Part shown: one piece after another, positions 1 to 64,000 of the stretch
Layout: the number at the start of each line of letters is the position of its first letter
How positions within the stretch are numbered: position 1 is the first letter of the stretch
Assembly: GCA_964466575.1 (NCBI GenBank)
Contig: CAYXNP010000003.1
Span: 21,543 to 85,542 of the forward strand
DNA: 64,000 bases
Source: Candidatus Woesearchaeota archaeon
Lineage (GTDB): Archaea; Nanobdellota; Nanobdellia; Pacearchaeales; GW2011-AR1
Direction of reading: 5' to 3'
Translations under genes and position numbers: made by a program
Notes under the pieces: model-generated
The model's database searches: none
What the model was told of the DNA's origin: nothing
The model's input: the letters and a program-made list of their open reading frames with translations, nothing else

Positions 1-1
1 C

Positions 2-259
2 ATTAATAGGATCATCTTTTTCATACCCACGAAATTCTGGACAACCAACACGATCAAATACAGCAAGGTGTCTGCTTGATAACCAACCTTTCTTTTGAGA
101 TATTAAATATACCCAGTTATATTTTATTCTTTCTTTCCCTAAACTGACTTTTCCTGTACTTCCAAGATTTTCATTTAGTTCATGAACGAGATCCTCCAAC
201 ATCTCTCTGTGCCTTTGAATAGTTTCACAATTGGATTTTACAACTTTTACTTCAACCAT
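2..259 (-). CDS. hypothetical protein, truncated by window start (visible N-terminus MVEVKVVKSNCETIQRHREMLEDL...)
   Basis: Hand translation of the minus strand from ATG 259-257 stays open to the window edge. It is absent from the ORF track because it has no stop. Confidence 0.4.
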   Translation of the reverse strand, partial: MVEVKVVKSNCETIQRHREMLEDLVHELNENLGSTGKVSLGKERIKYNWVYLISQKKGWLSSRHLAVFDRVGCPEFRGYEKDDPIN

Positions 260-480
260 ATCTTTTTATAGAAAACTAAGCTATTTAAATGTTTAATTTG
301 TTACTACTTTAAAATTAATAATAGGTTCTTCCTAACTTAATGACTTAAATTTAGGAAATCTCAGGGAGCGTTTAACCAATAAATTCTAAGAAAAATTGTT
401 AAAAATATACTAAAAAACACGAAATGGATTTTCGTCGATAAAACGAAAAAACTATGTGCAATTATTAACCTTAGGTAACA

Positions 481-552
481 CGCCCCCACGAGGAATTGAA
501 CCTCGATTATGCGGACCGCAACCACATGTTCTATCCATTAAACTAAAGGGGC
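481..552 (-). tRNA. tRNA-Arg (anticodon GCG)
   Basis: The reverse complement folds as a cloverleaf: acceptor GCCCCTT/TGGGGGC, T-arm CGAGG-TTCAATT-CCTCG, anticodon loop TTGCGGT. One acceptor mismatch. Confidence 0.75.
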
Positions 553-585
553 TATATATAATAGGAGAAAGAAGTTTTTAAGTTT

Positions 586-1185
586 TTAAATTTCATCTAT
601 CATTGAAATCGCGTCGTGAATTGATTTGTAATCGCAAATGTCTTCTGGAGAGAACCAGTGTTGGATTTCGTGCTCGGCTTCTTCAGCGTTGCCTGAAGCA
701 TGAATTAAATTTTTGACAGCGCGTTTTTTCATGTTTGCTAAATCAGGCGAGTCGATTGAAAAGTCTCCGCGAATTGTTCCTGGCTCTGCGAATGCAGGGA
801 CCGTTGAGCCGATAATTTTTCTAACCATTTTTATTGCATGCAATCCCTCGACGACAATTTTTACTATTGGGCCAGAAGTCATAAAATTTAAAAGCCATTC
901 CCTAACCATTTTTCCAATTTCATACAAATCTTCTGTTCCATAATCTTCTTTTAATGTCGATTGAATATTAAATTCTTCATAACTTTTTTTTGTGTTTCGT
1001 CCGAGGTTAGTTATCCATTCTTTATCTTTAGGATAATGCGCATCCATTTGTTTTTTCGTCGGCTGAACCATTTGCAGCGCAACAATTTTTAATTCCCGAG
1101 ATTCAAAACGTTTTATCACATCGCCAATCAAACCGCGTTTCACTCCATCAGGTTTAATCAACACCAATGTTCTTTCAGTTTCCAT
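586..1185 (-). CDS. ndk: nucleoside diphosphate kinase
   Basis: ERTLVLIKPDGVKRGLIGDVIKRFE and NLIHASGNAEEAEHEIQHWF motifs. It carries an internal insertion relative to the classical ~150-aa NDK. Confidence 0.85.
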   Translation of the reverse strand: METERTLVLIKPDGVKRGLIGDVIKRFESRELKIVALQMVQPTKKQMDAHYPKDKEWITNLGRNTKKSYEEFNIQSTLKEDYGTEDLYEIGKMVREWLLNFMTSGPIVKIVVEGLHAIKMVRKIIGSTVPAFAEPGTIRGDFSIDSPDLANMKKRAVKNLIHASGNAEEAEHEIQHWFSPEDICDYKSIHDAISMIDEI

Positions 1186-1357
1186 GAAAACTTTTTGAGA
1201 AGGATGTTTATAAAACTTTTTATTTTTAATTTTTAATTGTCGTCGATGAATTTCTTCAAAAGAAGATTATAGATTACAAAAAATGAAAAAAGAATAGGGT
1301 TGTTGGAAAAAAGAAATATTTATAAAGGACAAATCTTTATCTTAAATATTAAAAGGT

Positions 1358-3340
1358 GTGACGATGAATAATAAAGGGGTACAAAAATATGCATTGGTTT
1401 TCGTTGTGTTATTATTAATTATATTTTCTATGTATTTTGTTCTTGGAGATCATACTGTTACTATAACCAATGGGGCAACTAATTTGACAGTGAAAGAAGA
1501 TTTACAACAAATTTTTAATTTCACTATAAATAGTGGAGATAGAAATAATATAACTCAAATTAATATTACTCTTCCAGCAAATTGTACTTTTACTGCTGGT
1601 TCAAATAATACTAATCTTACAACTAATGATACTTCAAGTGTAACAACAATTGGCAATATTTTTACAAATACAAGTGGAAGTGGAGTTTTGAATAGTACAT
1701 TGAGTTGGTCTAATTTTACAGGAGGTGTTATGAATGGAAGTCATATTGCCAAGTTTTGGTTTAATGCAACTTGTACACATCCAGGTAATTACCCTATTAC
1801 TATAACAACTCTTAATGCAACTGGAGTCAATAGAACTAACTTTAATCTTCAAGTTAATGATACTACTTTTCCTGTTTTGAATTATGGTAATGGAACTACT
1901 GCAAATGCATCTAATCAATTTAATAATATTAATGCCTCTCAACCTTCTATTGATGTAAATATAAGTATAAACGAGCTTTTTGTAAATAAAATAACTTTTG
2001 TTTTGTGGAATAGTTCTGGCTTGTTAAATATAACTGTTTTTTCTTTATCAAATAATTATACAAATACAACTATTAATTGGAGTATTCCTTTAGGAATAGG
2101 TTACAATGAGGGATTAACATATTATTATAATGTTACAGTAAATGATACATTTGGAAATGTTGGAAATTTAAGTCTTACTTCAACTAATGTTACAATTAGA
2201 GATAATATTGGACCTCATGTAACATTTGTAAATCCAGTAGGAACTCCGTATAGAAATCATACAGGAACTATTATATTAAATGCAACTATTACTGACAGAT
2301 TCAATAATGTCCAGTTGGTATTATTTAACATTACAAATGCTACAAGTAGAACTGTTTCACTTCTTACAGCAAGTAATAGAAGTGCAACAAATTGGAATGT
2401 TACGCTTCCTTCTGGAAATGGAAGTTTTCCTGATGGAGTTTATAATATTACTGTAATAGTAAATGATACTATAAGTAATGTAAATAATACAGGTGTAGGC
2501 AGGCTTTTTGGACCTTATAGTGTTATTATAGATAATAGCGGACCTTCAGTAACTTTGGCCTCATTGAGTGCAACTACAAGTTCCTTAGGTGTAACTATTA
2601 CAGCAACAGAAACTGTAAGTAGTATTAATGGGGCATGTACTGTAGATAGATCTGGAGCTACTATTACAGGTTCAAGTACAACTACATCTACAACTCAAAA
2701 TATAACTGAAAGTGGATTAGATTGTGGTCATTCTTATGCTTATATTGCAACTTGTACAAATTATGCAGGTAAAGGCGGTTCATCAGCAGCTACTTCATTT
2801 TCTACTTCAGATTGTGGAACATCTGGAGGAAGTAGCGGAGGAGGCGGGGGTGGAGGAAGTGCTACTGTTTGGAGTAGTACATATATTCCTAAAACAGAAG
2901 AATTGCAAAGTGGATATACTCAAAAGTTAGGTGCTAAGGCTAGAATTAAATTAAGCATAAATGATCAAGAGCATTATGTTGGTGTTAAGAGTTTAACTGC
3001 AACTTCTGCTACACTTGAAGTGGCAAGTACACCTGTAACAATGAGTTTGAATGTTGGGGAAGATACTAAAGTTGATGTAACAAATGATGGATATTATGAT
3101 TTATATGCTAAACTACTTTCTATAAAAGATGGTAAAGCAGAAGTAACTGTAAAAACAATTTATGAAAAAGTTCCAGAAGCTCCAGCAGCAGAAGATACTG
3201 GTGAAACTATTCAAGAAGGGCCAATTAGTGATATTGTTGATAAAGGAAAAGCTAATTTAACTTGGTTGTGGGTATTGATAATAGTTGTTGTTGTGGTTGC
3301 GATTGCTTGGATAATTTATGCTAATAAAAAGAGAAGGTAG
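1358..3340 (+). CDS. cell-surface glycoprotein-like protein (N-terminal hydrophobic signal/anchor, C-terminal TM anchor)
   Basis: N-terminal hydrophobic stretch, dozens of N-x-S/T sequons, a GGSSGGGGGGGS linker, and a C-terminal TM helix followed by KKRR. Confidence 0.7.
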   Translation: MTMNNKGVQKYALVFVVLLLIIFSMYFVLGDHTVTITNGATNLTVKEDLQQIFNFTINSGDRNNITQINITLPANCTFTAGSNNTNLTTNDTSSVTTIGNIFTNTSGSGVLNSTLSWSNFTGGVMNGSHIAKFWFNATCTHPGNYPITITTLNATGVNRTNFNLQVNDTTFPVLNYGNGTTANASNQFNNINASQPSIDVNISINELFVNKITFVLWNSSGLLNITVFSLSNNYTNTTINWSIPLGIGYNEGLTYYYNVTVNDTFGNVGNLSLTSTNVTIRDNIGPHVTFVNPVGTPYRNHTGTIILNATITDRFNNVQLVLFNITNATSRTVSLLTASNRSATNWNVTLPSGNGSFPDGVYNITVIVNDTISNVNNTGVGRLFGPYSVIIDNSGPSVTLASLSATTSSLGVTITATETVSSINGACTVDRSGATITGSSTTTSTTQNITESGLDCGHSYAYIATCTNYAGKGGSSAATSFSTSDCGTSGGSSGGGGGGGSATVWSSTYIPKTEELQSGYTQKLGAKARIKLSINDQEHYVGVKSLTATSATLEVASTPVTMSLNVGEDTKVDVTNDGYYDLYAKLLSIKDGKAEVTVKTIYEKVPEAPAAEDTGETIQEGPISDIVDKGKANLTWLWVLIIVVVVVAIAWIIYANKKRR

Positions 3341-3373
3341 TTTTATCTAAATTTTTATATAGTTATTTTTATT

Positions 3374-4765
3374 TTGTTAATTATGGAAATTGATTTAAAT
3401 GAAGTTATGATTGGTGATTTACATTTGCATTCGAAATATTCCAGAGCAACGTCGATTTATTTGAGTTTTGAAAATTTAGTTAAGTGGGCAAAGATTAAGG
3501 GAATTAATTTATTAGGTACTGGAGATTTTACTCATCCTATTTGGTTTGAAGAGATAAAGAAGTTGGAAAATAATGGCAAAGGGATTTATTTCTTTGATGG
3601 TTTTCCTTTTGTTATTACAGGCGAGATTTCGTTTATTTATACGCAGGAAACATACAACAAATCGCGTTTAGATTCAGATTCCCACCACCACTCCCCAACC
3701 AACTCGCGACTTCACTCCACCACCATCGCGCGAGAAACCCCAAACGTGAAATCGCTCGCCCACCCGAGTGATAGGGAATTTACTGAATCTAAACGCTCGT
3801 TAGAAAGAAAAGGCAGGCGTGTTCATTTGAATGTTTTAGTGCCGAATGTTGAAGTTGCAGAGAAGATTAATTCTTATTTGGATACTAAAGGCAGAAGAGA
3901 TTATGACGGCAGGCCGATTTTTAAGATTTCCTGTGAAGAATTCGTTAGAGAGATGAAGAATATTGACGATAAAATTGAAATTATTCCTGCGCATATTTGG
4001 ACGCCCTGGTTTAGTATGTTTGGGAGCAAGTCAGGTTTTGATTCATTTAAGGAATGTTTTGGAGAAATGAGTGAGAAGGTTTATGCGATTGAAACTGGTA
4101 TGAGCAGTGATCCTGAAATGAACTGGCGTATTGGAGAACTGCATAATAAATCAATTGTTAGTTTTTCAGATAGCCATAGTTTTTGGCCGTTTCGTTTAGG
4201 ACGGGAGGCGACTATTTTTAAGAAGTTTGATTCTTATGATGAACTTGTTAGACAAATTAGAAAAAATGATTTTATTGGTACAATAGAAACAGATCCGGCT
4301 TATGGCAAGTATCATTATGATGGCCATAGGAATTGTAGTTTTTCATGTTCTTTTGAGAAAACTAAAAAATTAAATGGGCTTTGTCCAAAATGCGGAAAAC
4401 CATTGGTGATTGGCGTTGATTATCGTGTTGAGGAATTGGCAACTAATAAAATTGGTTTTAGGCCTCAATGTGCAAAACCTTTTTTTAAATTACTTCCTTT
4501 GCATGAAATTATTGTTTTAGCTAGTGGAGGAAGATTAGAAAGTAATTCAACATGGAATATTTATAATGATTTGATTTCAAAATTTGAAAATGAATTTAAT
4601 ATTTTGTTGAAAGTTTCTAAACCAGAATTTTTTAATAAAAATGTCGACGATAAACTTGTTGAATTGATTTTAAAAAATCGTGAAGGAAAGATTTATGTTA
4701 AGCCAGGTTATGATGGAGAGTATGGTGTTGCTGAACTTGGAGAAAAACAGGCGACGCTGGTTTGA
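3374..4765 (+). CDS. endonuclease Q-like PHP-domain nuclease carrying an in-frame repeat insertion
   Basis: GDLHLHSKYSRA, GTGDFTHP, RRVHLNVLVP, PAHIWTPWF, SFSDSHS..RLGRE, DPAYGKYHYDG, CPKCGKPL and GYDGEYG are collinear with archaeal EndoQ. ATG at 3383 is an alternative start. Confidence 0.8.
   Translation: MLIMEIDLNEVMIGDLHLHSKYSRATSIYLSFENLVKWAKIKGINLLGTGDFTHPIWFEEIKKLENNGKGIYFFDGFPFVITGEISFIYTQETYNKSRLDSDSHHHSPTNSRLHSTTIARETPNVKSLAHPSDREFTESKRSLERKGRRVHLNVLVPNVEVAEKINSYLDTKGRRDYDGRPIFKISCEEFVREMKNIDDKIEIIPAHIWTPWFSMFGSKSGFDSFKECFGEMSEKVYAIETGMSSDPEMNWRIGELHNKSIVSFSDSHSFWPFRLGREATIFKKFDSYDELVRQIRKNDFIGTIETDPAYGKYHYDGHRNCSFSCSFEKTKKLNGLCPKCGKPLVIGVDYRVEELATNKIGFRPQCAKPFFKLLPLHEIIVLASGGRLESNSTWNIYNDLISKFENEFNILLKVSKPEFFNKNVDDKLVELILKNREGKIYVKPGYDGEYGVAELGEKQATLV
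3662..3799. mobile_element. MITE-like insertion (family A core 3703-3758) lying in-frame inside the EndoQ-like gene
   Basis: Perfect 14-bp terminal inverted repeats: GCGTTTAGATTCAG (3664-3677) and CTGAATCTAAACGC (3783-3796). The C-tract-rich core is shared with other copies. Length is about 46 codons. Confidence 0.75.
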
Positions 4766-4770
4766 AGAGA

Positions 4771-4974
4771 ATTAGCTCGCTTCGCGAGATTATATGGCTA
4801 CGTATCCGCCTTGCGGCAGGATTTTTCGCTGAGAGGAAAATTAATGCAGAAAGATTTGAATATATTGTGGCTGATTTTATGGACAGGGTAATGAGATAAT
4901 TTATTTGCTTTTTGGAGCTGCTCGCGCCCACGCTTTGTTATTAATATTTAAGATTGTCAAAACGTAAACGCTCG
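4771..4974. repeat. composite repeat: family F module (about 4775-4850) plus family B copy (4921-4974)
   Basis: The F part aligns with 9843-9956. The B part, CTCGCGCCCACGCTTTGTTATTAATA..TTGTCAAAACGTAAACGCTCG, recurs at 12710, 47572 and 62320 (reverse complement). Confidence 0.7.
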
Positions 4975-5084
4975 TCTCTTATTTTGATAAATTTGTAATG
5001 AGCGTCAGAAGTTTTCTTTCCGCATTTTGGGCAATCTGTTTTTAAAGTGTAAGAATTACAATAAGAGCATTTTTTTAATTTCAT
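4941..5084 (-). CDS. nop10: H/ACA RNP protein Nop10 (47 aa, below the ORF-track cutoff)
   Basis: MKLKKCSYCNSYTLKTDCPKCGKKTSDAH.. matches the Nop10 zinc ribbon. Its ATG overlaps the stop of the upstream NUDIX gene (ATGA). The last ~11 codons lie inside repeat family B. Confidence 0.7.
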   Translation of the reverse strand: MKLKKCSYCNSYTLKTDCPKCGKKTSDAHYKFIKIRDERLRFDNLKY

Positions 5085-5503
5085 TTAAGGTTCATAATAT
5101 ATTCTTTGAGTTTTGGATGGAAAGATGTTGTGAAGTGTTTTTGCATTTCCTGCGGTTTTACCCATTTTAGTTCTGTGAAATCTTTTCCAACTTTTGGTTT
5201 ACCACTTGTGGCTTCACATAAATAATAAATTGATAAGAAGTCTTTTTTTTCAGGATATGTTTTTGCAAAGATAGAGCCTAAACTTTTGACATTATATCCT
5301 GTTTTCTGTTTAATTTTTTTTACTAAAGTTTTTTCTAAATCTCCTTTAGCGTCAAGTCTTCCTCCTGGAAATGCCCATGTTAATTTGGGTATGTAAGGGT
5401 CCTTTTTTCGCTTGCCAATTAGAATTTTTCTGGTTTTTGTGTCAAAAATAACTCCTAATAATATAGTAAAATACTTTGCTTTGTTAAGGGTTTTTGATTT
5501 CAT
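5081..5503 (-). CDS. NUDIX hydrolase
   Basis: GGRLDAKGDLEKTLVKKIKQKTG resembles a (degenerate) Nudix box, and the size is typical. Confidence 0.7.
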   Translation of the reverse strand: MKSKTLNKAKYFTILLGVIFDTKTRKILIGKRKKDPYIPKLTWAFPGGRLDAKGDLEKTLVKKIKQKTGYNVKSLGSIFAKTYPEKKDFLSIYYLCEATSGKPKVGKDFTELKWVKPQEMQKHFTTSFHPKLKEYIMNLK

Positions 5504-5572
5504 TTTGACTTTTTTTTGATAAATTTAAGTTTGAAATTTAGTATTTAAGTTTTTCGTATTTTAAATTGGGTT

Positions 5573-6304
5573 TTACCTTTTCCATTTTTCGTTGAACTCT
5601 ATGCCGAGTTTTTTGGCTTTTTTTTCTATATCTTTTATGAGTTCTTGTAATTCATGGTCTGCTTTTTTTAAGTCAGATGATTCTACTTTTAGCGAATATT
5701 TTCCTGCTGCAATATAAATTATATCTGCTTTTTTAGAAGCACCACTAAGTGATTCTTTAATTAATGACAGGCCATTTGATTTAGTTGTTTTTAATGAGAT
5801 TTCCTTTTTTACAATAGATTTCTTTTGTTTTTCTTTGCTAATAATCTCAAGAATTTTTTCTGATTCATTTTTACCGACGATGTTTTCTAATTTTCTTGGA
5901 GAGGACACACCATCTTTAATATCTTTAATAAAATCATAGATGCTTGATGTCTCTTTTATTTTTTTAATTGTTGAATCTGTTTTATCTTTAAGAATTGTTT
6001 TCAATATATTTTCATATCTTTTTTCTTGTTTGTACATATTCATCACTTCTTTTTTTTCTTTGTTTGTAACTCTTCTTAATGAAAGTTCGACGTTTCCTCG
6101 TGATATTCTTAATATTTTGCATACAATTTTCTTTTTTGGAACTACATAATCTCTTAAGTTACGTATACGTCCAGGAGAGATTTCACTAACTACTATAGAA
6201 CCTTCTTTAGATTTTTCACCATTGCTTTCAATGTGTACAAATACTGTAGTTCCTTCTATTCTATCTACTGTGCATAAAACTGTATCGCCTTCTTCTAGTG
6301 TCAT
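5573..6304 (-). CDS. translation initiation factor 2 subunit alpha (aIF2-alpha)
   Basis: N-terminal S1 domain (EGDTVLCTVDRIEGTTVFVHI...VELSLRRV), with length and layout typical of aIF2-alpha. Confidence 0.8.
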   Translation of the reverse strand: MTLEEGDTVLCTVDRIEGTTVFVHIESNGEKSKEGSIVVSEISPGRIRNLRDYVVPKKKIVCKILRISRGNVELSLRRVTNKEKKEVMNMYKQEKRYENILKTILKDKTDSTIKKIKETSSIYDFIKDIKDGVSSPRKLENIVGKNESEKILEIISKEKQKKSIVKKEISLKTTKSNGLSLIKESLSGASKKADIIYIAAGKYSLKVESSDLKKADHELQELIKDIEKKAKKLGIEFNEKWKR

Positions 6305-6374
6305 AGAAATAATTAATTGAATGGGTTTTTAAGAGTTGTGGAAAGGTTTTTAAAACTGAAAATCAAGCAGTGAA

Positions 6375-6563
6375 ATGGAAGAAGTAAGCGATATCCTTGA
6401 AAGATTAGAATCAGATATGGAGAAGTTATCAGGAGATGAAAATGCAACAAAGGCTTATATGACTGCCCTAGATACAATTCAAGAACTCATTAAAGAAGAT
6501 TACGATCCACATTCTATAAGAACTGCTTTAGCAACATATTGTCTTAGGAAATCAAGATCCTAA
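6375..6563 (+). CDS. hypothetical small protein
   Basis: ORF only; no recognisable motif. Confidence 0.3.
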   Translation: MEEVSDILERLESDMEKLSGDENATKAYMTALDTIQELIKEDYDPHSIRTALATYCLRKSRS

Positions 6564-7903
6564 ACTTTAACAACTTCTATTTCTAAATTCTTTTTTAGAA
6601 GATTAATGAAATCTTGTTCTTTTTCTTTATTGATAACTGCGCCCGCTGCAAACTCATGTCCTCCGACTTCTCCGCCTATTTGAATTATTATTGTATTTAG
6701 AATTTCTCTTATGTTTCTTCCGTTTTTACCGACGGTTCTTGCAGAAATTTTGATTTTTTCTGTGTTGTCATTGTAGTGAGCCATTGTGATAATTATTGTG
6801 CCTTCTTCGTATAATGAAGAGTAAGATAAGATGCTGGCTATGGTGCCAATTATTGTTTCTTTGATATTGTCTTTTGCGTTTATTATTACGAAACCTTTTC
6901 CTTCGACTTTATCTGAATTTTCAGAATTTGATACGAATTCTAATCCTGAAATAATTTGTCGTCTGTTTTTAGCGTGCAATGATTCTGCGCGTTTTTTGGC
7001 TTCTGACATTTCCAAACATAATTGTATTGCAGTTTCTGGTTCACCAAGTCTGGAACAAGCATTTATCATTGCGCTTAATTCCCGGGCATCTTCGAGTTTA
7101 TTAAAGAATTTTATGAGAAAGATATCTCCAATTATTTCTTCATGCTTTCTTTTAGGAACTCTTAATAAAATTGCTGTGACGAGTCTTGTCATTTCTGCTT
7201 CATCGAGTTCAATTATACTTTTGTATTTGCCGTTTTTTGGTGTAAGATTAGTTTCTCTTAATAATTCTAATGTGCCTTTTGTATCGCCTGTTATTCCTGG
7301 AATGTATGGGTTTGAAGAAAATTCAAGAACCCTATTTATTGGGCGAGTTGAAGGGTATAATAATAAACCTCTTTTTTTTATTATCTCGTTATCGTCGATG
7401 ATTCTTGAATTTATTTTGTCAACATTTTTCTCAAGACAATCTCCCACCATTCCTAATATTGCTAACTTTGCTATTTCTTTATCATAGTTTTTGTTGTTTA
7501 GGATTTCTTTGCAAAATAAATAAGTTAATCCTGAACTGCTGATTATTTCTTTGTTTTTTAATTGCGGGTTTATTATCTGGACATTTCCTGGAATTTCTTG
7601 AATTATTTCATGATGGTCAATAATGAAGACGTCTTGTTGATTTGATTTTGAAATGCAGTCTAAACTATTAGAAGCCAAGTCTAAGAAAAGAATGATTTTG
7701 TTTTTTGGAAGTTCATTGATTATTTTTTCTTCTAAATTATTTATGATTTTTACTGTGAATTGGATGTCTAATTTTTTTAATGTCTTTATCATTATTACTG
7801 CAGATGTGATGCCATCAGTGTCAAAATGACTTATTATACATACTTCTTTTTTCCTTGCAAGTTCTAAGAAATTATTTACTATTTGTTTAACCTCTTTTTC
7901 CAT
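6560..7903 (-). CDS. RecJ-like DHH/DHHA1 phosphoesterase (archaeal RecJ/GAN-type)
   Basis: ISHFDTDGITS, IIDHHE and GGHEFAAGA motifs. Confidence 0.8.
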   Translation of the reverse strand: MEKEVKQIVNNFLELARKKEVCIISHFDTDGITSAVIMIKTLKKLDIQFTVKIINNLEEKIINELPKNKIILFLDLASNSLDCISKSNQQDVFIIDHHEIIQEIPGNVQIINPQLKNKEIISSSGLTYLFCKEILNNKNYDKEIAKLAILGMVGDCLEKNVDKINSRIIDDNEIIKKRGLLLYPSTRPINRVLEFSSNPYIPGITGDTKGTLELLRETNLTPKNGKYKSIIELDEAEMTRLVTAILLRVPKRKHEEIIGDIFLIKFFNKLEDARELSAMINACSRLGEPETAIQLCLEMSEAKKRAESLHAKNRRQIISGLEFVSNSENSDKVEGKGFVIINAKDNIKETIIGTIASILSYSSLYEEGTIIITMAHYNDNTEKIKISARTVGKNGRNIREILNTIIIQIGGEVGGHEFAAGAVINKEKEQDFINLLKKNLEIEVVKV

Positions 7904-7919
7904 TTTAAAAATTTTGTAA

Positions 7920-8282
7920 TTAGGCTGCGTTATGATATTTTTTGAGTTTTCTTAATTGAGCGAAAACTCTGTCTTTTTCTCTCATTGATTTTTTATCTTG
8001 TTTGTTTTTATCAAAATGAGTTTTAATGCGATTGAGTTTGTCTTCGACGTTTTTTAAATCTGGATTAATATAAGATTTGTTTTCTTTTAAAATTTTAGAT
8101 ATTTTTTTGTCATATTCAGATGGATGAATTCCTTCTTTACGAAGAGCTTCACCGATTTTTTCAGAAGTTAAACCAGATTTTGCTAAGTCAAGGATTTTAT
8201 TTTCGAATATTTTTTGTGTGACTTTCACTGATTTTATTTCTTTTTCCTTTATTTTTTTGGGTGTTTCTGCTTTTTTTGGCAT
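7920..8282 (-). CDS. rps15: 30S ribosomal protein S15 (uS15)
   Basis: GLTSEKIGEALRKEGIHPS and a C-terminal ..LRKLKKYH pattern typical of archaeal S15/S13e. Confidence 0.85.
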   Translation of the reverse strand: MPKKAETPKKIKEKEIKSVKVTQKIFENKILDLAKSGLTSEKIGEALRKEGIHPSEYDKKISKILKENKSYINPDLKNVEDKLNRIKTHFDKNKQDKKSMREKDRVFAQLRKLKKYHNAA

Positions 8283-8327
8283 GTTTTATGGAGTTGGAAT
8301 TGGTTTTTAAAGTTTGTGATACAATAA

Positions 8328-8339
8328 GTTTTAAAAATA
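8328..8339 (+). promoter_or_regulatory. putative BRE/TATA box for tRNA-Gln
   Basis: GTTTTAAAAATA is centred about 27 nt upstream of the tRNA 5' end. Similar (A/C)TTTTAAA(A/C) boxes precede tRNA-Thr and tRNA-Met. Confidence 0.4.
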
Positions 8340-8360
8340 CAAATACGTAGAGTTTGTTAT

Positions 8361-8477
8361 AGCCCCATAGTTTAGTGGTCAAGAATACGGCCCTTTGAAA
8401 GTAAGATGAGGATATTTTTAATTTCTCATTAGGAAAGAAGAAAGGCTGTGACCCCGGTTCGAATCCGGGTGGGGCTA
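8361..8477 (+). tRNA. tRNA-Gln (anticodon TTG) with a 44-nt intron (8399-8442) at the canonical 37/38 position
   Basis: Acceptor AGCCCCA/TGGGGCT, T-arm CCCGG-TTCGAAT-CCGGG. The anticodon stem CGGCC/GGCTG is split by the intron. Confidence 0.8.
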
Positions 8478-8529
8478 TATTATTTTGTATGATATAAATC
8501 TTAATAAATAAACATTCTTTGTTTTTTAG

Positions 8530-9204
8530 ATGATTCAAAGAGACGAGTTTGGAAGAGAGTTTACTATTGTTAATGAGGGAGAGGGTTTTGTTATTGCTCA
8601 TGGCAAAGCTCGGAATTTTACTTATTGTGATGATAAAAGTCCCTTTGGACAAAGAATTTCTATTCCAACATTTTATATTTTTAAACCTCATGAAGGACAT
8701 CCTCTCGAAGTTTCTCATATTGGCGAAGGACAAATAAATGTTTGGCCTCATGAAGAAAGAATATCTGATAATCCAAGAATGCCTGCAAGAGTAGAAGAGG
8801 ATAGAATTTCACATGATCTTGCAACATTTATGTTGGTGCCTTATGCTGTTAAAGATATTGGAAGTAAGACTAAATTGTTTGACACTTTTGAAGATGGATT
8901 TCGTCGCAAGGATGGAAAGGGTCAGCCGGTTTCTTTATTGTATGTTGAACACGGAATGGGTATTAGCAGACAAAGTACTCCTTATGTTTCTCAAGTTTTG
9001 CCAACCCAAGTTACGTATCATTTTTGGAGTTGGCTTGTTGAAAGAAAAGAAATTCATTCATTCAAGGGAAGTTTTCAGGGACAAGATTACGAAGGATTAA
9101 TTTCTATTCCTTACGATAAAGCGAGAAAAACTTTAACTCGTGTTACAAAAACATTAGAAAAGAGGTTTGATCAATCATTAAGACTTGATAGGGAAACTTT
9201 TTAA
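8530..9204 (+). CDS. hypothetical protein
   Basis: Long ORF with coding-like composition and no recognised domain. Confidence 0.5.
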   Translation: MIQRDEFGREFTIVNEGEGFVIAHGKARNFTYCDDKSPFGQRISIPTFYIFKPHEGHPLEVSHIGEGQINVWPHEERISDNPRMPARVEEDRISHDLATFMLVPYAVKDIGSKTKLFDTFEDGFRRKDGKGQPVSLLYVEHGMGISRQSTPYVSQVLPTQVTYHFWSWLVERKEIHSFKGSFQGQDYEGLISIPYDKARKTLTRVTKTLEKRFDQSLRLDRETF

Positions 9205-10013
9205 TATCTTTCTTTATATCTTCCTCTCGATTCTACTTTTCTTAGTTGTTCGAGAACCTTTGGATTTTTATATCCTTTAATAAATTCCTTAAACAAAATT
9301 TCCCAATGTTCGAAATGTTTTGCTTCTAAAGCTTGTTTTAGTAAATGCAAATCAACTGCTTTGTCTTCGAGTTTGTGAGAATGGAATCCGAGGCCGAAAT
9401 CTATGAAAAATATTTTGAAACTTTGGCTCGCTGTCGCTCGCTTATTTGGAATTGTTAATGCCGAAGAATTTTTTATGTAGTGTGATACTTCTGAAGGTGG
9501 TGTTGTGATTGATTGAGGATTATCAACCAAAATCATATTGCTTGTTGTCAAGTCGCCGTGGATAATATTTTCATTGTGGAGTTTAGATATTTCTTTTCCA
9601 AGTTCATTGCATATTTTGATTTGATCTTCTAAAGAAAATTCGTTTAAGTGAGTTGATAGTTTTTTGCCGTCGATGAATTCCAATTTTATTTTAGAATTTT
9701 CAACTTTAATGACTTTTGGAGAATGAATAATTTTGTTTACTTTTTCCAAGAGTTTTGCTTCTGACTTTGTCCGGCGTTTTCTTATTCTTTCGTCGAGGAT
9801 TTGGAGGCGATAGGATTTTGGAATACGGTTTTTTATTATGAATTTGCTCGCTTCGCTCGGAATTGATGGCTCCAAATCGGGCTCCGCCACGATTTTTCGC
9901 TGAGAAGATTTTGAAGCCAAAGATTTTTTAGAGCGGGGCGAGACTTTTTTTTGAGATTGAACTAAAAATATTTTTGCTTCTGCTCCTTGTTGAATTAGTT
10001 TTTGGGCTGACAT
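9201..10013 (-). CDS. bud32: Bud32/KEOPS-type Ser/Thr kinase with two in-frame repeat-derived insertions
   Basis: QQGAEAKIF, IIHGDLTTSNMIL, FIDFGLG, VDLHLLKQALEAKH and VESRGRY. The start is set at MSAQKL (ATG 10013), directly after the stop of the upstream toxin gene. Confidence 0.8.
   Translation of the reverse strand: MSAQKLIQQGAEAKIFLVQSQKKVSPRSKKSLASKSSQRKIVAEPDLEPSIPSEASKFIIKNRIPKSYRLQILDERIRKRRTKSEAKLLEKVNKIIHSPKVIKVENSKIKLEFIDGKKLSTHLNEFSLEDQIKICNELGKEISKLHNENIIHGDLTTSNMILVDNPQSITTPPSEVSHYIKNSSALTIPNKRATASQSFKIFFIDFGLGFHSHKLEDKAVDLHLLKQALEAKHFEHWEILFKEFIKGYKNPKVLEQLRKVESRGRYKERY
9417..9520. repeat. repeat-derived in-frame insertion 2 in bud32 (between NMILVD and KIFFIDFG)
   Basis: About 35 extra codons at a position where Bud32 homologues run continuously. 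It contains the GCTCGCTGTCGCTCGC module. Confidence 0.55.
9843..9956. repeat. family F repeat lying in-frame in bud32 (insertion 1, between the glycine loop and IIKNRIPKSYR)
   Basis: TTTGCTCGCTTCGCTCGGAATTGATGGCTCC..GATTTTTCGCTGAGAAGA aligns with intergenic 4775-4850. Confidence 0.65.
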
Positions 10014-10014
10014 T

Positions 10015-10350
10015 TTAGAAAAATAAATATTTGAGTTTTCTTTCATAATCTTTATGTTTAAACCATTGCAATATTGCCGAGATTAATTCAACTTCATTTT
10101 CGACAGTTATTGTATAAAGAAGCCTCCATCCCTTGGGCAAATCATATTTCCAAAGATTTTTTACATCATATTTTATTATATATTCTCTTGGAATTAATCT
10201 TTTTGGGATTTGGATTCCGAAGAAAGCATTATTTTGTAAATCTTTGATGGCCCTTTTAATTGATTTTTTTATTGGATCGTTATCATCTAATGAATTAAAA
10301 CTTTTTTCTAAATTATCTGAGATAAATTTTACTTTTGAAGGTTTTATCAT
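10015..10350 (-). CDS. RelE/YoeB-like toxin (putative)
   Basis: ..NLWKYDLPKGWRLLYTI...ISAILQWFKHKDYERK pattern typical of RelE/ParE-fold toxins. It overlaps the upstream small ORF by 4 nt. Confidence 0.5.
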   Translation of the reverse strand: MIKPSKVKFISDNLEKSFNSLDDNDPIKKSIKRAIKDLQNNAFFGIQIPKRLIPREYIIKYDVKNLWKYDLPKGWRLLYTITVENEVELISAILQWFKHKDYERKLKYLFF

Positions 10351-10625
10351 AATTTAATCTCCTTTCTTTTTGAAAGTATTTTAGCGAGCTTTGGATTCCA
10401 AATATATCCCAATGTGCCGTTTCTGTCAAAAGCAATTTTATTAATATTTTCTAAATAATCTAGGACAATTAAGTAAGTTTGCCACATCACTTTTTTTGGA
10501 AGTTTTTTCCAGAGTTGTGTTCGATTGAATTCACCAGAATATTCTTCGATAGTTTTTTCTATCATTAATACAGTATCTAGCGTCGGACTTCTAATAAAAG
10601 GATTTTTTGATTGTTGTTTTAACAT
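10347..10625 (-). CDS. putative cognate antitoxin / small DNA-binding protein
   Basis: Called on position only: it overlaps the toxin start. No clear motif. Confidence 0.35.
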   Translation of the reverse strand: MLKQQSKNPFIRSPTLDTVLMIEKTIEEYSGEFNRTQLWKKLPKKVMWQTYLIVLDYLENINKIAFDRNGTLGYIWNPKLAKILSKRKEIKL

Positions 10626-10700
10626 AATTTATAGTATATCAATTGATATATAAATGTTTGGGTCTTGCTTCTGCTCCTTGTTGAATGAGTTTTTGATTTT

Positions 10701-11117
10701 TCATTTTTTATCTCTCCAAATAATAATTAAAGCTAAAGCCAAAATAAGTGATATATCTGAGACTAAACAGTATTTACACCAAGCGTTTAAGACGAACGCC
10801 TGAAGGTAAATGAACCATAAAGAAATAAGTGAACCAGTAATTATTCCGAGGTTTATTATTCTTTTTTTAATTAAGGCTGGATTTTTAATTTGCAGCCATG
10901 TCAGCCCTATTAAAAATGTGAAAATGGCAACGCCATAATGGGAATTTTTAATTCCAAAAGTATATGCATAGTGGGAGTTTTGAACAACATCGCATCCTTT
11001 TCCTGGATCGCAAATTATTGAGGTTGGTGTTAGTGAAATAATTAAAGATGAAATAAATGAAATTCCAAAGAGAAATATTAGGATATAGTATTTGTTAATT
11101 TTAATTTGTTTTGACAT
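10701..11117 (-). CDS. VKOR-family membrane thiol oxidoreductase (putative)
   Basis: Multi-TM protein with loop cysteines CDPGKGCDVVQNSHYAYTFGI and a CKYC motif in a TM helix. Confidence 0.6.
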   Translation of the reverse strand: MSKQIKINKYYILIFLFGISFISSLIISLTPTSIICDPGKGCDVVQNSHYAYTFGIKNSHYGVAIFTFLIGLTWLQIKNPALIKKRIINLGIITGSLISLWFIYLQAFVLNAWCKYCLVSDISLILALALIIIWRDKK

Positions 11118-11124
11118 TTTAGAA

Positions 11125-12516
11125 TTAAATTTTAAACTTTTTTCCTTTACTGAACTTTCTAGCTAGTTTCATCATTTGTTTTTGGTTCATCATACCTGAT
11201 TCTGCGTCGATTGATGCTCCGCTTGAAACCATTTCCTTTAGAAGTTTGTATTGTTTTAATAGTGAACGAATGTCTGAATTGTTGACGCCTGCACCCTGAG
11301 CAACTCTTGTGATTCTTGATGTTCCTGTTTTTTTGTCGTCGAATATTTCAGGGTTTGCTTTTTCTTCAGGCGTCATTGATTTTACTATATGCTCCCATTT
11401 TTTAATTTTAGATTCTTGAGATTCTAGCGCATTTTCGGGAATTTTCGTATTTCCTAATCCGGGAATCATAGACTTTATTTTATCTAAGCCGCCGAGAGAA
11501 CCCATTGTTTTGACTTGTTCGATGACGTCTTCTAAATTTAGTTTGCCTTCTTCTAATCTTTTTTGCATTTCTGCTTGTTTGGTTGAGTCTGAAGTTGCTG
11601 ATTGAACTTTTTCAAGCAAGCTTTGCAAATCGCCCATTCCTAAAAGTCTTGATAAAAAAGAATCCGGGTTAAATGGTTCTAAGTCATTTATTTTTTCTCC
11701 TGTTGTAATAAAATAAACTGGAGCAGATGTTTGTGCGCAGGCAGTTAATGCACCGCCCGCCTTTGCTGTTGAATCCATTCTTGTTATGATGACTCCTGAA
11801 ATGTTAACTGTTTCGTGAAATTCTTCTGCTTGCTGTTTTGCAGCTTGGCCAATGTCTGCCGGCATAATTAGGATTTTTTCTGTTGGATTTATTTGGCGAT
11901 TTAAAGCAGATAATTCTGTTACGAGTTCTTTGTCTAAATTGTGTCGTCCTGCTGTATCGATTAAAATTACGTCGTAATCTTTTAGCTCTTTTTCAAAGCC
12001 TTTCCAAATTTTAATAGGGTCTTTTTCTTTTATATTAATGTAGTAATTTAATTTATTTTTTTCAGCAAGTTGTTTTAATTGTTCTGATGCTGCAGGACGG
12101 TGAACATCCAATCCTACTAATGCGACTTTGTTCCCTCTTTTAGAAAAGTAATTTCCTAATTTAGCAATTGTTGTTGTTTTTCCTGCTCCATATAGGCCAA
12201 GCAAGAGGATTCTATTCTGAGAAGATGTTTGCAGTTGTAATGGTTTTTTTTCTCCGAGGAGGTTTAATAATTCATCATGCAAGACTTTGATAAGATGTTC
12301 TTTTTTTTCTATTCCTTTTATTCTTTCGTCGTAGGCTACTTTTTTTAGTTTGTCGCTTATTTGCTTTACTAATTGGATATTTACATCTGCTTCGATTAAT
12401 GCGCGCTGCAAATCTTTTACGATTGAATCAACGAGATTTTTGTCTAAGAATATGGCGTTCGCTATTTTATCAGTTGCTTTTTTTAATACAGCGCCTAGTT
12501 TTTCTAACATCTTCAT
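11125..12516 (-). CDS. srp54: signal recognition particle protein SRP54
   Basis: GLYGAGKTTT, DTAGR, and a Met-rich C-terminal M domain. Confidence 0.95.
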   Translation of the reverse strand: MKMLEKLGAVLKKATDKIANAIFLDKNLVDSIVKDLQRALIEADVNIQLVKQISDKLKKVAYDERIKGIEKKEHLIKVLHDELLNLLGEKKPLQLQTSSQNRILLLGLYGAGKTTTIAKLGNYFSKRGNKVALVGLDVHRPAASEQLKQLAEKNKLNYYINIKEKDPIKIWKGFEKELKDYDVILIDTAGRHNLDKELVTELSALNRQINPTEKILIMPADIGQAAKQQAEEFHETVNISGVIITRMDSTAKAGGALTACAQTSAPVYFITTGEKINDLEPFNPDSFLSRLLGMGDLQSLLEKVQSATSDSTKQAEMQKRLEEGKLNLEDVIEQVKTMGSLGGLDKIKSMIPGLGNTKIPENALESQESKIKKWEHIVKSMTPEEKANPEIFDDKKTGTSRITRVAQGAGVNNSDIRSLLKQYKLLKEMVSSGASIDAESGMMNQKQMMKLARKFSKGKKFKI

Positions 12517-12622
12517 ACCTGAATTTTTGTATGTTTTGAAGTAAACTTCAAAAGCATCGAAATTTGCTGAATCAAAGATTCAGTTATTATGGGAAGGAAA
12601 GAGAGAGTTATTAAAGTTTTGG

Positions 12623-12872
12623 TGTGAATCAGTATCTCCAAACAGAGAAAAAATAGTTCTATAAATTAATCCTCCAAAGAATACCAATAGAATAAAATTC
12701 ACTCCTCTACTCGCGCCCACGTTTTGTTATTAATATTAAAAATTGTCAAAACATAAACGCTCGCTTAACGCTCGTCGAATTTATATTAATTATTAACAAA
12801 AATCTGCGAATGTAATGAGCAGCAAATTTCTTCCCTTGGAATGACAAAGACTCATCGGAGATACTCGTGAAT
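12623..12872. repeat. repeat block containing family B copy (12710-12763), with short inverted termini AGTATCTCC/GGAGATACT
   Basis: The B core is nearly identical to 4921-4974. 9-bp inverted termini sit at 12631-12639 and 12857-12865. Confidence 0.5.
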
Positions 12873-12908
12873 ATAAATTTATTTAAACAGCTTTTTTTAA
12901 GTTAATGT

Positions 12909-13649
12909 ATGAAATCTGATAAAACTTATGTTGTTTCTAAGGGTTCAAAAAGGGAATTATTGCTACAGGGTGTTGATGAGCATAGTAGGCCTGTTGCTGA
13001 ACCATATCCTTATGTTTATCGTTTTGGAGATGTTGGCATAATTCATTCTTTGTTTGACGAATATTTTAAAGAGTTAATTGAAAAGGGTAAACAGACAAGA
13101 TTACAAATTCGTGAACAATTTGAAGGACTTGGAATTCCATTTGAAAATGAATCTGGTAAAGAAACAATAACAATATGGGATAAAGAAATTATTGCTCCCC
13201 CTGTTAATAGAACTCTTTGTTATCATTGTGATGGCGACGATGTTTTGGTTTTAATGACCCATGGGGATTATGGTCATTTTTTTAGAAGAGAAAAAGTTGA
13301 TTCTTCTTGTGTTTTTGTTCCATTGCATGAGGATGAATTTGAGAGAGTTGATGGAAGTGATTTACCTGCTGTAAAAAAAGAAGTTAGAGAGTTATATAAA
13401 AGTAGAGGTGAACTATTTTATCATGATTTGGAAAAAAGAGTTAGTTTTCAATTTAGAAAACTTCACGAGTTTAATCTTTTTGGAAATCTTTCAAGAATTC
13501 CATTAGAAGTTGCAACAAGAGTTTTTTCAAAAGAACAAATTCAAGGACAAACCCAGTTCCATAGAAAACTTGAGGAATATGCTAGAATTCGCAGACAATC
13601 TTTGGCAAATGCACAGTTTCAGTCTCGTAGAAGTTACACTGCTGTTTAG
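12909..13649 (+). CDS. hypothetical protein
   Basis: Long ORF with no recognised domain. Confidence 0.5.
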   Translation: MKSDKTYVVSKGSKRELLLQGVDEHSRPVAEPYPYVYRFGDVGIIHSLFDEYFKELIEKGKQTRLQIREQFEGLGIPFENESGKETITIWDKEIIAPPVNRTLCYHCDGDDVLVLMTHGDYGHFFRREKVDSSCVFVPLHEDEFERVDGSDLPAVKKEVRELYKSRGELFYHDLEKRVSFQFRKLHEFNLFGNLSRIPLEVATRVFSKEQIQGQTQFHRKLEEYARIRRQSLANAQFQSRRSYTAV

Positions 13650-13662
13650 TGTTAAATTTTGG

Positions 13663-14028
13663 TTAGAACTTAATTTTATTCCTTATTATTTTGTATTGAG
13701 AAATTGCTATTCCGGAAATTCCTATTAAAAATCCGAGTAATAAACCAAATAGGTTGTGATTGTTTGTTACGATTCTTTGAATTGAAATTATTGTTAAAAT
13801 TGCTATTGATAAAATGAAATAAGGAATTTTCCATGATTTGTTTTGGTCTATGAAAAACCATACTATGTAAAGGAGAAAAATTGTCCAAGCAATGTGGGAT
13901 GAAGCGTCGAATAGAATATCTTTTCCAAAAATGAACATTGGAAGGTATTTGAAAATAATTAATCCAATCGCGATTACAATTCCTGCGACGAGGATTTTTT
14001 TAATTTGTTCAACCTCTTTTTTTTGCAT
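13663..14028 (-). CDS. small integral membrane protein
   Basis: Four predicted hydrophobic helices. Confidence 0.5.
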   Translation of the reverse strand: MQKKEVEQIKKILVAGIVIAIGLIIFKYLPMFIFGKDILFDASSHIAWTIFLLYIVWFFIDQNKSWKIPYFILSIAILTIISIQRIVTNNHNLFGLLLGFLIGISGIAISQYKIIRNKIKF

Positions 14029-14133
14029 TTTTGAAATAAATGATTTAAGTTAATAAAGTTTTGGTGGGGGAAGATTTATAGGCACAAATTTTAAAACGAA
14101 ATGTTTAAAAGAATAAATAAAGAACCTTAGCAT

Positions 14134-15159
14134 ATGCCACCTAAGTTAAAAATTGATAGTATAGAATTCGAAGATAATTCACAAAGTTATTTTGTAGATA
14201 GTCCTGACTCTCCATTCTTAGTTTTTGATGGTTCGCTTCAACATGAACAACCTGAAAACTATGATTTGTATACAGATGTTTCCGGAATTAATACACTTGT
14301 TGTTAAAGTAGGTACAAGCATAATAACTCATGATGACTCTAGAAGAACAATATATAATATGAATTGTATTTCAGAAGATTTAACTAGATTAAGAGAAGAA
14401 AGAGGTTTGAATATTCTTTTAGTTACGTCTGGTGCAATTGGGCTGGGAAGAAAAGCGAGATTAAGAAAAGGTGAAAGAATACCTGAAAAAGAAAAAGACA
14501 CGCCCCAACAAAAAAGATTAGACGCTATAGAAGGTCAGTTTTTACTTTATGAGTTATGGAGCCATCATTTTTATCCGCAACAAGTAAGAGAATCTCTTGT
14601 AACACACGATGATATTAAAAGCCCTCAAAAAAACGCAAAATTATTATTAAAATATAAGAAGTGGTTATCCGAAGGTAAAATTCCAATAATAAATGAACAT
14701 GATGTTAAAAGTTTGGAAGAGATAGATATTTTATTGAAAGGAGAGCGAACATTCAGAGATAACGATGGTTTAGCAAGTTTACATGCGCAATTTCTAAAAA
14801 GAGCAGGTTATAATCCTCTTTTACTTCTTTTATCCAACAGCGATGGAATTTATACCGCAGAGTCTTTTAGAAATGGTAATTATGTACCCATAAGAATTGT
14901 TAAGAATTCAGATGGATTAGAAGAACATGCATTGCCTGTAATTTCAGCACGAGGTCGAGGCGGTTTAATTTCAAAAATTGAAGCTGCAAAAGATGCGACA
15001 TCAGAAGGAATTTATACAGTGATAGCAAACGGACAATATTGCAATCACGATTCATCTTATCAAAAAAGAAAGTTAAATTCACGAAGAAGATATAATGTAT
15101 TAGATTCTGTGCTGGATGGAAAAGTTGCTGGAACTAGATTTCTTCCATCAAAGAATTAG
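14134..15159 (+). CDS. glutamate 5-kinase-like amino-acid kinase (no PUA domain, ~55-aa N-terminal extension)
   Basis: LVVKVGTSIIT, LLVTSGAIGLGR, FRDNDGLASL and RGRGGLISKIEAAKDA are collinear with ProB motifs. Confidence 0.6.
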   Translation: MPPKLKIDSIEFEDNSQSYFVDSPDSPFLVFDGSLQHEQPENYDLYTDVSGINTLVVKVGTSIITHDDSRRTIYNMNCISEDLTRLREERGLNILLVTSGAIGLGRKARLRKGERIPEKEKDTPQQKRLDAIEGQFLLYELWSHHFYPQQVRESLVTHDDIKSPQKNAKLLLKYKKWLSEGKIPIINEHDVKSLEEIDILLKGERTFRDNDGLASLHAQFLKRAGYNPLLLLLSNSDGIYTAESFRNGNYVPIRIVKNSDGLEEHALPVISARGRGGLISKIEAAKDATSEGIYTVIANGQYCNHDSSYQKRKLNSRRRYNVLDSVLDGKVAGTRFLPSKN

Positions 15160-15192
15160 GGGAGTAAATAAACTTGTTTATATCTTTTTTAA

Positions 15193-16374
15193 TTATAACC
15201 CCAACCTTTCAATAAATTTTTCTTTATCGAAAACTTCAATGCTTCCATAATCCTGTCCGGTGCCGAGAAAGAGAATTGGTTTTTTTGTAACATAGCCGAC
15301 GCTTAAAGCTGTGCCGCCTTTTTCATCTATGTCTGATTTTGTGAGTATTATGCCGTCGATGCTAATTGAGTAATTGAATGTTTTTGCCTGCTCAATTGCG
15401 TCATTGCCTGTTATTGATTCGCCGACAAATATTTTTAAATCTGGTTTTGAAACTTTTGCCACTTTTTCAATTTCTTTCATCAGGTTTTTTTCAGTGTACA
15501 TTCTTCCTGCTGTGTCAATTAAAACTGCGTCGAGTTTGTGTTTTTTTGCGTATAAAACAGCGTCGAACGCGACTGACGCCGGATCGTGCCCGTATTCATG
15601 CGCAATGACGTGAATGTTTAATTTTTCTCCGTGATGTTTTAATTGTTCAATTGATGCAGCTCTAAAGGTGTCTGCCGCTGCAAGAACAGATGAGATGCCT
15701 TGTTTTTTCAGCAGTTCAGCTATTTTAGCAATAGAAGTTGTTTTTCCAGTGCCATTTACTCCGCAAAATAATATTATGAAAGGTTTTTCTTTTTTTGATT
15801 TGATTTGTTCAGGAACATCTATGGGGTCTATGAGGATTTCTCTTATGATTTCCTTGAGAGCATCTTGAATTTCAAATTCTACTTCTTTACGCAAGAGTTC
15901 TTTGCCAACAATTTTTTCTTTTAATTTTTTTATGATTTTTTCAGCGACTTCTAATGCAACATTATTTTCTAAAAGCAATTCTTCTAATTCTTCTGCATAA
16001 ACATTGAATGTGTTTTCATCAATTTTTATTTTCGCAAAAGTTATCTTTTCTTTGACTCTTTGGAAAATTCCCTTTGTTTCTTCTGGTTCTTCTGCTTTGA
16101 CAATAATTTTTTTTGGCGGTTCTTCTAAGTGCCCTCCCAAATCGCGTCCCACCCTAATGGTTTTACTATCCTCCTTTTCTTTCTTTTTCTCGAGGATTTC
16201 TTTTTTTGTTTCTACTTCTTTTTGTAATTTTTCGAGCCCTTTTTCTTTTTCTTTTACTTCATGAGAAATTGGCTCAATGTGAGAATCTTCTTTCTTTTCT
16301 TCAGCTTCGGCTATTTCTTTCTTTACGAGGTTTTGAGTCCAAGATTTTAACTTTTCTTTTAATTTTGAGAACAT
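15193..16374 (-). CDS. ftsY: SRP receptor FtsY
   Basis: CGVNGTGKTTS, DTAGR and TKSDIDEKGG, with a charged N-terminal A-domain. Confidence 0.95.
   Translation of the reverse strand: MFSKLKEKLKSWTQNLVKKEIAEAEEKKEDSHIEPISHEVKEKEKGLEKLQKEVETKKEILEKKKEKEDSKTIRVGRDLGGHLEEPPKKIIVKAEEPEETKGIFQRVKEKITFAKIKIDENTFNVYAEELEELLLENNVALEVAEKIIKKLKEKIVGKELLRKEVEFEIQDALKEIIREILIDPIDVPEQIKSKKEKPFIILFCGVNGTGKTTSIAKIAELLKKQGISSVLAAADTFRAASIEQLKHHGEKLNIHVIAHEYGHDPASVAFDAVLYAKKHKLDAVLIDTAGRMYTEKNLMKEIEKVAKVSKPDLKIFVGESITGNDAIEQAKTFNYSISIDGIILTKSDIDEKGGTALSVGYVTKKPILFLGTGQDYGSIEVFDKEKFIERLGL
16124..16160. repeat. C-tract repeat core (TCTAAGTGCCCTCCC..CGTCCCACCCTAATGG) inside the ftsY A-domain
   Basis: It matches the cores at 27042-27091, 22186-22215 and 54825-54855, and encodes ..IRVGRDLGGHLE.. 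on the minus strand. Confidence 0.55.
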
Positions 16375-16475
16375 GAAAATTTAAAAGAATAAGGATATAT
16401 AAGTTTATTTATGAAGGCTTCAATCTATTTAGAAGTCTTGAAAGGGTTTATAAATATTAAAATTGTTATTAATCT

Positions 16476-18056
16476 ATGGAAATTAAATCTGACAAATCAG
16501 GGAGAATAAGTTTAGTGACGACTTTAATCGCCTTGGGAATTGTTGTTTTAATGACTGCAAGTATTTTTGCTGAAAGTAAAATTGCTGAAAGAAATAGCGA
16601 TGATGCAGAAACATCTGTTGATAATGTAGTAGATGAAAGTGTTGAAAGAACTTTAACATTGGAACTTGGAGAAACTGAAGATGTTGGAGATTTAGTTTTG
16701 AGATTAGATGAAATTTCTTTATTGAAGAGCGATCCTCCTGTTCGACAAGCGACAATAAGTTATGGTTTGAAACCAGAAGGTGTTGAGAAACCTATTGAAA
16801 CTGTTAAAGTTTTGGAAGGTGAAAAAAGACTTCTTGGAGTAAGAGGATATTTATTTAGTGTTAAGAAAATCTCTGATAAAGAAGTTATTTTATTGGTTGT
16901 TAAAAAGTCAACTGAAGTAATCCCTCCTTCAAACCCAGATGCTGTTCGAGTTTATTTGAATCCTATAAGACAAGTTTCTGATACTGGAAAAGCAAGTTAT
17001 GAAGTTACTGTGAAGGATTTTCATAAAACATGTGTTCCTACAGATAATTCTGTTTGTCCTGCTTTTAATCCAAGATATGAATATAAACTTGAATTTCAAT
17101 CTAGAGCAGGTATTGAAGGAACATTCGAAACAGATACAATTGTTTTAGGTCCAGGAGAAAAGAAATCTGTAAAGTTAGTTGTAGAAGCTGATAGAAAAGG
17201 TAGCCACACTTTTGTTGTTATTGTTGGAAGCAAAGAAGAGCATATTGATGATGCAGTAAAAGGTGTTTTGGTTTATGGAGGTTATATTGACCCAGAACCA
17301 GCAGCTTATTTTATTGGAGATGGTTTTGCTGTTAATAATGATGGAATTCATGGCAAGCTTGTAAAGTTAAGAATTTTGAACCAAAAAGAAGGTCTTAAGG
17401 GAACAATGCATTTTGGAAATAAACCTTATCGTATTGAAGGAGCTCTTTCAGATACAGAATCTTCAGTTATTGAAGGAACTGCTACAGTAAGGGGAATTGA
17501 ATTTACAATATATAGTAAGAATTCTGATGAAAAGGTTGGAAGTTTTACTGGCAATGTGGAAAAGTTTGATAATTTTCTTTTATTGGAAGGTGATTTGACA
17601 ATGGTAGATATTTGTGACAAGACTGACTATTATTGTACTGATGTTGTGGCTTCAAATAAATGGACGTTGACTGCTATTGCAAAGAGAAAGGATTTTATTA
17701 GTGTAGTTGAAGTTGGTTCAGAAGGAGAAAAGTCAGAATCTATTGCTATTGACGAGACTGTTACTGTAACAAAAGAATCTTCTAGTGAATCTTTGTCTGG
17801 AGAAGATACTGAATCTGCTTTGGAAAAATCAAAAGATGATTTGTATATAAGGCCAATAAAAGTTAAGAAAGAAAAGTTTCTTTGGATATTTCCCTCTGGA
17901 AAGAAAGTAGTTGAAGTTGAAATTATTAAAGGCGACAAAGTAATTAAGAAAATTATTAAAGAAGAATCTACTAAACGTATTGAAGGATATGATGTTAGTG
18001 TTGGCTCTTTAGATAATGAAGAAAGCATTGAACTTACAGTTGAAAAAGCTAATTAA
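16476..18056 (+). CDS. secreted/membrane-anchored hypothetical protein
   Basis: N-terminal hydrophobic anchor (ISLVTTLIALGIVVLMTASIFA); the rest looks beta-rich and extracellular. Confidence 0.55.
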   Translation: MEIKSDKSGRISLVTTLIALGIVVLMTASIFAESKIAERNSDDAETSVDNVVDESVERTLTLELGETEDVGDLVLRLDEISLLKSDPPVRQATISYGLKPEGVEKPIETVKVLEGEKRLLGVRGYLFSVKKISDKEVILLVVKKSTEVIPPSNPDAVRVYLNPIRQVSDTGKASYEVTVKDFHKTCVPTDNSVCPAFNPRYEYKLEFQSRAGIEGTFETDTIVLGPGEKKSVKLVVEADRKGSHTFVVIVGSKEEHIDDAVKGVLVYGGYIDPEPAAYFIGDGFAVNNDGIHGKLVKLRILNQKEGLKGTMHFGNKPYRIEGALSDTESSVIEGTATVRGIEFTIYSKNSDEKVGSFTGNVEKFDNFLLLEGDLTMVDICDKTDYYCTDVVASNKWTLTAIAKRKDFISVVEVGSEGEKSESIAIDETVTVTKESSSESLSGEDTESALEKSKDDLYIRPIKVKKEKFLWIFPSGKKVVEVEIIKGDKVIKKIIKEESTKRIEGYDVSVGSLDNEESIELTVEKAN

Positions 18057-18066
18057 TTTTTATTTT

Positions 18067-18420
18067 TGTATAGGTTCATGACTATGTCCTCTTTATGTGT
18101 AAATTTTCTTGCTTCGCAAAGATTAATGGCTTCTACTCGCGCCTTGACTTTGCTATTGATAATTCAAATTGTCAAAGTCAAAACAACTCGGTCAGACTTC
18201 GTCACTGCTCTCGCGACCCCACTCAAACAAAGTTTTGAGGCGCCACTCGTGAAATCGCTCGTCTCCGCTAAGAAATTGTTAATCTATAATTCGGGATATA
18301 TTGTTATCATTTTTCTCGACGGAAAAATCTGGTGAAGCCGATTTTGAAGTCACAATAAATTTTCGAACGAAGTGGGAACTAATTTTTGGTTTAGCCCATG
18401 ACATATGTCATGAACCTACA
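18067..18420. mobile_element. composite MITE-like element with imperfect ~20-bp TIRs; contains family B-like (18136-18190) and family A (18210-18261) modules
   Basis: Left end is TGTATAGGTTCATGACTATGTCC; the reverse complement of the right end is TGTAGGTTCATGACATATGTCA. A related copy lies in inverted orientation at 61981-62456. Confidence 0.7.
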
Positions 18421-18472
18421 CACTCTCTTAATTCATACATATTTTTATAAATCTGAATTGTCTTAATGAATT

Positions 18473-19720
18473 ATGAAAGGGATATTGGTGATACTTGACG
18501 GTTTAGGTGATTTGCCAAACAAACAGCTTAATGATAAAACTCCTTTGGAAATTGCTGAGACTCCTAATTTGGCCTTTTTAGCTAATCGGGGAGAAATGGG
18601 AATTATGTATCCTGTTAGGCTTGGTTTTATTCCAGGAAGTGATGAAGCGATTATTTCAATTTTTAATAATCCGCAGATAAATAGTTCAAGAGGGCAATTG
18701 GAAGCTAGAGGCGCAGGTTTTAAATTGATGAGAGGAGATCTTGCATTAAGAGCTAATTTTGCAACAATTGATTCTTTAGATAAAGGCAATGTGATTGATA
18801 GACGAGCTGGTAGGACTTTAACAAGTTATGAAGCAGAAATTCTTGCTAAAGATTTGAATAAGAAAATTAATTTGCCTGTGAAGTTTGAATTTAAATCTAC
18901 AATTCAGCATCGCGGGGTTTTAGTTTTTAGGGGTGGTTTTTCTGAAATGATTTCAAATAATGAAATTTCTTATTATAATCAGGGAAAATTTAATGAAAGA
19001 AAAAACGTTCCTTTTTCAAGGCCGTTGAATGAAAATGAGAATGCGCAATATACTTCTAATGTAATAAATGAATTTCTTGCCCAGGCTTATACAATACTTG
19101 AGAACCATCCAATTAATTTGGAAAGGAAGAAGAGAGGGTTGATGCCTGCTAATTATATTTTAATTCGCGGGGCAGGAATTGAAATTCCTAAACTTAAATT
19201 TTATAGAAATTGGCTTTCTGTTGCGTATATGCCTTTGGAGATTGGATTTTCTGAGTTGAGCGGCATGGAGACTTTTAAATTTGAATATCCCAAACTTAAA
19301 AAATTAGATGTTTATGCAAATTTATATGATGGGTTGAAACAGGTATGCAATTTTTCAATTAAAATTTTAAAAAAACACTATAAAAATTTTGATTATGCTT
19401 ATATTCATTTTAAGGAGACTGATTTGCCAGGGCATGATAATAAACCTTTTGAGAAAAAGGAAATGTTAGAGTATGTTGATAAAATTTTTTTTAAGTTTTT
19501 GAGAAAGTTTGCTCCTCCAAATGGAATTAAGGTTTGTGTTACAGGCGATCATTCTACTCCTTGTAAACTGAAAGCGCATAGTGCTGACCCTGTTCCTGTT
19601 TTGCTGTATAATGATTCAATACCTAAAGAAAAGAAATTTTGTGAAAAAGATGCTCACAGAGGCACCTTAGGAAGAATGACTGGAAATGAGCTTTTGAAAG
19701 TTATTGGTTTTGATAAGTGA
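18473..19720 (+). CDS. apgM: 2,3-bisphosphoglycerate-independent phosphoglycerate mutase, archaeal type
   Basis: ILVILDGLGD, TDLPGHD and VTGDHSTP motifs. Confidence 0.9.
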   Translation: MKGILVILDGLGDLPNKQLNDKTPLEIAETPNLAFLANRGEMGIMYPVRLGFIPGSDEAIISIFNNPQINSSRGQLEARGAGFKLMRGDLALRANFATIDSLDKGNVIDRRAGRTLTSYEAEILAKDLNKKINLPVKFEFKSTIQHRGVLVFRGGFSEMISNNEISYYNQGKFNERKNVPFSRPLNENENAQYTSNVINEFLAQAYTILENHPINLERKKRGLMPANYILIRGAGIEIPKLKFYRNWLSVAYMPLEIGFSELSGMETFKFEYPKLKKLDVYANLYDGLKQVCNFSIKILKKHYKNFDYAYIHFKETDLPGHDNKPFEKKEMLEYVDKIFFKFLRKFAPPNGIKVCVTGDHSTPCKLKAHSADPVPVLLYNDSIPKEKKFCEKDAHRGTLGRMTGNELLKVIGFDK

Positions 19721-19781
19721 TGTTATATTTGAGCATAGATATTATTAAAAATTCTAAGTATTTCTTTTAATAAGATAATTG

Positions 19782-19956
19782 AAAATGATAACCTACAACG
19801 ATATTTACGAAGCTGCTAAAAAGAACCCATTGGTTCTTTTTGAATCTCCTCGAAACACTGAACGGCGATTTCTAATTGCCTCCGGTGAAATCGCAGCGCA
19901 GCTTCTTATAAATGGAGAATTAAAATGATAACCTACAACGATATTTACGAAGCTGC
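19782..19956 (+). repeat. 35-bp direct duplication of the GINS gene start (19782-19816 and 19922-19956) flanking a 105-bp hairpin-rich insertion
   Basis: AAAATGATAACCTACAACGATATTTACGAAGCTGC occurs twice. The insert carries the GCGATTTC..GAAATCGC and AAGAACC..GGTTCTT inverted repeats. Confidence 0.8.
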
Positions 19957-20479
19957 GAGAAAAGAGCGATATAGCGAGCAGCTTCAGAATCTTCCAAAAA
20001 ATTTTATTTTAGAAGTTGCTGATTATTTTAAAGATAAAAAGGAAATGGCATTAAAAGTGGATGATGTTTTTTCTGATGTTATAATTAAGACAAAGAAGCA
20101 ACTTGAGAATGCGATAACTTTGTTTAAGGAGTTGATGCTGCGAAGAAGAAAGAAATTATTGAATCTTGTGTTGATTGCTTCTGAGACAGGAATTAGCAAG
20201 CAGGATTTTGAAAATATGTTTGCTATTGAGAAAGAGTTGTTTGAAGAATTAATGAAATGCATTGAAGCAAGTGATAAAAAACTTAATGAGAATTTGAGCG
20301 GAAAAAAAGATGCGGATTTGAAAAATGAAATGATTGTTTTTAGTGATGGTGTTGAGGAGTTTGTTGGACTTGATGGAGAGAGAGTTGGACCGTTTGAAAA
20401 AGGGCAGATTGCAAATCTTCCGAGGGAAATTGCGTATATTTTAGTTGCTGACGGCAAGGCGGAAATTGTTGAGGAGTAA
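19925..20479 (+). CDS. GINS subunit (Gins51/Gins15-like), putative
   Basis: N-terminal ..YEAARKERYSEQLQNLPKNFILEVADYF.. and C-terminal B-domain-like ..GQIANLPREIAYILVADGKAEIVE. Confidence 0.55.
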   Translation: MITYNDIYEAARKERYSEQLQNLPKNFILEVADYFKDKKEMALKVDDVFSDVIIKTKKQLENAITLFKELMLRRRKKLLNLVLIASETGISKQDFENMFAIEKELFEELMKCIEASDKKLNENLSGKKDADLKNEMIVFSDGVEEFVGLDGERVGPFEKGQIANLPREIAYILVADGKAEIVEE

Positions 20480-20815
20480 GAAATACTCTATTAATTAGAA
20501 GTTACTTAATTTTAGCAGCAAGATATATTTTTATAATTTAATTTAGCATTCGTTCCAAAGTCACTCGTGTTATCTATTGGCTTGAAGATTCTGTTTCACT
20601 TGAATCTTCTCGCTAAGGAAAATGTTAACGTAAATTTTTTTGAATGTTATTTATCATTATCACTCTTTCAAATTATTATTTTTTGAAACAAACTTTTACT
20701 ATCATCAGTTTATGAATGCCTTTGAGTTAATTTTTATCAAATCACGAACGAAGTGAGTGCTAGATTATTGAATTGAAAACAAAAACCTTATTAACTTCTT
20801 ATTTTTTTAGTAATC

Positions 20816-21019
20816 ATGGTAAATAGTCGATTAGTGTGGGGGTGGGTTTTGATGGCTCTTGGATTAATATTAATTGTAGTTTCGCCGTTGCTTATGTTTA
20901 TTTCATTATTTTATGGAATTCCTATTTTTATTATTGGATTAGTAATATTATTAAATAAAGATGAAGATAAAATAGAGCAAATAAATAATATAAAAAGTAT
21001 AAAAAAATCTAAGAAATAA
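20816..21019 (+). CDS. small membrane protein
   Basis: Two hydrophobic helices; abuts the next gene. Confidence 0.4.
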   Translation: MVNSRLVWGWVLMALGLILIVVSPLLMFISLFYGIPIFIIGLVILLNKDEDKIEQINNIKSIKKSKK

Positions 21020-21020
21020 A

Positions 21021-21344
21021 ATGAAGAAAATTATTGTGACAACTGCGAATGATATTCCAGGAAAACAAATTAAAGAGGTTCTTGGAATTGTGAGAGGAAA
21101 TACTGTAAGAACGAGGAATGTCGGCGTAGATATCGGGGCGTTTTTAAAAAATCTTGTCGGAGGAGAAATTAAAAATTATACTTTGCTGACTAATCAGGCA
21201 AGAGATGAAGCATTTAACAGGATGGTAAATAATGCTATTGAACTTGGAGCAGATGCAATTATTGCAATGAGGTTTACGACTTCAACAGTTATGACAGGAG
21301 CTTCTGAGATGCTGGCTTTTGGAACAGCTGTTAAATTGAAGTGA
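21021..21344 (+). CDS. YbjQ/UPF0145-family protein
   Basis: ..GIVRGNTVRTRNVGVDIGA..LVGGEIKNYT...AIELGADAIIAMRF pattern. Confidence 0.75.
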   Translation: MKKIIVTTANDIPGKQIKEVLGIVRGNTVRTRNVGVDIGAFLKNLVGGEIKNYTLLTNQARDEAFNRMVNNAIELGADAIIAMRFTTSTVMTGASEMLAFGTAVKLK

Positions 21345-21369
21345 AATAATAAATAAAAGATTAAATAAA

Positions 21370-21519
21370 ATGGAAGATAAAGATAAAAACAATTGCATTT
21401 TTCCAAAATGTCCGAAGTGTGGAAAAGGTTATTTATTGCCTTTTTCTTACAAGGAAGATGTTTTTGAAAAATGGAAATGTTCAAATCCTGAATGTGCGTA
21501 TGTGATTGAGAAGAGGTAA
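21370..21519 (+). CDS. small zinc-ribbon protein (49 aa)
   Basis: Hand-translated: CPKCGKG...CSNPEC gives two CxxC pairs. Below the ORF-track cutoff. Confidence 0.35.
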   Translation: MEDKDKNNCIFPKCPKCGKGYLLPFSYKEDVFEKWKCSNPECAYVIEKR

Positions 21520-21537
21520 TTTTGTTAGAAGGAATAA

Positions 21538-21586
21538 GGTGAACTAGATTCAACTTTGAATGATAATTTGTAAATTTAGATTAATA
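21538..21586. repeat. family E repeat (GGTGAACTAGATTCAACTTTGA..GATAAT..TTTAGATTAAT)
   Basis: Related copies occur at 41157-41210, 61089-61140 and 22375-22430. All lie just 3' of genes. Confidence 0.55.
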
Positions 21587-21716
21587 TAATTTTTGGGCGG
21601 ATTTAGAAAAGGTGTAATGCTATACTTAAGAATGGGAATAATTTGTAAATTTAGATTAATTAATTTGAATTTGGATTCAAAGATATATTTTTATATTCAT
21701 TTTTCTTAAATTATAG

Positions 21717-22121
21717 ATGGTATTTGAAATAATTTTAATCTTAGCATTTATTGGGTATTTGCTTTCAGCTTATGCGTTTTATATTGAAAAGAGAAAGGAG
21801 AAAGAAGAACGTTATAAAGCAGTTTGTGATATTGGTGAACATGCTTCTTGTACAAAGGCGTTTACGAGCGCGTATGGAAAAATGTTTGGAATTTCAAATT
21901 CGATTTATGGAATGTTGTTTTATGTTTTGGTTTTTATTTTGGCTTTGTTGAATTTTGGAAATTATATTTTTTATTTGAGTGTTTTAAGTTTTCTTGAAAC
22001 CTTGTATCTTGCATATATTCTTTATTTTAAATTAAAGAATTTTTGTTTGATTTGCCATGGAATTTATTTAATAAATATCTTATTGCTTGTTTTTAGTTGG
22101 AAATTTGCTTTTTGGATTTAA
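21717..22121 (+). CDS. VKOR-family membrane thiol oxidoreductase (putative, second copy)
   Basis: CDIGEHASCTKAFTSAYGKMFGIS loop cysteines and a CLIC motif in a TM helix. Confidence 0.6.
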   Translation: MVFEIILILAFIGYLLSAYAFYIEKRKEKEERYKAVCDIGEHASCTKAFTSAYGKMFGISNSIYGMLFYVLVFILALLNFGNYIFYLSVLSFLETLYLAYILYFKLKNFCLICHGIYLINILLLVFSWKFAFWI

Positions 22122-22137
22122 AGATTTTAATGGAAAG

Positions 22138-22270
22138 GGCTACATTCTATGTTAAATTTTTTTGAGAGATTTTGTTTGTCATCATATGCCCACCCAAACT
22201 GTGTCCCACCCTAATATCAAACAAAATCTCTAATTTATTTGAATTGATTTTTGTAAGAGGGGATGTAGCC
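22138..22270. mobile_element. family D MITE (133 bp), TIR GGCTACAT..ATGTAGCC
   Basis: A near-identical 133-bp copy lies at 54777-54909. The internal long stem GAGAGATTTTGTTTG..CAAACAAAATCTC encloses CCCACCC..CCCACCC. Confidence 0.8.
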
Positions 22271-22273
22271 ATG

Positions 22274-22358
22274 AATTAGCGCTCGCAGGCTCGCGGTGTA
22301 AGGCACCAAGGTTCCTTGACAATCAACCTCCTTTAAATTAGCGCTCGCAGGCTCGCGG
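22274..22358 (+). repeat. two identical 23-bp direct repeats (AATTAGCGCTCGCAGGCTCGCGG) flanking a 39-bp module
   Basis: Copies at 22274-22296 and 22336-22358. The enclosed GTAAGGCACCAAGGTTCC..GACAATCAACCTCC module recurs at about 62131-62205. Confidence 0.7.
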
Positions 22359-22778
22359 ATTTGAAAAGATTAACTAAGATTCAACATAGATAATCATGAT
22401 AATTATTGAGTTTAGGTTATCATAATTTTTTAATAAAAACATATACTTTGTGTTTTTTTAATGTAGTTTTCTTACTGAAGTTTTTTAAGAAAAACTTTCT
22501 TGAGAAAATTTGGAACTCGCAAGCTCGTTCAGCTTAAGACTATTATTAACTAGATTTTGAGTTAATTAGAGTTTATATCAATCATTGATTGGTGCGAGTG
22601 AAAAGAATATAATTAAAAATGAAAAAAGAGGAAGATTATTTTTGTGATAAATGCGGTGAGCCGTTAGAGTACGATTCGTTTTATATTAGATGGGTTTGTG
22701 ATAAATGTGTTAGGCATGATTATTGTTTGAGGAAATGAAAATGGTTTAGAATTAATTATCTTTGTTTTAAGACAACAA

Positions 22779-22788
22779 GTTTTAAAAG
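22779..22788 (+). promoter_or_regulatory. putative TATA box for tRNA-Thr
   Basis: GTTTTAAAAG lies about 30 nt upstream of the tRNA 5' end. Confidence 0.35.
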
Positions 22789-22814
22789 TCAATTATTTCT
22801 TGTTTACAATATAT

Positions 22815-22886
<72 letters not shown>

Positions 22887-22960
22887 TTTATATTATCGAG
22901 CAAAGCGGGATAATCTTGATTCTGGATTTAAAGTCACTTAAACGCTATATCATTATAGAA

Positions 22961-23040
22961 GTCGGGGGCGAGTGATTTCACGAGTGTCGTCTCAAAACTT
23001 TGTTTGAGTGGGGTCGCGAGGTTAAATCCCTCTGCAGGCT
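22961..23040 (+). pseudogene. duplicated 3' fragment of tRNA-Thr, interrupted in the T-loop by a 52-bp family A element (22969-23020)
   Basis: GTCGGGGG + insert + GTTAAATCCCTCTGCAGGCT repeats the 3' end of the intact gene, which lies 74 bp upstream. Confidence 0.8.
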
Positions 23041-23045
23041 TTTTA

Positions 23046-23591
23046 TTATTTTAAAATTTCCAAAACTCTTATCTCACACATAGAAAGAGGATATATTTTT
23101 TTAAGTTTTAGTGAGATTGTTTTTTGAATTTTGTTTTTTATTATGTCGTCGAAAAGTTCTTCTGCGTCTTTGTCTTTGACATATTTTAATAATTCTTCTT
23201 TTGCTTTGTTTCTTAATGCTTTACGAACTGCTCTTGAGACTTTTCTTCTTGTGACGAGAAAAGGTTTAATTTTTAATTTAGCATCTTTGCAATTTGATGT
23301 GAATGAATCTTCAACATAGTTTGTTCCCTTTCTTACCATTCGTTTTAAGTAATATGGCATAAGTCTAAATTGGATCGGATGTGCAATTGCTTTTTGTTTT
23401 TCTCCAGAGCCTTCAATTTTTATATTAAATCGTGCTTCAATGCTTTTACCTTTTAGGATTCTTGTTAAATCAAATTTTATGAATCTTCCTTCGAGTTCTT
23501 CTAAATTAAATGCTTGAGCTTGAGTTTCCTTATTAATTAAAGGTATTTCAACATCGAAAAATCTCTTTCGTTTTTTTGTTATAGTTGCCAT
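23046..23591 (-). CDS. rps3ae: 30S ribosomal protein S3Ae (eS1)
   Basis: KRKRFFDVEIPLI.. N-terminus, with length and charge pattern typical of S3Ae. Confidence 0.8.
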   Translation of the reverse strand: MATITKKRKRFFDVEIPLINKETQAQAFNLEELEGRFIKFDLTRILKGKSIEARFNIKIEGSGEKQKAIAHPIQFRLMPYYLKRMVRKGTNYVEDSFTSNCKDAKLKIKPFLVTRRKVSRAVRKALRNKAKEELLKYVKDKDAEELFDDIIKNKIQKTISLKLKKIYPLSMCEIRVLEILK

Positions 23592-23691
23592 TTAAGATTG
23601 CTCGCTTTCGAAGCGAGGAATATTTAGATTGTGAATATGAAGACACCGAGTTGTGTTGTTAGTGGTTGTTGAGATTATTTTATTTATCATT

Positions 23692-24003
23692 TTATTCTTG
23701 TAAGACCTTTCCTGCCCTTATACCTCTTTTTTGGTATTTAGATTTTTTGCATACGCTGCAGGTATACATGAAATTTGTTTTTTTAGTTGTTTTAGTTTTT
23801 CTTTTATGTTTTGATTGCGCTGGTTTTGAGCCCCATTTTCCTAAATTTCCAATTCCTCTTCCAAGTCCACGCAATCTTGCTCTTGCTTTACTTCCCCGAG
23901 TTAAAGTTCCCCTAGTAAATCCTGTTCCCACTAATTTAATCTTTTGTTCTGTTTTCTTTTTACAGAATGGACAATAACGTTTAGTTGTTTTTGGTTTTTT
24001 CAC
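23692..24003 (-). CDS. rpl44e: 50S ribosomal protein L44e (eL42)
   Basis: RYCPFCKKKTEQK...YTCSVCKKSK zinc-ribbon layout in a highly basic protein. Confidence 0.85.
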   Translation of the reverse strand: MKKPKTTKRYCPFCKKKTEQKIKLVGTGFTRGTLTRGSKARARLRGLGRGIGNLGKWGSKPAQSKHKRKTKTTKKTNFMYTCSVCKKSKYQKRGIRAGKVLQE

Positions 24004-24066
24004 AAAGATGAATGAGAAAAAGGGTTTTTAAAGTTAGTGGATTGATTTAATTTGAATGGTCCTACG

Positions 24067-24198
24067 ACAACTCGGCACTTCGCACACCAACCCCACACTT
24101 ACACCCTTACCACGAAATGCCTCGGAATTTGAACTTTTATCAGAAACATAGAAGTCACGCAGTTCTGAGAATTACAGATTTAACAAAGTTAAATCTGT
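24067..24198. repeat. 132-bp repeat insertion bounded by an 11-bp duplication of the tRNA-Val 3' end (ATGGTCCTACG at 24056-24066 and 24199-24209)
   Basis: The direct repeat was read directly. The insert core CCACACTTACACCCTTACCACGAAATGCCTCGG resembles 47660-47690 and 33480-33510 (reverse complement). Confidence 0.7.
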
Positions 24199-24199
24199 A

Positions 24200-24270
24200 T
24201 GGTCCTACGCAGAATTGAACTGCGGCCATATCCACGTCAAGGATACGTTCTACCATTAAACTATAGGACC
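24200..24270 (-). tRNA. tRNA-Val (anticodon GAC)
   Basis: Reverse complement GGTCCTATAGTTTAATGGTAGAACGTATCCTTGACGTGGATA.. forms a cloverleaf with T-arm CGCAG-TTCAATT-CTGCG. Confidence 0.85.
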
Positions 24271-24275
24271 TATAA

Positions 24276-24494
24276 TTATTCAAATAATTCTTCTGGCGTA
24301 AGATCTGCAGATTTGATTATTTGATTTAATGTGCCTTTTTTGAGAAGATTGTGGTTTGGAACCGTAATTTTTATTATTTTTTCTTGAGTATTTTTTTCTA
24401 ACCGAATATGAGAACCTTTTTGCCTTACAACAACAAAACCAAATTTAGCAAGTTTTTTTATTAATTCTCTTCCAGAAATTTGAGGTAATTTCAT
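24276..24494 (-). CDS. hicA: HicA-family toxin
   Basis: ISGRELIKKLAKFGFVVVRQKGSHIRLEK motif; overlaps hicB by 4 nt. Confidence 0.85.
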   Translation of the reverse strand: MKLPQISGRELIKKLAKFGFVVVRQKGSHIRLEKNTQEKIIKITVPNHNLLKKGTLNQIIKSADLTPEELFE

Positions 24495-24697
24495 ATTATT
24501 ATCTTTTTTAATTCAGCATTTTCTCTATAGATAATTAACTCATTTTCGTCTGCTTCTAAATAAAGTTCCATTGCTTCTTTTATATTTTTCAATGCTTCTT
24601 CTTTTGTTTCGCCTTGCGAAATACATCCAGGTAGAGAGGGAACATAAACTGTAAATCCTCCTTCAGTTTGAGGTTCTAAAACAATTGTTATTTCCAT
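24491..24697 (-). CDS. hicB: HicB-family antitoxin (UPF0150)
   Basis: EGGFTVYVPSLPGCISQGETKEEALKNIKEAMELYLE motif. Confidence 0.85.
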   Translation of the reverse strand: MEITIVLEPQTEGGFTVYVPSLPGCISQGETKEEALKNIKEAMELYLEADENELIIYRENAELKKIII

Positions 24698-24889
24698 GAT
24701 ATAATAATAATGCCTTCCTTTATAAGATTAGTGGTAGATTTTTTTAAAACCATTCTTCTCTTTCTTCTTTAATTCAATATCCTATTTTCTTTTCAATTAC
24801 TAACTTACTTACTAAGTAACTAACTTAATTAATAAGAAACATTTATATATTAAAAATTTCTATGTTATCTATTGAGGTTTTAAAATAAG

Positions 24890-25024
24890 GTGAAGAAATA
24901 TCTGCTTTTGATAGAGGATGAGAAATTGTGGGAGAAGTTTAAAGAGTTGAATAAGAAAGATATTAATTCTGAGATTATTGAGCTTATTAAAAAGAAAATA
25001 AATTTAGAGGAGAGAAAAAAATGA
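24890..25024 (+). CDS. small ribbon-helix-helix-like protein (44 aa, GTG start), first gene of the giant-protein operon
   Basis: Hand-translated VKKYLLLIEDEKLWEKFKELNKKDINSEIIELIKKKI.. (strand-helix-helix pattern). Its stop overlaps the ATG of the next gene (ATGA). Confidence 0.3.
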   Translation: MKKYLLLIEDEKLWEKFKELNKKDINSEIIELIKKKINLEERKK

Positions 25025-26901
25025 TTTCTGAGAATATTAAAAAAGGACAAGTTACAATTTTTATCATTGTTGCGATAATTCTTGTTTTTGCAGTTGTGAT
25101 TTTCTTTTTTTATAGAGAAAGCATTTTCAAAGATAAAGTTCCTGCGACAATAAGTCCTGTTTATAGCAGTTTTTTGGATTGTGTTGAAGAGGATACTTTG
25201 CTTGGAGTAGATATTCTTGGAACACAGGGAGGCTATATTTATGTTAATGAGTTAGAGTTTAGTCCTGGCAGTGCTTATATGCCTTTTTCTTCGCAGTTAG
25301 ATTTTTACGGCAACGCAGTTCCTTATTGGTATTATGTTTCTGGAAATAATATTCAGAAAGAAGAAATTCCTGCAAAATCAGATATGGAAAGAGAGCTGGA
25401 AAGATTTATTGAAGAGCAAATTGTTTTGTGTAATTTAAATTTGTATAAAGAGAACGGATACAAAATTGAGAATGGCGAGCCAAAAGTAGATGTGAAAATT
25501 AATAGCAAGAATATTGAAATTAATTTAGATATGGATTTGAATATTAGGAAGGGAGATGATAAGTATTCTGTTGCTTCGCATAAGAAAACTGTGAAGACAA
25601 ATTTTGGAAAGTTGTATGATATTGCGAGGGATGTTTATGATTATGAACAGGACACTTTGTTTTTGGAGAATTATGGAGTTGATACATTAAGGAATTATGC
25701 GCCTGTTGACGGTGTTGAGTTTTCATGCAAGCCAGAGACGTGGATTGCGTTGAATGTTTCTGAAACTTTGAAAGACGCGATTGAGGCGAACACACAGGCA
25801 TTGCGGGTTAAAGGCAAGTATTATGATTTGTCTAAAGATGGAAATAAATATTTTGTTGTTGACGTTGGCGATGATTTGTCTAAGGATTACAGAGTTAATT
25901 TTATGAATTCAAGATATTGGCCTTATGCGTTTGATGTTTCGCCGACTCAAGGAGATATTTTAATTGCGAATCCTGTTGGGAATCAAGAAGGTTTGGGAAT
26001 TTTGGGTTTTTGTTATGTGCCTTATCATTTTGTTTATGATTTGAAATATCCTGTTTTAGTTCAAGTAATGGATGAATCTGCCGACGAAGTTTTTCAATTC
26101 CCTGTTGCAGTTGTGATTCAAGGCAATAAACCAAGAGAACCTTTAGAAGGAAATGCAGCTGATTTAGGAGATGTTGAGCTTTGCCAGTATGCTAATCAAG
26201 AAGTTGAAGTCAGAACTTATAATACTAATTTAAATTCTGTTGACGCTGATATTTCTTTTAATTGTTTAGGAAGCAGGTGTAATATTGGTGAGACTTTTCA
26301 AGGAAGGCTGACAGAGTATTTTCCTCAATGTGTTAATGGATTTGTTATTGCAAAAGCTGAAGGTTATGAGACTGCGCAGTATTTGGTTTCAACTAATGTC
26401 GAGGATAGTGTGGATATTATTTTAGATAAATTGTATGAAGTTGATATTGATTTGTTAATTGACGGAAGGCCGACAAGCAAGGAAGCGATTATTTCATTTG
26501 CTGGAGATAATAAAGCCAAGACAATTATTTATCCTGAACAGAGAAGTGTTGAGTTGAGTCAGGGGTTGTATGATATTAAAGTTCAGGTTTTTGATGATTC
26601 TATTTTGACAATTGGAGCTACAACAACAAAACAGTGTTATGAAGTTCCTCGCGGTGCTGTTGGAGGATTTTTTGGAATTACAAAAGAAGAATGTGTTGAT
26701 ATTGAATATCCTGAACAAGTTGTTTCACAAGTTTTGATTGGCGGAGGAGAAGTTGAATATTTCATTTTAGAATCTGAATTAATTAACGCAAGAACAATTG
26801 AAATTGATACAGAGAGTTTGATTAAGCCAAATAGTATTGAGGCAATAAACACAAATTATAATTTATTTGAAAATAGAATTTTAGGGGTGAAGTTTAAATG
26901 A
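25021..26901 (+). CDS. secreted protein with an archaeal class III (type IV pilin-like) signal peptide
   Basis: N-terminus MISENIKKGQVTIFIIVAIILVFAVVIFFF has the KKGQ + hydrophobic-helix pattern. The rest has no recognised domain. ATGA overlap with the downstream giant gene. Confidence 0.6.
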   Translation: MISENIKKGQVTIFIIVAIILVFAVVIFFFYRESIFKDKVPATISPVYSSFLDCVEEDTLLGVDILGTQGGYIYVNELEFSPGSAYMPFSSQLDFYGNAVPYWYYVSGNNIQKEEIPAKSDMERELERFIEEQIVLCNLNLYKENGYKIENGEPKVDVKINSKNIEINLDMDLNIRKGDDKYSVASHKKTVKTNFGKLYDIARDVYDYEQDTLFLENYGVDTLRNYAPVDGVEFSCKPETWIALNVSETLKDAIEANTQALRVKGKYYDLSKDGNKYFVVDVGDDLSKDYRVNFMNSRYWPYAFDVSPTQGDILIANPVGNQEGLGILGFCYVPYHFVYDLKYPVLVQVMDESADEVFQFPVAVVIQGNKPREPLEGNAADLGDVELCQYANQEVEVRTYNTNLNSVDADISFNCLGSRCNIGETFQGRLTEYFPQCVNGFVIAKAEGYETAQYLVSTNVEDSVDIILDKLYEVDIDLLIDGRPTSKEAIISFAGDNKAKTIIYPEQRSVELSQGLYDIKVQVFDDSILTIGATTTKQCYEVPRGAVGGFFGITKEECVDIEYPEQVVSQVLIGGGEVEYFILESELINARTIEIDTESLIKPNSIEAINTNYNLFENRILGVKFK

Positions 26902-29900
26902 AATTTTCATTTGCGAAACTTACTAAGGTGCCCGAAACTCGCGACCCCACTCCTTCCCAAATATTTGAGACCCGCCCAAACGTGAAATCGCTTGCCCACC
27001 TATTTGAATCCCTAATACTAAGAAGTCCTGTTCATGATATTTCTAAGTGCCCACCCACCCCTAAATCTTCGTCCCACCCTAAATGGGTGGGTCCTGTTAG
27101 TGGAATTGCTAAGCCTATTAGTTTAACATTCATCTTGTTTTTCTTAATCGGAATTTTTATTTTGAATATAGCTTTAGTAAATTCGCAATATATTCCCCCA
27201 AGTTATCAAGCAGGTTATGGTTATGGAGGTGCGAATGATTATTGGAATTCTGCGAGTTATTCTCAAGCTCAAACTTATAGACCAGGATTAGGAACTAATT
27301 ATCCTTATTATAATTCAAATCAAAATTTGTATAGAGATCCTTATTATGGAGGAGATTATAGTTATAATAATCCTAATAGTAATTATCAATCTAGCAGTAT
27401 TTATTCTAATAGAAATCAATATTATAATTCATATTCAAACATGTATCCGACTTCATCGTATGGGAGAAATCCTTATTTATCGTCGGGATATGGGGGATAT
27501 TATCAGCCTTTTCCTTCGCAAACTTATTTACAAGGACAGGGAATTGATTTGTATAGGAATTTTGACGACGAGCAATGCGGTTTAGGACAGGATTTTTTAA
27601 TTCAGCAGGCGCCGTTTGGATGTTCGCCGAGCGTTGTTAGAAGTGATTTGTTAGAAGAACAAAATGTGCCTGTGTTTTGCCAGCTTGCTGCGACAAAATT
27701 AAATCCTTTGATTGATGTTGATGCGATTTATTCAATGGAATTTCGCCGCGATAAGAATTTTCCTGAAGATGTTGTTGGTGTTGGGTTTCATCCTGCAAGA
27801 GCTGCAGTAAGGCAAACATCTTATCTTGGCAGTTCATCTTCTTATGGAGCTAGTTTTTCCGGCAGAACAGGCAGTTTGCTTAATTCAGCTGTTATGAATA
27901 ATGTTGGCTATGCAGTTGTAGTTTTGAAACAGCAGCCAAATGAAAAAGATATGCCTGATTCGATTTCTGGAAATCTTACTGCTGTTTTAAGGTATGATGT
28001 TAAGAATGCATTTGGTGTTGGGAATGTTGAATTTGCATTGCCGCAAGTTGATGATTTATCATGGAATGAAGATTATAGGAAATATAGTTTTTGGAAAGGC
28101 AGGGGATTTTTGCGGGCCGATTTAGTTGAGCCTGACAGAGCAGTTATTTCAATAATGTCTGACCAGAATTTAAAAATTGATACTGTGAGTTTGACTGTTG
28201 GACAAACTGCTCGAGAAGTTAGAATGCCTGGATTTTATTGTTTTGCAAAAGCAGAAGTTAAGTTAGATAGAATTGGATTTCCTGATACGACTGCCCGATT
28301 AAGGATTGATAATGATTATGTTGATTTAGTCGCTGACCAAAGATTTTTAGATGATAGATGCAGGGTTCAGTTTGTTGAAAAGAATGGCTTGTCTGAATTT
28401 GCGCAGATAAGATGCAGTGAAGACGACGGTGCGACAAGATATTATGAATTTCAGAAAAGTCCGCGAGTTGTTTTAAAAATTAATGATGTGGAGGGAACTT
28501 ACAAAGTTGGAGAGCCATTGTCTTTGTTTGGAACTTCGTATTATGTTGTCAGGGCAATTGAGCAAAACGATGAAAATGGAAAGATTTCAATTGTTTTAGA
28601 TTCTTCTTTGACGCCTTATAATTATAGAAGCTATCCAAGTTTGACGTCGAGTTCGAGTTCGTATTTGTATAATAATAATTTGAGAATTGATTTAGGAGAA
28701 ACATTGGATTTGTCTGATGATAATAAAATTCAATTTTTAAGTTTGTCAGAAGGTGTAAATGAAGACTTTTCTCAAGAAAATGATGTGGATGTTGGTAATT
28801 ATAATTCTGTGTTTAAAGAGAATTATGATAATGCTATTGCTGATTATTCCAGAGTTGCAAGTGATTTTGCGAATGAGCTTATGGAACCAGGTTTTGGCGA
28901 AGCAGGGAAAACTTATGGAGAAGAAGCATTGGAGAGAGCTGCTTACTTGGCAGAGGCGACAGGACAGATATTAACAAGCAAAGAGTTTATTGATAAAATG
29001 AAAGACGAGTATGGTGAATTAGAAAATGAAAATGAGCTTCGGCTTTTGGCAGACGAGTCTTTGTTTTATTCAGAGGAAGAAACAAGCGGTGTTATGATTG
29101 ACGGAAGGTTGCATATTATTACTTTTTTAGGAGCAAGCAAACCGAGGTTAAGTGATTTTAGCGCAAAGTTTTTTGTAAAAAATACTCAAACAAATAAAGT
29201 TGATGATTTTGTTTTAGGAAAAGATGGCAGGCGAGAATTTGATAGAGGAAATAATCGGGATCAAATTATTCTTAGATATTTAGATGAATTTTCTGCTGAT
29301 ATAGATTATATCGGAGAAGAATATATTGATGCTAATTTGAGCAGAAGAAATATTTCAAGAAGGTTTACTGTTTTTAGAGACAGGCCGATTACTATTGGTA
29401 ATGGGAAATACACCCTTTCTGTTGAGAATATTAATTTTAAGAATGTTGCTTATGTAAGAATTGAGCCAAAGTTGGAAGATATTAGGACAGAGGCGAATTT
29501 TAGCATTAATATTGGAATTGAAAAACGGGCGATTAAATTGAGTCCTGAACAAACTGAAAATAGGATTAATAAAGCGAATGAGACGCTTGAAAAGTTGAAT
29601 AAGATTTCTGATGGACTTGGAAAAGTTGTGAAAGGAACAAAGGCAGCGTGTCTTGCTACTGGCGGGTTTTTGATTACAAAGAATTTCCTGCAGAATTTGG
29701 GAGGCAAGCAAATCGCAAGACAGCAAATTATGAGAAGCCAGGGAGGCTGGCAAGAGTTTTGCAGACAGGCAATTGCAGATAATGATGGAAATTATGCAAG
29801 CATGGATGATTGTTTTAATAAAAATGCAGATGCAATTGACGCCGACGTTGAAACACTTAATGGATTTATACAAAAGCAAAACGATGAGATAAAAGCTGCA

Positions 29901-32816
29901 AAAGGAACCCAAGGAGCAAGTATTTTTGGAAATGATTATTATGATAATGATGAATATGTAAAAAATTATCTTCCTGGTGTAAAGAGTGATATAGAAGCTT
30001 ATGGAAAAGATATTGTTGATCCAAATAATCCTGATAGGAAAATTACTTCTGAACGGTTGGCAAGCATATTAGAACAGAAATATGAAAAAGAGGGAGGTTA
30101 TAGTATTGAACAAGCAAGAGATGTCCAATTGTATGCGCGGATTTTGAATTCAGAGGAAGTTTCTGCTGATTCAAGATTATATAAAATGACTCAAAAGAAT
30201 TTATATGATACTGCTGCCTTGATGGATGAGACAACTCAAGGATTAATTGATGCTGATACATTGCAAAATGATTTTGCAAGCAAGGGATTTCCTAATATTA
30301 ATATTCATTCTTATGGCAAAAAGAATTCTGTTACTGGAATTTATAGCGGAGGAACTGTTTTGGGAAGTAATATTAAAGGAGTTGAATTAACTGAAGAAGA
30401 AAAGAAAAAGAGTTTTGCATTTGAGCCATTTTATTATGGGAATGAAAAATATGTTGCGCTTTTAGATGGTTCTGGAGGAAATAGATATAATATTAAAAAT
30501 GTTTACAAATTAGGTGATGTTGGTGCTGGGAATGTGATTAATGTTGCCAGCGCTTCCGACGAGGCTACGCTTAAACAACAGTTTAGAGGATTTGAGAAAT
30601 TTGACGTGAATTCTTATAATAATGTTTACAAAAGTCCTGAAGCAAGATTTTATGAAGCTGAGCCTTACAAAGGATTTCCAGCTGTTGTTCCATTTGATAC
30701 GACAAAAGGATGGTATGCTGCAACTAAGCAGACAATTGCTGCGTTTGGAAGTTTAGGTGCGTTTGATGATTCAGGAAGGATTTCTAGTTTCTGGCTTTGT
30801 AATGTTGGCAGTAATGGGCTGGAAGAATTTAATACTGGTTTTGGCGACGATAATTGTCAGCAGATTAATATTGGAACTAACCAGCCTTATGGAGAAATTT
30901 TAGGATTACCGGTTGGTGAGGCGTCAAGACTTGTTGGAAGAGCAATTAGGGCATTGGAATCTGCTTCGAGTCAAAGGCAGGGCAATGTAAATATAAAATA
31001 TATTTCAATTGAAGGACAGAGAATAAAAGTCGGCAATCCTGCTGCGAATATTCCGCAGATGCAATGCCAGGATTTTATGTCGCCTAAGGATTGTCATTTG
31101 TTGTTTAATGTCTGCGACCCTGTGATTTGTCCGTCGTCAAGGTGCAACCTTGGAGGAAATTATAATGTGCCGAATGTTATTCAATCTGGAATAATTGGAA
31201 GCATCGCATTGTGTTTGCCAAATTATAAGGAGGGAATTGCTGTTCCTGTTTGTTTGAGTGGTGTGAATGCTGGTGTGCAAAGTCTTCAAAGTATTTATCA
31301 AAATTATCATGATTGTCTGAGAGAAAGTTTAGATACTGGAAGACAGACTGGAATTTGCGACGAGATTCATAGTATTTATTTGTGCGATTTCTTCTGGCAG
31401 CAGGCGACGCCGATTGCGAAGATTGGAATTCCAAAATTAATTGGAAGTTTGCTTGGAGAAGGAACCAGAGGAGGAGGAGAATATCTTGGAGTTCAGAGCG
31501 CTTGGGAAGGAGCTTCTAATTCAATGGATTATTTTACAAAGAGTTATGCAGAAAATTCTTACAATGCATTTAAAGTTAGAAGCACTGATGAAGTTGGAAC
31601 TCAAGTTTGCAAGAATTTTGCTTCATTAAGATTTCCTGATGTGATTGATAATTTGATTGAGCCTGATTCGCCGCCGCAATATAACGCGTGGTTTGATGAA
31701 ATTCCTTTGACAACAGCGACGGTTCCTGCAACTTCGCAGTATAAAGTGTTTTATCATATTTTTGGCGGAAAAGATTTTGGAAGTTATTATACTGTTTATT
31801 TGAAATCTGCTTCCGGAACTTCATTTTTTGAAACTCCTGGAAGATTAGTTGTTGCTTCAGGATATATTGACAGAGGTGGTTATGCGTCAGATACTTTGGA
31901 TTTTACTCAGTCTGCGGGATATAGTGAGTTGTGTGTTAGTGTTAATGCGCAGGAAGAGTGCGGGTTCCAGAAAGTTTCGACTTCGTTTGCTTTGGATTAT
32001 TTGAGCAACAAATATCTTAATGAGCAGGCGTCAGCGACGGGAATTATGTCTGAGAGTGAATGTGTTTCTGGAAGTTCTAGTTTGTACTCGTTGGCTCAGC
32101 CGAATTTACAACAAGGTGTTGATGAAGTTATTAATCCTCAACTTTATAATTATGGAATTGTGAGAGTGTGTTCAACTGATAACCCTGGAAATAGAAATGA
32201 TCCAAAGACCGGGACTGATGCTTCAAGATGGCGTGTTGTTGGAAACTGCGACGGAAGTGTTGGAAAAGTTCAGTGTTGGGTTGATACTCGAAGTGTTAAA
32301 GAAAATATTGATATTAAATATTTAGAAAAAGGCGCATTAGATAGTATTGATGCGAATTATATGGATTTCTTAAACGGAACTGAAGGTTTTATGGATCAAG
32401 GAGAAGTTCAATCTCAAATAGAATCAATAGATAAAGGAACACTTAGTGATAATGAAAAGATAAATACTATTACTGATATTTTGGATAAGGTTGTGTTTAG
32501 TCATCAGAAAGCTTATTTGCTGTTGTTAAGAGGAGATGCTTATAAGAATCTTGCAATTCAAGCATATACTGGTATTAAGAGTAAATTAAGAGAGAAAGAT
32601 TCTGTTGTGCCTGTTGAAAATCCAAGGCCAGAAGATAAACCTAATTCTTTGCCTGTTGTTGAAGTGCCTGTAAGTGAGACAGATAAAAAAGATTCGAGTG
32701 AGCAACAAAAGATTGATGAAGAAAATGCGAGAAAGGCAGAAGAGGCAAGGATAAGGGCAGATGAAAAAGAAAGATTGTTGAGAGAAATTAATCAAGGTGT
32801 TGGCGCAGTTGCTTGA
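26898..32816 (+). CDS. giant (1972 aa) membrane-anchored extracellular protein
   Basis: Uninterrupted ORF with a TM helix at aa 74-96, a Tyr/Asn/Ser/Gly low-complexity region at aa 97-215, a Cys-rich region around aa 1380-1560, and a K/E-rich coiled-coil tail. An alternative GTG start at 27087 would exclude the repeat-derived N-terminus. Confidence 0.75.
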   Translation: MKFSFAKLTKVPETRDPTPSQIFETRPNVKSLAHLFESLILRSPVHDISKCPPTPKSSSHPKWVGPVSGIAKPISLTFILFFLIGIFILNIALVNSQYIPPSYQAGYGYGGANDYWNSASYSQAQTYRPGLGTNYPYYNSNQNLYRDPYYGGDYSYNNPNSNYQSSSIYSNRNQYYNSYSNMYPTSSYGRNPYLSSGYGGYYQPFPSQTYLQGQGIDLYRNFDDEQCGLGQDFLIQQAPFGCSPSVVRSDLLEEQNVPVFCQLAATKLNPLIDVDAIYSMEFRRDKNFPEDVVGVGFHPARAAVRQTSYLGSSSSYGASFSGRTGSLLNSAVMNNVGYAVVVLKQQPNEKDMPDSISGNLTAVLRYDVKNAFGVGNVEFALPQVDDLSWNEDYRKYSFWKGRGFLRADLVEPDRAVISIMSDQNLKIDTVSLTVGQTAREVRMPGFYCFAKAEVKLDRIGFPDTTARLRIDNDYVDLVADQRFLDDRCRVQFVEKNGLSEFAQIRCSEDDGATRYYEFQKSPRVVLKINDVEGTYKVGEPLSLFGTSYYVVRAIEQNDENGKISIVLDSSLTPYNYRSYPSLTSSSSSYLYNNNLRIDLGETLDLSDDNKIQFLSLSEGVNEDFSQENDVDVGNYNSVFKENYDNAIADYSRVASDFANELMEPGFGEAGKTYGEEALERAAYLAEATGQILTSKEFIDKMKDEYGELENENELRLLADESLFYSEEETSGVMIDGRLHIITFLGASKPRLSDFSAKFFVKNTQTNKVDDFVLGKDGRREFDRGNNRDQIILRYLDEFSADIDYIGEEYIDANLSRRNISRRFTVFRDRPITIGNGKYTLSVENINFKNVAYVRIEPKLEDIRTEANFSINIGIEKRAIKLSPEQTENRINKANETLEKLNKISDGLGKVVKGTKAACLATGGFLITKNFLQNLGGKQIARQQIMRSQGGWQEFCRQAIADNDGNYASMDDCFNKNADAIDADVETLNGFIQKQNDEIKAAKGTQGASIFGNDYYDNDEYVKNYLPGVKSDIEAYGKDIVDPNNPDRKITSERLASILEQKYEKEGGYSIEQARDVQLYARILNSEEVSADSRLYKMTQKNLYDTAALMDETTQGLIDADTLQNDFASKGFPNINIHSYGKKNSVTGIYSGGTVLGSNIKGVELTEEEKKKSFAFEPFYYGNEKYVALLDGSGGNRYNIKNVYKLGDVGAGNVINVASASDEATLKQQFRGFEKFDVNSYNNVYKSPEARFYEAEPYKGFPAVVPFDTTKGWYAATKQTIAAFGSLGAFDDSGRISSFWLCNVGSNGLEEFNTGFGDDNCQQINIGTNQPYGEILGLPVGEASRLVGRAIRALESASSQRQGNVNIKYISIEGQRIKVGNPAANIPQMQCQDFMSPKDCHLLFNVCDPVICPSSRCNLGGNYNVPNVIQSGIIGSIALCLPNYKEGIAVPVCLSGVNAGVQSLQSIYQNYHDCLRESLDTGRQTGICDEIHSIYLCDFFWQQATPIAKIGIPKLIGSLLGEGTRGGGEYLGVQSAWEGASNSMDYFTKSYAENSYNAFKVRSTDEVGTQVCKNFASLRFPDVIDNLIEPDSPPQYNAWFDEIPLTTATVPATSQYKVFYHIFGGKDFGSYYTVYLKSASGTSFFETPGRLVVASGYIDRGGYASDTLDFTQSAGYSELCVSVNAQEECGFQKVSTSFALDYLSNKYLNEQASATGIMSESECVSGSSSLYSLAQPNLQQGVDEVINPQLYNYGIVRVCSTDNPGNRNDPKTGTDASRWRVVGNCDGSVGKVQCWVDTRSVKENIDIKYLEKGALDSIDANYMDFLNGTEGFMDQGEVQSQIESIDKGTLSDNEKINTITDILDKVVFSHQKAYLLLLRGDAYKNLAIQAYTGIKSKLREKDSVVPVENPRPEDKPNSLPVVEVPVSETDKKDSSEQQKIDEENARKAEEARIRADEKERLLREINQGVGAVA
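26925..27091 (+). repeat. family A-long element (26925-27017) plus C-tract core (27042-27091) at the 5' end of the giant ORF
   Basis: The 93-nt block differs at 6 positions (manual alignment) from 48542-48634 inside GlyRS, and is read in the same frame. Confidence 0.8.
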
Positions 32817-32837
32817 TTCTAAATAAAATTAGCGGCC

Positions 32838-33062
32838 CGCTCCAAAGTCGCTCGCGTTATTTATTGCAGCTCGCGACCTCACTCGAACAAAGTTTTGAGG
32901 CAACACTCGTGAAATCGCTCATCAAAACCGACTTTGTCAAGTTCTTCGCTTAAAGAAATTATGAACCCAAAAATTCTGAAATATTTTGTTATCAGGTTTT
33001 CTCGATGAATAATCGTGTCAAAAGGTCGATTATAAGTTAATAATTCTCGCGACTTTGGAGCG
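32838..33062. mobile_element. MITE-like element with 14-bp TIRs CGCTCCAAAGTCGC/GCGACTTTGGAGCG, carrying a nested family A core (32870-32921)
   Basis: TIRs at 32838-32851 and 33049-33062. Internal modules are shared with 54960-55260 and 18190-18290. Confidence 0.7.
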
Positions 33063-33171
33063 AGCAACTTCACGAGAACTAATTTGAAATATTAATAGCG
33101 AGTGGGGTTAGGAGTAGAGTGATTTTTAGGATTCTAAAGATTTTTATATGAATAATTTCTGGTATTTCTAT

Positions 33172-33314
33172 GCGGGAATGCCGGATGTCGCTTATATACT
33201 TAAGCTCGTCCATCACCCCAAATATTGAAGCGGGAATGCCGGAGAACTCGCGACCTCACTCGAACAAAGTTTTGAGGCGAGACTCGTGAAATCGCTCGGG
33301 TCAAACGGGCGAAG
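33172..33314 (+). pseudogene. two partial 5' copies of tRNA-Leu, the second split in the D-loop by a family A element (33247-33298)
   Basis: GCGGGAATGCCGGA occurs at 33172. GCGGGAATGCCGGAG + insert + GGTCAAACGGGCGAAG occurs at 33230-33314. Both are compared with the intact gene at 33337. Confidence 0.8.
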
Positions 33315-33336
33315 AAGTTTTCTCATTCACCGAATG

Positions 33337-33421
33337 CGGGAATGCCGGAGTGGTCAAACGGGCGAGGTTTAGGACCTCGTGTGCTTAGTGCCTACCTAGG
33401 TTCGAATCCTAGTTCCCGCAT
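33337..33421 (+). tRNA. tRNA-Leu (anticodon TAG), long variable arm
   Basis: Acceptor GCGGGAA/TTCCCGC, anticodon arm CGAGG-TTTAGGA-CCTCG, T-arm CTAGG-TTCGAAT-CCTAG. Confidence 0.85.
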
Positions 33422-33479
33422 CATGCAATCAGAGATTGCATTAATTAAATTGGGATGAGAACCGACGGTTCGACGAGCA

Positions 33480-33685
33480 ATTTCGTGTTAAGGGCGTAAG
33501 TGGAAAGAGGTGGCGAGTGATTTCGCGAAAGTAAAAATTCAAATATTTATGGGTGTGGCAGTGAGCGGGGTCGCGAGTAGAGATTGCGAGCATCCTAGTT
33601 CCCGCATTACTATTGAACGAAGTGAAATAGTATGTGAATTATAATTCTTAATAGAGGAGTGGGTTAGGGTTTCCTAGTTCTCGCA
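33480..33685. repeat. repeat block with reverse-oriented family A copies and two partial 3' copies of tRNA-Leu (33594-33606, 33673-33685)
   Basis: CGAGTGATTTCGCG..GGGGTCGCGAG at 33514-33577. ATCCTAGTTCCCGCAT and TCCTAGTTCTCGCAT repeat the tRNA 3' end. Confidence 0.7.
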
Positions 33686-33739
33686 TAAACACTTTTCTAA
33701 TGCAATAATCTATAAAAACACTCTAATCAATTTTTAATT

Positions 33740-34060
33740 ATGAGTTTAGATGATAAAACTAAGAAAAGAATCTTTGAAGGAAGTAATGGTAATCGAGAGG
33801 TTACAGTTGTCACGACTAGATTGACTGAAGAAGAGGCAAGAGAAATGTTTCTATATAGGCCATCTAGTAAATATTCTGAATCACGATTTGGAGGAAATAC
33901 ATTAGTAGATGATGCGTGTTTATTATTAAATGAACTTGCTCATAGATGTGAAATGTGCAGAGCCCCTACAAAAAAAGAATATTTGATAGAAAATGTTTGT
34001 CCTGATTGTGACGGTCGTTCAGAGTATAATGGAACTGACCCGAGGGCATCTGTTAGGTAA
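33740..34060 (+). CDS. hypothetical zinc-ribbon protein
   Basis: CEMC...CPDC motif; otherwise an orphan. Confidence 0.45.
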   Translation: MSLDDKTKKRIFEGSNGNREVTVVTTRLTEEEAREMFLYRPSSKYSESRFGGNTLVDDACLLLNELAHRCEMCRAPTKKEYLIENVCPDCDGRSEYNGTDPRASVR

Positions 34061-34174
34061 TTTTAAAGTTAATCAAATTTTGAATTTATTAAGATGATTG
34101 CAGGATTATTTGTTAATGATTTAGGATTATTAGATATTAATATGCGAACAGAGTGAGCAGGTATTATTTTAGAA

Positions 34175-35110
34175 TTATTTTTCTTTTCTCTTATTTTTAT
34201 TTTCAATTTCTTTGATTTTCAATTTGTCTTCTAATTGAAGTTTGTCAATTAGTTCTTTGTAACGATTTCTAATTGTTACTTCTGTGATTCCTGCAATGTC
34301 TGCTACTTCACGCTGCGTCTTTTTTTCGTCATTCATTAGCGCAGCGACGTAAAGTGCGGCTGCTGCGATTCCTGCAGGGCCTCTTCCACTTGTTAGTTCA
34401 ACATCTTCTGCTCTTTTTAAAACTTTGAGAGCATCGTTTTGAGTTTTAGGAGAAAGTTTTAGAACTGAACTGAAACGCGAGATGTAATCTTTTGGAGAAG
34501 ATTGTTTTACAGTTATTCCAAGTTTTCTTATTATGAATCTGTAAGTTCTTCCGATTTCTTTTCTTTCGACGTCGGAAGCAGTTGCCATTTCGTCTAATGT
34601 TCTTGGAATATTATAACTTCGACAAGCCGCATATAAACACGCTGCGATAACTGATTCCATACTTCTGCCACGAACTAGCCCTCTTTGAAGAACGTAATTG
34701 TAAATTCTTGAAGCTTCATCACGAACAACATTTGGAAGATTTAGATAAGAGGCGATTACTCTTAATTCTGCCATTGCTAGTCTTAGATTTCTTTCAATAG
34801 ATGTAGAAACTCTTTCCTGCCATTTTTTTAATCTTAGAAATTTACGGGTTTGGCCAGGTTCTAATTTGTATATATCTGAAATTTCTCCAACATTTGTTAT
34901 AAGTCCTTTGTCAAATTTTTGGATTGACATTGGTGCTCCACCACGGCCTTTTTTTTCTGATTTGTCGAATTTTCCTTGGGGGTCTTGACCTGTGTCCACC
35001 ATTTTTTCTTCCACGACTAGACCACAATCATTACATATTACTTCACCATGATGTTCGTCATAAGTAAGATGTATACTTCCACATTCAGGACATTTTCGTA
35101 TAAAAGCCAT
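34175..35110 (-). CDS. tfb: transcription initiation factor IIB (TFB)
   Basis: N-terminal zinc ribbon CPECGS..VICNDCGLVV, two cyclin-fold repeats, and ..ITEVTIRNRYKEL. Confidence 0.95.
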   Translation of the reverse strand: MAFIRKCPECGSIHLTYDEHHGEVICNDCGLVVEEKMVDTGQDPQGKFDKSEKKGRGGAPMSIQKFDKGLITNVGEISDIYKLEPGQTRKFLRLKKWQERVSTSIERNLRLAMAELRVIASYLNLPNVVRDEASRIYNYVLQRGLVRGRSMESVIAACLYAACRSYNIPRTLDEMATASDVERKEIGRTYRFIIRKLGITVKQSSPKDYISRFSSVLKLSPKTQNDALKVLKRAEDVELTSGRGPAGIAAAALYVAALMNDEKKTQREVADIAGITEVTIRNRYKELIDKLQLEDKLKIKEIENKNKRKEK

Positions 35111-35256
35111 TTTAATTTAGATTTATTTTTACAACTACAAAGTTTAACACAATGGTTTATAAAGTTTTTGTATATATAAACCTTTAGGTTTTTTACGAGG
35201 AGAAATTAAGATTTACTAAAGATAAGGGGTGAAAATGTTAGAAAGTTAATAGAAAA

Positions 35257-35535
35257 TTAATAACCTATGTTTCTTTGAACAATTTTGTAAAATTGTACTG
35301 GAAAGTGTGCAATCATTACACTTCCACTTGGAGGTATATCATTCCCTCTTGAATATGCATCAGCATCTTCAGGTTTTTTCTTTCTTACTTCTTCATTCCA
35401 ATCAGAACCATTTCCTATTGCCAATGAAATTATTCTTGGCATATCTCTTTGTTCAACTTTGATTCTTTTCTTTGTTGATTTTTCAAATGCATCTCCTTCA
35501 GGAGAGACAATAATTTCTTCTAACCCTTCAATCAT
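35257..35535 (-). CDS. hypothetical protein
   Basis: ORF only. Confidence 0.4.
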   Translation of the reverse strand: MIEGLEEIIVSPEGDAFEKSTKKRIKVEQRDMPRIISLAIGNGSDWNEEVRKKKPEDADAYSRGNDIPPSGSVMIAHFPVQFYKIVQRNIGY

Positions 35536-35579
35536 AAAAATATAATTTATTTAAGCTTTTTAAGAATTATTATACTTAA

Positions 35580-35948
35580 TCACTCAATCAAAACACCGTT
35601 AATATTTCCTTCTTGCGTAGGACGATTAGTTATTCTAACTTTTCCCAGTTCTGTTTGAACTATTGCGCCTTTTGTCAAGATATTTTGTCTTGCTAGGAAA
35701 CGATTACTTGGAGTTTCTGTTACATTCTTAATTTCTGTTTTTTTAACTGATGTAGATTTGGAATCGCGGACATTAATTGTTTTTCCCGATAAAAGAACGA
35801 TTTTTTCAGTTTTTCCAAGTCCAGTAAGTTTTTTTCTTTTGTCGTTACCAAGTTTTATAATTCTGGCTTGGCCAGCTCGCTCATATGATTTTTTCTTTCG
35901 CATCTTTGAGGAGTATTTTCCACCTGAAATTTTTCTTCCGAGTTTCAT
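35580..35948 (-). CDS. rps8e: 30S ribosomal protein S8e (eS8)
   Basis: MKLGRKISGGKY.., ..ETPSNRFLARQNILTKGAIVQTELGKVRITNRPTQEGNINGVLI. The start is moved to the internal ATG at 35948. Confidence 0.85.
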   Translation of the reverse strand: MKLGRKISGGKYSSKMRKKKSYERAGQARIIKLGNDKRKKLTGLGKTEKIVLLSGKTINVRDSKSTSVKKTEIKNVTETPSNRFLARQNILTKGAIVQTELGKVRITNRPTQEGNINGVLIE

Positions 35949-36024
35949 ATTTGAAAAGATTGAAAATGGTTTATATAGGTTTTGGTTACAACAATTATTA
36001 TAAAACCAAGAGGAATAAAATTTC

Positions 36025-36231
36025 ATGCCAAGATATCAGATTAGAGTTACTAATGCCAAGGAAGAAGTTGAAAAAAGATTTCCAGTTTTTATAAGAGAAT
36101 ATTCTGTTGCAGTTATTGAAAGTAGTGCTATGCCGACGTATTTGACTTTTTATAGTGAGGATTTAAATGAGGATGAAATTCGTGAGAGGTTGAGTGGTTT
36201 GGAAATTCTTTCTGTTAAGGAAGCAAATTGA
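36025..36231 (+). CDS. hypothetical small protein
   Basis: ORF only. Confidence 0.35.
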   Translation: MPRYQIRVTNAKEEVEKRFPVFIREYSVAVIESSAMPTYLTFYSEDLNEDEIRERLSGLEILSVKEAN

Positions 36232-36260
36232 TTCTTAGAAAAGTTTAAAAGTTATGTTTT

Positions 36261-36683
36261 GTGAAAAATTTAATGGAATTTAATGAATGGTTTAAGGTAA
36301 ATGATTTAGCTTATATGTTTGGTGAAGGTCCGAGGGGAACGACTTATGCTTATGTTAGAGGTAACTTTAAATCATTATCTAATTTTATATATGAATTGAG
36401 CAGAACTTATTGTGTTGCTTTTGCTAATCTTGATAAGTTAGATTATGATGAAAAATTAAGAGAGGTGCTTGAAACAGGGGAGGATAAACATATTGAGCCG
36501 ATTATTACTTTCTCAAATGATCGGATAAGATTAATTAGAAGATTAGATGATGTTCACTTGCCGCCGCAGGGAGGACCTTATTGGGGAAGTGAAAATCATT
36601 TAGAGATTTGGCATCATGAACAGTGTGGTGGAGATTCTCGGGAAGAAATGATTCAGAAAGTTTTGACTGCTGTTAACAAATAA
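36261..36683 (+). CDS. hypothetical protein
   Basis: ORF only; composition rich in W/H/G/R. Confidence 0.45.
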   Translation: MKNLMEFNEWFKVNDLAYMFGEGPRGTTYAYVRGNFKSLSNFIYELSRTYCVAFANLDKLDYDEKLREVLETGEDKHIEPIITFSNDRIRLIRRLDDVHLPPQGGPYWGSENHLEIWHHEQCGGDSREEMIQKVLTAVNK

Positions 36684-36724
36684 TTTTTGCAAAAGTTTAA
36701 AAACTAAATATATTACAGGACTTT

Positions 36725-36976
36725 ATGGTAAACGGAATTGAAAGACCTTTGGATTTGTTGAACAACTCTAAGGGTAAAGAAGTGTTAGTGCATTTGAAAG
36801 GTGACAAGCAGTTTGTTGGCACTCTGCTGGCTTTTGACATCCACATCAACTTGGTGTTGGATAACACTAAGGAAATGCAAAACAATGAAATGAAGAGAAA
36901 TATAGGATTGACTTTTTTAAGAGGCGATACAATTATCTTTATTTCACCAGCTTCTACTTCATCTAAGAAAGAGTAA
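36725..36976 (+). CDS. Sm-like (LSm/SmAP) protein
   Basis: Sm1 motif: PLDLLNNSKGKEVLVHLKGDKQFVGTLLAFDIHINLVLDN. Sm2 motif: FLRGDTIIFISP. Confidence 0.85.
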   Translation: MVNGIERPLDLLNNSKGKEVLVHLKGDKQFVGTLLAFDIHINLVLDNTKEMQNNEMKRNIGLTFLRGDTIIFISPASTSSKKE

Positions 36977-37088
36977 ATTGACTTCTATTTTATTTTAGAA
37001 TGTTACATGTAATTGGAATTGTTGAGAAGAATGGATCATATGTGAAATTGATAAGAAGATATTTAAACTAAGATTTTTACATTTTTTA

Positions 37089-37373
37089 ATGGAAGCTCAA
37101 TTTCATGATGAAAATAAAAGAAGAAGTCTTCACGACGTAGTTAGAGACGAAGTTGAAGAGATTGATGCAGCTGAAAGAGTTGTATTCAAATATGCTTTTC
37201 CTTCTGAGATATATGAAGAGGATAATGGGTTGGCAGCATATATTGCATTATCTTTTGTTGAGATACCTTTTAAAGTTTTTCAAGTTGGAAAGAATTTATA
37301 TTATCATACAAGAGGATTAGAACATCGACACGAATCTAGCAGAGAGCATTTTTCAGCTATTGGAGATTTTTAA
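37089..37373 (+). CDS. hypothetical protein
   Basis: ORF only. Confidence 0.35.
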   Translation: MEAQFHDENKRRSLHDVVRDEVEEIDAAERVVFKYAFPSEIYEEDNGLAAYIALSFVEIPFKVFQVGKNLYYHTRGLEHRHESSREHFSAIGDF

Positions 37374-37421
37374 TTTATCTGTTTACAAGTTTGTAGATTA
37401 ATAAAAGATAGTTATGAGATT

Positions 37422-37757
37422 TTATAATGGTATGTAATATGGAGAGCCGTGTAATTTTGGTTCTTCTTCGCATTTTGGACAATAAGGAACTTCTTCATTT
37501 TTTACATTTCCTGTTCCAGCCCCATGCATTCCTTTAATCCATTCAGAATGGGCTATTCTTCCAGCCATCACTTTAGAACCACATTGAACACATTGCCATC
37601 CATCTTCATTTTTTTTGTAAATAATTTCTTTACCTTTTTTACGTCGGTATGTTATTCCATCTTCTTCAGCTTGTTCTATTTGGACATCATACCAATCAGG
37701 TAGTTGAATAGGATTAAATTCTAATGATTTAACTAACTGAGAATTTTCTTCTGTCAT
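37422..37757 (-). CDS. hypothetical zinc-ribbon protein
   Basis: CVQCGS...CPKCEE. Confidence 0.45.
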   Translation of the reverse strand: MTEENSQLVKSLEFNPIQLPDWYDVQIEQAEEDGITYRRKKGKEIIYKKNEDGWQCVQCGSKVMAGRIAHSEWIKGMHGAGTGNVKNEEVPYCPKCEEEPKLHGSPYYIPL

Positions 37758-37848
37758 TTTGTTAGAAGAGTATTTTATTTTAAAAATATTTATGTATTGG
37801 AATACCTTCTTTCCAAACTTATAAAAACCATTTCTTCTTCTATAATCG

Positions 37849-38139
37849 ATGGATTTTGTTTTTGAAATTATTGATAAAACAGGGAGAGAAATTAGATTAA
37901 TATCAAGGCAGTGGAAACATATATTGGATCATGGGGATGTGGATGTTGAAGATTTAGAAAATGTTAAGGGTGCTTTGACAAGTCCTTCAAGTTTGTTAAT
38001 GCAAAATTTAGATGAAAATAAAGGCAATTACTATTTATACAAAAAAGAAAAGAGAAAATATTTAATGATTGTCGTTAAGTATTTAAATGGAAATGGTTTT
38101 GTCATAACAGCATTTTATGTTAAAAATGTGAAAAAATGA
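37849..38139 (+). CDS. putative toxin-like partner of the DUF2283 protein
   Basis: 4-nt overlap with the downstream DUF2283-like gene, with small size and a layout reminiscent of DUF4258/DUF2283 pairs. Sequence assignment is weak. Confidence 0.3.
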   Translation: MDFVFEIIDKTGREIRLISRQWKHILDHGDVDVEDLENVKGALTSPSSLLMQNLDENKGNYYLYKKEKRKYLMIVVKYLNGNGFVITAFYVKNVKK

Positions 38140-38372
38140 AAAGCAATGTTGAATTTTTTTATGATCCTGAAACAGACCTTTTGGAGATTTTTGTAGGAAA
38201 TCCTATATCACCACCGATTTACGAAGAGATTGCTCCAGATATATTTGAAGGAAGAGATGAAAAAACCGGAGAATTAAAAGGGTATAAGATATTTAATTTA
38301 ACAAAGCAAAAATCATTAAAGAATGTTAAAGTTTCTTTGCCTATTGATGTCAATGCGTTGTCTGGTTCTTGA
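38136..38372 (+). CDS. DUF2283-like protein
   Basis: FYDPETDLLEIFVG...GELKGYKIFNL pattern. Confidence 0.55.
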   Translation: MKSNVEFFYDPETDLLEIFVGNPISPPIYEEIAPDIFEGRDEKTGELKGYKIFNLTKQKSLKNVKVSLPIDVNALSGS

Positions 38373-38561
38373 TTCGAAGAGTTTATGATAGCAGATACTC
38401 TCTCGCAAGCACAGATTAATATTGGCTTCGAAGCCGACTTCGTCAGGCTTCTCCGCGACGACGAGGATAATGTAGAAAATTCTTTAATCATTGGTTCAAT
38501 AAAAAGTGGATGGTATCATTGACTTAGTTAATTTCTTAAAGTCTTGTTTCTTATTCATTTT

Positions 38562-39470
38562 ATGACATCGAGAATTAAATTAACTTTTTTAGGAACGTCG
38601 GACAGCATTCCTACTGCGAAGAGGAATCATCCATCGATATTATTGGATTTTGACGGCGAGCATATGCTTTTTGATTGTGGCGAGGGAACACAGAGGCAGT
38701 TTAGAAAAGCTGAAAGAAATCCTGGTTGTGTTTCGCGGATTTTTATTAGCCACTGGCATGGTGATCATATTCTTGGTTTGCCTGGATTGCTGCAGACTTT
38801 AAGTTTGACAGGACATGAAAAAAATATTCAGATTTATGGGCCGAAAAACACAAAGTATTTTATGAAAAAGATTTTCGAGACATTTGTTTTCGTTGACAAA
38901 TTTCCATTAGAAGTTCATGAAATAGATAAGAAAGGAATTGTTGTTGACGAGAAAGATTTTTATGTTGAAGCAGAGAAAATGGATCATGGCACGCCGACGT
39001 TAGCTTACAAGTTTGTTAAGAAAGGACATTTGAGAATTGATAAGGCAAAGTTAAAGAAAGCGAAAATTCCTAATGGAAAACATTTGAGTGATTTGAAAAA
39101 TGGCAAGGACATAAAAGTTAATGGAAAAATTTACAAAGCAAAAGATTTTACATACGGAGATAAAGATGTTGCTGCTGCGATTGTTATGGACACTAAGTTG
39201 AATGATAAAATTGTGCCTTTCGTAAAGAATTCTGATTTGTTAATTATAGAGTCTTCTTTTTCAGATGAGTTGAAAGATAAAGCATCTAAGCATTTGCATT
39301 TGACTTCGAAACAAGTTGGAGAGATTGCGAAGAAAGCGAATGTTAAGAAATTAATTCTTACACATATTTCAATGAGGTATGAAAATAATATGGATGTTAT
39401 CTTGAATGAAACTAAGAAAGTTTTTAAGAATTCTCATTTGGTTAAGGATTTGGAGAGTGTCGAGGTGTGA
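38562..39470 (+). CDS. rnz: ribonuclease Z (tRNA 3' endonuclease, metallo-beta-lactamase)
   Basis: KLTFLGTSDSIPT, ISHWHGDHILGLPGLL and LTHIS. The start is moved to ATG 38562. Confidence 0.85.
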   Translation: MTSRIKLTFLGTSDSIPTAKRNHPSILLDFDGEHMLFDCGEGTQRQFRKAERNPGCVSRIFISHWHGDHILGLPGLLQTLSLTGHEKNIQIYGPKNTKYFMKKIFETFVFVDKFPLEVHEIDKKGIVVDEKDFYVEAEKMDHGTPTLAYKFVKKGHLRIDKAKLKKAKIPNGKHLSDLKNGKDIKVNGKIYKAKDFTYGDKDVAAAIVMDTKLNDKIVPFVKNSDLLIIESSFSDELKDKASKHLHLTSKQVGEIAKKANVKKLILTHISMRYENNMDVILNETKKVFKNSHLVKDLESVEV

Positions 39471-39591
39471 GAAAATAGCTGCTCGTAAATTCGCAGATTA
39501 ATATTATGTTAATTCTAAAACCAGATAAATTTAGTTATAATTAATTAATTCACGAGCTTGCGAGTGGTATTTAAAAAAAGCGGAGACCGGG

Positions 39592-39678
39592 AAAGTTTGT
39601 TGTCCTACTTACATCAGGGGCGATTTGGAAGATTAGTGAAACAACTCGTCGAACCCGTCGGGTTCTCGTCCTGTATAG
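39592..39678. repeat. 87-bp insertion bounded by an 18-bp duplication of the tRNA-Cys 3' end (AAAAAGCGGAGACCGGGA at 39574-39591 and 39679-39696)
   Basis: The direct repeat was read directly. The insert contains the CGACGGGTTCGACGAG-type inverted motif. Confidence 0.75.
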
Positions 39679-39682
39679 AAAA

Positions 39683-39823
39683 AGCGGAGACCGGGACTCG
39701 AACCCGGGAAAATCTGCTAACTGCAATCAGCCTTGAGCCTATTTCTAGGGAGAGACTGTGAAGGAGAACCGTTAGGTTCTTCTCATCTGCAGGCAGACGC
39801 AGTAGCCGCTGTGCCATCTCCGC
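39683..39823 (-). tRNA. tRNA-Cys (anticodon GCA) with a 68-nt intron (39719-39786) at 37/38
   Basis: Acceptor GCGGAGA/TCTCCGC, T-arm CCGGG-TTCGAGT-CCCGG. The anticodon stem TCTGC/GCAGA is separated by the intron. Confidence 0.75.
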
Positions 39824-39841
39824 ATATTTCTGTTTTGTTCA

Positions 39842-39959
39842 TGGCCCGGACAGGATTTGAACCTGCGACCCCCTGCTCTCTCCAGCTTTCTCTCCGAGGT
39901 CTCTTTTCTAAAGAGAGCTCTAGAAGGCAGGTGCTCTATCCAGGCTGAGCTACCGGACC
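39842..39959 (-). tRNA. tRNA-Arg (anticodon TCT) with a 43-nt intron (39878-39920) at 37/38
   Basis: Acceptor GGTCCGG/CCGGGCC, D-arm GCTC..GAGC, T-arm GCAGG-TTCAAAT-CCTGT. The anticodon stem CCTGC/GCAGG is split by the intron. Confidence 0.8.
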
Positions 39960-40040
39960 ATATTAGAGTTAAGAAATAATTGTATTTAAAATGTTTCTGT
40001 TTACCATAATTCTTTTAAAGTCACTTTATTAGACAAAATC

Positions 40041-41120
40041 ATGCCAATTGATTTACGAACACGAAAATTAGCGCAGGTTGCAGTAAGACATTCTGTATTT
40101 GTAAAACCTGGAGAAAAAGTTATTGTTTCAGGAAATAGCGAAGCAATTCCTTTTCTTGTTGAATTGTATAAGGAAATAATCTTGCAAAAAGCTCATCCGA
40201 TTGTTCGAGTTCATCTTCCAAATGTAAGTGATTTTTTTTATAAATATGCGAATGACGCGCAGATAAATAGATTTCCAGATGAATGGATGGAAACTGTAAA
40301 AAAAGCAGATAAATATATTGGAGTTATTTCCGGCAGTAATACCCGAGAGTTGACAAATGCAAATCCAAAAAAAGTCACTAAGAGGCAAAGTTTGCTGCAT
40401 CCTATTTCTAATTATATATGCAATGAAAAAGATAAAATAAGAAGATGCACAATTGCAAATCCTCTTTCGGAATTTTTAGCACAAGATGCAGAGATGTCTT
40501 TAACAGAATACGAAAATTTTGTTTATCAAGCTTGTTTGCAAGACTGGAAAAAATTAGGAAAACGATTTGACAAAATTTCTAAAACTTTTGAAAAAGGAAA
40601 TAATGTTCATTTAATTGGAGAAGGTATTGATTTGAAATTTTCAATTAAAGGGAAAAATTGCGTTGCTGATAATGGAAATGACAATATGCCTGGTGGAGAG
40701 GTTTTCATGGCGCCGGTTAAAGAGAGTTTAAATGGCTGGATTAAGTTTGATTATCCTGCAATTGAAAATGGAAAAGAAGTTACAGATATTGAATTAAAGT
40801 TTGAAAATGGAAAAGTTGTCGATGCCAAAGCTTCGAAGAATGAGGATTTTTTGAAAGAGATGCTTGCGACAGATGAGAATGCTTCTTATGTCGGCGAATT
40901 TGGGGTTGGCTGCAATCCAAAAATAAATAAATTTACGAAAAATTTGTTGTTTGATGAAAAGATTGGCGGGACAATTCATTTGGCGTTGGGAATGGCGTAC
41001 AAAGAAAATGGCGGTGGAAATGATTCAGCAATTCATTGGGATATTGTTAAGGATATGAGAAAAGCGAAGATAATTTTAGATGGAAAAGTTGTTCAGGAAA
41101 ATGGAAAGTGGAAGATATAG
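40041..41120 (+). CDS. M29-family aminopeptidase (AmpS/PepS-like)
   Basis: NMPGGEVFMAP, YVGEFGVGCNP, GGTIHLALG and IHWDIV motifs. Confidence 0.85.
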   Translation: MPIDLRTRKLAQVAVRHSVFVKPGEKVIVSGNSEAIPFLVELYKEIILQKAHPIVRVHLPNVSDFFYKYANDAQINRFPDEWMETVKKADKYIGVISGSNTRELTNANPKKVTKRQSLLHPISNYICNEKDKIRRCTIANPLSEFLAQDAEMSLTEYENFVYQACLQDWKKLGKRFDKISKTFEKGNNVHLIGEGIDLKFSIKGKNCVADNGNDNMPGGEVFMAPVKESLNGWIKFDYPAIENGKEVTDIELKFENGKVVDAKASKNEDFLKEMLATDENASYVGEFGVGCNPKINKFTKNLLFDEKIGGTIHLALGMAYKENGGGNDSAIHWDIVKDMRKAKIILDGKVVQENGKWKI

Positions 41121-41156
41121 TTTTGCAAAATTCACTTGTGAATTTTGTTAGAGGGA

Positions 41157-41210
41157 AGTGATAATATAGATTCAACTTTGAGCATGATGATAATATTAAT
41201 TTTAGGTTAA
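41157..41210. repeat. family E repeat
   Basis: AGTGATAATATAGATTCAACTTTGAGCATGATGATAAT..TTTAGGTTAA lies just 3' of the aminopeptidase gene. Confidence 0.5.
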
Positions 41211-41235
41211 AGGGGGTGGGGGCTTTCTAAAAGAG

Positions 41236-42003
41236 TTATTTCGCTTTCTTCTTATATCGCCTTTCAATTGCGAGTAGAATCATTGCGCCCAAAACTGCGA
41301 GGACAAAAACGTAAACAAAAAGATTATTTTTTAATGGGGAAAAATTAGATTCTTCATCTGGACGCAATCCGCCAGTAATTCCGGATTGTCGAGAAGTGCT
41401 TTCATCTAAAATTCCTATAACATTCCCTGTCAAAGCTACATTGCTTCGAGATATTTCTGTATCACCATTTCTTATTATTTTTATATCGTAATTGCCGTCA
41501 GGAGCGATTAGTCTGAATGTTAAACTTTTGCCGACGTTTAAATCAATATTTTTGTCGCTTGCTGTGTTGCCAATAATTATTTTTATGTCTTCAACAAATC
41601 TGGTGTTTCCTGTGTTTGTTATTATTAGTTTGTCGCCGTTAAGTTCAAAAGTTGCTGTTTCGCTTTCTTCAATAATGAACTGGGCGGTTGCTTTTGCTTC
41701 TTGGTATGTTGCTGTTATTGTCCAATCCCCTGGAGGAATATTATCGCCTAAGTCAATATCGATAAATTGATTTGAAGCAATTGTTTTCTCGATTTTCTCG
41801 ATTTTTTTTGCGTCTTCAAAAACTAAATTAACTTGGTTATTGAGTGGTTTGTTTTCAGAATCAAACAATGAAACCTTAACATTTATTTTTTCTCCTGGTT
41901 CATATTTTTCCAGAGATGTTTCAATTGAGATTTTTTCTCCTTGAGCTAAGACTAATGGTAATACTAAGATGAATAATAATGCGATTGTTAAGCTCTTTTT
42001 CAT
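41236..42003 (-). CDS. secreted protein with Sec signal and C-terminal TM anchor
   Basis: MKKSLTIALLFILVLPLVLAQG signal and a C-terminal hydrophobic helix followed by RRYKKKAK. Confidence 0.6.
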   Translation of the reverse strand: MKKSLTIALLFILVLPLVLAQGEKISIETSLEKYEPGEKINVKVSLFDSENKPLNNQVNLVFEDAKKIEKIEKTIASNQFIDIDLGDNIPPGDWTITATYQEAKATAQFIIEESETATFELNGDKLIITNTGNTRFVEDIKIIIGNTASDKNIDLNVGKSLTFRLIAPDGNYDIKIIRNGDTEISRSNVALTGNVIGILDESTSRQSGITGGLRPDEESNFSPLKNNLFVYVFVLAVLGAMILLAIERRYKKKAK

Positions 42004-42052
42004 AAAACCTTAAGGGGATTGAGTTATTTAAAGATTTCTTTTTGTTGGCTTT

Positions 42053-42181
42053 GGTGAAACCACTCTTTTTTTGATTTTACTTTGATTTTTTAATTGTCCG
42101 CTAAATTTAGACTTCGTCGAAAACCCACCCTATTTCGACGCTGAATTTCCTAAACAATACTAAAAATCAAAGGGTTTCACC
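42053..42181. mobile_element. MITE-like element, TIR GGTGAAACC..GGTTTCACC, with inner hairpin CGTCGAAA-ACCCACCCTA-TTTCGACG
   Basis: The inverted termini and C-tract loop were read directly. Confidence 0.6.
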
Positions 42182-42257
42182 GAGTCTCTTTTGTTTATTT
42201 TTTATAATTAATTTTATATACTCTTATTTTATTAGTTGAATATTGAAAGGAGGTAAA

Positions 42258-43523
42258 ATGAAAGAATATTTTATTTTATTTTATTTTATTTTTTTGGTAT
42301 TTATTTTAAGTATTTCTTTTATATTCGCTGAAGAAGGAATTGTAGCAAATGATAATTTTGAATCTGGAAACTGGAATGGTGGAGGGGGAGTTATTGGTTG
42401 GAACAGTGGATGGTATCACGCAGGCGATTCTGCAATAAGAAGTGACGGGAATTCTTATGAAGGAAATTATCATTTGCGATTAAGAAAAAATAATGGATAT
42501 GTTGATAGAAGCGCTGATTTATCAAGTATTCAAAATGCAACTTTGTCTTTTTATGCTAAGGTGAATAGCTTTGAAGGAAGCGACTTTGCAGTTTTCTTAG
42601 TGAGTAACAACGGAGTCAATTGGAATACTTTAAAAACATTTACTTTAAGTGATTCAGATAACTCTTACCATTTATATTCTTATGATTTAACCCAATATGG
42701 ATTATCAAGTAATTTCTGGATTGCCGTTGATTCTGAAATGTCTAATACAGGAGATTATCTTTTTATTGATGATATTAGAATAATTTCCGGTAATATTCAA
42801 GAACCACCTACACTAAATATAACTCAATTAACTTGGCATATTCAATATAATCCAACTCCAACTAATCCCTCTGCTGATGTTGATGTCTGGAATTTAGATT
42901 TATTTGATAATAGCAATACAACAATTCAAAATCTAAAAAATCAAGGAGTTTTTGTTATGTGTTATTTTTCTGCTGGTAGCTGGGAAGATTGGCGGGAAGA
43001 TGCTTCATTATTTCCTGAATCATGCAAAGGAAATAGCAATGGCTGGCCAGGAGAAAAATGGATAGACACTAATTGTCCTGAAGTCAGAGAAATTATGAAA
43101 TCAAGAATTGATTTAGGAATAAGCAAAGGGTGTGATGGATTTGACCCAGATAATATGGATGCATATGGAAATAACGGAGGAGGATTTAATTTAACACAAC
43201 AAGATGCAATTAATTACTATCTTTTTTTATCAAATTACACACATAGTCAAGGAAAAAATATTGGATTGAAAAATGCTTTATTAATTATTCCTAATGTTTT
43301 AAATAAAATGGACTGGGCAGTAAATGAACAATGTTTTAGATATAACGAGTGTAATCTTCTTCAGCCAGTTATCAATCAAGGAAAACCTGTTTTTAATGTT
43401 GAATATGGAGGATTATCCAAAGCAAATAAAATTTGTTCTAAAGTAAATGAACTTGGATTTTCTTCACTAATCAAAAAGACATCTTTGGATAGCTTTGAAA
43501 TCGCATGTTCAAGTTACATTTAA
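42258..43523 (+). CDS. secreted GH114-like glycoside hydrolase (endo-alpha-1,4-polygalactosaminidase family) with an N-terminal jelly-roll/CBM-like domain
   Basis: Signal peptide; VWNLDLFD, VMCYFSAGSWEDWR, GCDGFDPDNMDAY, IGLKNA and VFNVEY are collinear with GH114. The start is moved to ATG 42258. Confidence 0.7.
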   Translation: MKEYFILFYFIFLVFILSISFIFAEEGIVANDNFESGNWNGGGGVIGWNSGWYHAGDSAIRSDGNSYEGNYHLRLRKNNGYVDRSADLSSIQNATLSFYAKVNSFEGSDFAVFLVSNNGVNWNTLKTFTLSDSDNSYHLYSYDLTQYGLSSNFWIAVDSEMSNTGDYLFIDDIRIISGNIQEPPTLNITQLTWHIQYNPTPTNPSADVDVWNLDLFDNSNTTIQNLKNQGVFVMCYFSAGSWEDWREDASLFPESCKGNSNGWPGEKWIDTNCPEVREIMKSRIDLGISKGCDGFDPDNMDAYGNNGGGFNLTQQDAINYYLFLSNYTHSQGKNIGLKNALLIIPNVLNKMDWAVNEQCFRYNECNLLQPVINQGKPVFNVEYGGLSKANKICSKVNELGFSSLIKKTSLDSFEIACSSYI

Positions 43524-43575
43524 CTGTATTATTAATTAAAGAAACATTTAAAATTCAAAAAATCTCTATTAGTTT

Positions 43576-46500
43576 ATGAAAAAGAGAGAAGTAGTTTTTA
43601 TATCAGTTATAATTCTATTTATTAGTTTATTAAGTGCTTCAACATTTGAAGATAAATCTCAAAGCAATTTTGATAATGGTTCATATTCTAAAACTTTCTA
43701 CAATTTTTCTATTGGAGCAATACAATTAAATAACTCTCAAGGATTTTTATCTGGAAATTTCACAAGCAGAATTTTTGACGCTGGAAGCGTGGCTTCATGG
43801 AATTTGATTTTTTGGATTCGGGGTGGAAAATATAGATATGAACTTCCAAATAATAATCAAATAGAAGATTCTTTTGGCGGTGCAGATATGAACGGAAATG
43901 TTCTTTTATTTCACCTTAATGAATCAGGCGGGACAATATTTGATTATTCTGGAAAAGGAAATAATGGGACTATAACAGGGGTTATAACTTATAATGCTGC
44001 AGGAAAATTTGGAAAAGGAGTTGATGCAGGAGGGTCTACTGGAAGAATTGCTATTCCAACAACAGGAATTCCTAGCATGGCTTTTAACGATTCAATAACA
44101 ATTGAGTCATGGATAAAATGGGATGGAGAATCAGGAGAAAACTTTAATTTGCAGAATGTTGTAACTGCAGGAAGTTATAGAAAAGCACTTAGAATAACAG
44201 AGCCAGACCATTGGAACGGCGGAAGCCAATTACTTTCTTATTTTACTATTGGAGGAATTGATATTGACCTTTATTCAAGCACAAAAATATCTACAATTAA
44301 TTGGACTCATATAACTACTACCTATAATGGAACTGCATTATCTATTTATATAAATGGAAAATTAGAGACTTTTAACTCAACAATCTCTGGACAAATTGTT
44401 TCTAATGACGATAGCGTTTATATAGGAGCTGAATCTGGGTCAGTTAGTAATTTTGACGGAATCATAGACGAGGTTGCAATTTATAACAGGTCTTTGTCTG
44501 CAGAGGAAATACTAAAAAGATATGAACGAGGGGTTTTACAGCTAAATTTAAGTGTAAGAAGTTGCGATGATGCAGATTGTGTTGGAGAAAGTTTTACAAT
44601 ATTAAATGATACTTCTCCTCAATCACTTAATTTGTCTAATAATACTTATTTTCAATATTTTGTTAGTTTTTCTTCTGAGAATGAAAGCACAAGCCCACAA
44701 TTTTTTAATTTAACTATTGACTATACAATATCAAATGTCGCTCCGTCAGTAACTATATTATCTCCCCCTAATGGAACATTTTTTAATTTTAATACTTCTA
44801 TTCCTTTAAATTTTACTGCGAGCGATTCAGATAATAATTTACATTCTTGCTGGTATACTTTAAACAGTGGAGCAAATAATTTCACTATAAGTAGTTGCAA
44901 TAATTTTACATTTAATTCAAGTGCTGGATTAAAAACAATTTATGTTTATGCAAATGATACTTCTGGAGAGATTTCTAATGACAGCATTAGTTTTACAATA
45001 GACATAACTTATCCTGAAATAAATATTTTATATCCTCAAAATACAAATTATTCTTTAAATGTTGATTCACTGAATTACTCAGTTAGCGACTCATATTTAC
45101 AATCATGCTGGTATTCATTAGATAGCGGAGAAACAAACATAACAACAAATTGTGGAAGCAATATTACTGGATTGTCAAGCAATCAAGGAATTAATATTTG
45201 GAAAGTTTATTCAAATGATTCTGCTGGCAATATAAATTCAAGTAGTGTTACTTTTTTTATTGACTCAATTATTCCATTAATCTCTTATGGTACTGGAACA
45301 GAAGAAAATGGAACAACATTTTCAAGAAGTTATATTTATGTTAATATAAGTGTCACAGAAATAAATGAAGCAAATGTTACTTTTAATTTATATAATTCAA
45401 CTTCTTTAATTAATTCTACTACATTCATTTCATCTCAAAGAACAATTAACTGGACAAATTTAGCAAATGGAATTTATAAATATAATGTTACTATTTATGA
45501 TATTGTTGGTAATAAAAACTCTACAGAAACAAGATTCATAACTTTAGATACAATACCTCCAAATTTAAGCTTAGTAAGTCCTTCACAAGGAAATTATTCT
45601 AATGCAACTCTATTAGTTAATATTTCATCTGATAGTTCTTCAATATGGTTTTTTAATGGAAGCGAAAATATTACTTATTCTTCTTCTGCATATTATGTTT
45701 TTTCTCAAGGTTTTACAATATTAATTGCTTATTCAAATGACTCTGCCGGCAATATAAATTCTACAAATATTTCATTTAATATTGATAGTTTAGCGCCTTC
45801 TTTAGTTATTACAAAACCAATTGATGGTTCAACATTTGGAACAAATTTAAGTTTATCTTTGAATTTTAGTGTCTTCGACAATAACTTACAAAGTTGTTGG
45901 TATAATCTTGATAATGGAATAAATGCAACATTACAGAATTGTCAAAACACTATATTTAATATCTCAAGTGGCTTCCATGTTGTTTATCTTTTTGCTAATG
46001 ATAGTTTTGGAAATCTTGCAACTAATAATAGCTCTTTCAATATTCAAATAGGTGCTCCTTCTATTTCATTAATTTCGCCGGTAGGAGATTATCTTAATAT
46101 CACTCAAAACATAGAACTTATTTATACTGCAAGTGATTCAGATTTAGATAGTTGTGAACTTTGGGGGGATTTCAATGGCACTTTTGAGTTAAATCAAATT
46201 AATTCAAATGTGGTTTCTGGTATTGATAATTATTTTTTCTTAAATATAACAGATGGAATTTATCTTTGGAATATAAAATGTAATGATTCTTTTGGAAATA
46301 ATGCCTTTGCAGAAAATGAAACTTTTTATATTGACACAATAAATCCTTTGTTAACTTTAAGTCAGCCAACAGGAAGTTATTCTTCAAGAAATAATATTCC
46401 AATAGTGTTTAATGCAAGTGATGCAAGTCCTTTGATTTGTTATTACAAAGTTTACAGAGGAATTAATTTAGAAATCCAAACAACTTCAGTTAGTTGTTTG

Positions 46501-47505
46501 AGTGGAAGTTCTGATTTTGACGTTACTCTTGATGCTGATTTTGTTCTGTCTTTCTTTGCTGAAGATCCTTTAGGACATATTAATTATACAAGTTCAAGTT
46601 TTACAGTTTCAACTTCAACTGGAGGAGGATCTTCAGGAGGTGGTGGCGGAGGTGGTGGCGGAGGTGGTTCAACTACAATTATTAAACCTGGAAATGCGAC
46701 GACTATTATTGATTTAAGTGTAGAAAAGATTTCAGATATTGTTGCAGACGCTGGAGATATTAAGAAAGTTACATGGGGTGTTGAAAATATTGGAACTGCT
46801 TTTTTGAATGATTGTAAATTTTTAGCAGGTGGTTTGCAAAAATCATGGATAGATAATGGTGGGCAAAAAGACTTATCTGCAGGAGAGCAATATGATTTTG
46901 TTTTTGATATTAATATTCCAGACGATGCAGAGTCAGGTTCATATAACATTATTTTATCGTTGGTTTGCAAAGAGGTTACAAAAACAACTTCTTTCAAGAT
47001 AGATATTTTAAATAAAGAATTAGGTTTAAAATTGGTTAAAGTTGAAAGAAGTGATAAAGATAAAGTTAGAGTAGTTTATTCTGTCGAAGAACTTTCTGGT
47101 TTAGATCAAAATTTAGAATTTCAATTTATTATTTTTGATTCTAATAATGAGAGGGTTGCTGAAATATCTGAATCCAAAACGATTTCAGCTAATGGGAAAG
47201 AAGAATATGAAACATTAATTCCTATTGACGCGTTATTGAGTGGTGAGCTGAGTCTTTTGGTTAATTTGAACTCTGACACATATTCAACTTTTGTTCAAGA
47301 GAATATTGTTTTGGGAAAATTTAAAACAACTGGATTAACTATTTTTGATAATTTTGGCGGAACTAATACTATTATTAGCATGGTGATAGGTGTTTTATTT
47401 TTAGCATTTGCTGTTGTAATGGTAATTAGGATTTTGAAGTTAAGAAAGAAAGTTATGCCACGGAGAAGAGAGGGATTTGTCAAAAAATTTTTTAAGACTA
47501 GTTGA
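43576..47505 (+). CDS. giant (1309 aa) surface adhesin-like protein: LamG/ConA-like domain, multiple Ig-like repeats, poly-Gly linker, C-terminal TM anchor
   Basis: Sec signal; the LamG signature ..FDGIIDEVAIYNRSLSAEEIL; repeated ~90-aa units containing SCWY(T/S/N)L(N/D)(S/N)G; GGGSSGGGGGGGGGGGS; a C-terminal TM helix plus basic tail. Confidence 0.75.
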   Translation: MKKREVVFISVIILFISLLSASTFEDKSQSNFDNGSYSKTFYNFSIGAIQLNNSQGFLSGNFTSRIFDAGSVASWNLIFWIRGGKYRYELPNNNQIEDSFGGADMNGNVLLFHLNESGGTIFDYSGKGNNGTITGVITYNAAGKFGKGVDAGGSTGRIAIPTTGIPSMAFNDSITIESWIKWDGESGENFNLQNVVTAGSYRKALRITEPDHWNGGSQLLSYFTIGGIDIDLYSSTKISTINWTHITTTYNGTALSIYINGKLETFNSTISGQIVSNDDSVYIGAESGSVSNFDGIIDEVAIYNRSLSAEEILKRYERGVLQLNLSVRSCDDADCVGESFTILNDTSPQSLNLSNNTYFQYFVSFSSENESTSPQFFNLTIDYTISNVAPSVTILSPPNGTFFNFNTSIPLNFTASDSDNNLHSCWYTLNSGANNFTISSCNNFTFNSSAGLKTIYVYANDTSGEISNDSISFTIDITYPEINILYPQNTNYSLNVDSLNYSVSDSYLQSCWYSLDSGETNITTNCGSNITGLSSNQGINIWKVYSNDSAGNINSSSVTFFIDSIIPLISYGTGTEENGTTFSRSYIYVNISVTEINEANVTFNLYNSTSLINSTTFISSQRTINWTNLANGIYKYNVTIYDIVGNKNSTETRFITLDTIPPNLSLVSPSQGNYSNATLLVNISSDSSSIWFFNGSENITYSSSAYYVFSQGFTILIAYSNDSAGNINSTNISFNIDSLAPSLVITKPIDGSTFGTNLSLSLNFSVFDNNLQSCWYNLDNGINATLQNCQNTIFNISSGFHVVYLFANDSFGNLATNNSSFNIQIGAPSISLISPVGDYLNITQNIELIYTASDSDLDSCELWGDFNGTFELNQINSNVVSGIDNYFFLNITDGIYLWNIKCNDSFGNNAFAENETFYIDTINPLLTLSQPTGSYSSRNNIPIVFNASDASPLICYYKVYRGINLEIQTTSVSCLSGSSDFDVTLDADFVLSFFAEDPLGHINYTSSSFTVSTSTGGGSSGGGGGGGGGGGSTTIIKPGNATTIIDLSVEKISDIVADAGDIKKVTWGVENIGTAFLNDCKFLAGGLQKSWIDNGGQKDLSAGEQYDFVFDINIPDDAESGSYNIILSLVCKEVTKTTSFKIDILNKELGLKLVKVERSDKDKVRVVYSVEELSGLDQNLEFQFIIFDSNNERVAEISESKTISANGKEEYETLIPIDALLSGELSLLVNLNSDTYSTFVQENIVLGKFKTTGLTIFDNFGGTNTIISMVIGVLFLAFAVVMVIRILKLRKKVMPRRREGFVKKFFKTS

Positions 47506-47510
47506 ATTAA

Positions 47511-47776
47511 GAGCGTGTCTAAAAAATAGTTTTTTCTAATGACTTATTCCGACGCAATTTCATAGTCCAAATTCGCGCCCACGTTTTGTTATTAATAAGA
47601 ATTTACATCAAAACGTAAACGCTCACCTCCCACTCCCCTACTCGCAACTTCGCCCACCATTTCCACACTTACATCCTTATCACGAAATTGCTCACCACCC
47701 GCCCGAGTAGTTAGTGAATTAATGAAATTGCGCGTCGGTAAATAATCTTATATTTAATGAATTATTAGACATGCTC
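47511..47776. mobile_element. family C MITE (TIR GAGCGTGTCTAA../..TTAGACATGCTC) with nested family B (47572-47624) and A-like (47641-47695) modules
   Basis: The outer TIR and inner TIR (CCGACGCAATTTC / GAAATTGCGCGTCGG) were read directly. A shorter relative lies at 50215-50368. Confidence 0.75.
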
Positions 47777-47842
47777 TTGAATTAATGATATTTATTAAGT
47801 TGATTCTTAAATTATTCTGATTCTTAAATTACAAATGAAAAA

Positions 47843-48298
47843 TTAAAAACCTAATTCTTTTAGTATAATTTCTAGATCGTTTGGTGTTTCTTTTTGATGG
47901 TCTTCTAAAAAATTTGCACTTAATTCTAAAATTTCTGCCAATTCTTTATATTCTCTTCTTTGTTCTTCAGTTAGTGAAGGAGGTTTTATGTTTGGATCGT
48001 AAATTCGTGTTTTTTCTAAAATTTCTGTAAATTTCTTATATTTTGTTTTTAGTTCTTCAGCGAGTTCAGTTTCATCTAAAGTTCTATCATAACTCCTTGA
48101 AGTTTTTCTAAATGTTTTAATTGCTTTTTCAAATGATGCTTCACCTTTGTCCTTTCCAATTGAATATCCTCTGATAAAATCATAATTTCCCCCAAATTTA
48201 AAGGATAAATAATGTGTTCCAGTTAAGAAAGATCCAACAAGGGCTATTAAAAAAATATCGGATGTAAATTTTTTAATTCTGGGAAGATTGTAATTCAT
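47843..48298 (-). CDS. hypothetical membrane-anchored protein
   Basis: One N-terminal hydrophobic helix followed by a charged helical remainder. Confidence 0.45.
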   Translation of the reverse strand: MNYNLPRIKKFTSDIFLIALVGSFLTGTHYLSFKFGGNYDFIRGYSIGKDKGEASFEKAIKTFRKTSRSYDRTLDETELAEELKTKYKKFTEILEKTRIYDPNIKPPSLTEEQRREYKELAEILELSANFLEDHQKETPNDLEIILKELGF

Positions 48299-48370
48299 AA
48301 AAAGTTCTTTAATTGTGACTATATAAAGTTTGTTGCAGAATATTTAAATAATCTTGTAGTGAGTAATTAT

Positions 48371-50158
48371 ATGGCATTTATTGTTAAGAAAAAAATTTCA
48401 GGAAAAGATTATTATTATCTTCGGGAAAGCAAGCGAGAAGGCAAGAAAGTGAAATCTATTTTTTTAGCTTATTTAGGCAAGGATAAGAAAGAGGCTGAGA
48501 AGAAAATGAAAGAGATTTTGGAGAAACGAGAATCAGGCCTTAAAGTGCCCGAAACTCGCGACCCCACTCCTTCCCAAATATTTGAGACCCGTCCAAACGT
48601 GAAATCGCTCGCCCACCCATCTGAATCCCTAAAACATATCGAAGCGGTTGATCAGAAACAATCAAAACCGACAAGAGAAAATATTACAATAGAAGAGCTT
48701 TCAAATTTTTGTAAAAGGAAAGGTTTTGTATTCCGGAGTTCAGATATTTATGGAGGGTATTCTGGGTTTTGGGATTTTGGGCCATTGGGAGTTGAATTGT
48801 TTAATAATATTAAGAATGATTGGTGGAATTTTTTTATTCGGCGACGTGAAGATGTTGTTGGAATTGAAGCTTCGATAATTTCTCATCCAAGAACTTGGAA
48901 AGCGTCTGGGCATATTGAAAATTTTAATGATGTTTTTGTTAAATGCAAGAAATGTGGGAAGACAAATAAGTTAGATGAGAATGAACTTGGAAAGGTTAAG
49001 TGTGATTCGTGCGGCGGCGAATATGAGGGCAAGGGTAAATTTAATTTGATGTTTAAGACAAATGTTGGACCGTCAGGAGTTGGCGAGCAAGATGATTCTG
49101 TTGCGTATCTTAGAGGGGAAACTGCCCAAGGAATGTTCATGGATTTTAAACTTGTTCAACAAACTTCTCGAATGCAATTACCATTTGGAATAGCTCAAAT
49201 TGGAAGATGTTTTAGAAATGAAATTTCTCCGCGAGACTTTTTATTTAGAAGCAGAGAATTTCATATTGGTGAGTTTGAATTTTTTATCCATCCAGATGAA
49301 AAGAAATGCGAGTTGTTAGATAAGAAACATTTAGATGTTAAATTTAGATTTCTTAGCGAGGAGTCTCAAAAATCAGATTCAGCGTCGGAGCTTAAGGAAG
49401 TTACAATTAAAGAAATATTTGATAAAAAAAAGTTAGATGGGTGGCATGCTTATTGGCTGGCAGAGCAGATTATTTGGTTTAAGAAACTTGGGCTTGATGA
49501 GATTAAAATTCGGGAGCATACAAAGGAAGAGTTAAGTCATTATAGTTCAGCTACGTTTGATATTGATTATGAATATCCTTTTGGAAGCAAGGAAGTTGCT
49601 GGAATTGCTAATCGCGGCCAATTTGATTTGATTCAACACCAAAAAGAAAGCAAGGAAAGTTTTGAAATTTTCGACGAGAAAACAAAAAATAAAGTTGTTC
49701 CAAGAGTTATTGAGCCGACTTTTGGAATGGAAAGAGTTTTTCTTGCTTTGTTGACTAAAGCATATACTTTTGATTCTGAACGAGATAATGTTGTTTTGAA
49801 ATTGCCTCCAAGATTGGCGCCAATTAAAGCAGCAGTTTTTCCAATTGTAAAAAAGCCAGAGTTTGAAAAGATTTCAGAAGAAATTGTAAAAGATTTGAAA
49901 AAATATTTTAATGTTGTTTATGATAGAAGCGGAAGTATTGGTAGAAGATATTCGCGGAATGATGAAATTGGAACACCTTATTGTATAACTATCGACGAGA
50001 AATCTGAGACATTAAAATATGTTACAATTAGAAATCGTGATGACACAAAACAGATTAGGGTTAAGATTAAAAATTTGTCAGAGATTTTAAAAAAATTAAT
50101 TAATGACGAAATTGAATTTGAGAAAGCAGGCAAGATAGTGAAGACAAGAGTTAAGTGA
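48371..50158 (+). CDS. glyS: glycyl-tRNA synthetase (archaeal/eukaryotic dimeric type) with a ~105-aa N-terminal extension that includes a repeat insertion
   Basis: RKGFVFRSSDIYGGYSGFWDFGPLGVEL, RGETAQGMF, FRNEISPR and EPTFGMERV, plus an anticodon-binding C-terminus. ATG at 48371 (the ORF track starts at GTG 48359). Confidence 0.9.
   Translation: MAFIVKKKISGKDYYYLRESKREGKKVKSIFLAYLGKDKKEAEKKMKEILEKRESGLKVPETRDPTPSQIFETRPNVKSLAHPSESLKHIEAVDQKQSKPTRENITIEELSNFCKRKGFVFRSSDIYGGYSGFWDFGPLGVELFNNIKNDWWNFFIRRREDVVGIEASIISHPRTWKASGHIENFNDVFVKCKKCGKTNKLDENELGKVKCDSCGGEYEGKGKFNLMFKTNVGPSGVGEQDDSVAYLRGETAQGMFMDFKLVQQTSRMQLPFGIAQIGRCFRNEISPRDFLFRSREFHIGEFEFFIHPDEKKCELLDKKHLDVKFRFLSEESQKSDSASELKEVTIKEIFDKKKLDGWHAYWLAEQIIWFKKLGLDEIKIREHTKEELSHYSSATFDIDYEYPFGSKEVAGIANRGQFDLIQHQKESKESFEIFDEKTKNKVVPRVIEPTFGMERVFLALLTKAYTFDSERDNVVLKLPPRLAPIKAAVFPIVKKPEFEKISEEIVKDLKKYFNVVYDRSGSIGRRYSRNDEIGTPYCITIDEKSETLKYVTIRNRDDTKQIRVKIKNLSEILKKLINDEIEFEKAGKIVKTRVK
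48542..48634 (+). repeat. family A-long element lying in-frame inside the GlyRS N-terminal extension
   Basis: 93 nt with 6 mismatches versus 26925-27017. It encodes KVPETRDPTPSQIFETRPNVKSLAHP in both genes. Confidence 0.85.
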
Positions 50159-50214
50159 TTTACCTTCGATAAAATTATCTTTTTTGTTTTAATTTTATAA
50201 TTAAAAATTTTTCA

Positions 50215-50368
50215 GAGTGTGTCTAAAGAATAATCTTTTTATATATCTTTTTCCGACGTGATTTCGTACTCCCACCTACCATCCCCCAACCACCCACCCA
50301 GATAGTTATTGAATTAACGAAATCACGTCGGTGAATTAAATAATTCTTCTGAATTATTAGACACATTC
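50215..50368. mobile_element. family C MITE (154 bp), TIR GAGTGTGTCTAA../..TTAGACACATTC
   Basis: The inner hairpin CGACGTGATTTCG..CGAAATCACGTCG encloses a C-tract loop, CTCCCACCTACCATCCCCCAACCACCCACCC. Confidence 0.75.
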
Positions 50369-50432
50369 AATTTTTCAAAACATTTTTAAACTAAATTTAC
50401 TTGTTACTATTAACTAAATCAAAGAGGTAAAT

Positions 50433-50567
50433 ATGGCAAAAGCTAAAACACCAAAACAGCTTGCTATTAAGATAAGATCTCTTAAGAAGCAAATTGCTCG
50501 TGCTGAAAAACAGAAAAAGAGAGCATCGTCTTCTAAGAAGAAAGCAAGCAAGAAAAAGAGAAAATAA
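50433..50567 (+). CDS. small highly basic protein (44 aa)
   Basis: Hand-translated MAKAKTPKQLAIKIRSLKKQIARAEKQKKRASSSKKKASKKKRK, preceded by AAAGAGG. Confidence 0.3.
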   Translation: MAKAKTPKQLAIKIRSLKKQIARAEKQKKRASSSKKKASKKKRK

Positions 50568-50633
50568 ATTTAATTTTAATTTTAATTTTTATTTTATAGA
50601 AAGATTTTTTAAGTCTTATTGTTAAGACTTTTT

Positions 50634-50984
50634 ATGAGCGAGTATTGTATTTTTTGTAGGATTTCTAAAGGAGAGATTCATTCTAAGAAGATTTATGAAA
50701 ACGAAAACTTTTTTTCTATTCCAGACGCAAATCCAAAAGTTGAAGGACACTCGTTGGTTATTAGTAAGAAACATTTTGAAACTGTGTTGGATTTGCCTGT
50801 TAGTTTAGGAAGTGAGTTGTTAGATTGCATTAAGAAAACTTCTTTGGAGCTGATGAAAAAATTTGAAGCTAATGGTTTTAATGTAATGCAAAATAATTTT
50901 GAAATTGCTGGACAAGTTGTGAAGCATGTTCATTTTCATATTTTACCGAGAAAAAAGAATGATGGGTTTAAGTCGATTGTTTAG
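50634..50984 (+). CDS. HIT-family (histidine triad) protein
   Basis: CIFCRI.. N-terminus and the HVHFHILPR triad. The start is moved to ATG 50634. Confidence 0.85.
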   Translation: MSEYCIFCRISKGEIHSKKIYENENFFSIPDANPKVEGHSLVISKKHFETVLDLPVSLGSELLDCIKKTSLELMKKFEANGFNVMQNNFEIAGQVVKHVHFHILPRKKNDGFKSIV

Positions 50985-51354
50985 ATTTTTTGCTGATATA
51001 AAAATAAATCAATACTGCGAAAAATATTCCTATAGTGTCTGTCATGAAGTCTCTTATTGAACCGTCTCTTCCTGGAACAAAAATTTGGTGGAATTCGTCG
51101 AGGATTGCGTAAATGATTGAAATTATTAATGCAGAAATGTATGTTTTTGTTGTTAATTTTTTGATTCCCTTAATTGAAGCTAAAATGAAAAACGCGAAAA
51201 GAAAAAACACAACTAAATGATATATTCTTGCAATCCAAGGATTTCCTCCTCCTGTAGATGTTCCTGATAAAGAAGAGAAATGATAAATTTCAATTGCGAT
51301 TAAAATTGTTAATGTGATTGCAAACCACCTTTTTTTTTCAAGTAAGTTAAACAT
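50968..51354 (-). CDS. VanZ-like membrane protein
   Basis: Four TM helices and an ILDEFHQIFVPGRDGSIRDFMTDTIG motif. Confidence 0.65.
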   Translation of the reverse strand: MFNLLEKKRWFAITLTILIAIEIYHFSSLSGTSTGGGNPWIARIYHLVVFFLFAFFILASIKGIKKLTTKTYISALIISIIYAILDEFHQIFVPGRDGSIRDFMTDTIGIFFAVLIYFYISKKSKQST

Positions 51355-51438
51355 TATCTTTTTTATACTGGAAGGTTAATAAAAATTATTGTTGTGGGGA
51401 ATAAATTAGAAAATTATTTATTGGTGTATTTATAAGAA

Positions 51439-51963
51439 TTATCTGGTTGCACTCAATTCTAAAACAGGTTCTTTGGACATTTCTTCGAGCTTTGATTGTA
51501 TCCAACCCGCTCTTGAATTTAAATTATTTATTCTTTCTTTAATTTCTTCTGAAGAGGCTAAATGCAATGTTCTTCTTTGACTAACTTTATTCCAATATTC
51601 TTCAAGAACTTTTTTCCAGTATTCTTTAGTTTCAACAGGAGGATGGTTTTTTCCCATACTCCAATCCCAAGCATATCTCCAACTAGCTGAAGAAGTCATT
51701 CCGCTCTCATAGTGTAATCCTAAATTTCCTCTTCCTACTTCAAAAACAGTACATAAATTACATTCAAAATAACCCCTAGAATTTTCTGGTCTGGTACGTA
51801 AATCAAAATATAATTTTCTTTCTTTCAAATCATTTCCTTCTGAGTCTTTAGGAAATGTTAATAATATTTGGTCTGTTACTCCACCTCTATAATTAAGTTC
51901 AAGAGTTCCGTCCTCTAAAAATCTTCCACCTTCCGGCGATCGTTCTTTTTCAGAATCGTTCAT
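51439..51963 (-). CDS. hypothetical protein
   Basis: Long ORF. The start is set at the internal ATG 51963 because the upstream part of the ORF runs into repeat H (52033-52103). Confidence 0.45.
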   Translation of the reverse strand: MNDSEKERSPEGGRFLEDGTLELNYRGGVTDQILLTFPKDSEGNDLKERKLYFDLRTRPENSRGYFECNLCTVFEVGRGNLGLHYESGMTSSASWRYAWDWSMGKNHPPVETKEYWKKVLEEYWNKVSQRRTLHLASSEEIKERINNLNSRAGWIQSKLEEMSKEPVLELSATR

Positions 51964-52032
51964 TAAGTTTGCATAAGTATAGAGTATATAAAGATTTATT
52001 TTGTTAATTATATTGTTTTCGCGAGGTAGAAT

Positions 52033-52103
52033 TTGCTTCGCTCCGAAGTCACTCAGAGATTGATGGTTCACAAATCCTGCTTGCGCTTGGATTTGTTCGC
52101 TGG
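52033..52103. repeat. family H repeat (GCTCCGAAGTCACTC..ATTGATGGTTCACAAATCCTGCTTGCGCTTGGATTTGTTCG)
   Basis: Aligns with 62951-63011. Confidence 0.6.
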
Positions 52104-52180
52104 AAAGGAAGATAGTTAAGAGATAATTTTAATAAGTTGAAATGAGATGTGGGGTGGGAGGTTTTGTTACAGAGTAAAAA

Positions 52181-52189
52181 CTTTTAAAC
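52181..52189 (+). promoter_or_regulatory. putative TATA box for tRNA-Met
   Basis: CTTTTAAAC is centred about 25 nt upstream of the tRNA 5' end. Confidence 0.35.
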
Positions 52190-52209
52190 CTCTTACTTTT
52201 CTTAATTTT

Positions 52210-52281
52210 GGCTGCATAGCTCAGCGTTAGAGTATCTGTCTCATGAGCAGAGGGTCCCGGGTTAAACTCCCGGTGTAGCCA
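52210..52281 (+). tRNA. tRNA with CAT anticodon (elongator Met or Ile2)
   Basis: Acceptor GGCTGCA/TGTAGCC, anticodon arm TCTGT-CTCATGA-GCAGA, T-arm CCGGG-TTAAACT-CCCGG. Confidence 0.8.
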
Positions 52282-52971
52282 TTAATTACTCTTTGATTGA
52301 ATGAAATTTTGATATTTCTTTTCGTGTTTAGGGTTTACAAATCCAATTTTTTCATGAAAAAGAATTAAATTGTCTATACCATTAAATTGAAATCTATATT
52401 TATCTTGAACATTCCATCTTAATTCTTGTTTTATTCTTTTACATTTATACACATGTCCTTGTAATCCTTCCTCTGATAGAAAATTATATATTTGTTCAAT
52501 TAATTTCTTATGAATAACATGAGCTTCTAATCTTGGATAGAGTTTATTAGGATTTCTTGTTAAAACTAATGAACCATCTGTTGCAAAAAAGCCTTGAATT
52601 ATGAATTTCAATAAATTATCTTTATAAAATTTTTCTGGAATAATTAAGTCTTTTCCTTTCTTTCCTATGGGAAATCCAAAAGAATTTATTTTATTAAATA
52701 AGATTTTATCACAAAAGTTTAATTCAATTGTTCCCTTTTTTGGTCTTTGTTTAATGTTAATATTTTTTCCTCTTAAGGATATTGTTAAAGGTAATACTAT
52801 TTCTTTAAAGAATTCTTGATCATCATAATAATTACAAGTTATTGATATGGCATATCCTATGCTTCCATATTTACTTTTGTAATGAGATAGACACCCATCA
52901 CCCAGCATTATTCCATAAAATAGAGCAAATTTCTCATCGTCGTTAAGTTTTGTTAAGAGATTATTTTCCAC
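52282..52971 (-). CDS. free-standing double-motif LAGLIDADG homing endonuclease
   Basis: Two LAGLIDADG motifs: FALFYGIMLGDGCL and IIQGFFATDGSLV. Its stop codon abuts the 3' end of the tRNA. Confidence 0.8.
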   Translation of the reverse strand: MENNLLTKLNDDEKFALFYGIMLGDGCLSHYKSKYGSIGYAISITCNYYDDQEFFKEIVLPLTISLRGKNINIKQRPKKGTIELNFCDKILFNKINSFGFPIGKKGKDLIIPEKFYKDNLLKFIIQGFFATDGSLVLTRNPNKLYPRLEAHVIHKKLIEQIYNFLSEEGLQGHVYKCKRIKQELRWNVQDKYRFQFNGIDNLILFHEKIGFVNPKHEKKYQNFIQSKSN

Positions 52972-53115
52972 ATTACTATAAACTAAAATAGATTTATTAA
53001 TCTTTTTAATGGGGGAGTGTGGGAGTTAAAATCTCCCCGGAGACATTTATACTATCTTTCAGATTGCATAAATATTTGGGTTTAAATGAGGTTGGAATAA
53101 AAGTATATTTTCATA

Positions 53116-53331
53116 TTACCACATAGATAATAAATCATCTTCCGTTGGTTGTTGGATAACCTTACACTCTTTTATAAATCTCAAATTAATTTTATGCTCT
53201 AAGAAATTACCATGTTCATCTGTTATATAAAGAACTCTTCTTTCATAATCTATAACTCCAAAATAATTTCCAATCCAACCCTCTTCATCAGATAGTTGAA
53301 AAAGCTTTATATTTTCCATATAATTATGCAA
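53116..53331 (-). CDS. hypothetical small protein
   Basis: ORF only. Confidence 0.35.
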   Translation of the reverse strand: MHNYMENIKLFQLSDEEGWIGNYFGVIDYERRVLYITDEHGNFLEHKINLRFIKECKVIQQPTEDDLLSMW

Positions 53332-53469
53332 TAAAAGGACTTTATAAATATTTTTACCGACGGAAGAAATTATTAAATAATTTTTTACATTTATTTTTTT
53401 ATTTGGTTTTATCTAAACAAGTAGTCTATTATAGGAATGTTTTTATAGATAAAAATAATTCTTTTAAAT

Positions 53470-53988
53470 ATGATTAGATATAAGCGAGCAGGAAATGATG
53501 CGTTATTGGTTTTAATTCTTATAGTTATCGTTGGGGGCAGTATATTGTTTGCAACAGGAATTATCAATGTTGATACAAAAAAGATAACTGGAAAAGCTAT
53601 AGATGATATTAATAATGACAAGAAAATTGATGTTGCTAATTCTATTAATAAAAAATACGCCGAAGAAGAAAAATTAAAAGAAGATTTGGGTAAAGAAATG
53701 GTTGATATTACTTATGATCTTTTTCAATGTATTTTAGATTGCCCCTCAGAACAATTTGATGATGATATTATCTCTAAGGTATGTGTAGAAAGTTGTGAAA
53801 GTTATAGTGGAGAAGAAGGATTAAAAATCTTAAATAAATATAAACTTTCTGAAGAAAAATATAACAATCTTTTGGAGGATTTCCCGAATGAAAAAGAGGT
53901 AATTTACAAATCCTTATTAATATGTATGGATCAGTGTGATGAGCGTAATGGATGGAGAAGAAGTTGTATGGTTGGGTGTTTGGAATAA
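53470..53988 (+). CDS. Cys-rich secreted/anchored hypothetical protein
   Basis: N-terminal RAGNDALLVLILIVIVGG hydrophobic segment (possibly class III signal-like) and 8 Cys in the C-terminal half. Confidence 0.45.
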   Translation: MIRYKRAGNDALLVLILIVIVGGSILFATGIINVDTKKITGKAIDDINNDKKIDVANSINKKYAEEEKLKEDLGKEMVDITYDLFQCILDCPSEQFDDDIISKVCVESCESYSGEEGLKILNKYKLSEEKYNNLLEDFPNEKEVIYKSLLICMDQCDERNGWRRSCMVGCLE

Positions 53989-54159
53989 CTAAAAAAGGTA
54001 TATAGTAATAAATCCCAAAACAATCTAATTTTAAATGATAAACTAGTGAAAAGAGGCTAATCACCTAAAAGATATATTCCTCCACTAAAAATAGCAAATC
54101 CAATTTAAAAGTTTTGAGGTTTTAGTTAATCTTAAAAACATCTTTATCTTATTTAATTT

Positions 54160-54378
54160 ATGGTTGCAGAAGATTTAACCCTCATAATTCCAGCAGAATT
54201 AATTAGTAAAGCAGGAATATTAATTACTATTTTACAAGCCTTAGGGATCTTTGTCATTTTTTATATAATTTTCAGCATAATATCTATTATAATTGATAGA
54301 AAAAGAAAAAAAGAACTTATGGAGATGAATGAACACCTAATAGAAATAAAAGAGATTTTAAGAAGACAAAAAAGATAA
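54160..54378 (+). CDS. small membrane protein
   Basis: One long hydrophobic helix followed by a basic tail. Confidence 0.4.
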   Translation: MVAEDLTLIIPAELISKAGILITILQALGIFVIFYIIFSIISIIIDRKRKKELMEMNEHLIEIKEILRRQKR

Positions 54379-54389
54379 AATTAATTATT

Positions 54390-54557
54390 TATTCTAGAAA
54401 TAATCCTGTTGTATTTTCTGCCCAAACTTCTAATTGTCCAAACGTATTTTCTGTTGAACTCTCACTGAGGTCGTATACCTTATCTATTGGTTTATCATGA
54501 TATTCTCTTGGTTTGTTAGGATTTTCGTCAATTGGTGGTTTTTTTGGTTGATACATT
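54390..54557 (-). CDS. small hypothetical protein (55 aa)
   Basis: Hand-translated MYQPKKPPIDENPNKPREYHDKPIDKVYDL.., preceded by a strong AAGGAGG. Below the ORF-track cutoff. Confidence 0.4.
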
Positions 54558-54776
54558 TTTCCTCCTTACATTTTTATGTATTAAAGGCTAGGTTAATTAG
54601 GGCTTAGAATTCTTTTATTGTTTGATGAATAAAATGTGATAGAATTAAAAGCCCAGTATGTTAATACTTGGCTTTTGAAATCACAGATACGAATTTCTTA
54701 TAGGAACTAAAACTCATATGTGATTTACTCATGTTTTTTAGAAGAGGTTGGAGTTTAAATAATTTTTGGAAATGCA

Positions 54777-54909
54777 GGCTACATCCCAAATTAAGTTTTC
54801 TTGAGAGATTTTGTTTGTTATCATATGCCCACCCAAACTGCGTCCCACCCTAATACCAAACAAAATATCTGATTTAATTAAATTGATTTTTGTAATGTGG
54901 GATGTAGCC
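54777..54909. mobile_element. family D MITE (133 bp), second copy
   Basis: Same length, TIRs and core as 22138-22270. Confidence 0.8.
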
Positions 54910-54959
54910 GGAAATGCAATGTTCAATATACAACTTAACATTTGCGTTTGTTTCACTCG

Positions 54960-55260
54960 CGATATCATTAGCGGCTCGCGACCCCACTCGAACAAATTTT
55001 TGAGGCGACACTCATGAAATCGCTTGTCAAAACTGACTTCGTCAATGAAAACCACCAGCGGGTTTCTCAATTCGCAAGCCCACTCGCTTTTGGTTTTGAG
55101 GCGAAGCTCGTGAACATTGCTCACACTTCCTGCAACCAGACTTCGTCAAGTTTTTCGCTCAAAGAAATTGTTAATGTTAAAAACATCTTGAGTGTTGAGG
55201 ATTATTATTTTTGTGATTCACGAACGTTAGTGAGTGCTAATGTTAAATTGAAAGTTGACT
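54960..55260. repeat. mosaic repeat block: family A core (54975-55026), a degenerate A-like copy (about 55070-55125), a GACTTCGTCAAG..AAAGAAATTGTTAATG module and a CACGAACG..AGTGAGTGCTA module
   Basis: The modules recur at 32870-32960, 18190-18290, 38420-38470 and 20740-20770. Confidence 0.65.
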
Positions 55261-55278
55261 TAATAGAAAACTAAAGAA

Positions 55279-55456
55279 TCATTTGCTCAAAGTAATTTCT
55301 ATTGTAGAAACATTAACTTTTATTTTTTTTTGTTCTCGAATTCTTCGCTGTTAATTTTAATATCTTTTATTTTAAGGTTTTCTTTTTCAAGAAATCTTTT
55401 TCTAGCAACTTCTGCGACATCAACTGCACGAGTTATAAATTAAATTGTTTTACCTC
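55279..55456 (-). pseudogene. Alba (Sso10b-like) chromatin protein remnant: C-terminal half only, with in-frame stops and a frameshift in an A9 run
   Basis: The minus strand reads GKTI*FITRAVDVAEVARKRFLEKENLKIKDIKINSEEFENKKK*. A 1-nt frame change at the A9 run (55323-55331) restores ..IKVNVSTIEITLSK*. There is no room for the N-terminal half before S17e. Confidence 0.45.
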
Positions 55457-55502
55457 ACAGCTTGCTGTGGCTGGGTCGTTGATTTAGTCACTGAGTTCAA
55501 AA

Positions 55503-55682
55503 TTATTTTTTTTGTTTGTTGACTCTAGTTACATGACCAGCGATTTGATTTCTTAGTTTCTTGCTAGGCATTGTACGTCCAAGTATTATTTTGTTTTTCT
55601 CAAAATTATCATTAAATTCAATACCTTTCTCCGCAAGGATTTTTGCTGTTCTCTTAACGAGCTTTGATTTTATTTTTCCCAT
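55503..55682 (-). CDS. rps17e: 30S ribosomal protein S17e (59 aa, below the ORF-track cutoff)
   Basis: Hand-translated MGKIKSKLVKRTAKILAEKGIEFNDNFEKNKIILGRTMPSKKLRNQIAGHVTRV.. matches the eS17 pattern. Confidence 0.8.
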   Translation of the reverse strand: MGKIKSKLVKRTAKILAEKGIEFNDNFEKNKIILGRTMPSKKLRNQIAGHVTRVNKQKK

Positions 55683-55695
55683 AATTTTACCTAGA

Positions 55696-56676
55696 TTATA
55701 TCTTTAAAAATTTAACTATATTCAAATATTTAGTCAAATACGTTTCAGCTTTTTTATCAAGATTTCCATTTGAAATTAATAGGATCATTTTTCTGTTGGA
55801 TTGGCTTTTTTGTACAGCCATTGTTAAGTCGTTTTCAGTAACTTTCTTTTTGTCTTTAGCTATGACATAGAGTTCTATTTTTCCCAAATCAGAATTAATT
55901 CTTGCAAGACCTTCGAATTCTTTCTTTTTGAAAGATATTTCTTCGAGGAGTTCAATGTCTTTTGTTTCTAAGAACCTTAATATTTTTAATATGAATAATG
56001 ATTTTTGTTTTGGTTCTTTTTCCGGTGGGGGTTTTATGGTTATTAGGGGTTTTGGTTGGGCAGATGGAATAGGGGGTTTTGGTGATATCGCTTCTTTTTT
56101 TTGGGAAATTATTTTAAGTTGTTCTTCTGAAGGTTTGGCAACTTGAGTTTTCACTTCAATTTCTTTTTCTTTGAGTGGTTGTTGAATTATTGGGGGTTTA
56201 GTTTCAACTTCTTTCTCAATTTTTTCTTCTCTTTTTTTTGGTTTTTCAAAAAGTTGGATTACTTCTTGTTCTGAGACGGATAGATATCTCCAAAAAATAT
56301 CATTGTTATTTTTGAATGGAATTGCAAAATCGCGGAGTGCTCTTAATGCGACGCGGATTGCTGGTTGTTGTTCAGAATCTTTTAGGACTTTTTCTTTTCT
56401 TAGGAGTTCAAATGCCTCTCTTTCTTTTGAACCAAGATATTGTGAATACTTTTCAAGTTGATATTCGTGTCCTGGAACAAAATAAACCGGTGAACCTCCA
56501 ACTTTCATCGACGAGATCTTTATTTTTCTGTCAGAATATAATTCAGATAAGAAAGCTGAGGTGAATAACATGCTTAGGTTTATTTCTTTTGCGACATGGA
56601 CTGGGAGTGAAGGGCCCCTGCGTTTTAGAATGTAATATATTTTTTCTTTTAATAAAGAAGTGTCTTGTTGTGGCAT
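55696..56676 (-). CDS. tandem winged-helix protein with a Pro/Lys-rich linker and a C-terminal restriction-endonuclease-like (Mrr-cat-like) module; function unknown
   Basis: Two wHTH-like segments (aa 10-70 and 85-125). The C-terminus ..DLGKIELYVIAKDKKKVTENDLTMAVQKSQ..KMILLISNGNLDKKAETY resembles PD-(D/E)xK tails. Weak assignment. Confidence 0.55.
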   Translation of the reverse strand: MPQQDTSLLKEKIYYILKRRGPSLPVHVAKEINLSMLFTSAFLSELYSDRKIKISSMKVGGSPVYFVPGHEYQLEKYSQYLGSKEREAFELLRKEKVLKDSEQQPAIRVALRALRDFAIPFKNNNDIFWRYLSVSEQEVIQLFEKPKKREEKIEKEVETKPPIIQQPLKEKEIEVKTQVAKPSEEQLKIISQKKEAISPKPPIPSAQPKPLITIKPPPEKEPKQKSLFILKILRFLETKDIELLEEISFKKKEFEGLARINSDLGKIELYVIAKDKKKVTENDLTMAVQKSQSNRKMILLISNGNLDKKAETYLTKYLNIVKFLKI

Positions 56677-56856
56677 TAAAGAATAAAAAGGCGGGGAGTT
56701 ATAAATTTTGTTGTGGGGAAGATTGGAACTCGCAAGCTCGTTCTTATTAATAGGAGATGAAGGTTAATGTGAAGAGATTTAATTATAATTATTGAAGTGA
56801 TAAATGTTGAATCTGAATTAACTTTATTTTATGGCGAGTTTTAGACGAGCGTAATT

Positions 56857-57378
56857 TCAAGTTCTAACCCAATCAACTTCATAATAAGTTATTGAACCTT
56901 CTTCGTCGAGGATTGCGAGGAGAAGTTTCTTTTTTGTTGAATGTGCGACTCGATTTTTCGCTGAGAATTCGTGCCAGGATTGTTTGTTGTTTTCGTGGTC
57001 GACAAAACAAACCCATTTTGCGTGTTCATTTCCAGGACGTTTGCCTTTATTGTAAATCCTGAAATCCGCGCCGAATTTTAAGGCGGTTTTAACTATGTAG
57101 CCTTTTTCGCGAAGGTCCTTGAAGACAGGATATTTTAAAGGAAATTTTTTATCAATTCTTTTAAGTTTATTCATTAATTCTTTTTGTGATATTTGCTTGT
57201 TTCTTGAATCTAATACTTCAAGTTTTCCATTTTCTGTTAAGAACATTGTTTCAGATAAAGAGTAAATGATTTTGTCTCCTTTTTTTTCGCCGAACGCACT
57301 TTTTGTTAAAAGAGAGTGGGCGTTGCTATCATTGCTTGTAATGCTTTTTCCGACAAGGTATGCTTGTATTTTTTCCAT
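56857..57378 (-). CDS. endA: tRNA-splicing endonuclease (EndA)
   Basis: YPVFKDLREKGYIVKTALKFGADFRIYNKG...HAKW motif. The start is moved to ATG 57378. Confidence 0.85.
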   Translation of the reverse strand: MEKIQAYLVGKSITSNDSNAHSLLTKSAFGEKKGDKIIYSLSETMFLTENGKLEVLDSRNKQISQKELMNKLKRIDKKFPLKYPVFKDLREKGYIVKTALKFGADFRIYNKGKRPGNEHAKWVCFVDHENNKQSWHEFSAKNRVAHSTKKKLLLAILDEEGSITYYEVDWVRT

Positions 57379-57677
57379 TATTTGTATTTTTACATCAAGA
57401 TGCAGAAGCATCGATGTTTGCCAAACTTCGTTTAATTATAAATTAAGGAAAGAAAGATATTTAAAGTTTGACTTATATCTATTTGAGTAAAATGAATACT
57501 AACAATAATAAATTTTATATGGAATTTAACAAGTTGTTAGTTGGGATTCTCTCCTGCAAGATTTTGCAATAATTTTTGTCTGACCTTGCGTTATTAATTT
57601 TTAAGTAAGGTTGGACTCATTATTGACTATGTCGTCGGTTAGAGAATTCTATATAAAATTGTAAGGAGGAAAATAAA

Positions 57678-57911
57678 ATGGAAAAAACTGAAGGAAAAGA
57701 AACTTTAATTAGCGTTAGACGTCTTGAGACATGGGATGGATGCACGGACGAATTTGACGAAGGGGTTTATCATATTGGAGAACCAGTTGGAAGAGAAGTT
57801 GGAATTGTCGGTGTTTTGAATTTGTCTTGTCAATACAATGGAAGATTAGATATGCCTGTTGATGTTAAAAAAGATATTGAAAATTTTAAAAGTTACATAA
57901 ATAGACTTTAG
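57678..57911 (+). CDS. hypothetical small protein
   Basis: ORF preceded by AAGGAGG. Confidence 0.45.
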   Translation: MEKTEGKETLISVRRLETWDGCTDEFDEGVYHIGEPVGREVGIVGVLNLSCQYNGRLDMPVDVKKDIENFKSYINRL

Positions 57912-57960
57912 TTGGGGTTTGGTATATTTTTTAAATCTTATTTACTTGGAAGTATAGAAG

Positions 57961-60900
57961 ATGAAAAAAGCAAAGAAAGTTGTAAATGTAAAAGGAAAAG
58001 AAGATAAATTAGATTTTTCTAAAATTGAATCGAAATGGCAGAAGTCTTGGGAAGCTAAAAAAGTGTTTGAAGTGAAAGAATCTTCGAAGAAGAAATTTTA
58101 TATTTTGGATATGTTTCCTTATCCTTCTGGAGCGGGTTTGCATATGGGGCACGCTTTTGTTTTTTCGCTTGGAGATATTTATGCGAGATTCAAGAGGCTT
58201 CAAGGTTACAATGTTCTTTATCCGATTGGTTACGATTCTTTAGGTTTGCCTGCAGAGAATGCTGCAATAAAATCTAAAACTCCTCCGAAAAAGTATACAG
58301 AGGATTCTATAAAGAATTTTATGAAACAACAGAAAGCAATGGGGTGGAGTTATGATTGGAGCAGATTAGTGAATACCAGCGACGCTGAATATTATAAATG
58401 GGACCAATGGATTTTCTTGAAAATGCTGGAGAAAGGAATTGCTTATAGAAAAAAATCTGCGGTGAATTATTGCAGGAAGTGCGACACGGTTTTGGCGAAC
58501 GAGCAGGTTATTAATGGAAAGTGCTGGCGTCATGAAGATGTTAATGTTGAAATTAAACATCTTGAGCAGTGGTTTTTTAAGATTACAGATTATGCTGAGG
58601 AATTGTTAGATGGTTTGAATAAAATTGATTGGCCTGAGAAAGCTAAGAAGCTGCAAAAGAATTGGATTGGAAAATCTTACGGAACGGAAGTTGACTTTGA
58701 GATTGAAAATAATGGGAAGGAGAACAAGATTTCAAATGTTGTGATTGTCCATGGATGTCCCTCTAATGTAGAGAAGGCGATGAATGAAAAAACGAGAACT
58801 TATGATAAACATTGGATGCCTTGGCTGAAAAGAGAATTAGGTAAAAATGGAATTAAAACAGAAATTCCTTTAATGCAAACCCCTTGGAAACCTAATTATT
58901 TTGAATGGAAAAAAGAATTTGACAAATTAAATATAAATGAAAATACCATTTTGATTGGACATAGTTGTGGTGGAGCTTTTTTAGTGAGGTGGCTTGATGA
59001 AACAAAGAAAAGAATTAAGAAATTGATTTTAGTTTCTCCTGGGAAATCTGGAAGGGAAGGTAGAAAAGTTTTAACAGATTTTTATGGAAATAAAACTATA
59101 CATGGAATTGAGAGATTTGTGAAAGAACAAATAGTTGTTTATATTTCCGACGATGATATCCCTTATCATATTCCAAGTGCTTATGAATATCAAAAAGAAT
59201 TGAATGCAAGAGTTGTTCGTTTTGACAAGGGATATGGACATTTCACTATTGAAGGCATGGGGACTGAAGAATTTCCAGAATTGCTTGATGAAGTTTTAGG
59301 AAAAAAATCTTGGCCGATATTTACAACTCGCATCGATACAATTTATGGGGTTACTTTTATGGTTGTAAGCGCTCAGCATTCAAATTTGATGGAGATTGTA
59401 ACTGACAGACAGAAGAAAGAAGTTGAAAAGTTTTTAAAAAAAATTAAATCTGTTTCTGAAAAAGAAATGGATGAGCTTGAGAAAGAAGGAGTTTTTACTG
59501 GAAGCTACGCGATAAATCCTTTGACAAAAGACAAAGTTCCGATTTATGCGGGGAATTTTGTCGTCGCTGATTATGGCTCTGGAATGGTTATGGCTGTGCC
59601 TGGCCACGACCAAAGAGATTATGAGTTTGCTGTAAAATATAATTTACCTATTAAAAAAGTTATTGAGCCGCTTGATAGAGAATTCAATTTGAAAGATGAA
59701 GGAAGAGCGTTTGAAGGAAAAGGACGTTTGATTAATTCAAGGACATATAATAATCTGGACAGCGAAAACGCGAAAGAAAATATTACAAAAGATTTGCAAA
59801 AGAAAAGGATTGGCAGGAAGCAGATTCAGTTTCGGTTGAAGGATTGGCTTGTGTCGAGGCAGAGATATTGGGGGACGCCGATTCCAATTATTTATTGTGA
59901 TAAGTGCGGTATTGTCGCTGTTTCTGAAAAAGAGCTGCCTGTTAAACTTCCAGAAAAAGTAAAATTTGGCAAAGGGAATCCGATTGCGACTTCAAAATCT
60001 TTTGTTGAAGTTAAATGTCCAAAGTGTCATGGAAAGGCCAGAAGGGAAACAGATACGATGGACACTTTTGTTAATTCGTCTTGGTATTATTTGCGTTATG
60101 CAGATTCCAAAAATAAAAATAAAATCTTCGACGAGAAGAAAGCGAATTATTGGTGTCCAATTGACCAGTATATTGGCGGGCCAGAACATGTTACAATGCA
60201 TTTGATTTATATTAGGTTTTATACAAAGTTTTTGCGAGATCTCGGACTTTTAAAGTTTGACGAGCCTGCTTTGAAATATTTTACGCAAGGTTTAGTTTAT
60301 GGTTCAGACGGAGAAAAAATGTCAAAGTCTAAAGGAAATATTGTTGAACCTCTTGATATGATTAAGAAATATGGGGCTGATACCTTGAGATTGGCGCTCA
60401 TATCATTAGCATCGCCGGATAAGAATTTTTCTTGGGATGAAAAAATTGTTATAGGAAGCAATAAATTTTTGATTAATGTTTTTAATTATTTTTCAAAAGT
60501 TGAAAATGGAAAAACTTCTAAGAAAATTGAGAGCAAGTTGAATAAAGCAATAAAAGAAATTACTGATGATGTTGAAAATTTTAGGCATTATCTTGCGATT
60601 ATTAAAATAAAGCAATTGTTTAGTTATTTAGTTGATGAAAAAATCAGTAAAGACGATGCAGGCAAGTTTTTGAAACTTTTGCATATTTATTGCCCATTTA
60701 TTACAGAAGAGCTTTGGCATAATTTAGGTAATAAATCATTTATTAGTTTAGAGATTTGGCCAATTTGCGACGAGAAAAAGATAGATGAGAAACTTGAAAG
60801 ACAGGAGGAACAAATTGATAATTTAATTAGAGATGTGAATAATATTCTGAAGATTCTTGAGTCTAAGGGAGAAAAGAAAAATAGCGTTAAGGTTTTTGCG

Positions 60901-61053
60901 ATTCCGAATGAAGTTGATTTGTATAAGAGCGAAATCGAAATAATAAAAAAAAGAGTTAGTTTGGATGTTGAAGTTTTAGATGTTAAGGATGCGAAGAAGA
61001 TTGGCAAAGTGATTAAGGCGAAGCCGGGCAAGCCAGGAATTTATTTGGAGTGA
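57961..61053 (+). CDS. leuS: leucyl-tRNA synthetase (bacterial type) carrying an inserted alpha/beta serine-hydrolase domain
   Basis: HMGH, WIGKSYGTEVDF, TTRIDTIYGVTF, AVPGHDQRDYEF, RQRYWGTPIP and KMSKSKGN are collinear with bacterial LeuRS. Confidence 0.95.
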   Translation: MKKAKKVVNVKGKEDKLDFSKIESKWQKSWEAKKVFEVKESSKKKFYILDMFPYPSGAGLHMGHAFVFSLGDIYARFKRLQGYNVLYPIGYDSLGLPAENAAIKSKTPPKKYTEDSIKNFMKQQKAMGWSYDWSRLVNTSDAEYYKWDQWIFLKMLEKGIAYRKKSAVNYCRKCDTVLANEQVINGKCWRHEDVNVEIKHLEQWFFKITDYAEELLDGLNKIDWPEKAKKLQKNWIGKSYGTEVDFEIENNGKENKISNVVIVHGCPSNVEKAMNEKTRTYDKHWMPWLKRELGKNGIKTEIPLMQTPWKPNYFEWKKEFDKLNINENTILIGHSCGGAFLVRWLDETKKRIKKLILVSPGKSGREGRKVLTDFYGNKTIHGIERFVKEQIVVYISDDDIPYHIPSAYEYQKELNARVVRFDKGYGHFTIEGMGTEEFPELLDEVLGKKSWPIFTTRIDTIYGVTFMVVSAQHSNLMEIVTDRQKKEVEKFLKKIKSVSEKEMDELEKEGVFTGSYAINPLTKDKVPIYAGNFVVADYGSGMVMAVPGHDQRDYEFAVKYNLPIKKVIEPLDREFNLKDEGRAFEGKGRLINSRTYNNLDSENAKENITKDLQKKRIGRKQIQFRLKDWLVSRQRYWGTPIPIIYCDKCGIVAVSEKELPVKLPEKVKFGKGNPIATSKSFVEVKCPKCHGKARRETDTMDTFVNSSWYYLRYADSKNKNKIFDEKKANYWCPIDQYIGGPEHVTMHLIYIRFYTKFLRDLGLLKFDEPALKYFTQGLVYGSDGEKMSKSKGNIVEPLDMIKKYGADTLRLALISLASPDKNFSWDEKIVIGSNKFLINVFNYFSKVENGKTSKKIESKLNKAIKEITDDVENFRHYLAIIKIKQLFSYLVDEKISKDDAGKFLKLLHIYCPFITEELWHNLGNKSFISLEIWPICDEKKIDEKLERQEEQIDNLIRDVNNILKILESKGEKKNSVKVFAIPNEVDLYKSEIEIIKKRVSLDVEVLDVKDAKKIGKVIKAKPGKPGIYLE
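58735..59310 (+). other. RBBP9/YdeN-type serine-hydrolase domain inserted in-frame in LeuRS (about aa 259-450)
   Basis: VVIVHG, HWMPWLKREL, GHSCGG (GxSxG), LILVSPG, ISDDDIPY and GYGHF appear in the order typical of this family. Boundaries are approximate. Confidence 0.7.
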
Positions 61054-61088
61054 AACACCATTGGTTGCTTTCGCAACTTAGGAAAAAG

Positions 61089-61140
61089 AGTGAACTAGAT
61101 TTAATATTGATAATCGTGATAAGTGCCGAATTTAGATTAA
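61089..61140. repeat. family E repeat
   Basis: AGTGAACTAGATTTAATATTGATAATCGTGATAAG..AATTTAGATTAA lies just 3' of leuS. Confidence 0.5.
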
Positions 61141-61178
61141 CCTAATTTTTTAGGAGGGATTTTATTTGGAATGAATTT

Positions 61179-61309
61179 GCTCGCAAGTTCGTTATTCCCA
61201 CCGCCGCTCCCCCAACTCACGACCCCACTCATCCTCCATCGCTCACCCCCAAACGTGAAGTCGCTCGCCACCCACCCGAACGTTAGTTAATAAAACGAAC
61301 ATTGCTCGC
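61179..61309. mobile_element. MITE-like element with TIR GCAAGTTCGTT/AACGAACATTGC and a C-tract-rich family A-like core (61216-61267)
   Basis: The termini and core (CTCACGACCCCACTC..CGTGAAGTCGCTCG followed by CCACCCACCC) were read directly. Confidence 0.6.
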
Positions 61310-61353
61310 TTTTTTAGCAACAATTCTTAAAAACTATTCATCTATCGAATTTT

Positions 61354-61971
61354 ATGAATTTATTATCAAGATTGGCGTTAACTGGAATTGCTTCTTTAGT
61401 TTTATGTGGTGGAGGTTCTGAAGCAAAATCTAATGTTGATGAAGCGTTTAATAAGGATTATCTTAAAGAAGTTTTTTCAAATCCTATAGAAATTCCAAGA
61501 GATTATAGAAGAAAACTTGGAGATAATTGGCAGGAGCAAATTCTTGGAGAAGGTTTTGATTCCCCTTATCAGATAGAAATTCAGGAAGCTACAAAAGAAA
61601 ATTATTTTGGAGGAAGTGAAAATGGTCTACAATATCAAGTTCCGAGGAAAGATGGAAATTCTGTAAGGATTCAATTTAAAATAAATTATATGGGAGCTTT
61701 AACGCCGGATGAAATGAAGAAATTTATGGAGCATTTACAGAACCTTCAGAGATTAAATAAAGAAACTTTAAGAAAACTAATTGAAGAAAGTGATAGAGAC
61801 GCTTATAGGAATTTTGGAAGCATTCCTTTGGAGAGGGGAGATTTATATGGGAGAGTTTTGAGACCCAGCACAGGAGAAAATAAAACTGAAATTGATGTTT
61901 GGAAAGATTTTTGGGATAATGCTTTTAAAAATTTAAATAAACCGGAAGTTATTGATTTGAGAGGAAGATAG
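61354..61971 (+). CDS. secreted (lipoprotein-like signal) hypothetical protein
   Basis: N-terminal LTGIASLVLCGGGSEA. No recognised domain. Confidence 0.5.
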   Translation: MNLLSRLALTGIASLVLCGGGSEAKSNVDEAFNKDYLKEVFSNPIEIPRDYRRKLGDNWQEQILGEGFDSPYQIEIQEATKENYFGGSENGLQYQVPRKDGNSVRIQFKINYMGALTPDEMKKFMEHLQNLQRLNKETLRKLIEESDRDAYRNFGSIPLERGDLYGRVLRPSTGENKTEIDVWKDFWDNAFKNLNKPEVIDLRGR

Positions 61972-61980
61972 GGAATAGTG

Positions 61981-62456
61981 TGTAAGCAACTGAAATATGT
62001 TAATAGCTAACCGAAGAATTACTTCAACTCGCGCCCACACTCGAACTCATTATTCTTCAAAATTGTCTACTCGTGTAAACTCTTGCACTTCGTTCGAAAA
62101 TTAATTACGACTTCAAATCTGTAAGGCACTGGGGGCACCAAGGTTCCCCTTACACTAACCTCTCCTTTGAGTTAGCTTGACAATCAACCTCCATTAAACT
62201 TGCAGGATTTTCCGCCGAGAAAAGATGATAACAACATCTAATCTAAGGGAAAGTGTGTGAGAGAAAACCGCAGGTTGTCTTCATTCTTGATTAACAATTT
62301 CTTAGTGAAGAGCCTAAGCCGAGCGTTTACGTTTTGACCAATAGATAAATAATAACAAAACGTGGGCGCGAGTTGAAGCAAGGCTCGAAGCAATTAATTT
62401 TTGCGAAGCAAGAAAATTTACACATAAAAAAGGGGACATATGTCATGGTCTTATAC
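61981..62456. mobile_element. 476-bp composite repeat element flanked by a perfect 16-bp direct repeat (AAGATAGGGAATAGTG at 61965-61980 and 62457-62472)
   Basis: The duplication was read directly. The element contains a B-like module (62028-), the 22297-22335-type module, a B copy (62320-62372, reverse complement) and a right end homologous to the 18067 TIR. Confidence 0.8.
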
Positions 62457-62507
62457 AAGATAGGGAATAGTGGAAAGGTTTTTAATATAGTTCTTTGATG
62501 TTACCTG

Positions 62508-62909
62508 ATGAAATATAAAATTACGAGAAAAAAGGCAAGACATCTTGGTGCTATCAATCATACTAGGTCACAAGCTAATTGGGTGAGGGTTCATGAGTGG
62601 TTGATGGGAACACAGGAAGGGCACAAGGTTGGGTATGAAAAGGCATTTTATGATTATTATTATGGGAATGACAATCATCTAAATGGTGGAGGGCCCTCTG
62701 CTGAATTTAGAGACCATGTTTCTGAAAGGGGTTTAACTTGGGAACAAGAGCATAATGTTTGGTATTATTATACTCGATTAGAGCCTGCGTTAAGATTGGA
62801 ATATTTGAGAACAGGGCAAGAAAGATGGGCATTTACTAAAATTGAAAAATGGGCATCAGAAGGTTTGTTGAAATATAGGCCTCTACCAGAATTTGGGATG
62901 ACTTTTTGA
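62508..62909 (+). CDS. hypothetical protein
   Basis: ORF only; W/Y/H/G-rich. Confidence 0.45.
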   Translation: MKYKITRKKARHLGAINHTRSQANWVRVHEWLMGTQEGHKVGYEKAFYDYYYGNDNHLNGGGPSAEFRDHVSERGLTWEQEHNVWYYYTRLEPALRLEYLRTGQERWAFTKIEKWASEGLLKYRPLPEFGMTF

Positions 62910-62950
62910 TTTTGGATATAATAAGTCCATCTAGGATCTTAACATCTTTA

Positions 62951-63011
62951 TAATTAATTTGCCTGCTCCAAAGTCGCAAGTTATTGATGCTCATAAATCC
63001 CGCTTCGCTTG
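62951..63011. repeat. family H repeat, second copy
   Basis: Aligns with 52033-52103. Confidence 0.6.
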
Positions 63012-63160
63012 GATTTCTTCGTAAAAACGGTTTAAGACGAAAATCCTGACAGGGTCGGATTTGAGTTATTTATTCATGAGCCTGTGAATGCAAATGTTAA
63101 GTTAGCAATTTGACTTTACAGAATATAAATCTTTAAATAATCTTATTTCTATTTGTTGAT

Positions 63161-63409
63161 ATGGGAAGTTCAGTTGAAGAAATTGTTATTGGAGATTTAT
63201 TTCCTGAGTTGAAAGCTCCTAAAATTAAAGATTTTGGAATTCATATTGATTCATTAGCAGATGATGTCGCATCTGAATTAAAATATGCATTTCGTAATTA
63301 TCTTACTGGCACCGCTATAAATCATGCATCTGATGAGGGTAGAGATGTGGTGTGTGTTGATGATATAAATTGGGCGTATAGACAACTTGTTCCTGAAAAG
63401 AGAGATTGA
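63161..63409 (+). CDS. small hypothetical protein, possibly histone-fold-like
   Basis: ..DDVASELKYAFRNYLTGTAINHASDEGRDVVCVDDINWAYRQL loosely fits the histone-fold helix2-loop-helix3 pattern. Weak. Confidence 0.3.
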   Translation: MGSSVEEIVIGDLFPELKAPKIKDFGIHIDSLADDVASELKYAFRNYLTGTAINHASDEGRDVVCVDDINWAYRQLVPEKRD

Positions 63410-64000
63410 TTATTCTACTATTCCTTTTATTCTTCTCACGCCAGCAGCGACAGATTCTTCTTTTGTTATTTTGAATTTACCGATTTCACTTGTGTTTGAG
63501 ACATGAGGGCCTGTGCATATTTCTTTGCTGAAATTACCGACGCTGAAAACAGTAACTTTGTTTGGATATTTGCTTCCGAATTCTGCTTGCGCGCCTGATT
63601 TGAGAGCTTCTTTTAATGAGAGCTCTTCTGATGTGACAGGAAGTGCTTGTTTTATTTTTTCATTGACAAGAGTTTCAATTTTATTTTTTTCTTCGTCGGT
63701 AAGTTTTCTGTCAAAGTTAAAATCGAAACGCAATCTTTCAGGAGTTATGTTAGAGCCTTTTTGCTTGACTTGTGGGCCGAGAACTTTTCTTAGAGATTCA
63801 TTAAGAAGATGAGTCGCTGTGTGGAGTTTTTTTGTTTTTTCGCTGTTATCTGATAAACCGGATTTGAATCTTCCAGCAGAAGATGTTTGTGAAAGTTTTT
63901 GATGATTATTAAGTTCATTTCTAAAATCGTGGTGGTTTACTAAGAATCCCTTTATTATCGCAAGTTCATCTATCATTTCAAGTGGGAAGCCATATGATTG
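63410..64000 (-). CDS. alaS: alanyl-tRNA synthetase, C-terminal part (editing domain); continues beyond the window end
   Basis: HTATHLLNESLRKVLGPQVKQKGSNITPERLRFDF, GAQAEFGSKYP, FSKEICTGPHV and GVRRIKGI. The frame stays open to position 64000. Confidence 0.85.
   Translation of the reverse strand, partial: QSYGFPLEMIDELAIIKGFLVNHHDFRNELNNHQKLSQTSSAGRFKSGLSDNSEKTKKLHTATHLLNESLRKVLGPQVKQKGSNITPERLRFDFNFDRKLTDEEKNKIETLVNEKIKQALPVTSEELSLKEALKSGAQAEFGSKYPNKVTVFSVGNFSKEICTGPHVSNTSEIGKFKITKEESVAAGVRRIKGIVE

Follow-up and report, generated by a model that had tools for sequence, protein, structure and literature searches.

Which kind of DNA fills the spacers, and enters some of the genes, of a small archaeal genome as a network of short related repeats? 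The window analyzed here is a stretch of 64,000 nucleotides (64 kb) with 28-38% G+C, across which the cumulative GC skew is monotonic. Its gene set, including TFIIB, SRP54, FtsY, EndA and intron-containing tRNAs, is archaeal, and the closest named proteins belong to Candidatus Pacearchaeota; the host is a small-genome DPANN archaeon of the Pacearchaeota/Woesearchaeota type. The window is dense in hairpin repeats of 50-60 bases and longer inverted-repeat elements, some in frame within essential genes and some adjoining tRNA genes. Self-BLASTN of the window revealed 39 distinct repeat pairs (E<=1e-3) covering 3,090 bases, and all families listed in a previous sequence-only reading are genuine repeats at their coordinates, far above chance. 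That reading had placed a repeat in nearly every spacer longer than 150 bp, which is overstated: within-window repeats account for 10-12 of 29 spacers, and elements recognized only via other genomes raise the occupancy to about half. These repeats are mobile DNA of a general kind already known, with unusual habits, namely in-frame insertion into genes and linkage to tRNAs. As a whole, the explanation that we favor, and hold to be somewhat probable, is that the window is heavily loaded with non-autonomous mobile DNA, which falls into two kinds, hairpin units and inverted-repeat elements.

Families A and B, initially described as separate, form one superfamily, as a single covariance model recovers both. 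The model found all ten A and six B coordinates, the degenerate B copies at 18136 and 62028 included, and added units at 24071, 33061 (minus strand), 47641 and 55071, giving 20 units in the window. The same model detected 153 further units (33 + 120) in 557 kb of related DPANN loci, designated here by L numbers. The hairpin unit also occurs in the genomes of 11 other Woese-/Pace-/Nanoarchaeota species and in 63 metagenome stretches; the search found no viral contig carrying it, and no Rfam family matches it. Within family A, GTGAAATCGCTCG occurs 12 times with <=2 mismatches (0.66 expected) and CTCGCGACCCCACTC 13 times with <=3 mismatches (0.20 expected), counts that were reached in 0 of 100 shuffles in both cases. 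A unit is 46-63 nt long, with the limits CTCG to CTCG(G). Copies in the window include the following.

12710-12763, plus strand: B unit in the spacer that separates the divergent SRP54 and ORF 12909 (self-BLASTN, covariance model).
18136-18261, plus strand: head-to-tail pair of degenerate B (18136-18190) and then A (18210-18261) (self-BLASTN, covariance model); this B-17 nt-A composite recurs in L076, L044, L027, L047, L051 and L072.
26924-27018, plus strand: 95-nt A long form (unit 26938-26994) at the start of a 1972-codon ORF, 94% identical to 48541-48635.
54953-55123, plus strand: A unit 54975-55026, whose flanks match 32848-32940 at 84% identity, then degenerate unit 55071-55123 (covariance model).
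61194-61279, plus strand: A long form (unit 61216-61267) downstream of LeuRS, 77% identical to 3678-3767 (covariance model).
62028-62458, unstranded: composite of unit 62028-62085 (plus), unit 62320-62372 (minus) and segment 62387-62458, an inverted counterpart of 18066-18133; L076 has a related element of ~300 nt inserted at window position 21618-21673.

The unit folds on its G-rich strand only, with 99.7% of 374 cells paired, compared with 76.5% on the C-rich strand. The fold consists of a closing C-G pair, tandem G-A/A-G and a 10-bp stem, topped by a free apical part. This stem comprises four Watson-Crick pairs, three conserved U-G (T-G) wobbles and three further Watson-Crick pairs; at the three middle pairs, 79 of the 102 cells have U-G and 22 have U-A. 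Changes on both sides were seen at eight pairs, the covariation statistics of stem 1 being partly circular because the search pattern demanded complementarity. In the inner 3-bp stem, which the selection pattern left free, an A-U pair is switched to G-C in 9 sequences. Folded as RNA, the G-rich strand gives z-scores of -2.7 and -3.7; the C-rich strand, and units folded as DNA, do no better than shuffles (z -0.1 to +0.5), except the 24071 variant (z-score -2.5). The covariation and the strand-specific wobble pairing support a folded single strand, in agreement with the earlier proposal of a structured nucleic acid, for which a covariance model had been suggested as the check. The A/B repeats had further been pictured as an AT-rich stem around a C-tract core, which is wrong: the C-tracts are the unpaired face of the opposite-strand helix. 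Three conserved wobbles with tandem G-A are commoner in RNA than in DNA hairpins.

Nor do all modules share one architecture, as had been claimed, since at least two kinds exist: hairpin units, which make no target duplication, and classical inverted-repeat elements, which do. To the second kind belong family D and the GGCTNTGTTGAA family (terminal inverted repeats, 140-205 nt, no ORF). Family D (22112-22270 against 54748-54909, 85% identity, E 4e-43), family C (47507-47771 against 50211-50363, self-BLASTN) and family H (local alignment score 62 against a random maximum of 29) are all real, as is family E at 21518, 41141 and 61080, with an unlisted fourth copy at 22364. The inverted repeat at 32838 is present and 17 nt long. 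Family F exists as a repeat pair but is weak (76%, E 5e-4), and is the least secure family.

22131-22271, plus strand: family D element, 141 nt in length, whose terminal inverted repeats are GGGCTACAT...ATGTAGCC and whose core has C-tracts; DNA fold z-score -2.1.
47507-47771, plus strand: family C element with nested B-type unit 47572-47625 and A-like unit 47641-47694 (stem GCAA:TTGC); DNA fold z-score -2.7; an 89% identical copy lies at the unrelated locus L024.
50211-50363: un-nested copy of family C (self-BLASTN).
21518-21604, plus strand: family E, with other copies at 22364-22432, 41141-41210 and 61080-61162 (73-79% identity, E 1e-6 to 1.6e-4).
4769-4837, plus strand: family F, with its partner 9840-9908 inside the RIO-kinase ORF.
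52030-52100, plus strand: family H, containing GCTCCGAAGTCAC; second copy 62956-63022.
32836-33114, plus strand: element with GCYCGCTCCAAAGTCGC inverted repeats at 32838 and 33048-33070, carrying A unit 32870-32921 and overlapping the reverse unit 33061-33114.
20473-20787, unstranded: 315-nt block absent from strain L076, with a CATTCGTTCCAAAGTCAC motif, related to the 32838 and H families, and a hairpin with a GAACGAAGTGA loop.

The proposal of non-autonomous mobile DNA is supported by insertion polymorphism, with five elements present or absent between strains 2-5% apart. A 159-nt insert in the endonuclease Q (EndoQ) gene is found in the window, L014 and L015, and is precisely absent in L013 (empty site CAGGA/AAAAGG). 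Family D element 22131-22271 is absent in L076, which has one base in its place. In L076, a 205-nt inverted-repeat element, flanked by a 9-bp target duplication, occupies a site that is empty in the window, and the same family shows a 7-bp target duplication in L042 compared with L038. One B unit also differs between strains.

4919-4976, plus strand: B-type unit (4921-4974) between the 3' ends of the EndoQ and NUDIX genes (covariance model, 44-48 bits).

This unit is present in the window and L015, and L013 and L014 have ATT instead, with no target duplication. The site thus differs by ATT and is not a clean empty site. Elsewhere, copies of one 56-nt unit are 85-95% identical although their three flanks are unrelated (37-57% identical), and a second unit sits flush against the first in L057 and not in L069. 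Alternatively, the strain differences could represent old alleles shuffled by recombination, not recent jumps.

Self-BLASTN and strain comparisons confirmed that the modules nest inside one another. Units nest in palindrome centers and stack head to tail; the GGCTNTGTTGAA element is found both with and without a unit at its center, family C with and without nested units, and IS200 end hairpins with and without mini-insertions in their loops. Defined unit junctions have no conserved target tetranucleotide. In our putative model, units would come and go at sites with no fixed target duplication and would favor single-stranded loops of other hairpins, namely the centers of palindromic elements and the T- or D-loop positions of tRNA-gene fragments. 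Such loop targeting may be the cause of nesting: insertion beside an existing unit would yield the nested modular network, and the inverted-repeat elements (family D and GGCTNTGTTGAA), with their own 7-9-bp target duplications, would act as landing pads.

Inside protein genes, 17 copies are read through in frame, compared with 0 split-gene candidates. In total, 18 of 103 copies (17%) lie inside ORFs, in both orientations (8 sense, 10 antisense), and the host genes include those of EndoQ, Cbf5, aIF5B, Ogt and GlyRS. The window provides two examples.

3651-3809, plus strand: composite insert of 159 nt, in frame in the endonuclease Q gene (3383-4765), with outer palindrome CGCGTTTAGATTCAG...CTGAATCTAAACGCTCG and A unit 3703-3758 at its center (covariance-model match).
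48541-48635, plus strand: A long form (unit 48555-48611), an in-frame read-through that joins a 56-codon N-terminal domain to glycyl-tRNA synthetase (covariance model).

The alignment to PfuEndoQ is interrupted exactly at the 3651-3809 insert. Four lineages carry EndoQ inserts of 159, 159, 84 and 99 nt at one site, and the inserts of L079 and L080 have common flanks, so that this insert is old. Cbf5 carries an insert of 57 or 114 nt, and Ogt shows a length difference of 54 nt. In genes, only stop-free in-frame insertions survive, and the inserts are most likely translated as extra loops, like Rickettsia palindromic elements (RPEs).

Among 22 tRNA-proximal copies, 19 are located downstream of the tRNA, inside a duplicated T-arm and 3' end, with the C-rich strand antisense to the tRNA and the folding strand in tRNA sense. 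This architecture repeats for at least 12 tRNA identities. The duplicate of the tRNA 3' end varies from 8 to 24 nt and sometimes includes <=10 nt beyond the gene; the insertion point in the T-arm copy is 48/49, 53/54, 58/59 or 60/61. The window contains the following tRNA-linked features.

22887-23043, plus strand: tRNA-Thr-linked element, also present in L076, with a spacer, partial T-arm, unit 22969-23020 (G-rich strand on plus, tRNA-Thr sense) and 19-nt duplicate 23024-23042, which repeats the tRNA 3' end.
24057-24199, minus strand: tRNA-Val-linked element with a terminator-like hairpin, partial T-arm, variant unit 24071-24124 (stem GGCA:TGCC) and duplicate 24057-24068, which repeats the tRNA-Val 3' end.
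33172-33314, plus strand: two partial 5' tRNA-Leu copies upstream of the intact gene 33336-33422, the second (33230-33314) with A unit 33247-33298 at the D-loop position; tRNA-Leu of L021 has the same arrangement.
33423-33687, plus strand: downstream of tRNA-Leu, a hairpin, a GAGAACC..GGTTC palindrome, nested units (inner unit 33514-33577 within an outer variant unit), 3' duplicate 33594-33609 and then older duplicate 33672-33687.
39575-39682, minus strand: element linked to intron-containing tRNA 39683-39823, with a GAGAACCCGACGGGTTCGA palindrome, a variant hairpin (stem GTTG:CAAC) and 17-nt duplicate CCCGGTCTCCGCTTTTT.
53003-53048, plus strand: orphan 3' fragment from another tRNA-Met type, with a decayed hairpin end, GAGTGTGGGAG, before it; a LAGLIDADG ORF separates the fragment from tRNA-Met 52209-52282 (comparison locus, tRNA-Met of L030).

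The one-strand fold, together with three conserved G-U wobbles and tandem G-A as typical RNA features, would also suit a unit that is primarily a functional RNA motif made from the G-rich strand and spread secondarily, its fold serving the host and not mobility. Such a motif, which we consider unlikely, might act in the processing, stability or protein binding of tRNA 3' trailers: all tRNA-linked copies have tRNA sense and follow the gene at a constant short distance, two species (L006 and L012) retain the arrangement at their tRNA-Leu(UAA) loci, and promoter-like TTCTTAACAAAATATA motifs lie upstream of some copies. However, the folding strand is antisense to or outside genes for most window copies, and the two orientations inside ORFs, the gain and loss of units between strains, their unrelated flanks, the variable insertion point in the T-arm copy and the lack of an Rfam match all argue against this function.

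It is quite unlikely that the tRNA-linked copies are attachment-site scars of small integrative elements, whose site-specific recombinase would act at the T-arm and 3' end and recognize the hairpin, the remaining copies being secondary insertions. As in tRNA-gene-targeting integrative elements of archaea and bacteria, the tRNA 3' part is directly duplicated, so that direct repeats of 8-24 nt flank the inserted DNA like att sites; one tRNA is hit repeatedly, with successive nested duplicates at tRNA-Leu and tRNA-Lys; and the cargo is variable, including the LAGLIDADG gene between tRNA-Met and the orphan 3' end with its hairpin remnant. An orthologous tRNA-Arg locus also exists with and without the insert, the tRNA body being swapped. 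Unlike such elements, the inserts are merely 90-190 nt, no integrase was found in the window or among the proteins recurring across loci, and the hairpin is within the duplicated T-arm, which it interrupts, and not next to it. Moreover, linkage to at least 12 different tRNAs would require a new matching core each time, and the unit is on no viral contig.

The D-loop and T-loop positions are known sites of non-canonical archaeal tRNA introns, and the Cbf5 gene has an intron in Crenarchaeota. Units occupy these positions and interrupt Cbf5, and the EndoQ insert has one canonical bulge-helix-bulge motif (3678/3779), but it is very unlikely that they are bulge-helix-bulge introns in tRNA-like and protein-coding transcripts, cut by the splicing endonuclease (56857-57411), given that boundary motifs are at chance level (60 in 204 strand tests; ~0.33 expected per test) and missing at the Cbf5 insert, splicing at the EndoQ motif would remove 98 nt and cause a frameshift, in-gene copies are stop-free and frame-keeping with lengths in multiples of three, and tRNA-linked copies sit in partial pseudo-copies adjoining intact genes. 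Bulge-helix-bulge splicing is unsupported and contradicted by the frame statistics.

For the favored reading as mobile DNA, orientation bears on the putative mobilizer. The previously noted bias is real, with the C-rich strand on plus in 16 of the 20 units (two-sided binomial p ~0.012), and this 16:4 bias holds in convergent, divergent and co-directional gene contexts. As had been stated, transposase and integrase genes are missing from the window: searches of ~50 ORFs against Pfam and NCBIfam gave none, and no Y1 transposase was found in the window or 6 kb beyond. Y1_Tnp genes were seen in L046, L032 and L007, in the last at 100 nt from a unit, and also on many short contigs typical of multicopy IS elements. 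A preprint (10.64898/2026.05.13.725050) reports K07491 as the sole transposase orthologue to give strict hits among 256 Nanobdellota proteomes. A Y1 (HUH) enzyme is our candidate, since this is the only transposase type seen in the clade and it would account for the strand bias. We infer that an IS200/IS605-type Y1 (HUH) transposase would recognize the unit as a folded single strand, the G-rich one, and move it in trans as single-stranded DNA. The ends of IS200-like copies in related genomes are unrelated in sequence to the units, none of the IS200-like genes found has units on both sides, and the variable 8-24-nt tRNA 3'-end duplication has no explanation under peel-and-paste transposition. 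Should plus be the leading strand, the folding strand of most units would be on the template for leading-strand synthesis, opposite to IS608-type insertion.

The units resemble REP/BIME sequences with their RAYT enzymes: short imperfect palindromes in hundreds of copies, with a conserved base, a variable top and strand-specific mismatches, in head-to-tail or inverted clusters, in a clade where the Y1 HUH enzyme family is present. Unlike REPs, they have an archaeal host, a CGA...GAG foot with tandem G-A instead of GTAG, a sizable share inside ORFs (17%, 18/103) and a linkage to tRNAs that is no REP trait, and no unit-bracketed transposase gene was found. With IS200/IS605 elements and their miniature derivatives (palindrome-associated transposable elements) they share hairpin dependence, strand specificity, orientation bias, seamless presence/absence without fixed target duplication, and IS200-like genes in related genomes, but they have a single hairpin where those elements have separate left and right ends, their sequences are unrelated to the IS ends found, and no target tetranucleotide was identified. 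RPEs are likewise palindromic repeats of a reduced genome, in frame in conserved protein genes and in non-coding DNA; the present units differ in their unrelated sequence, much shorter length, archaeal host, read-through in both orientations and tandem in-gene copies. Integron attC sites are also folded single strands that have a conserved base below a variable top and are strand-selective through imperfect pairing, whereas the units lack the R''/R' (GTTRRRY) consensus, cassette arrays and an integron integrase, and lie among housekeeping genes in the window.

For the inverted-repeat elements, the comparison set is classical prokaryotic MITEs and mosaic repeats (Correia, BOX, Sulfolobus SM). 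Family D and GGCTNTGTTGAA resemble classical MITEs in their terminal inverted repeats, 7-9-bp duplications, length of 140-205 nt and lack of an ORF, and the inverted-repeat elements here are modular in build, like BOX and BIME; the A/B units, unlike MITEs, have neither target duplications nor true terminal inverted repeats. In a MITE census (PMC11602168), a Woesearchaeon is listed with the most MITE-rich archaeal genomes, and the A/B density of 20 units per 64 kb is ~3 times the census figure.

Families A and B, which a sequence-only reading had listed as separate repeats, are one superfamily of hairpin units of 46-63 nt that run from CTCG to CTCG(G). All A and B copies share the layout CTC-stem1-YYY-stem2...stem2'-AAA-stem1'-TCG. 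Trained on 34 diverse copies, a covariance model recovered 20 units in the window, comprising all ten family A sites, six family B sites and four further copies at 24071, 33061 (minus strand), 47641 and 55071; a second model given the structure of the G-rich strand returned the identical 20 units. A strict pattern accepting any self-complementary stem 1 matched 95 times in the collected DNA, where shuffles gave about 1.7 matches, with the stem-1 variants GCAT, ACAT, GCAA, GGCA, GTAA, GCAC and GCGA, although the stem-1 statistics are partly circular because the pattern itself demands complementarity. Stem 2, which the pattern leaves unconstrained, pairs in 93% of cells and switches from A-U to G-C in nine sequences. 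On the G-rich strand, the 'CCC/AAA bubble' turns into three U-G (or U-A) pairs and the CTC/TCG flanks turn into tandem G-A beside the closing C-G. The 11-pair helix is paired at 99.7% on this strand compared with 76.5% on the C-rich strand. Folded as RNA, the G-rich strand had z-scores of -2.7 and -3.7. Apart from the variant at 24071, neither the C-rich strand nor the units as DNA folded better than shuffles. The covariance-model check proposed earlier thus revealed a conserved fold, which is confined to the G-rich strand. Therefore, the C-tract 'cores' described in that reading are not cores but the non-folding face of a hairpin formed by the opposite strand. The 'ends' of the A/B units are the hairpin base and not true terminal repeats, and the unit has a 10-bp stem and a conserved CGA...GAG foot, in which CGA and GAG are invariant. 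Searching Rfam at gathering and permissive thresholds yielded tRNAs only, and no family fits the unit. C/D-box, H/ACA and kink-turn readings of the unit were rejected, the box motifs being absent or tRNA-derived.

Self-BLASTN of the window gave 39 distinct repeat pairs at E<=1e-3, covering 3,090 bases, and a repeat finder recovered identical families. For family A, matches to its two conserved ends number 12 and 13, where dinucleotide shuffles predict 0.66 and 0.20. Among the larger repeats, families C, D, E and H and the inverted repeat at 32838 were confirmed by self-BLASTN and local alignment at the places where they had been proposed, and family F is present but weak. These families measure 70-265 nt and, as with the 46-63-nt units, are short, non-coding and multicopy. 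The suggestion of an element in nearly every spacer longer than 150 bp was too strong: repeats within the window occupy 10-12 of 29 spacers, and about half once elements recognised via other genomes are counted.

Several related DPANN contigs (numbered L) overlap the window and derive from strains 2-5% divergent. Five differences coincide with elements:

3651-3809: 159-nt composite insert in the endonuclease Q (EndoQ) gene, present in L014 and L015, exactly absent from L013
4919-4976: family B unit, with ATT in its place in L013 and L014
16410: position of a 205-nt element in L076, with GGCTCTGTTGAA inverted repeats and a 9-bp duplication, TATGAAGGC
20473-20787: 315-nt block missing from L076
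22131-22271: family D copy missing from L076

Strain polymorphism and target duplications bear out the earlier suggestion that the repeats are non-autonomous mobile DNA. Family D has the terminal inverted repeats GGGCTACAT/ATGTAGCC, and the GGCTNTGTTGAA family of inverted-repeat elements is likewise terminally inverted-repeated, with target duplications of 9 bp in the L076 element and 7 bp (TAATTTA) in L042 compared with L038; both families are ordinary MITEs. Two hairpin-unit sites leave little such trace: a target duplication is missing at the B unit 4919-4976, and the EndoQ insert shows one of 2 nt at most. The unit type found in the Cbf5 gene is 85-95% identical in three loci whose flanks are only 37-57% identical, which sets the limits of the unit at CTCG...CTCG(G). 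In L057, the first unit is directly abutted by a second one, which L069 lacks although the two loci are otherwise identical; one insertion lies flush after GCTCGG. Head-to-tail units are frequent, with gaps of 0-19 nt. No convincing conserved target motif or target tetranucleotide was found at unit flanks, and no target is common to all sites.

The nesting of modules noticed earlier is real: self-BLASTN separates a family C copy containing B and A-like units from a copy without them. A GGCTNTGTTGAA-family copy carries a hairpin unit in its centre in L076 and none in L042, and in the EndoQ insert a unit occupies the centre of an outer palindrome. End hairpins of IS200-like elements in relatives have 3-nt loops (L082) versus loop insertions of about 30 nt, CGAGCG...GCGAGCGG (L083, L007 and L084); by sequence, these putative transposase-binding hairpins appear to have been invaded themselves. 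Judging from these positions, insertion into the centre of a palindrome, that is, the loop of a potential hairpin, would be the shared feature.

The units are also coupled to tRNA genes. Twenty-two copies have a tRNA gene within 200 nt; 19 of them lie downstream of it, and their G-rich folding strand runs in the tRNA sense. The order is constant: the intact tRNA comes first, followed by a short hairpin, in many cases terminator-like, with a spacer, then a partial copy of the 5' side of that tRNA's T-arm, the unit, and lastly the rest of the T-arm with the acceptor 3' strand. The duplicate of the tRNA 3' part comprises 8-24 nt identical to the gene end, sometimes with up to 10 nt of downstream flank, and the unit breaks the pseudo T-arm at 48/49, 53/54, 58/59 or 60/61. 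This structure occurs at four of the eight window tRNAs, two of them with variant stems (GGCA:TGCC and GTTG:CAAC) outside the reach of the search pattern, and at about a quarter of the tRNAs not selected by the pattern (8 of about 30, hand tally). In the tRNA loci examined, no 3' tRNA duplicate was seen without a unit. Upstream of tRNA-Leu, in the window and in L021, there is a mirror image, in which a 5' fragment holds the unit in the D-loop position. The tRNA-Arg locus of the window is free of any element; its orthologue in L014 contains one, whose 12-nt duplication leads into the downstream flank shared by both. Beyond a LAGLIDADG ORF that neighbours tRNA-Met, we found an orphan 3' fragment of another tRNA-Met type together with a decayed unit end.

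The regularity of this coupling points to a defined reaction at tRNA genes. One-step models of tRNA-end duplication (long target duplication, snap-back priming and att recombination) were considered, and none fits all cases; part of the data, but never all, could be explained by a target duplication of long and variable length, by recombination of att type, or by insertion into pseudo-copies that already existed. tRNA-targeting integrative elements share the direct repeats of the tRNA 3' part, which bound inserts at many loci elsewhere too, but an integrase is absent here, both from the window and from the proteins recurring across loci. A guide RNA acting against the neighbouring tRNA was rejected, the insertion point in the T-arm copy being variable.

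Eighteen of 103 pattern-defined copies lie inside long open frames (8 sense and 10 antisense). Read-through copies number 17, against no split-gene candidate: in no case does an upstream frame end in a unit from which a different downstream frame starts. The hosts include EndoQ, Cbf5 (one unit or two in tandem), aIF5B (up to three in tandem), an Ogt-like methyltransferase and the N-terminus of GlyRS. EndoQ inserts of 159, 159, 84 and 99 nt occupy the same codon boundary in four lineages, and about 110 of the 120 best EndoQ homologues have no insert. The inserts of L079 and L080 share flanks, indicating that the insert is old; the outermost termini of the window insert are similar to those of L081. 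Alignment with the solved Pyrococcus EndoQ structure breaks exactly at the insert. All inserts are stop-free and have lengths divisible by three, which is what translation predicts and splicing does not. Thus, frame conservation suggests that the in-gene inserts are translated, and the encoded peptides would include NSRLHSTTIARETPNVKSLAHPS in EndoQ (53-residue insert) and CSRPHSVIGKDNLSSVKSL in Cbf5. Removal as bulge-helix-bulge introns was rejected: scanning all 103 copies gave boundary motifs in 60 of 204 strand tests, about the chance rate; the motif (3-nt bulges, 4-bp helix) is absent at the Cbf5 insert; and the sole good motif in the EndoQ insert would excise 98 nt, shifting the frame. 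Rickettsia palindromic elements are likewise found in frame and read through in conserved ORFs, as here in EndoQ, Cbf5, aIF5B, Ogt and GlyRS. In the GlyRS case, a 56-residue domain at 48359-48540 (plus strand) with a KxGKxYYYL...GKV...YLGK motif is joined in frame via a hairpin unit to the GlyRS N-terminus; it may resemble the N-terminal DNA-binding segment of some transposases.

The window has a G+C content of 28-38% and encodes archaeal markers (TFIIB, SRP54, FtsY, ribosomal proteins S3Ae and S8e, and GINS), a tRNA splicing endonuclease, tRNase Z, Gly- and Leu-tRNA synthetases and eight tRNAs, of which three carry long introns. For its endonuclease Q, the best named relatives come from Candidatus Pacearchaeota, so the host is a DPANN archaeon. 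Outside the window, 11 further genomes at species level, bearing the labels Woesearchaeota, Pacearchaeota, Nanoarchaeota or 'archaeon', contain the family A pattern at 12 places in total, and 63 metagenome stretches have it too. Covariance models applied to related loci detected 33 units in 115 kb and 120 in 442 kb (153 in total). L070, which continues the window's own genome (100% identity over 63335-64000), adds one unit in the majority orientation. No gene travelling with the units emerged among 587 locus ORFs, which clustered into housekeeping families only. A virus or plasmid origin was rejected, none of the viral contigs searched carrying the unit.

As noticed before, the C-rich strand lies mostly on the plus strand whatever the direction of neighbouring genes: this holds for 16 of 20 units, whose folding strand is thus on the minus strand, and three of the four exceptions adjoin tRNA-Thr and tRNA-Leu. 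About 70% of coding sequence is on the plus strand (estimated from the gene map), and the GC skew is positive throughout, its cumulative curve climbing steadily, so the window probably lies within one replichore. The 16:4 bias is accompanied by monotonic GC skew and is defined against the plus strand of the window.

The reported absence of a transposase or integrase gene holds: Pfam and NCBIfam detected no such domain in about 50 window ORFs, and the LAGLIDADG ORF (52282-52908) is the sole mobile-type gene. Using IS200/IS608 queries, tblastn identified Y1 (IS200/IS605-type HUH) transposase genes in L046, L032 (frameshifted) and L007, which Pfam confirmed as Y1_Tnp. Their homologues exceed 200, mostly on contigs shorter than 1.5 kb, as expected of multicopy IS elements, and the named ones are from Nanoarchaeota or Woesearchaeota. 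According to a 2026 preprint, K07491 (REP-associated tyrosine transposase) is the only transposase orthologue with strict hits across 256 Nanobdellota proteomes (10.64898/2026.05.13.725050). Given this result and the Y1 genes in relatives, a Y1/HUH enzyme acting on folded single strands would be the most economical candidate mobiliser, for which the strand-specific fold, in a clade with this only known transposase type, offers a defined candidate substrate.

In the way they work, the closest parallels to the hairpin units are bacterial REP elements and miniature IS200/IS605 derivatives. Like the 20-60-nt repeats of REP/RAYT systems, the unit is an imperfect palindrome with a conserved foot, and its pairing is near-complete on one strand; the foot differs, being CGA/GAG, and the 5' GTAG tetranucleotide of REP is absent. 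Some 100 nt beyond the Y1 gene of L007, outside the IS end, there is a unit, but a RAYT-like bracket of units around Y1 genes is absent in four loci. For IS200/IS605 miniatures, left and right subterminal hairpins matching an IS were not found in the window: IS200-like LE/RE motifs have no match there, no miniature derivative of such ends is present, and the IS ends in relatives are unrelated to the units. Classical MITEs differ in having terminal inverted repeats, which the A/B units lack, and an autonomous parent with matching ends was not found in the window; IS200-like copies in relatives differ in their ends. Integron attC sites were dismissed, as the units lack R''/R' cores and a cassette array beside an integrase, run CTCG.../...CTCG and neighbour housekeeping genes.

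With 105 MITEs per Mb, a Woesearchaeon already ranks with the densest archaeal genomes in a prokaryotic MITE census (PMC11602168), so a high MITE load in the clade is not new. Within the limits of the literature searched, we found no description of the unit or its strand-specific wobble helix, of its clade-wide spread, of its strict in-frame behaviour in essential genes or of its regular coupling with duplicated tRNA ends. It seems unlikely that the units form an undescribed archaeal mobile-element class that, as a folded single strand, homes to hairpin loops including the tRNA T- and D-arms and regenerates the tRNA end on insertion. In that case, the insertion chemistry would be unlike that of any described transposase or integrase, the units would continually supply essential DPANN proteins with new translated segments, and they might explain some of the 'missing' tRNAs reported in Nanobdellota genomes. 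The tRNA-end architecture is one unexplained feature of an otherwise known kind of mobile DNA.

DPANN archaea have genomes of about 1 Mb that are thought to be poor in mobile DNA. Here, there is about one hairpin unit per 3 kb, varying between co-existing strains and common to Pacearchaeota, Woesearchaeota and Nanoarchaeota, which provides ready strain-level markers for population studies. The units account for the oddly long EndoQ, Cbf5, aIF5B and Ogt and for spurious small ORFs, and they are able to break assemblies and tRNA predictions.

Further features of the compared loci deserve mention. In leucyl-tRNA synthetase (57961-61053, plus strand), a serine-hydrolase/alpha-beta-hydrolase domain (residues 282-440) is inserted before the editing domain. 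The start of the GINS gene, including its ATG, is repeated in a tandem duplication (19762-19824 and 19903-19965, period 140 nt). Between an amino-acid-kinase-family gene and ftsY, at window position 15190, L076 carries an 843-nt insertion (7989-8832) encoding a SAM-methyltransferase-like protein, which is missing in the window. In the segment 52282-53048, tRNA-Met and the orphan fragment enclose the LAGLIDADG ORF, which is on the opposite strand; the arrangement resembles a small tRNA-gene insertion with the endonuclease gene as its cargo. The tRNA-Arg(GCG) genes at 481-552 (minus strand) and L014 5381-5469 share about 26 first bases and differ in anticodon stem, T-arm and acceptor, with an intron only in L014; an exchange has replaced the 3' two-thirds of the gene. 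Long anticodon-loop introns of about 45-71 nt interrupt the tRNAs at 8361-8477 (plus), 39842-39959 (minus) and 39683-39823 (minus). The 71-nt intron of the last has GAUGAGA...CUGA ends and a 5-bp closing stem (C/D-box-like), and holds a GAGAACC..GGTTC hairpin as in spacers downstream of tRNAs. Just downstream of the tRNA at 8361-8477 lies a gene without family match (8530-9204, plus strand), in place of which the L014 strain, about 96% identical, has an unrelated opposite-strand gene (13526-14146), indicating a cargo-swap site beside the tRNA. Finally, L001, L011 and L034, from different species, have a conserved palindrome, AAATGCTTAAAATGCATTCATTCGCTACA, upstream of different tRNA genes; it is probably a tRNA promoter element.

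Follow-up and report, generated by a model that had tools for sequence, protein, structure and literature searches.

A probable translated selfish insert, comparable to Rickettsia palindromic elements, in the endonuclease Q gene of a Pacearchaeota-like DPANN archaeon

The endonuclease Q (EndoQ) gene of a Pacearchaeota-like DPANN archaeon is interrupted by 159 nt of inserted DNA, and the best overall explanation, with a probability of roughly 0.68, is a translated selfish insert that resembles the Rickettsia palindromic elements (RPEs) and carries a new archaeal repeat family, designated here as family A. The analysis of the 64,000 nucleotides of contig sequence (the window) and of related sequences showed an insertion polymorphism, a composite anatomy of the insert, the distribution and covariation of the family, duplications at tRNA ends, a bias of frame and strand in genes, and an insertion hotspot in EndoQ.

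The EndoQ gene and its inserted segment

The first-pass annotation had described an EndoQ homologue interrupted by extra DNA, and this description holds: PfuEndoQ (PDB 5zb8) matches the ORF at E=6e-48 with an alignment interrupted exactly at the insert, and homologues of the ORF carry PF27218 and are annotated as the endonuclease Q family. The ORF list begins the gene at TTG 3374, while ATG 3383 agrees with the database protein P0001. The features of the locus are as follows.

3383..4765, plus strand: EndoQ homologue, 460 aa with the insert (PDB 5zb8/7k30, E about 1e-47)
3623..3625, plus strand: codon of the Zn ligand E81 (= PfuEndoQ Glu76; alignment to PfuEndoQ, PMC5961232)
3650..3808, plus strand: inserted DNA, 159 nt = 53 codons, residues 90-142 (TYNKSRLDS...KRSLER), from empty-site versus filled alleles
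3664..3677, no strand: left, subterminal arm of the perfect 14-bp inverted repeat, GCGTTTAGATTCAG, from the sequence
3678..3683, plus strand: inner stem, 5′ strand ATTCCC, pairing with GGGAAT across the 3-nt bulge TTA (3780-3782) in the MFE fold
3703..3758, plus strand: family-A core copy, CTCGCGACTTCACTCC-N24-AACGTGAAATCGCTCG (covariance model, 50.1 bits, E=2e-13)
3774..3779, plus strand: inner stem, 3′ strand GGGAAT, in the MFE fold
3783..3796, no strand: right arm of the inverted repeat, CTGAATCTAAACGC, from the sequence
3824..3826, plus strand: codon of the Zn ligand H148 (= PfuEndoQ His84; alignment to PfuEndoQ, PMC5961232)

The borders of the insert are set by the empty-site allele L001 (...ACACAGGAAAAAGGCAGG...): the difference from the filled alleles, which come from three independent assemblies (the window, L002 and L003), is exactly 159 nt. 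By this comparison of related strains the extra codons, counted at first as about 46, number 53, with borders at 3650-3808. The segment ends two codons upstream of GRRVH and not immediately before RRVH as initially placed. An ambiguity of +/-1 nt (3650-3808 = 3649-3807 = 3651-3809) is caused by a 2-nt AA microhomology, and the same insert can be described as a 157-nt element (3651-3807) with a 2-bp AA duplication; in the empty-site comparison the target-site duplication is thus at most 2 nt.

The composition of the segment is foreign to the window: it is C-rich with a GC content of 48-54%, against 33-35% in the EndoQ gene and 32.5% in the window. The host frame is read through the insert without a stop, as first noted, and is the only open frame of the six, so that no transposase ORF lies inside; the encoded peptide includes the stretches SLAHPSDR and LDSDSHHHSPTNSR. 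From this frame and stop constraint the insert appears to be translated rather than removed. Removal at the protein level by an intein was ruled out, since the segment is only 53 aa long and intein blocks are absent, and the true inteins of distant EndoQ homologues are located at another site, IPAH|C. The search of the protein database with the insert peptide yielded 0 candidates and did not recover P0001 either, hence it is uninformative.

In PfuEndoQ the residues E76 and H84 are essential Zn ligands (PMC5961232). In the AF2 model residues 88-142 form a coil with pLDDT of about 25-32, while the strands 74-87 and 144-153 reach about 96, and the insert is accordingly predicted as a disordered surface loop capping the β-hairpin that links the Zn ligands E81/H148; the earlier suggestion of a tolerated repeat-encoded loop agrees with this model.

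The proteins of a filled allele (P0001) and the empty allele (P0002) are 100% identical outside the insert. When the insert is stripped from the gene, the filled alleles are identical at positions 89-389, where the empty allele shows 5 private differences, and from position 509 onward L001 equals L002 and the window differs. The reading of the empty allele as a precise excision product was dropped because these 5 private SNPs are linked and the alleles form a recombinant mosaic; it is proposed that the population contains both filled and empty alleles, which homologous recombination reshuffles. The insert is identical in three assemblies whose EndoQ genes otherwise differ by 3.3%; zero differences in 159 nt are not significant at the local divergence of about 1%.

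About 100 of 120 close orthologues have nothing at the insert position, while about 10% bear unrelated or related inserts at the identical codon junction. At least 4 extra residues occur at exactly this junction in 12 of 121 close homologues, and in the same set every other internal site is extended in at most one sequence and by at most 6 aa. The junction has received at least three unrelated types of insert, namely an ACA...AGA hairpin type (window, L026), a TCTGT... core type (L004, L005) and others (L023, L025); the nearest neighbours of each insert-bearing orthologue are insert-free, and large expansions are limited to the DPANN clade that hosts family A. The tip of the EndoQ β-hairpin is therefore a unique, clade-specific insertion hotspot. 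A homologous segment in orthologues had been named at the outset as a sign of native sequence; segments do recur at this junction, but as inserts at a hotspot, and the verdict of inserted repeat DNA stands, since the otherwise identical allele and about 100 of 120 close orthologues lack the segment. The in-frame state of the hotspot inserts was ascertained through full-length protein calls. Only one EndoQ loop collects inserts, for which a purely selective explanation does not obviously account. No virus or plasmid link emerged, because the viral contigs contained 0 EndoQ relatives and 0 family-A core copies.

The insert is a composite in which a perfect 14-bp stem, a 3-nt bulge and a 6-bp stem close a hairpin loop that holds one family-A core (MFE fold -47.1 kcal/mol, z = -6.8). 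The exact inverted repeat 3664-3677/3783-3796 reported at first is real and non-random (0 of 200 flank shuffles reach 14 bp), but it is subterminal and not terminal, because with insert borders at 3650-3808 the arms lie 13-15 nt inward of each end. Its 14-mer occurs in two places only in the window, these two arms; the scan of JGI metagenomes with the arm pair returned the same EndoQ locus only, and a second copy of the full 159-nt unit was found neither in the window nor in those metagenomes. The L026 insert at the same junction is a hairpin without the core, with an 11-bp inverted repeat, the same TTCAG/CTGAA inner ends and the inner stem ATTTTC/GAAAAT versus ATTCCC/GGGAAT in the window; the similarity of the two hairpins is significant in the left half (p about 0.001) and not in the right half (p=0.25). 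The L004 and L005 inserts consist of the core without the hairpin, and in the window insert the core may have come to lie in the outer hairpin by nesting or have arrived together with it in one step. CCCACC stands on either side of this core (3681-3686, 3759-3764). The right arm 3783-3796 resembles the right extension ...CTGAATCCCTAAAAC of the core copies at 26938 and 48555. A second 14/105/14 inverted repeat at 42345-42477 was considered and set aside, its similarity to the EndoQ insert being not significant (p=0.11, 0.24) and a core match absent.

The family-A core: copies, structure and mobility

The repetitive and mobile part of the insert is the inner family-A core alone (50-62 nt; 56 nt in EndoQ). 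The core recognized by the first-pass annotation is present at 3703-3758 and recurs elsewhere, the covariance model giving 11 strong copies and another 3 weaker ones in the window, or ~14 per 64 kb (about 220 per Mb). Besides the EndoQ copy these are the following.

18210..18261, plus strand: strong core copy, intergenic
22969-23020, minus strand: strong core copy
26938..26994, plus strand: in-frame core copy, codons ~14-32 of a 1972-aa ORF (26898-32816)
32870-32921, plus strand: strong core copy
33061-33114, minus strand: strong core copy
33247..33298, plus strand: bare 52-nt core in a duplicated 5′ tRNA-Leu fragment (filled-versus-empty paralogue comparison)
33514..33577, minus strand: core copy within a unit of 170 nt that follows tRNA-Leu (33335-33422) and at whose borders the tRNA 3′ end (ATCCTAGTTCCCGCAT) is directly repeated over 16 bp
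48555..48611, plus strand: in-frame core copy within glycyl-tRNA synthetase (GlyRS; 48359-50158), in its hypervariable N-terminal linker
54975-55026, plus strand: strong core copy
61216-61267, plus strand: strong core copy
47637-47698, 55067-55127 and 62024-62087, strand not given: weaker core copies (covariance model)

Outside the window 16 core loci were found in MAGs of Pacearchaeota, Woesearchaeota and Nanoarchaeota, and the nucleotide sequence of the core is conserved across many DPANN lineages. It forms an irregular hairpin with two short covarying helices between the invariant internal loops UC/UC, CCC/AAA and UC/YC; in the EndoQ copy the helices are P1 (3706-3709:3752-3755, GCGA:TCGC) and P2 (3713-3715:3746-3748, CAC:GTG). 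In the core alignment 94.4% of the cells are paired, compared with 16-40% in slid controls, the pair 16:57 is AU in 18, GC in 13 and other in 1, and a diverged copy shows a compensatory GC→AU change together with one G·U. RNAalifold recovers the same helices in a weak consensus fold (-5.2 kcal/mol). Only one pair covaries strongly, and it could in part mirror a division into two subfamilies.

A significant flanking inverted repeat is found in 2 of 31 distinct family copies (EndoQ and L019), with different sequences, and the 5′ flanks of the core are variable (AA, TA, TG, GG, CT...) with no conserved tetranucleotide tag or target. At the gathering threshold Rfam 15 detected tRNAs only in the window, and nothing at E≤10 in 3600-3860. 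The core was rejected on inspection as a K-turn, C/D-box or terminator, having no boxes, no G·A tandem and no T-run, and its consensus motifs presumably fit neither integron attC-like nor ORB-like elements.

Mobility is most evident at tRNA genes. The bare core in the tRNA-Leu fragment was inserted without target duplication, as follows from the comparison of the filled site GCCGGAG-AA[core]-GGTCAAAC with the empty site GCCGGAG-T-GGTCAAAC in the real tRNA-Leu gene at 33336. At 7 of 7 tRNA-adjacent core copies the tRNA 3′ end is directly repeated over 11-18 bp (mean 14.9) in fixed orientation; these family-A units are 85-170 nt long, and no clear terminal inverted repeats abut the duplications. 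Family A is thus mobile DNA, which integrates at tRNA 3′ ends with ~15-bp duplications and also as a bare unit. Screening with Pfam, confined to the 64-kb window and about 36 of its ORFs (130 aa or longer), found no transposase, integrase, Cas1 or HUH/Y1 protein.

Core copies lie within ORFs in 3 of 14 cases in the window, though ORFs span at least 70% of it (p=2e-4). The in-gene copies, in EndoQ, GlyRS, the 1972-aa ORF and also signal-peptide-like N-termini, all keep the frame, contain no stop and lie on the sense strand (9 of 9), and among 32 copies none splits a gene out of frame; only about 5-7 of the in-gene copies were found independently of gene calls. The left core motif is read as TRDP in GlyRS, the 1972-aa ORF, L010 and L017 and as NSR(L/P) in the EndoQ copies, and the right motif as NVKSLAH in some genes and PRNRS in others. 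Since the reading frame of the core differs from gene to gene, its conservation lies at the level of nucleic acid and not of peptide. The GlyRS linker and the signal-peptide-like N-termini are predicted to be further permissive positions for the insert.

The proposed course of events is that selfish repeat DNA was inserted into the EndoQ gene at the DNA level. Family A would be moved in trans by an enzyme, entering tRNA 3′ ends as 85-170-nt units with 11-18-bp target duplications and other sites as the bare core without duplication. Selection would then remove most in-gene insertions, so that those surviving would be sense-strand, stop-free, a multiple of three in length and placed in permissive segments. 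The EndoQ insert would be translated, forming a hydrophilic and disordered loop of 53 residues, and the filled enzyme is probably still functional.

Comparison with known elements and alternative explanations

RPEs (Ogata et al. 2000 Science 290:347; 2002 Genome Res 12:808; summarised in PMC10969869) are palindromic, about 100-150 bp long and located in frame in unrelated housekeeping genes. The analogy with them, drawn already in the first-pass annotation, is apt: here too a palindromic repeat occurs in frame in unrelated housekeeping genes and in non-coding DNA, at surface positions compatible with the fold (in the present case predicted ones), in a small reduced host genome and with no recognisable transposase. 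The differences are the DPANN archaeal host and the unrelated sequence, the reading of the core in different frames in different genes where RPEs encode a conserved peptide in one frame, the repetitive unit (an irregular hairpin of 50-62 nt, here inside a long hairpin private to the locus), and the integration at tRNA 3′ ends with ~15-bp duplications. The recurrent hotspot at one gene position is likewise not known as a property of RPEs.

The alternative that survives best, although we consider it rather unlikely, is that the hairpin- and core-type inserts are actively targeted to the EndoQ E|K codon junction by a sequence- or structure-guided recombinase, so that the hotspot would reflect targeting and not tolerance. 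Such site-specific homing of a mini-element is suggested by the extra residues at the exact junction in 12 of 121 close homologues with nearly none at other sites, by the three or more unrelated insert types, by the insert-free nearest neighbours of every insert-bearing orthologue, by the confinement of large expansions to the clade hosting family A, and by the preference of family A for defined tRNA-end sites in fixed orientation. However, a recombinase was not found among the window ORFs, the EndoQ junction and the tRNA targets share no sequence similarity, insertions and deletions are classically tolerated at hairpin tips, intact proteins were the route by which the inserts came to notice, and recombination is able to spread one insertion among relatives. 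Targeting of this kind is compatible with a translated insert.

Integrative elements that target tRNA genes and casposons produce target duplications of 14-15 bp. The family-A tRNA units share with them the 11-18-bp direct repeats (mean 14.9) and the fixed orientation, but they are only 85-170 nt long, no integrase or casposase lies nearby, and the EndoQ copy has no such duplication. The short imperfect hairpin, the absence of terminal inverted repeats, the insertion of the bare core without duplication and the dense copies recall REP/BIME-RAYT systems and the PATEs derived from IS200/IS605; unlike these, the core has no 5′ tetranucleotide (GTAG/CGTC-like tag or TTAC-like target), no HUH/Y1 transposase was seen in the window, and family A also occurs within genes while REPs are extragenic. 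It may tentatively be put forward, at less than even odds, that family A represents a mini mobile element (50-62 nt) of an undescribed class, DPANN-wide and defined by its structure, which a dedicated recombinase inserts site-specifically at tRNA 3′ ends and at a few conserved gene positions such as the EndoQ tip.

The first-pass annotation labelled the insert a MITE; on this reading it would be a non-autonomous cut-and-paste unit of 133-138 nt whose 14-bp ends are bound by a transposase encoded elsewhere and which landed in frame by chance. Prokaryotic MITEs with in-frame genic copies include Coxiella QMITE1 (PMC5896051), MITEs of the archaea Sulfolobus and Haloquadratum (PMC10969869), and ERIC and BOX, and some DPANN genomes are reported to carry MITEs at high density (PMC11602168), which lends the label some plausibility. 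Like them, family A is small, non-autonomous, multicopy, structured, insertion-polymorphic and occasionally fused in frame to host ORFs, and the EndoQ insert adds a perfect and non-random 14-bp inverted repeat, a small size with no ORF of its own, foreign composition, presence/absence polymorphism and an imperfect continuation of the repeat as far as the insert ends (CATAC.AAC / GTTAGAAAG), possibly with a 2-bp AA duplication. The label is nevertheless not supported and this explanation is improbable, since the arms are private to the locus, occurring as a pair nowhere else in the window or the JGI metagenomes, and lie 13-15 nt inside the empirically defined ends. The target duplication does not exceed 2 nt and has no fixed length in the family (11-18 bp at tRNA-end units, none with the bare core, no fixed-length duplication at genic copies). 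The repetitive core is internal and moves without the arms; terminal inverted repeats are not shared in the family, where only 1 further copy (L019) of 31 has a significant flanking repeat, of different sequence. Dispersed copies, a trait of MITEs, are seen for the core, while none were found of the full 159-nt unit. Many genera share the conserved core, which sets it apart from the usually lineage-specific MITE families, and a transposase was not found among about 36 window ORFs of at least 130 aa.

It is very improbable that the segment is an intron with a bulge-helix-bulge (BHB) motif, cut from the mRNA by the tRNA-splicing endonuclease so that the protein never contains the insert peptide. 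The organism does possess intron-bearing tRNAs and the gene for the enzyme:

56857-57411, minus strand: EndA splicing endonuclease, PF01974 + PF02778, 184 aa (Pfam scan)

Introns in the cbf5 mRNA are known from Crenarchaeota and provide a precedent; with these and with the transposed tRNA introns of Thermoproteales the insert has in common that a short structured segment repeatedly occupies one conserved gene position in a host with tRNA introns and EndA. The insert also folds as a 14-bp helix, a 3-nt bulge and a 4-bp helix in a BHB-like conformer (CAG|ATTC[CCA]CC / GG|GAAT[TTA]CTG). Yet no candidate lies at the 159-nt borders (3649-3651/3807-3809), and the only candidate with a strong outer helix would excise 98 nt (3684-3781), which gives a frameshift and an immediate stop (...TCC C|AC TGA). 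The L026 hairpin has a 2×3 internal loop that is not BHB geometry, a closing stem is absent altogether from L004 and L005, and the evident in-gene constraint on frame and stops would be superfluous for an excised element. The scan, validated on a tRNA intron of the window, is noisy in its loose form, with 84 candidates versus about 40 in shuffles. The EndA here is a single 184-aa unit, and relaxed motifs are cut, according to PMC5829648, by the (αβ)2 and ε2 types alone.

A native or exapted loop selected as a part of the enzyme, for example as a flexible arm near the active site for DNA binding or partner recruitment, is scarcely credible: the position between two catalytic ligands, the identity in three assemblies with genes 3.3% different elsewhere and the recurrence of inserts speak for it, but the segment is missing from an otherwise identical allele and from about 90% of close orthologues, is of low complexity and predicted to be disordered, is constrained as a nucleotide repeat that uses other frames elsewhere, encodes a peptide largely not conserved among insert-bearing orthologues, and its lack of differences over 159 nt is not significant at about 1% local divergence.

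Significance for DPANN genomes

To our knowledge, selfish DNA in frame within housekeeping genes is a textbook matter only for Rickettsia. Its occurrence in free-living or episymbiotic DPANN archaea, where the repeat is unrelated, suggests a general consequence of mobile repeats spreading in very compact genomes that offer little intergenic space. In DPANN MAGs, protein predictions and alignments become inflated and distorted through inserts of this kind. The proteins P0001 and P0002, identical elsewhere, permit a direct test of the effect of a 53-residue disordered loop between catalytic metal ligands, and the family-A core, with its occurrence in several DPANN lineages, its covariation and its tRNA-end signatures, is a starting point toward a new archaeal pair of recombinase and element. 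If the site-specific reading of family A were true, the EndoQ inserts would be cases of homing, and ultra-small genomes would routinely carry translated selfish DNA in essential genes.

Polymorphic insertion in the EndoQ gene

The ORF at 3374-4765 (+), whose ATG at 3383 agrees with the database protein P0001, encodes an endonuclease Q (EndoQ) homologue (phmmer against PDB sequences, PfuEndoQ 5zb8, E=6e-48). The alignment falls into two blocks (query 8-82 with Pfu 2-77 and query 145-454 with Pfu 81-384), between which 62 query residues stand opposite 3 Pyrococcus residues. In a large protein search with EndoQ the relatives included P0001 (460 aa, 97% identical) and P0002 (407 aa), and about 100 of the 120 nearest homologues lack the insert, having only 2-3 residues between ...IYTQ and GRR(I/V)H. 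The contig of P0002, L001, carries the empty site and reads ...ATACACAGGAAAAAGGCAGGCGT..., while exactly 159 extra nucleotides, identical in sequence, are present at this point in the window and in two independent assemblies, L002 (JGI) and L003 (ENA). Because filled and empty alleles differ by exactly 159 nt, the insert comprises 53 codons (3650-3808); the extra codons reported by the first-pass annotation are therefore real, and its count of about 46 was too low. The position is uncertain by ±1 nt, two A's being common to both junctions, and the insert may alternatively be described as a 157-nt element with a 2-bp AA duplication. It is strongly C-rich, with 54% GC against 32.5% in the window, and only one of its six frames is open, namely the one in use by EndoQ.

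Apart from the insert, the P0001 and P0002 proteins have 100% identity, and each shares 96% identity with the window protein. With the insert stripped, the genes differ at 40 (window and L001), 42 (window and L002), and 12 (L001 and L002) of 1224 sites. Near the insertion point (stripped positions 89-389) no site separates the two filled alleles, and five differences are seen in the empty allele alone; from position 509 onward L001 and L002 share one sequence, from which the window departs. Since the variable sites of these three sequences form a mosaic, the filled and empty alleles are distinct haplotypes reshuffled through homologous recombination, and recent precise excision is not needed as the source of the empty allele. 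The in-frame repeat insertion proposed in the first-pass annotation is thus borne out by the protein match and the empty allele, as a real and polymorphic one.

Downstream of EndoQ the following features were observed, the family-A core being a 50-62-nt repeat motif also present inside the insert:
4765-4860: GC-rich DNA (46-49%) just past the EndoQ stop, with the small palindrome CTCGC-TTC-GCGAG
4917-4978: weak covariance-model match to the core (17 bits), overlapping the 3′ end of a Nop10-like ORF
4941-5084 (-): Nop10-like ORF, 47 aa

Inverted-repeat arms and the mobile family-A core

The perfect 14-bp inverted repeat was correctly observed earlier: GCGTTTAGATTCAG (3664-3677) is the exact reverse complement of CTGAATCTAAACGC (3783-3796), the two arms lie 105 nt apart, and 14 bp was reached in none of 200 shuffles of the flanks. 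The label "MITE with 14-bp TIRs" had to be abandoned, since the arms are subterminal (they begin 13-15 nt inside the insert ends) and not shared, and the whole unit has no further copies. The arm 14-mer does not recur within the window, and a search of JGI metagenomes for both arms at a spacing of 90-120 nt gave a sole match, the filled-allele contig L002. Of the 31 distinct core copies, two have a significant flanking inverted repeat, the EndoQ copy and that of locus L019 (12 bp, unlike the EndoQ arms in sequence); the arms are not a feature of family A. Because the pair is absent elsewhere in the window and in the JGI metagenomes and flanking inverted repeats are rare, the 159-nt unit was rejected as a classical MITE, having no shared terminal inverted repeats, fixed target duplication, or multiple whole-unit copies.

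Other inverted repeats in the window are:
42345-42358 / 42464-42477: second perfect 14-bp repeat, GCAAATGATAATTT / AAATTATCATTTGC, with exactly the EndoQ geometry (14-nt arms, 105 nt between), in ORF 42243-43523 (+), which encodes a secreted GH114 protein and has no annotation in this N-terminal part; between the arms the DNA is rich in G and locally in GC (43-50%), without significant similarity to the EndoQ insert or a core match
50242-50267 / 50317-50342: 26-nt repeat, 81% complementary, about 85 nt past the GlyRS stop codon
54777-54793 / 54893-54909: 17-nt repeat, 94%, adjoining core copies 54975 and 55067

By BLAST the insert matches elsewhere in the window through its central part only. 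The family, delimited first with a fuzzy motif search and afterwards with a covariance model, has a bipartite core, CTCGCGACCCCRCTC(N) - 18 to 32 variable nt - (NY)CGYGAAATCGCTCG, with 11 strong (49-59 bits) and 3 weaker copies in the window (about 220 per Mb), and an exact-pattern scan of species-representative genomes found it in 16 stretches of Pacearchaeota, Woesearchaeota, and Nanoarchaeota MAGs. Its half-motifs are able to pair as P1 (GCGA:UCGC), a 3×3 internal loop (CCC/AAA), and P2 (CRC:GYG), with UC/UC and UC/YC mismatches bordering P1/P2 and closing pairs outside. When 32 copies are aligned, 94.4% of cells are paired, a share that falls to 16-40% with the partners slid. R and Y were unconstrained in the scan pattern, so that their pairing was not imposed by the search; they form AU in 18 copies and GC in 13, with one mismatch, and the loop-closing pair varies (GC 10, AU 7, GU 6). 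A compensatory change from GC to AU occurs in one diverged copy, together with a G·U pair, RNAalifold independently predicted P1 and P2 at a weak energy of -5.2 kcal/mol, and Rfam held nothing similar. Support for the core as a conserved structured nucleic-acid motif is good but stops short of proof, because the one covarying pair could partly reflect subfamily structure; with the same reservation it would most likely serve as a protein-recognition site on single-stranded DNA or RNA.

Family A is mobile DNA. All seven tRNA-adjacent copies (six MAG loci and window 33514-33577) have one architecture: tRNA gene, 24-91-nt spacer often with a GAACC-N4-GGTTC hairpin, core in fixed orientation antisense to the tRNA, 2-14 nt, and an exact direct repeat. 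This repeat consists of the tRNA 3′ end with a few trailer bases (11-18 bp, mean 14.9) and encloses 85-170 nt. Insertion of a bare core that ends with its closing C:G pair, without duplication, also occurs: the duplicated 5′ fragment upstream of the window tRNA-Leu reads GCCGGAG-AA[52-nt core]-GGTCAAAC, and the corresponding stretch of the real gene is GCCGGAG-T-GGTCAAAC. No integrase, transposase, or Cas1 was found among the approximately 36 window ORFs of at least 130 aa, which are ordinary archaeal housekeeping genes (TFB, S8e, S3Ae, SRP54, FtsY, GINS, tRNase Z, GlyRS, LeuRS, EndA). At two tRNA genes the surroundings are as follows:
33335-33422: tRNA-Leu(tag) gene amid debris (32835-33600) that looks like a repeatedly used integration site, with its first 14-15 nt in three copies (33172, 33230, 33336), a 16-bp repeat of its 3′ end downstream, and four cores around it (32870+, 33061-, 33247+, 33514-)
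52282-52971 (-): LAGLIDADG-like ORF, 229 aa, which starts/ends on the final base of tRNA-Met 52209-52282 (+) and may be a free-standing homing-endonuclease relic

Insertion hotspot at a β-hairpin tip

In the phmmer alignment E81 and H148 of EndoQ correspond to PfuEndoQ Glu76 and His84, which bind Zn and cannot be mutated without complete loss of activity (PMC5961232). In an AlphaFold2 model built from 18 aligned sequences, strands are confident at 74-87 and 144-153 (pLDDT ~96) and residues 88-142 are coil (pLDDT 25-32). On this model and the ligand alignment the insert is predicted to be a disordered excursion from the tip of a β-hairpin with the two catalytic ligands at its base, in keeping with the loop that had been supposed earlier.

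Orthologues lacking repeats mostly have no homologous segment here; however, 12 of 121 close homologues are longer by 4 or more residues (up to 53) precisely at the junction of the E and K codons, while at any other internal position no more than one sequence has extra residues, numbering 6 at most. Insert-bearing orthologues each have insert-free nearest neighbours, e.g., P0034 and P0090 at 94%. In DNA comparison at least three kinds of insert occupy this junction:
window and L026: hairpin-type
L004 and L005: core-type without stem, sharing TCTGT...CCRAACTCSCGAC
L023 and L025: short hairpins

L026 has an 11-bp inverted repeat (CTTTGGTTCAG/CTGAACCAAAG) with TTCAG/CTGAA inner ends as in the window and the inner stem ATTTTC/GAAAAT in place of ATTCCC/GGGAAT; the left halves of the two hairpins align better than 99.9% of shuffles, and the right halves do not. 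From this likeness and the CCCACC bordering the core on both sides, the window insert would be an element of the hairpin type whose loop has taken in a family-A core. Among 133 representatives of a broader sample at 50% identity, 128 have a ligand-to-ligand distance of 15 and the others one of at most 27. In the close DPANN clade 12 of 119 members are expanded to 19-67; large inserts are specific to the clade hosting family A. The hotspot could result either from targeting or from unique tolerance.

Among distant homologues, P0244, P0249, P0252, P0265, P0271, and P0280 (~830-850 aa) have a ~390-420-aa, intein-like insertion directly after the conserved IPAH motif, with Cys as first residue, at a site different from the hairpin tip; many others are fusions of ~1000-1200 aa.

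Genic copies and comparison with Rickettsia palindromic elements

Three window copies lie in long ORFs, those of EndoQ, glycyl-tRNA synthetase, and a 1972-aa protein. The GlyRS copy, in a hypervariable linker between the N-terminal domain and the catalytic core, is present in P0121 (100% identical) and absent from P0122 (87% identical). The third copy (26938) is near the N-terminus, and directly after it (27020-27090) there is further C-rich repeat-like DNA including the hairpin CCCACCC-TAAAT-GGGTGGG, CCCACCC also bordering many cores. In other MAGs a 50-nt core (17 codons) directly follows the basic N-terminus (MINKK / MKNKR / MNKT) and precedes a hydrophobic segment in small signal-peptide-like proteins (L010:47-652; L017 1830-2153 and 2935-3381, both -), where it might be removed by signal-peptide processing; the adjacent position of the two L017 genes and their common core variant suggest duplication after insertion. 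As the reading frame varies by gene (TRDP... or NSR(L/P)...; NVKSLAH or PRNRS), conservation lies in the nucleic acid and not the peptide. Copies are depleted from coding sequence (3/14, with at least 70% of the window coding, p=2e-4), all nine in-gene copies are on the sense strand, and none of 32 copies is flanked on both sides by long ORF fragments that are out of frame or stop-interrupted. These observations, together with the single open frame in use, are what one would expect of genic copies that undergo translation and are filtered by selection.

Excision of the insert from RNA as a bulge-helix-bulge (BHB) intron would have the necessary setting, since the organism has canonical tRNA introns and a single-unit EndA:
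56857-57411 (-): tRNA-splicing endonuclease EndA, 184 aa, one N-terminal and one catalytic domain
8361-8477 (+), 39683-39823 (-), 39842-39959 (-): tRNA genes with introns of ~45-71 nt at or near the canonical anticodon-loop position, found by Rfam and all missed by ARAGORN

The BHB scanner was validated on the tRNA at 39842-39959, where it recovered the 37/38 intron with correct geometry, and it is permissive (84 candidates against ~40 in shuffles). Nevertheless, no candidate matches the empirical insert borders, splicing at the sole one whose outer helix is strong (3684-3781, 98 nt) would end the protein at a stop codon next to the junction (...TCC C|AC TGA), and BHB-like geometry was not found in L026, L004, or L005. 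Together with the frame constraint on in-gene copies, this makes excision very improbable. Near EndA, leucyl-tRNA synthetase (57961-61053, +, 1030 aa) has a serine-hydrolase / α/β-hydrolase domain at aa 282-440, which appears to be an insertion separating the catalytic domain from the editing domain.

Rickettsia palindromic elements (RPE) are palindromic selfish repeats found in frame at permissive positions of housekeeping genes (PMC10969869), and the likeness to them drawn earlier holds functionally on exactly these points. The EndoQ insert family is not a member of the RPE family and differs in kind: the host is archaeal, family A has no frame-conserved peptide, its core is short, structure-defined, and conserved across Pacearchaeota, Woesearchaeota, and Nanoarchaeota (DPANN candidate lineages), it integrates at tRNA ends with duplications of ~15 bp, and one gene is a recurrent hotspot. 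MITE censuses taking in DPANN genomes exist (PMC11602168); open-access full text gave no description of in-frame repeats or family A in DPANN, an absence which is not proof of novelty. In summary, the segment is best described (probability about 0.7) as a translated, RPE-like insert that is made of a new DPANN repeat family and occupies an insertion hotspot.

Follow-up and report, generated by a model that had tools for sequence, protein, structure and literature searches.

What do three consecutive plus-strand genes of an archaeal genome build when the last of them encodes a protein of 1972 residues? A sequence-only reading of the 64-kb stretch of DNA analysed here (the window) had described a translationally coupled operon of unnamed families with a possible role at the cell surface. 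The three open reading frames (44, 626 and 1972 aa) lie where that reading placed them, with ATGA overlaps at both junctions (25021-25024 and 26898-26901), and the locus is laid out as follows:

24809..24819, plus strand: palindrome TTACTAAGTAA, candidate operator, about 30 bp 5' of the TATA box
24834..24850, plus strand: BRE/TATA-like promoter AAGAAAC-ATTTATATAT
24890..25024, plus strand: ORF1, 44 aa, GTG start, K/E-rich, cytoplasmic, MKKYLLLIEDEKLWEKFKE..DINSEIIELIKKK
25021..26901, plus strand: ORF2, 626 aa, N-terminally anchored, extracytoplasmic
25039..25110, plus strand: ORF2 motif K-K-G↓Q-V-T-I-F-I-I-V-A and hydrophobic helix, putative prepilin-type cleavage at G9/Q10
26898..32816, plus strand: ORF3, 1972 aa, giant secreted protein

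Shine-Dalgarno-like sequences, GAGGAG for ORF2 and GGGGTGA for ORF3, stand 8-14 nt 5' of the ATGs. The 4-nt overlap between the ORF2 stop and the ORF3 ATG recurs in 59 of 85 related loci, and most of the 40 loci that contain ORF1 have its end 4, 8 or 11 nt inside ORF2; in loci L026 and L061 some 100 nt separate its end from the start of ORF2. ORF2 and ORF3 are adjacent in all related loci with enough downstream DNA, a divergent subfamily included, and their neighbours in these loci are TFB, S8e and LSM. Across the lineage the pair is close to universal, seems to be single-copy and keeps its place beside housekeeping genes. All three ORFs are genuine genes that are conserved widely in Nanoarchaeota (Pacearchaeota/Woesearchaeota), and the proposed coupled operon is conserved and uninterrupted in relatives.

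The palindrome (TTACTNAGTAA, of the form TTACT-N-AGTAA) is present as a single copy in the window. Among related loci it occurs once, 70-90 nt 5' of ORF1, in 29 of the 40 that contain ORF1 and in none of 38 that lack it (Fisher p = 1.2e-12). About 40 related loci carry the string AAGAAACATTTATATA, nearly invariant, at a constant distance 5' of ORF1, and from general knowledge of archaeal promoters we take AAGAAAC-ATTTATATAT to be the BRE/TATA element. Because ORF1 co-occurs strictly with a palindrome upstream of this element, it is probably a DNA-binding autoregulator of the operon; the module can do without it, since about half of the loci have no ORF1. Homologues of ORF1 form 2,477 clusters of proteins 43-48 aa long, and none of the 120 best-scoring clusters (65-88% identity) has a Pfam match or an informative name. 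The RHH fold suggested for it was confirmed by no profile tried: comparison with RHH/DNA-binding families gave nothing significant (hhalign probability 1.7%; no Pfam or PDB match). Nevertheless, ORF1 resembles RHH regulators (the Arc, Mnt, CopG, MetJ superfamily) in its size (~45 aa), in its predicted strand-helix-helix order and in being the first gene of its putative target operon with a co-occurring palindromic site, and its second helix opens with 'N-S/T-E-I' as in Arc and Mnt. It differs from them in lacking a significant profile match and in its N-terminal strand, YLLLIE, which is more hydrophobic than typical DNA-reading strands.

ORF2 begins MISENIKKGQVTIFIIVAIILV... and its relatives share this start: in 40 sequences the consensus is K/R-[G/A/S]-Q-V-T-I-F-I-I-I-A with Q10, T12 and F14 invariant, and the same pattern extends across 85 loci. 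This conserved N-terminus (signal/anchor, aa 1-30) looks like a class III signal. Thus the KGQ-plus-hydrophobic pattern noticed earlier is real and conserved, but no curated class III signal or pilin model of Pfam or NCBIfam matched it. The protein has 2,447 homologous clusters, its relatives being 52-70% identical over the full length, and a profile search gathered 5,896 representatives; ten cysteines are invariant. The AF2 model (pLDDT 73.5) places an alpha/beta region rich in disulfides after the signal/anchor and, at the C-terminus (aa ~391-626), three beta-sandwich domains; a helix spans aa 45-68 and an antiparallel sheet of four strands aa 148-192. Foldseek returned only generic Ig, CnaB or transthyretin-like matches. 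A gene for VKOR, a disulfide-forming enzyme, lies 3 kb upstream, which would fit an extracytoplasmic location.

The giant protein ORF3 can be divided into the following parts:

26928..27015, plus strand: GC-rich repeat copy, ORF3 codons 11-40, 95% identical to 48545-48632
27117..27185, plus strand: h-region and likely signal-peptidase site (..ALVNS↓QY), from hydrophobicity and homologues
27186..27539, plus strand: Tyr/Ser/Asn/Gly-rich low-complexity spacer, aa 97-214 (23% Y, 15% S, 13% N)
27540..32567, plus strand: conserved core, aa 215-1890, fold not recognised, 28 Cys
31065-31397, plus strand: Cys-dense helical block, aa 1390-1500
32568..32816, plus strand: charged C-terminal tail, 82 aa and stop, the site of relatives' peptidoglycan-hydrolase modules

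The GC-rich stretch at the start of ORF3 runs on to about 27100. The core motif of this dispersed repeat has 11 copies in the window versus 0.02 expected, and the repeat was not found in the ORF3 N-termini of relatives, which have a short K-rich start and a hydrophobic segment directly after it. Since relatives pass directly from the one to the other, the N-terminal extension of the window copy is a lineage- or genome-specific in-frame repeat insertion in the n-region of the signal peptide; the resulting abnormal pre-hydrophobic region of 75 aa might impair export. Of the 'TM anchor' proposed for ORF3, the hydrophobic segment stands (aa 76-94, the only strongly hydrophobic one), but it resembles a cleavable Sec signal: in homologues the signal peptide is short and canonical and ends VSA↓Y, and the window copy has an AXA-like VNS↓Q. 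The Tyr-rich spacer that follows is as described. Few relatives have a long one (P0002 and P0003, the two closest, do), and in most relatives the core starts at aa ~45.

We found 787 homologues of ORF3, the best-scoring 120 of which are 37-66% identical to it. Their shared core spans ~1,680 aa in the window copy and 1,575-1,870 aa in 119 of these 120, usually about 1,650-1,700, and nearly all of its 28 cysteines are invariant in relatives. The Cys-dense block seen earlier is borne out, with 12 of the 28 falling within aa 1390-1496, and the core holds one FnIII/ApaG-like beta-sandwich (aa ~1594-1690). ORF3 has no match in Pfam, NCBIfam, PHROG or PDB sequences, and an AF2 model of aa 855-1895 (pLDDT 70.6) retrieved nothing below E = 1e-3 from PDB and nothing meaningful from BFVD with Foldseek. 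ORF2 and ORF3 are both extracytoplasmic and rich in conserved Cys.

Beyond the core lies the K/E-rich tail, which is indeed charged (16% E, 11% K, 8.5% R). Among the 120 best homologues the tail can be as short as 27 aa or as long as 1,596 aa, and 53 of these proteins match the SLT profile (67 do not); the SLT-like domain is nearly always in the tail, the one exception (P0073) having it mid-protein. Amidase_3, M10, VanY and DUF1615 domains occur in some relatives, all within tails. Neither ORF3 nor any reading frame of the window has an SLT domain, and ORF3 carries no other hydrolase domain. The family is hence not a nameless one, as had been supposed: going by the relevant passages of PMC8204110 and PMC9723730, it is that of the 'large lytic murein transglycosylase', of which this copy has no hydrolase. 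Within the Pacearchaeota/Woesearchaeota 'large murein transglycosylase protein' family, ORF3 is a member with no SLT domain. It is homologous to the others along the entire ~1,680-aa core and shares their lineage, N-terminal signal and position 3' of an ORF2 partner; it differs in lacking the SLT domain by which the family has been characterised. Passages of earlier work already note the family in these lineages, as fam00969 (Castelle 2021, PMC8204110) and in Vigneron 2022 (PMC9723730), and before that in Rinke 2013 and Castelle 2015 (AR20). The passages of PMC8204110 and PMC9723730 that treat the family read its members as extracellular, bacterial-wall-binding proteins. In the literature passages concerned it is characterised by the SLT domain only, with no mention there of the core, the obligatory ORF2 partner or ORF1 and its operator.

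How might these parts work together? The reading we favour, at about even confidence, is that of a surface-anchored complex serving cell contact, encoded by a cell-envelope module spread across the Pacearchaeota/Woesearchaeota lineage. A single BRE/TATA promoter would drive transcription of the operon and, translation being coupled, its products would be made together. ORF1 would bind the TTACT-N-AGTAA palindrome just 5' of the promoter and so autoregulate the operon, as their co-occurrence suggests. The K/R-G-Q motif and hydrophobic helix of ORF2 would insert into the membrane, so that the head, held by disulfide bonds, and the three beta-sandwich domains are exposed on the exterior. ORF3 would be exported by Sec and lose its signal peptide, and ORF2 may then hold its disulfide-rich ~1,680-aa core at the surface in an anchor-plus-giant-subunit complex, the C-terminus being directed outward as a swappable 'business end'.

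The same features can be read in other ways. In one reading, which we consider improbable, a prepilin peptidase of the PibD/EppA type would process ORF2, a modular protein of the type IV pilin kind, which would sit at the tip or base of a type IV filament and carry ORF3 as a giant tip adhesin resembling PilY1. The K/R-[G/A/S]-Q motif, the invariant Q+1, T+3 and F+5 and the ~20-aa hydrophobic helix do fit archaeal class III sites; such conservation would be unusual in a plain membrane anchor, and the modelled helix (aa 45-68) and sheet (aa 148-192) would be compatible with a pilin-type head. ORF2 shares its short charged N-terminus, with K/R at -2, G/A/S at -1 and Q at +1, with class III proteins (pilins, archaellins, bindosome sugar-binding proteins) and, like bacterial 'modular pilins' such as S. 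sanguinis PilB, joins a ~20-residue hydrophobic helix to a large globular module; class III signals are, moreover, known on non-filament proteins remote from pilus loci. However, the cleavage site is putative, PF04021, PF07790 and the NCBIfam archaeal pilin/flagellin N-terminal models gave no match even at E <= 10, and no pilin appeared in the PDB profile search of ORF2 or among its top Foldseek matches. According to He et al., DPANN genomes lack T4P components. Peptidase A24, secretion ATPase and platform genes are absent from the scanned window ORFs and from the Pfam gene tables of seven related loci, and assembly by the type IV pilus machinery, which the sequence-only reading had thought possible, finds no support. 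The one further ORF with such an N-terminus in 1.34 Mb of related loci is a paralogue of ORF2. It is also unlikely that ORF2 and ORF3 are two S-layer subunits, comparable to SlaB and SlaA of Sulfolobales, with hydrolase tails as decorations. A near-universal, apparently single-copy pair, syntenic by housekeeping genes, in a window with no other obvious S-layer gene would suit such a role, as would a functional analogy with SlaA/SlaB: in both cases a large outer, secreted protein is co-transcribed with a smaller membrane anchor bearing beta-sandwich domains. Yet neither protein has sequence or fold similarity to SlaA/SlaB or any other solved S-layer protein, N-glycosylation sequons are below expectation (1 versus 3.9 in ORF2, 6 versus 14.3 in the ORF3 core), and the anchor polarity is opposite, N-terminal in ORF2 whereas SlaB is anchored via its C-terminus. 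ORF2 and ORF3 also have many invariant cysteines and long stretches of helix, which to our knowledge sets them apart from S-layer proteins.

A purely speculative idea, and to us a very unlikely one, is that ORF3 is a delivery or penetration device launched from ORF2 as its platform, in which the Cys-knotted block (aa ~1425-1520) enters the host membrane after the wall is breached, Gly-rich and moderately hydrophobic helices forming a conduit or pore. Conserved, moderately hydrophobic helices (VIQSGIIGSIALCLP, GIAVPVCLSGVNAGVQSL and FFWQQATPIAKIGIPKLIGSLLG) do lie within the most conserved region and in relatives accompany wall-degrading tails, and the polymorphic C-terminal architecture is analogous to that of toxin/effector delivery proteins. 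Against this, the Kyte-Doolittle values of the helices (1.3-1.5) are below the transmembrane range, model confidence there is low (pLDDT < 50 at model residues 646-729) and no pore-former was matched structurally.

In polymorphic toxins, and in phage tail or tape-measure proteins that end in lysins, a constant large N-terminal body is joined, as in the ORF3 family, to a swappable C-terminal enzyme, often a peptidoglycan hydrolase module; ORF3, however, is not homologous to them and is a fixed chromosomal core gene by TFB, non-mobile and non-viral. The SPEARE proteins of Nanohaloarchaeota are, like ORF3, giant DPANN surface proteins for which host interaction has been proposed. They reportedly (Hamm et al. 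in 2019) carry protease, adhesion and restriction-endonuclease domains; compared by domain description, these domains are absent from ORF3 in the Pfam scan.

About half of the relatives carry tail enzymes that cleave bacterial peptidoglycan, so in the reading as an anchored surface complex their complexes would touch bacterial cell walls; as the window copy is without any hydrolase, a bacterial-wall link here is borrowed from those relatives. With a short charged helix as its tail, the complex of this organism may be an adhesin or structural spike with no wall-degrading activity of its own, a reading that draws on architecture, the fold of the core being unrecognised. Pacearchaeota/Woesearchaeota are tiny archaea that are probably host-attached, and Pacearchaeota have been found enriched in the host-attached size fraction. 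Given that members of the ORF3 family often end in peptidoglycan hydrolases, a surface role in contact with other cells, as foreseen from the sequence, is the most reasonable reading.

The giant protein, its partner and a tiny upstream gene lie in one plus-strand operon of the window, with the coordinates, lengths and both ATGA junctions exactly as the sequence-only reading had claimed.

Genes of the operon (window positions)
24890-25024, plus strand, ORF1, GTG start, 44 aa
25021-26901, plus strand, ORF2, 626 aa
26898-32816, plus strand, ORF3, the giant protein, 1972 aa

The ATGA overlap occurs at the ORF1/ORF2 and ORF2/ORF3 junctions, and SD-like sequences, GAGGAG for ORF2 and GGGGTGA for ORF3, lie 8-14 nt 5' of the respective ATGs. 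The surrounding DNA is archaeal, having ~32% GC, intron-bearing tRNAs, TFB and S3Ae, together with two SRP54-family GTPases, a GINS subunit and a tRNA-splicing endonuclease; the nearest named relatives of the window proteins belong to Candidatus Pacearchaeota and Nanoarchaeota MAGs.

ORF1, ORF2 and ORF3 are real, conserved genes. In four relatives obtained via ORF3, S3Ae/L44e precede the order ORF1 - ORF2 - ORF3, which is followed by TFB, S8e and LSM; ORF1 is present in three of the four and missing from the related locus L004. A scan of GTDB species representatives yielded 313 genomes with an ORF2 relative, and 79 of the 80 loci examined from these are assigned to Nanoarchaeota, Pacearchaeota, Woesearchaeota or an unclassified archaeon, the lone exception, a MAG labelled Bacillota, probably being a mis-binned contig. 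An ORF3 homologue directly follows ORF2 in every locus with sufficient downstream DNA, and the 4-nt overlap between the ORF2 stop and the ORF3 ATG recurs in 59 of 85 loci. Furthermore, the same gene arrangement recurs in a divergent ORF2 subfamily with members of 640-700 aa, where the partner is a 2,137-aa protein with a murein lytic transglycosylase (SLT) domain. Because homologues, gene order and overlaps are kept in relatives, the prospect that these ORFs might prove unconserved or interrupted in related genomes falls away. A mobile-element or viral origin of the locus was likewise rejected, because identical housekeeping neighbours (S3Ae/L44e upstream; TFB, S8e and LSM downstream) accompany it in distant relatives.

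The TFB gene downstream of the operon (34175-35110, minus strand) is an unusually slow-evolving neighbour: it keeps ~88-96% identity between species in which ORF2 and ORF3 share only ~40-55%. Directly upstream of the operon, and divergent from it, lies a HicA toxin/HicB antitoxin pair (24276-24494 and 24491-24697, both minus strand), which is missing at that position in the relatives' loci examined.

The claim that ORF3 resembles no nameable family does not survive, as its family is already known in the literature as fam00969 (Castelle et al.), a large SLT-domain family with which ORF3 shares homology over the full length of its core. Of 787 homologues, the 120 best share 37-66% identity with ORF3 across 53-94% of its length, and an alignment of 40 sequences contains many invariant columns. 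Nearly all named matches fall within Nanoarchaeota, Pacearchaeota, Woesearchaeota or an unclassified archaeon, and N-terminal signal peptides are present. In the accessible text of Castelle et al. (PMC8204110) the family is described as specific to Pacearchaeota and Woesearchaeota and proposed to be extracellular and to bind bacterial cell walls; that of Vigneron et al. 2022 (PMC9723730) takes it as evidence of predation. As far as this accessible text extends, published descriptions of the family rest on the tail alone.

Conserved segments at the N- and C-terminal ends of the core served as anchors for delimiting core and tail, the core of ORF3 thereby spanning aa 215-1890. Core length is 1,575-1,870 aa, and usually 1,650-1,700, in 119 of the best 120 of the 787 homologues, and the C-terminal tail beyond it ranges from 27 to 1,596 aa among the same best 120. 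An HMM built from SLT segments in relatives' tails detected the domain in 53 of these 120, almost always in the tail; the sole exception is the homologue P0073, where it lies mid-protein. Other homologue tails carry Amidase_3, Peptidase_M10, VanY or DUF1615, often alongside SLT, and ankyrin repeats and a TPM domain are recorded for some homologues. The window ORF3 has a charged tail of 82 aa. The SLT HMM found no match in this protein or its four closest relatives, and Pfam returned none to SLT (PF01464/GH23) in ORF3 at E <= 1. The idea that the window might encode an SLT domain in some other place was rejected too, the same HMM having no match in any six-frame ORF.

The core of the window protein contains 28 Cys, almost all invariant in the 40-sequence alignment, and the only hydrophobic segment of ORF3 is N-terminal. 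Neither Pfam, NCBIfam, PHROG nor a profile search of PDB sequences gave a match to ORF3. An AF2 model of aa 855-1895 (pLDDT 70.6) predicts long helices, a beta-rich domain, a Cys-knotted helical block and one FnIII/ApaG-like sandwich; with this model as query, Foldseek had no PDB match below E = 1e-3 and no meaningful match in the viral BFVD set.

The ORF3 proteins of relatives start with an unremarkable signal peptide such as MKNKRKEKKITNTLILLAVALTFIILNINIINS/QY. In the window, a dispersed GC-rich repeat has a copy at ORF3 codons 11-40 that is 95% identical to 48545-48632. The core motif of this repeat, CTCGCGACCYCACTC, occurs 11 times in the window against 0.02 expected, and no exact copy was found in 88 related loci (1.34 Mb).

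Copies of the repeat core motif (window positions)
3703-3717
18210-18224
23006-23020, minus strand
26938-26952
32870-32884
33247-33261
33563-33577, minus strand
48555-48569
54975-54989
61216-61230
62028-62042

The full element is ~60-90 nt with the pattern CTCGCGACCCCACTC..AAAGTTTTGAG..ACTCGTGAAATCGCTCG. Most copies are intergenic or just 3' of genes, and the two longest, in ORF3 and in the ORF at 48359-50158, are translated in the same frame (VPETRDPTPSQIFETRPNVKSLAH). Rfam contains no match to the repeat, and its predicted nested hairpin shows no covariation. Repeat-related sequences are also seen at the 5' end of ORF2 in two related loci (L069 and L081), where they likewise produce N-terminal extensions. 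The ancestral ATGA junction comes with a good SD, which makes ATG 26898 the probable present start of ORF3 and the repeat probably an in-frame insertion in the n-region of its signal. GTG 27087 was judged less likely as the true start, because that ancestral junction is preceded by GGGGTGA and nothing SD-like occurs before 27087. Only a few relatives, among them the two closest, have a long version of the Tyr-rich spacer seen in ORF3 (aa 97-214; 23% Y).

For ORF2, 2,447 homologues share ~52-70% identity along the entire protein, and a profile search of 1.84 billion representatives gave 5,896 matches, 742 of them below 1e-30. Pfam, NCBIfam and PHROGs offered nothing meaningful for this protein, and a profile search against PDB sequences found nothing. 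Its AF2 model (pLDDT 73.5) comprises a TM helix, an alpha/beta region in which 10 invariant Cys are located, and three beta-sandwich domains; compared with PDB by Foldseek, the model matched generic beta-sandwiches only (Ig, pilin CnaB, transthyretin-like; TM <= 0.14). The N-terminus reads KKG/QVTIFIIVAIILVFAVVIFFF in the window and follows the consensus K/R-[G/A/S]-Q-V-T-I-F-I-I-I-A, shared by 40 aligned sequences and 85 loci, with Q10, T12 and F14 invariant. It possesses a charged n-region, K/R at -2, G/A/S at -1 and a hydrophobic helix immediately after the site, and thus fits, at the level of the motif, archaeal class III cleavage sites, the type found in type IV prepilins. The motif is conserved beyond the needs of a plain anchor.

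The proposal that ORF2 carries a class III, pilin-like signal therefore stands in part: the charged-Gly-Gln motif with its hydrophobic stretch is present and conserved, but curated models do not recognise it. Full-length ORF2 and its isolated 50-aa N-terminus alike gave no match at E <= 10 to PF04021, PF07790 or the NCBIfam archaeal flagellin/pilin N-terminal models. This bears on the possibility that ORF2 is a pilin-like protein placing the complex at a pilus tip, for which the K/R-[G/A/S]-Q motif, fitting class III sites as it does, is the sole basis. Prepilin peptidase (A24), filament ATPase and platform genes were found neither among the window ORFs scanned nor in the Pfam gene tables of seven related loci, and 1.34 Mb of related loci contain just one further ORF with an ORF2-type N-terminus, a short paralogue of ORF2 itself; all of this speaks against ORF2 as a pilin. 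He et al. report that T4P components are missing from DPANN, pointing in the same direction; other papers describe TFF systems or expressed archaellins for certain DPANN members, and the literature is contradictory. A further alternative, that ORF2 and ORF3 are S-layer proteins, is mildly argued against by a depletion of N-glycosylation sequons in both and by the lack of any PDB-sequence or Foldseek match of either to S-layer proteins.

The paralogue of the ORF2 N-terminal region is a 271-aa protein in one Pacearchaeota MAG (locus L085, 11971-12786, plus strand) with the same KRGQVTIFIIIAV start as ORF2 and a similar first domain. Its gene lies shortly after ORF3, separated from it by a single minus-strand ORF.

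ORF1 is similarly widespread, with 2,477 homologous clusters, the best 120 of which measure 43-62 aa, nearly all of them 43-48, at 65-88% identity. Its description as ribbon-helix-helix (RHH)-like found no support, as no profile places it in that superfamily: Pfam, NCBIfam and a profile search of PDB sequences gave no such match, and hhalign against Arc, Mnt and CopG, with approximate reference sequences, returned a non-significant probability of 1.7%. PHROGs likewise offered nothing meaningful for ORF1. Upstream of ORF1, an almost invariant AAGAAACATTTATATA constitutes a BRE/TATA-like element in ~40 species (window 24834-24850), and ~30 bp further upstream the same species have TTACT-N-AGTAA half-site repeats in common. 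The exact 11-bp palindrome TTACTNAGTAA has one copy in the 64-kb window, at 24809-24819, and is found once per locus in 29 of 40 ORF1-containing loci versus none of 38 ORF1-less loci (Fisher p = 1.2e-12). This co-occurrence supports a role for ORF1 as a DNA-binding protein, and we infer that it is probably an autoregulator of some fold recognising the palindrome as a candidate operator.

Loci lacking ORF1 have their own TATA promoter, AATAAACTTTATATA, ~45 nt upstream of ORF2. Given this separate architecture and promoter, the module exists in two regulatory versions. In several ORF1-less loci (L004, L008, L009, L019, L035-L037 and others), a gene for a small membrane protein of ~70 aa, ending ..GG.L.I.GG.N..R.., is located ~150 nt upstream of ORF2.

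Elsewhere in the window, a second gene cluster (41236-42003, minus strand; 42243-43523, plus; 43576-47505, plus) encodes what are probably surface proteins: an MG2-domain protein, a GH114 glycoside hydrolase and a 1309-aa Laminin_G_3/Big-domain protein. Upstream of the operon in the related locus L002 there is likewise a giant protein with Laminin_G_3. The 1030-aa leucyl-tRNA synthetase ORF (57961-61053, plus) has a Ser_hydrolase/alpha-beta-hydrolase match at aa 282-440, between its catalytic and editing domains, which may be a domain insertion or fusion; in L004 the Ser_hydrolase is a separate 189-aa gene. A LAGLIDADG_3-like ORF of 229 aa (52282-52971, minus) abuts tRNA-Met (52209-52282). Three tRNA genes that match Rfam and were missed by ARAGORN (8361-8477, plus; 39683-39823 and 39842-39959, both minus) are 117-141 nt long and presumably contain introns, and a tRNA-splicing endonuclease is encoded at 56857-57411 (minus).

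For the mode of action of the operon, we infer a sequence of steps in which a single transcript would be translated in a coupled manner, ORF2 would be anchored by its N-terminus with a disulfide-bonded ectodomain exposed, and ORF3 would leave the cell through Sec, undergo cleavage and be kept in place by ORF2. The distal end of ORF3 would act as an exchangeable C-terminal module, degrading bacterial peptidoglycan in many species; since the tail is without an enzyme in this genome, the complex here would be adhesive or structural. A VKOR-family membrane protein (vitamin K epoxide reductase, DsbB-like; Pfam E = 5e-29) is encoded at 21717-22121 on the plus strand, indicating that the organism can make extracytoplasmic disulfides. 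It is the likely source of such bonds for the Cys-rich ORF2 and ORF3, and in relatives its gene shows no synteny with the operon.

Pacearchaeota and Woesearchaeota are abundant, uncultivated and metabolically minimal archaea, and to our knowledge neither their hosts nor their mode of attachment is known. It is conceivable, and we advance it as a speculative reading with the balance tilted against it, that ORF2 and ORF3 form an uncharacterised surface machine specific to these archaea, with a fold absent from solved structures. Such a machine would be their primary organ for attaching to bacterial hosts and, in hydrolase-bearing species, for breaching them: an apparatus of archaeon-on-bacterium episymbiosis or predation with a constant core, a C-terminal 'warhead' exchanged between species and, in ORF1, a dedicated 44-aa regulator setting expression through a conserved operator.

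Earlier publications already cover the ORF3 family and the role proposed for it; the family is experimentally uncharacterised, and the copy in the window is hydrolase-less. In the accessible literature the family is cited as the main genomic hint that some of these archaea live on bacteria, solely by virtue of its SLT domain. Within that same portion we found no description of the constant-core/variable-tail anatomy, of the fixed core-genome position, of the obligatory ORF2 partner with its prepilin-like N-terminus, or of the ORF1/operator pair. Our analysis adds that the hydrolase is an optional addition, in the form of a tail, to a constant core of 1,680 aa and unrecognised fold, that this core is always paired with a conserved membrane-anchored partner bearing a prepilin-like N-terminus, that the ORF2-ORF3 pair is a fixed core-genome module, and that many genomes add a tiny putative regulator with a recognisable candidate operator. 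A vague annotation thus becomes a defined three-part system with testable pieces, namely anchor-core binding, regulator-operator binding, tail specificity and localisation. Should the module prove to be the organ of host contact, tail types could serve to predict host cell-wall types from metagenomes.
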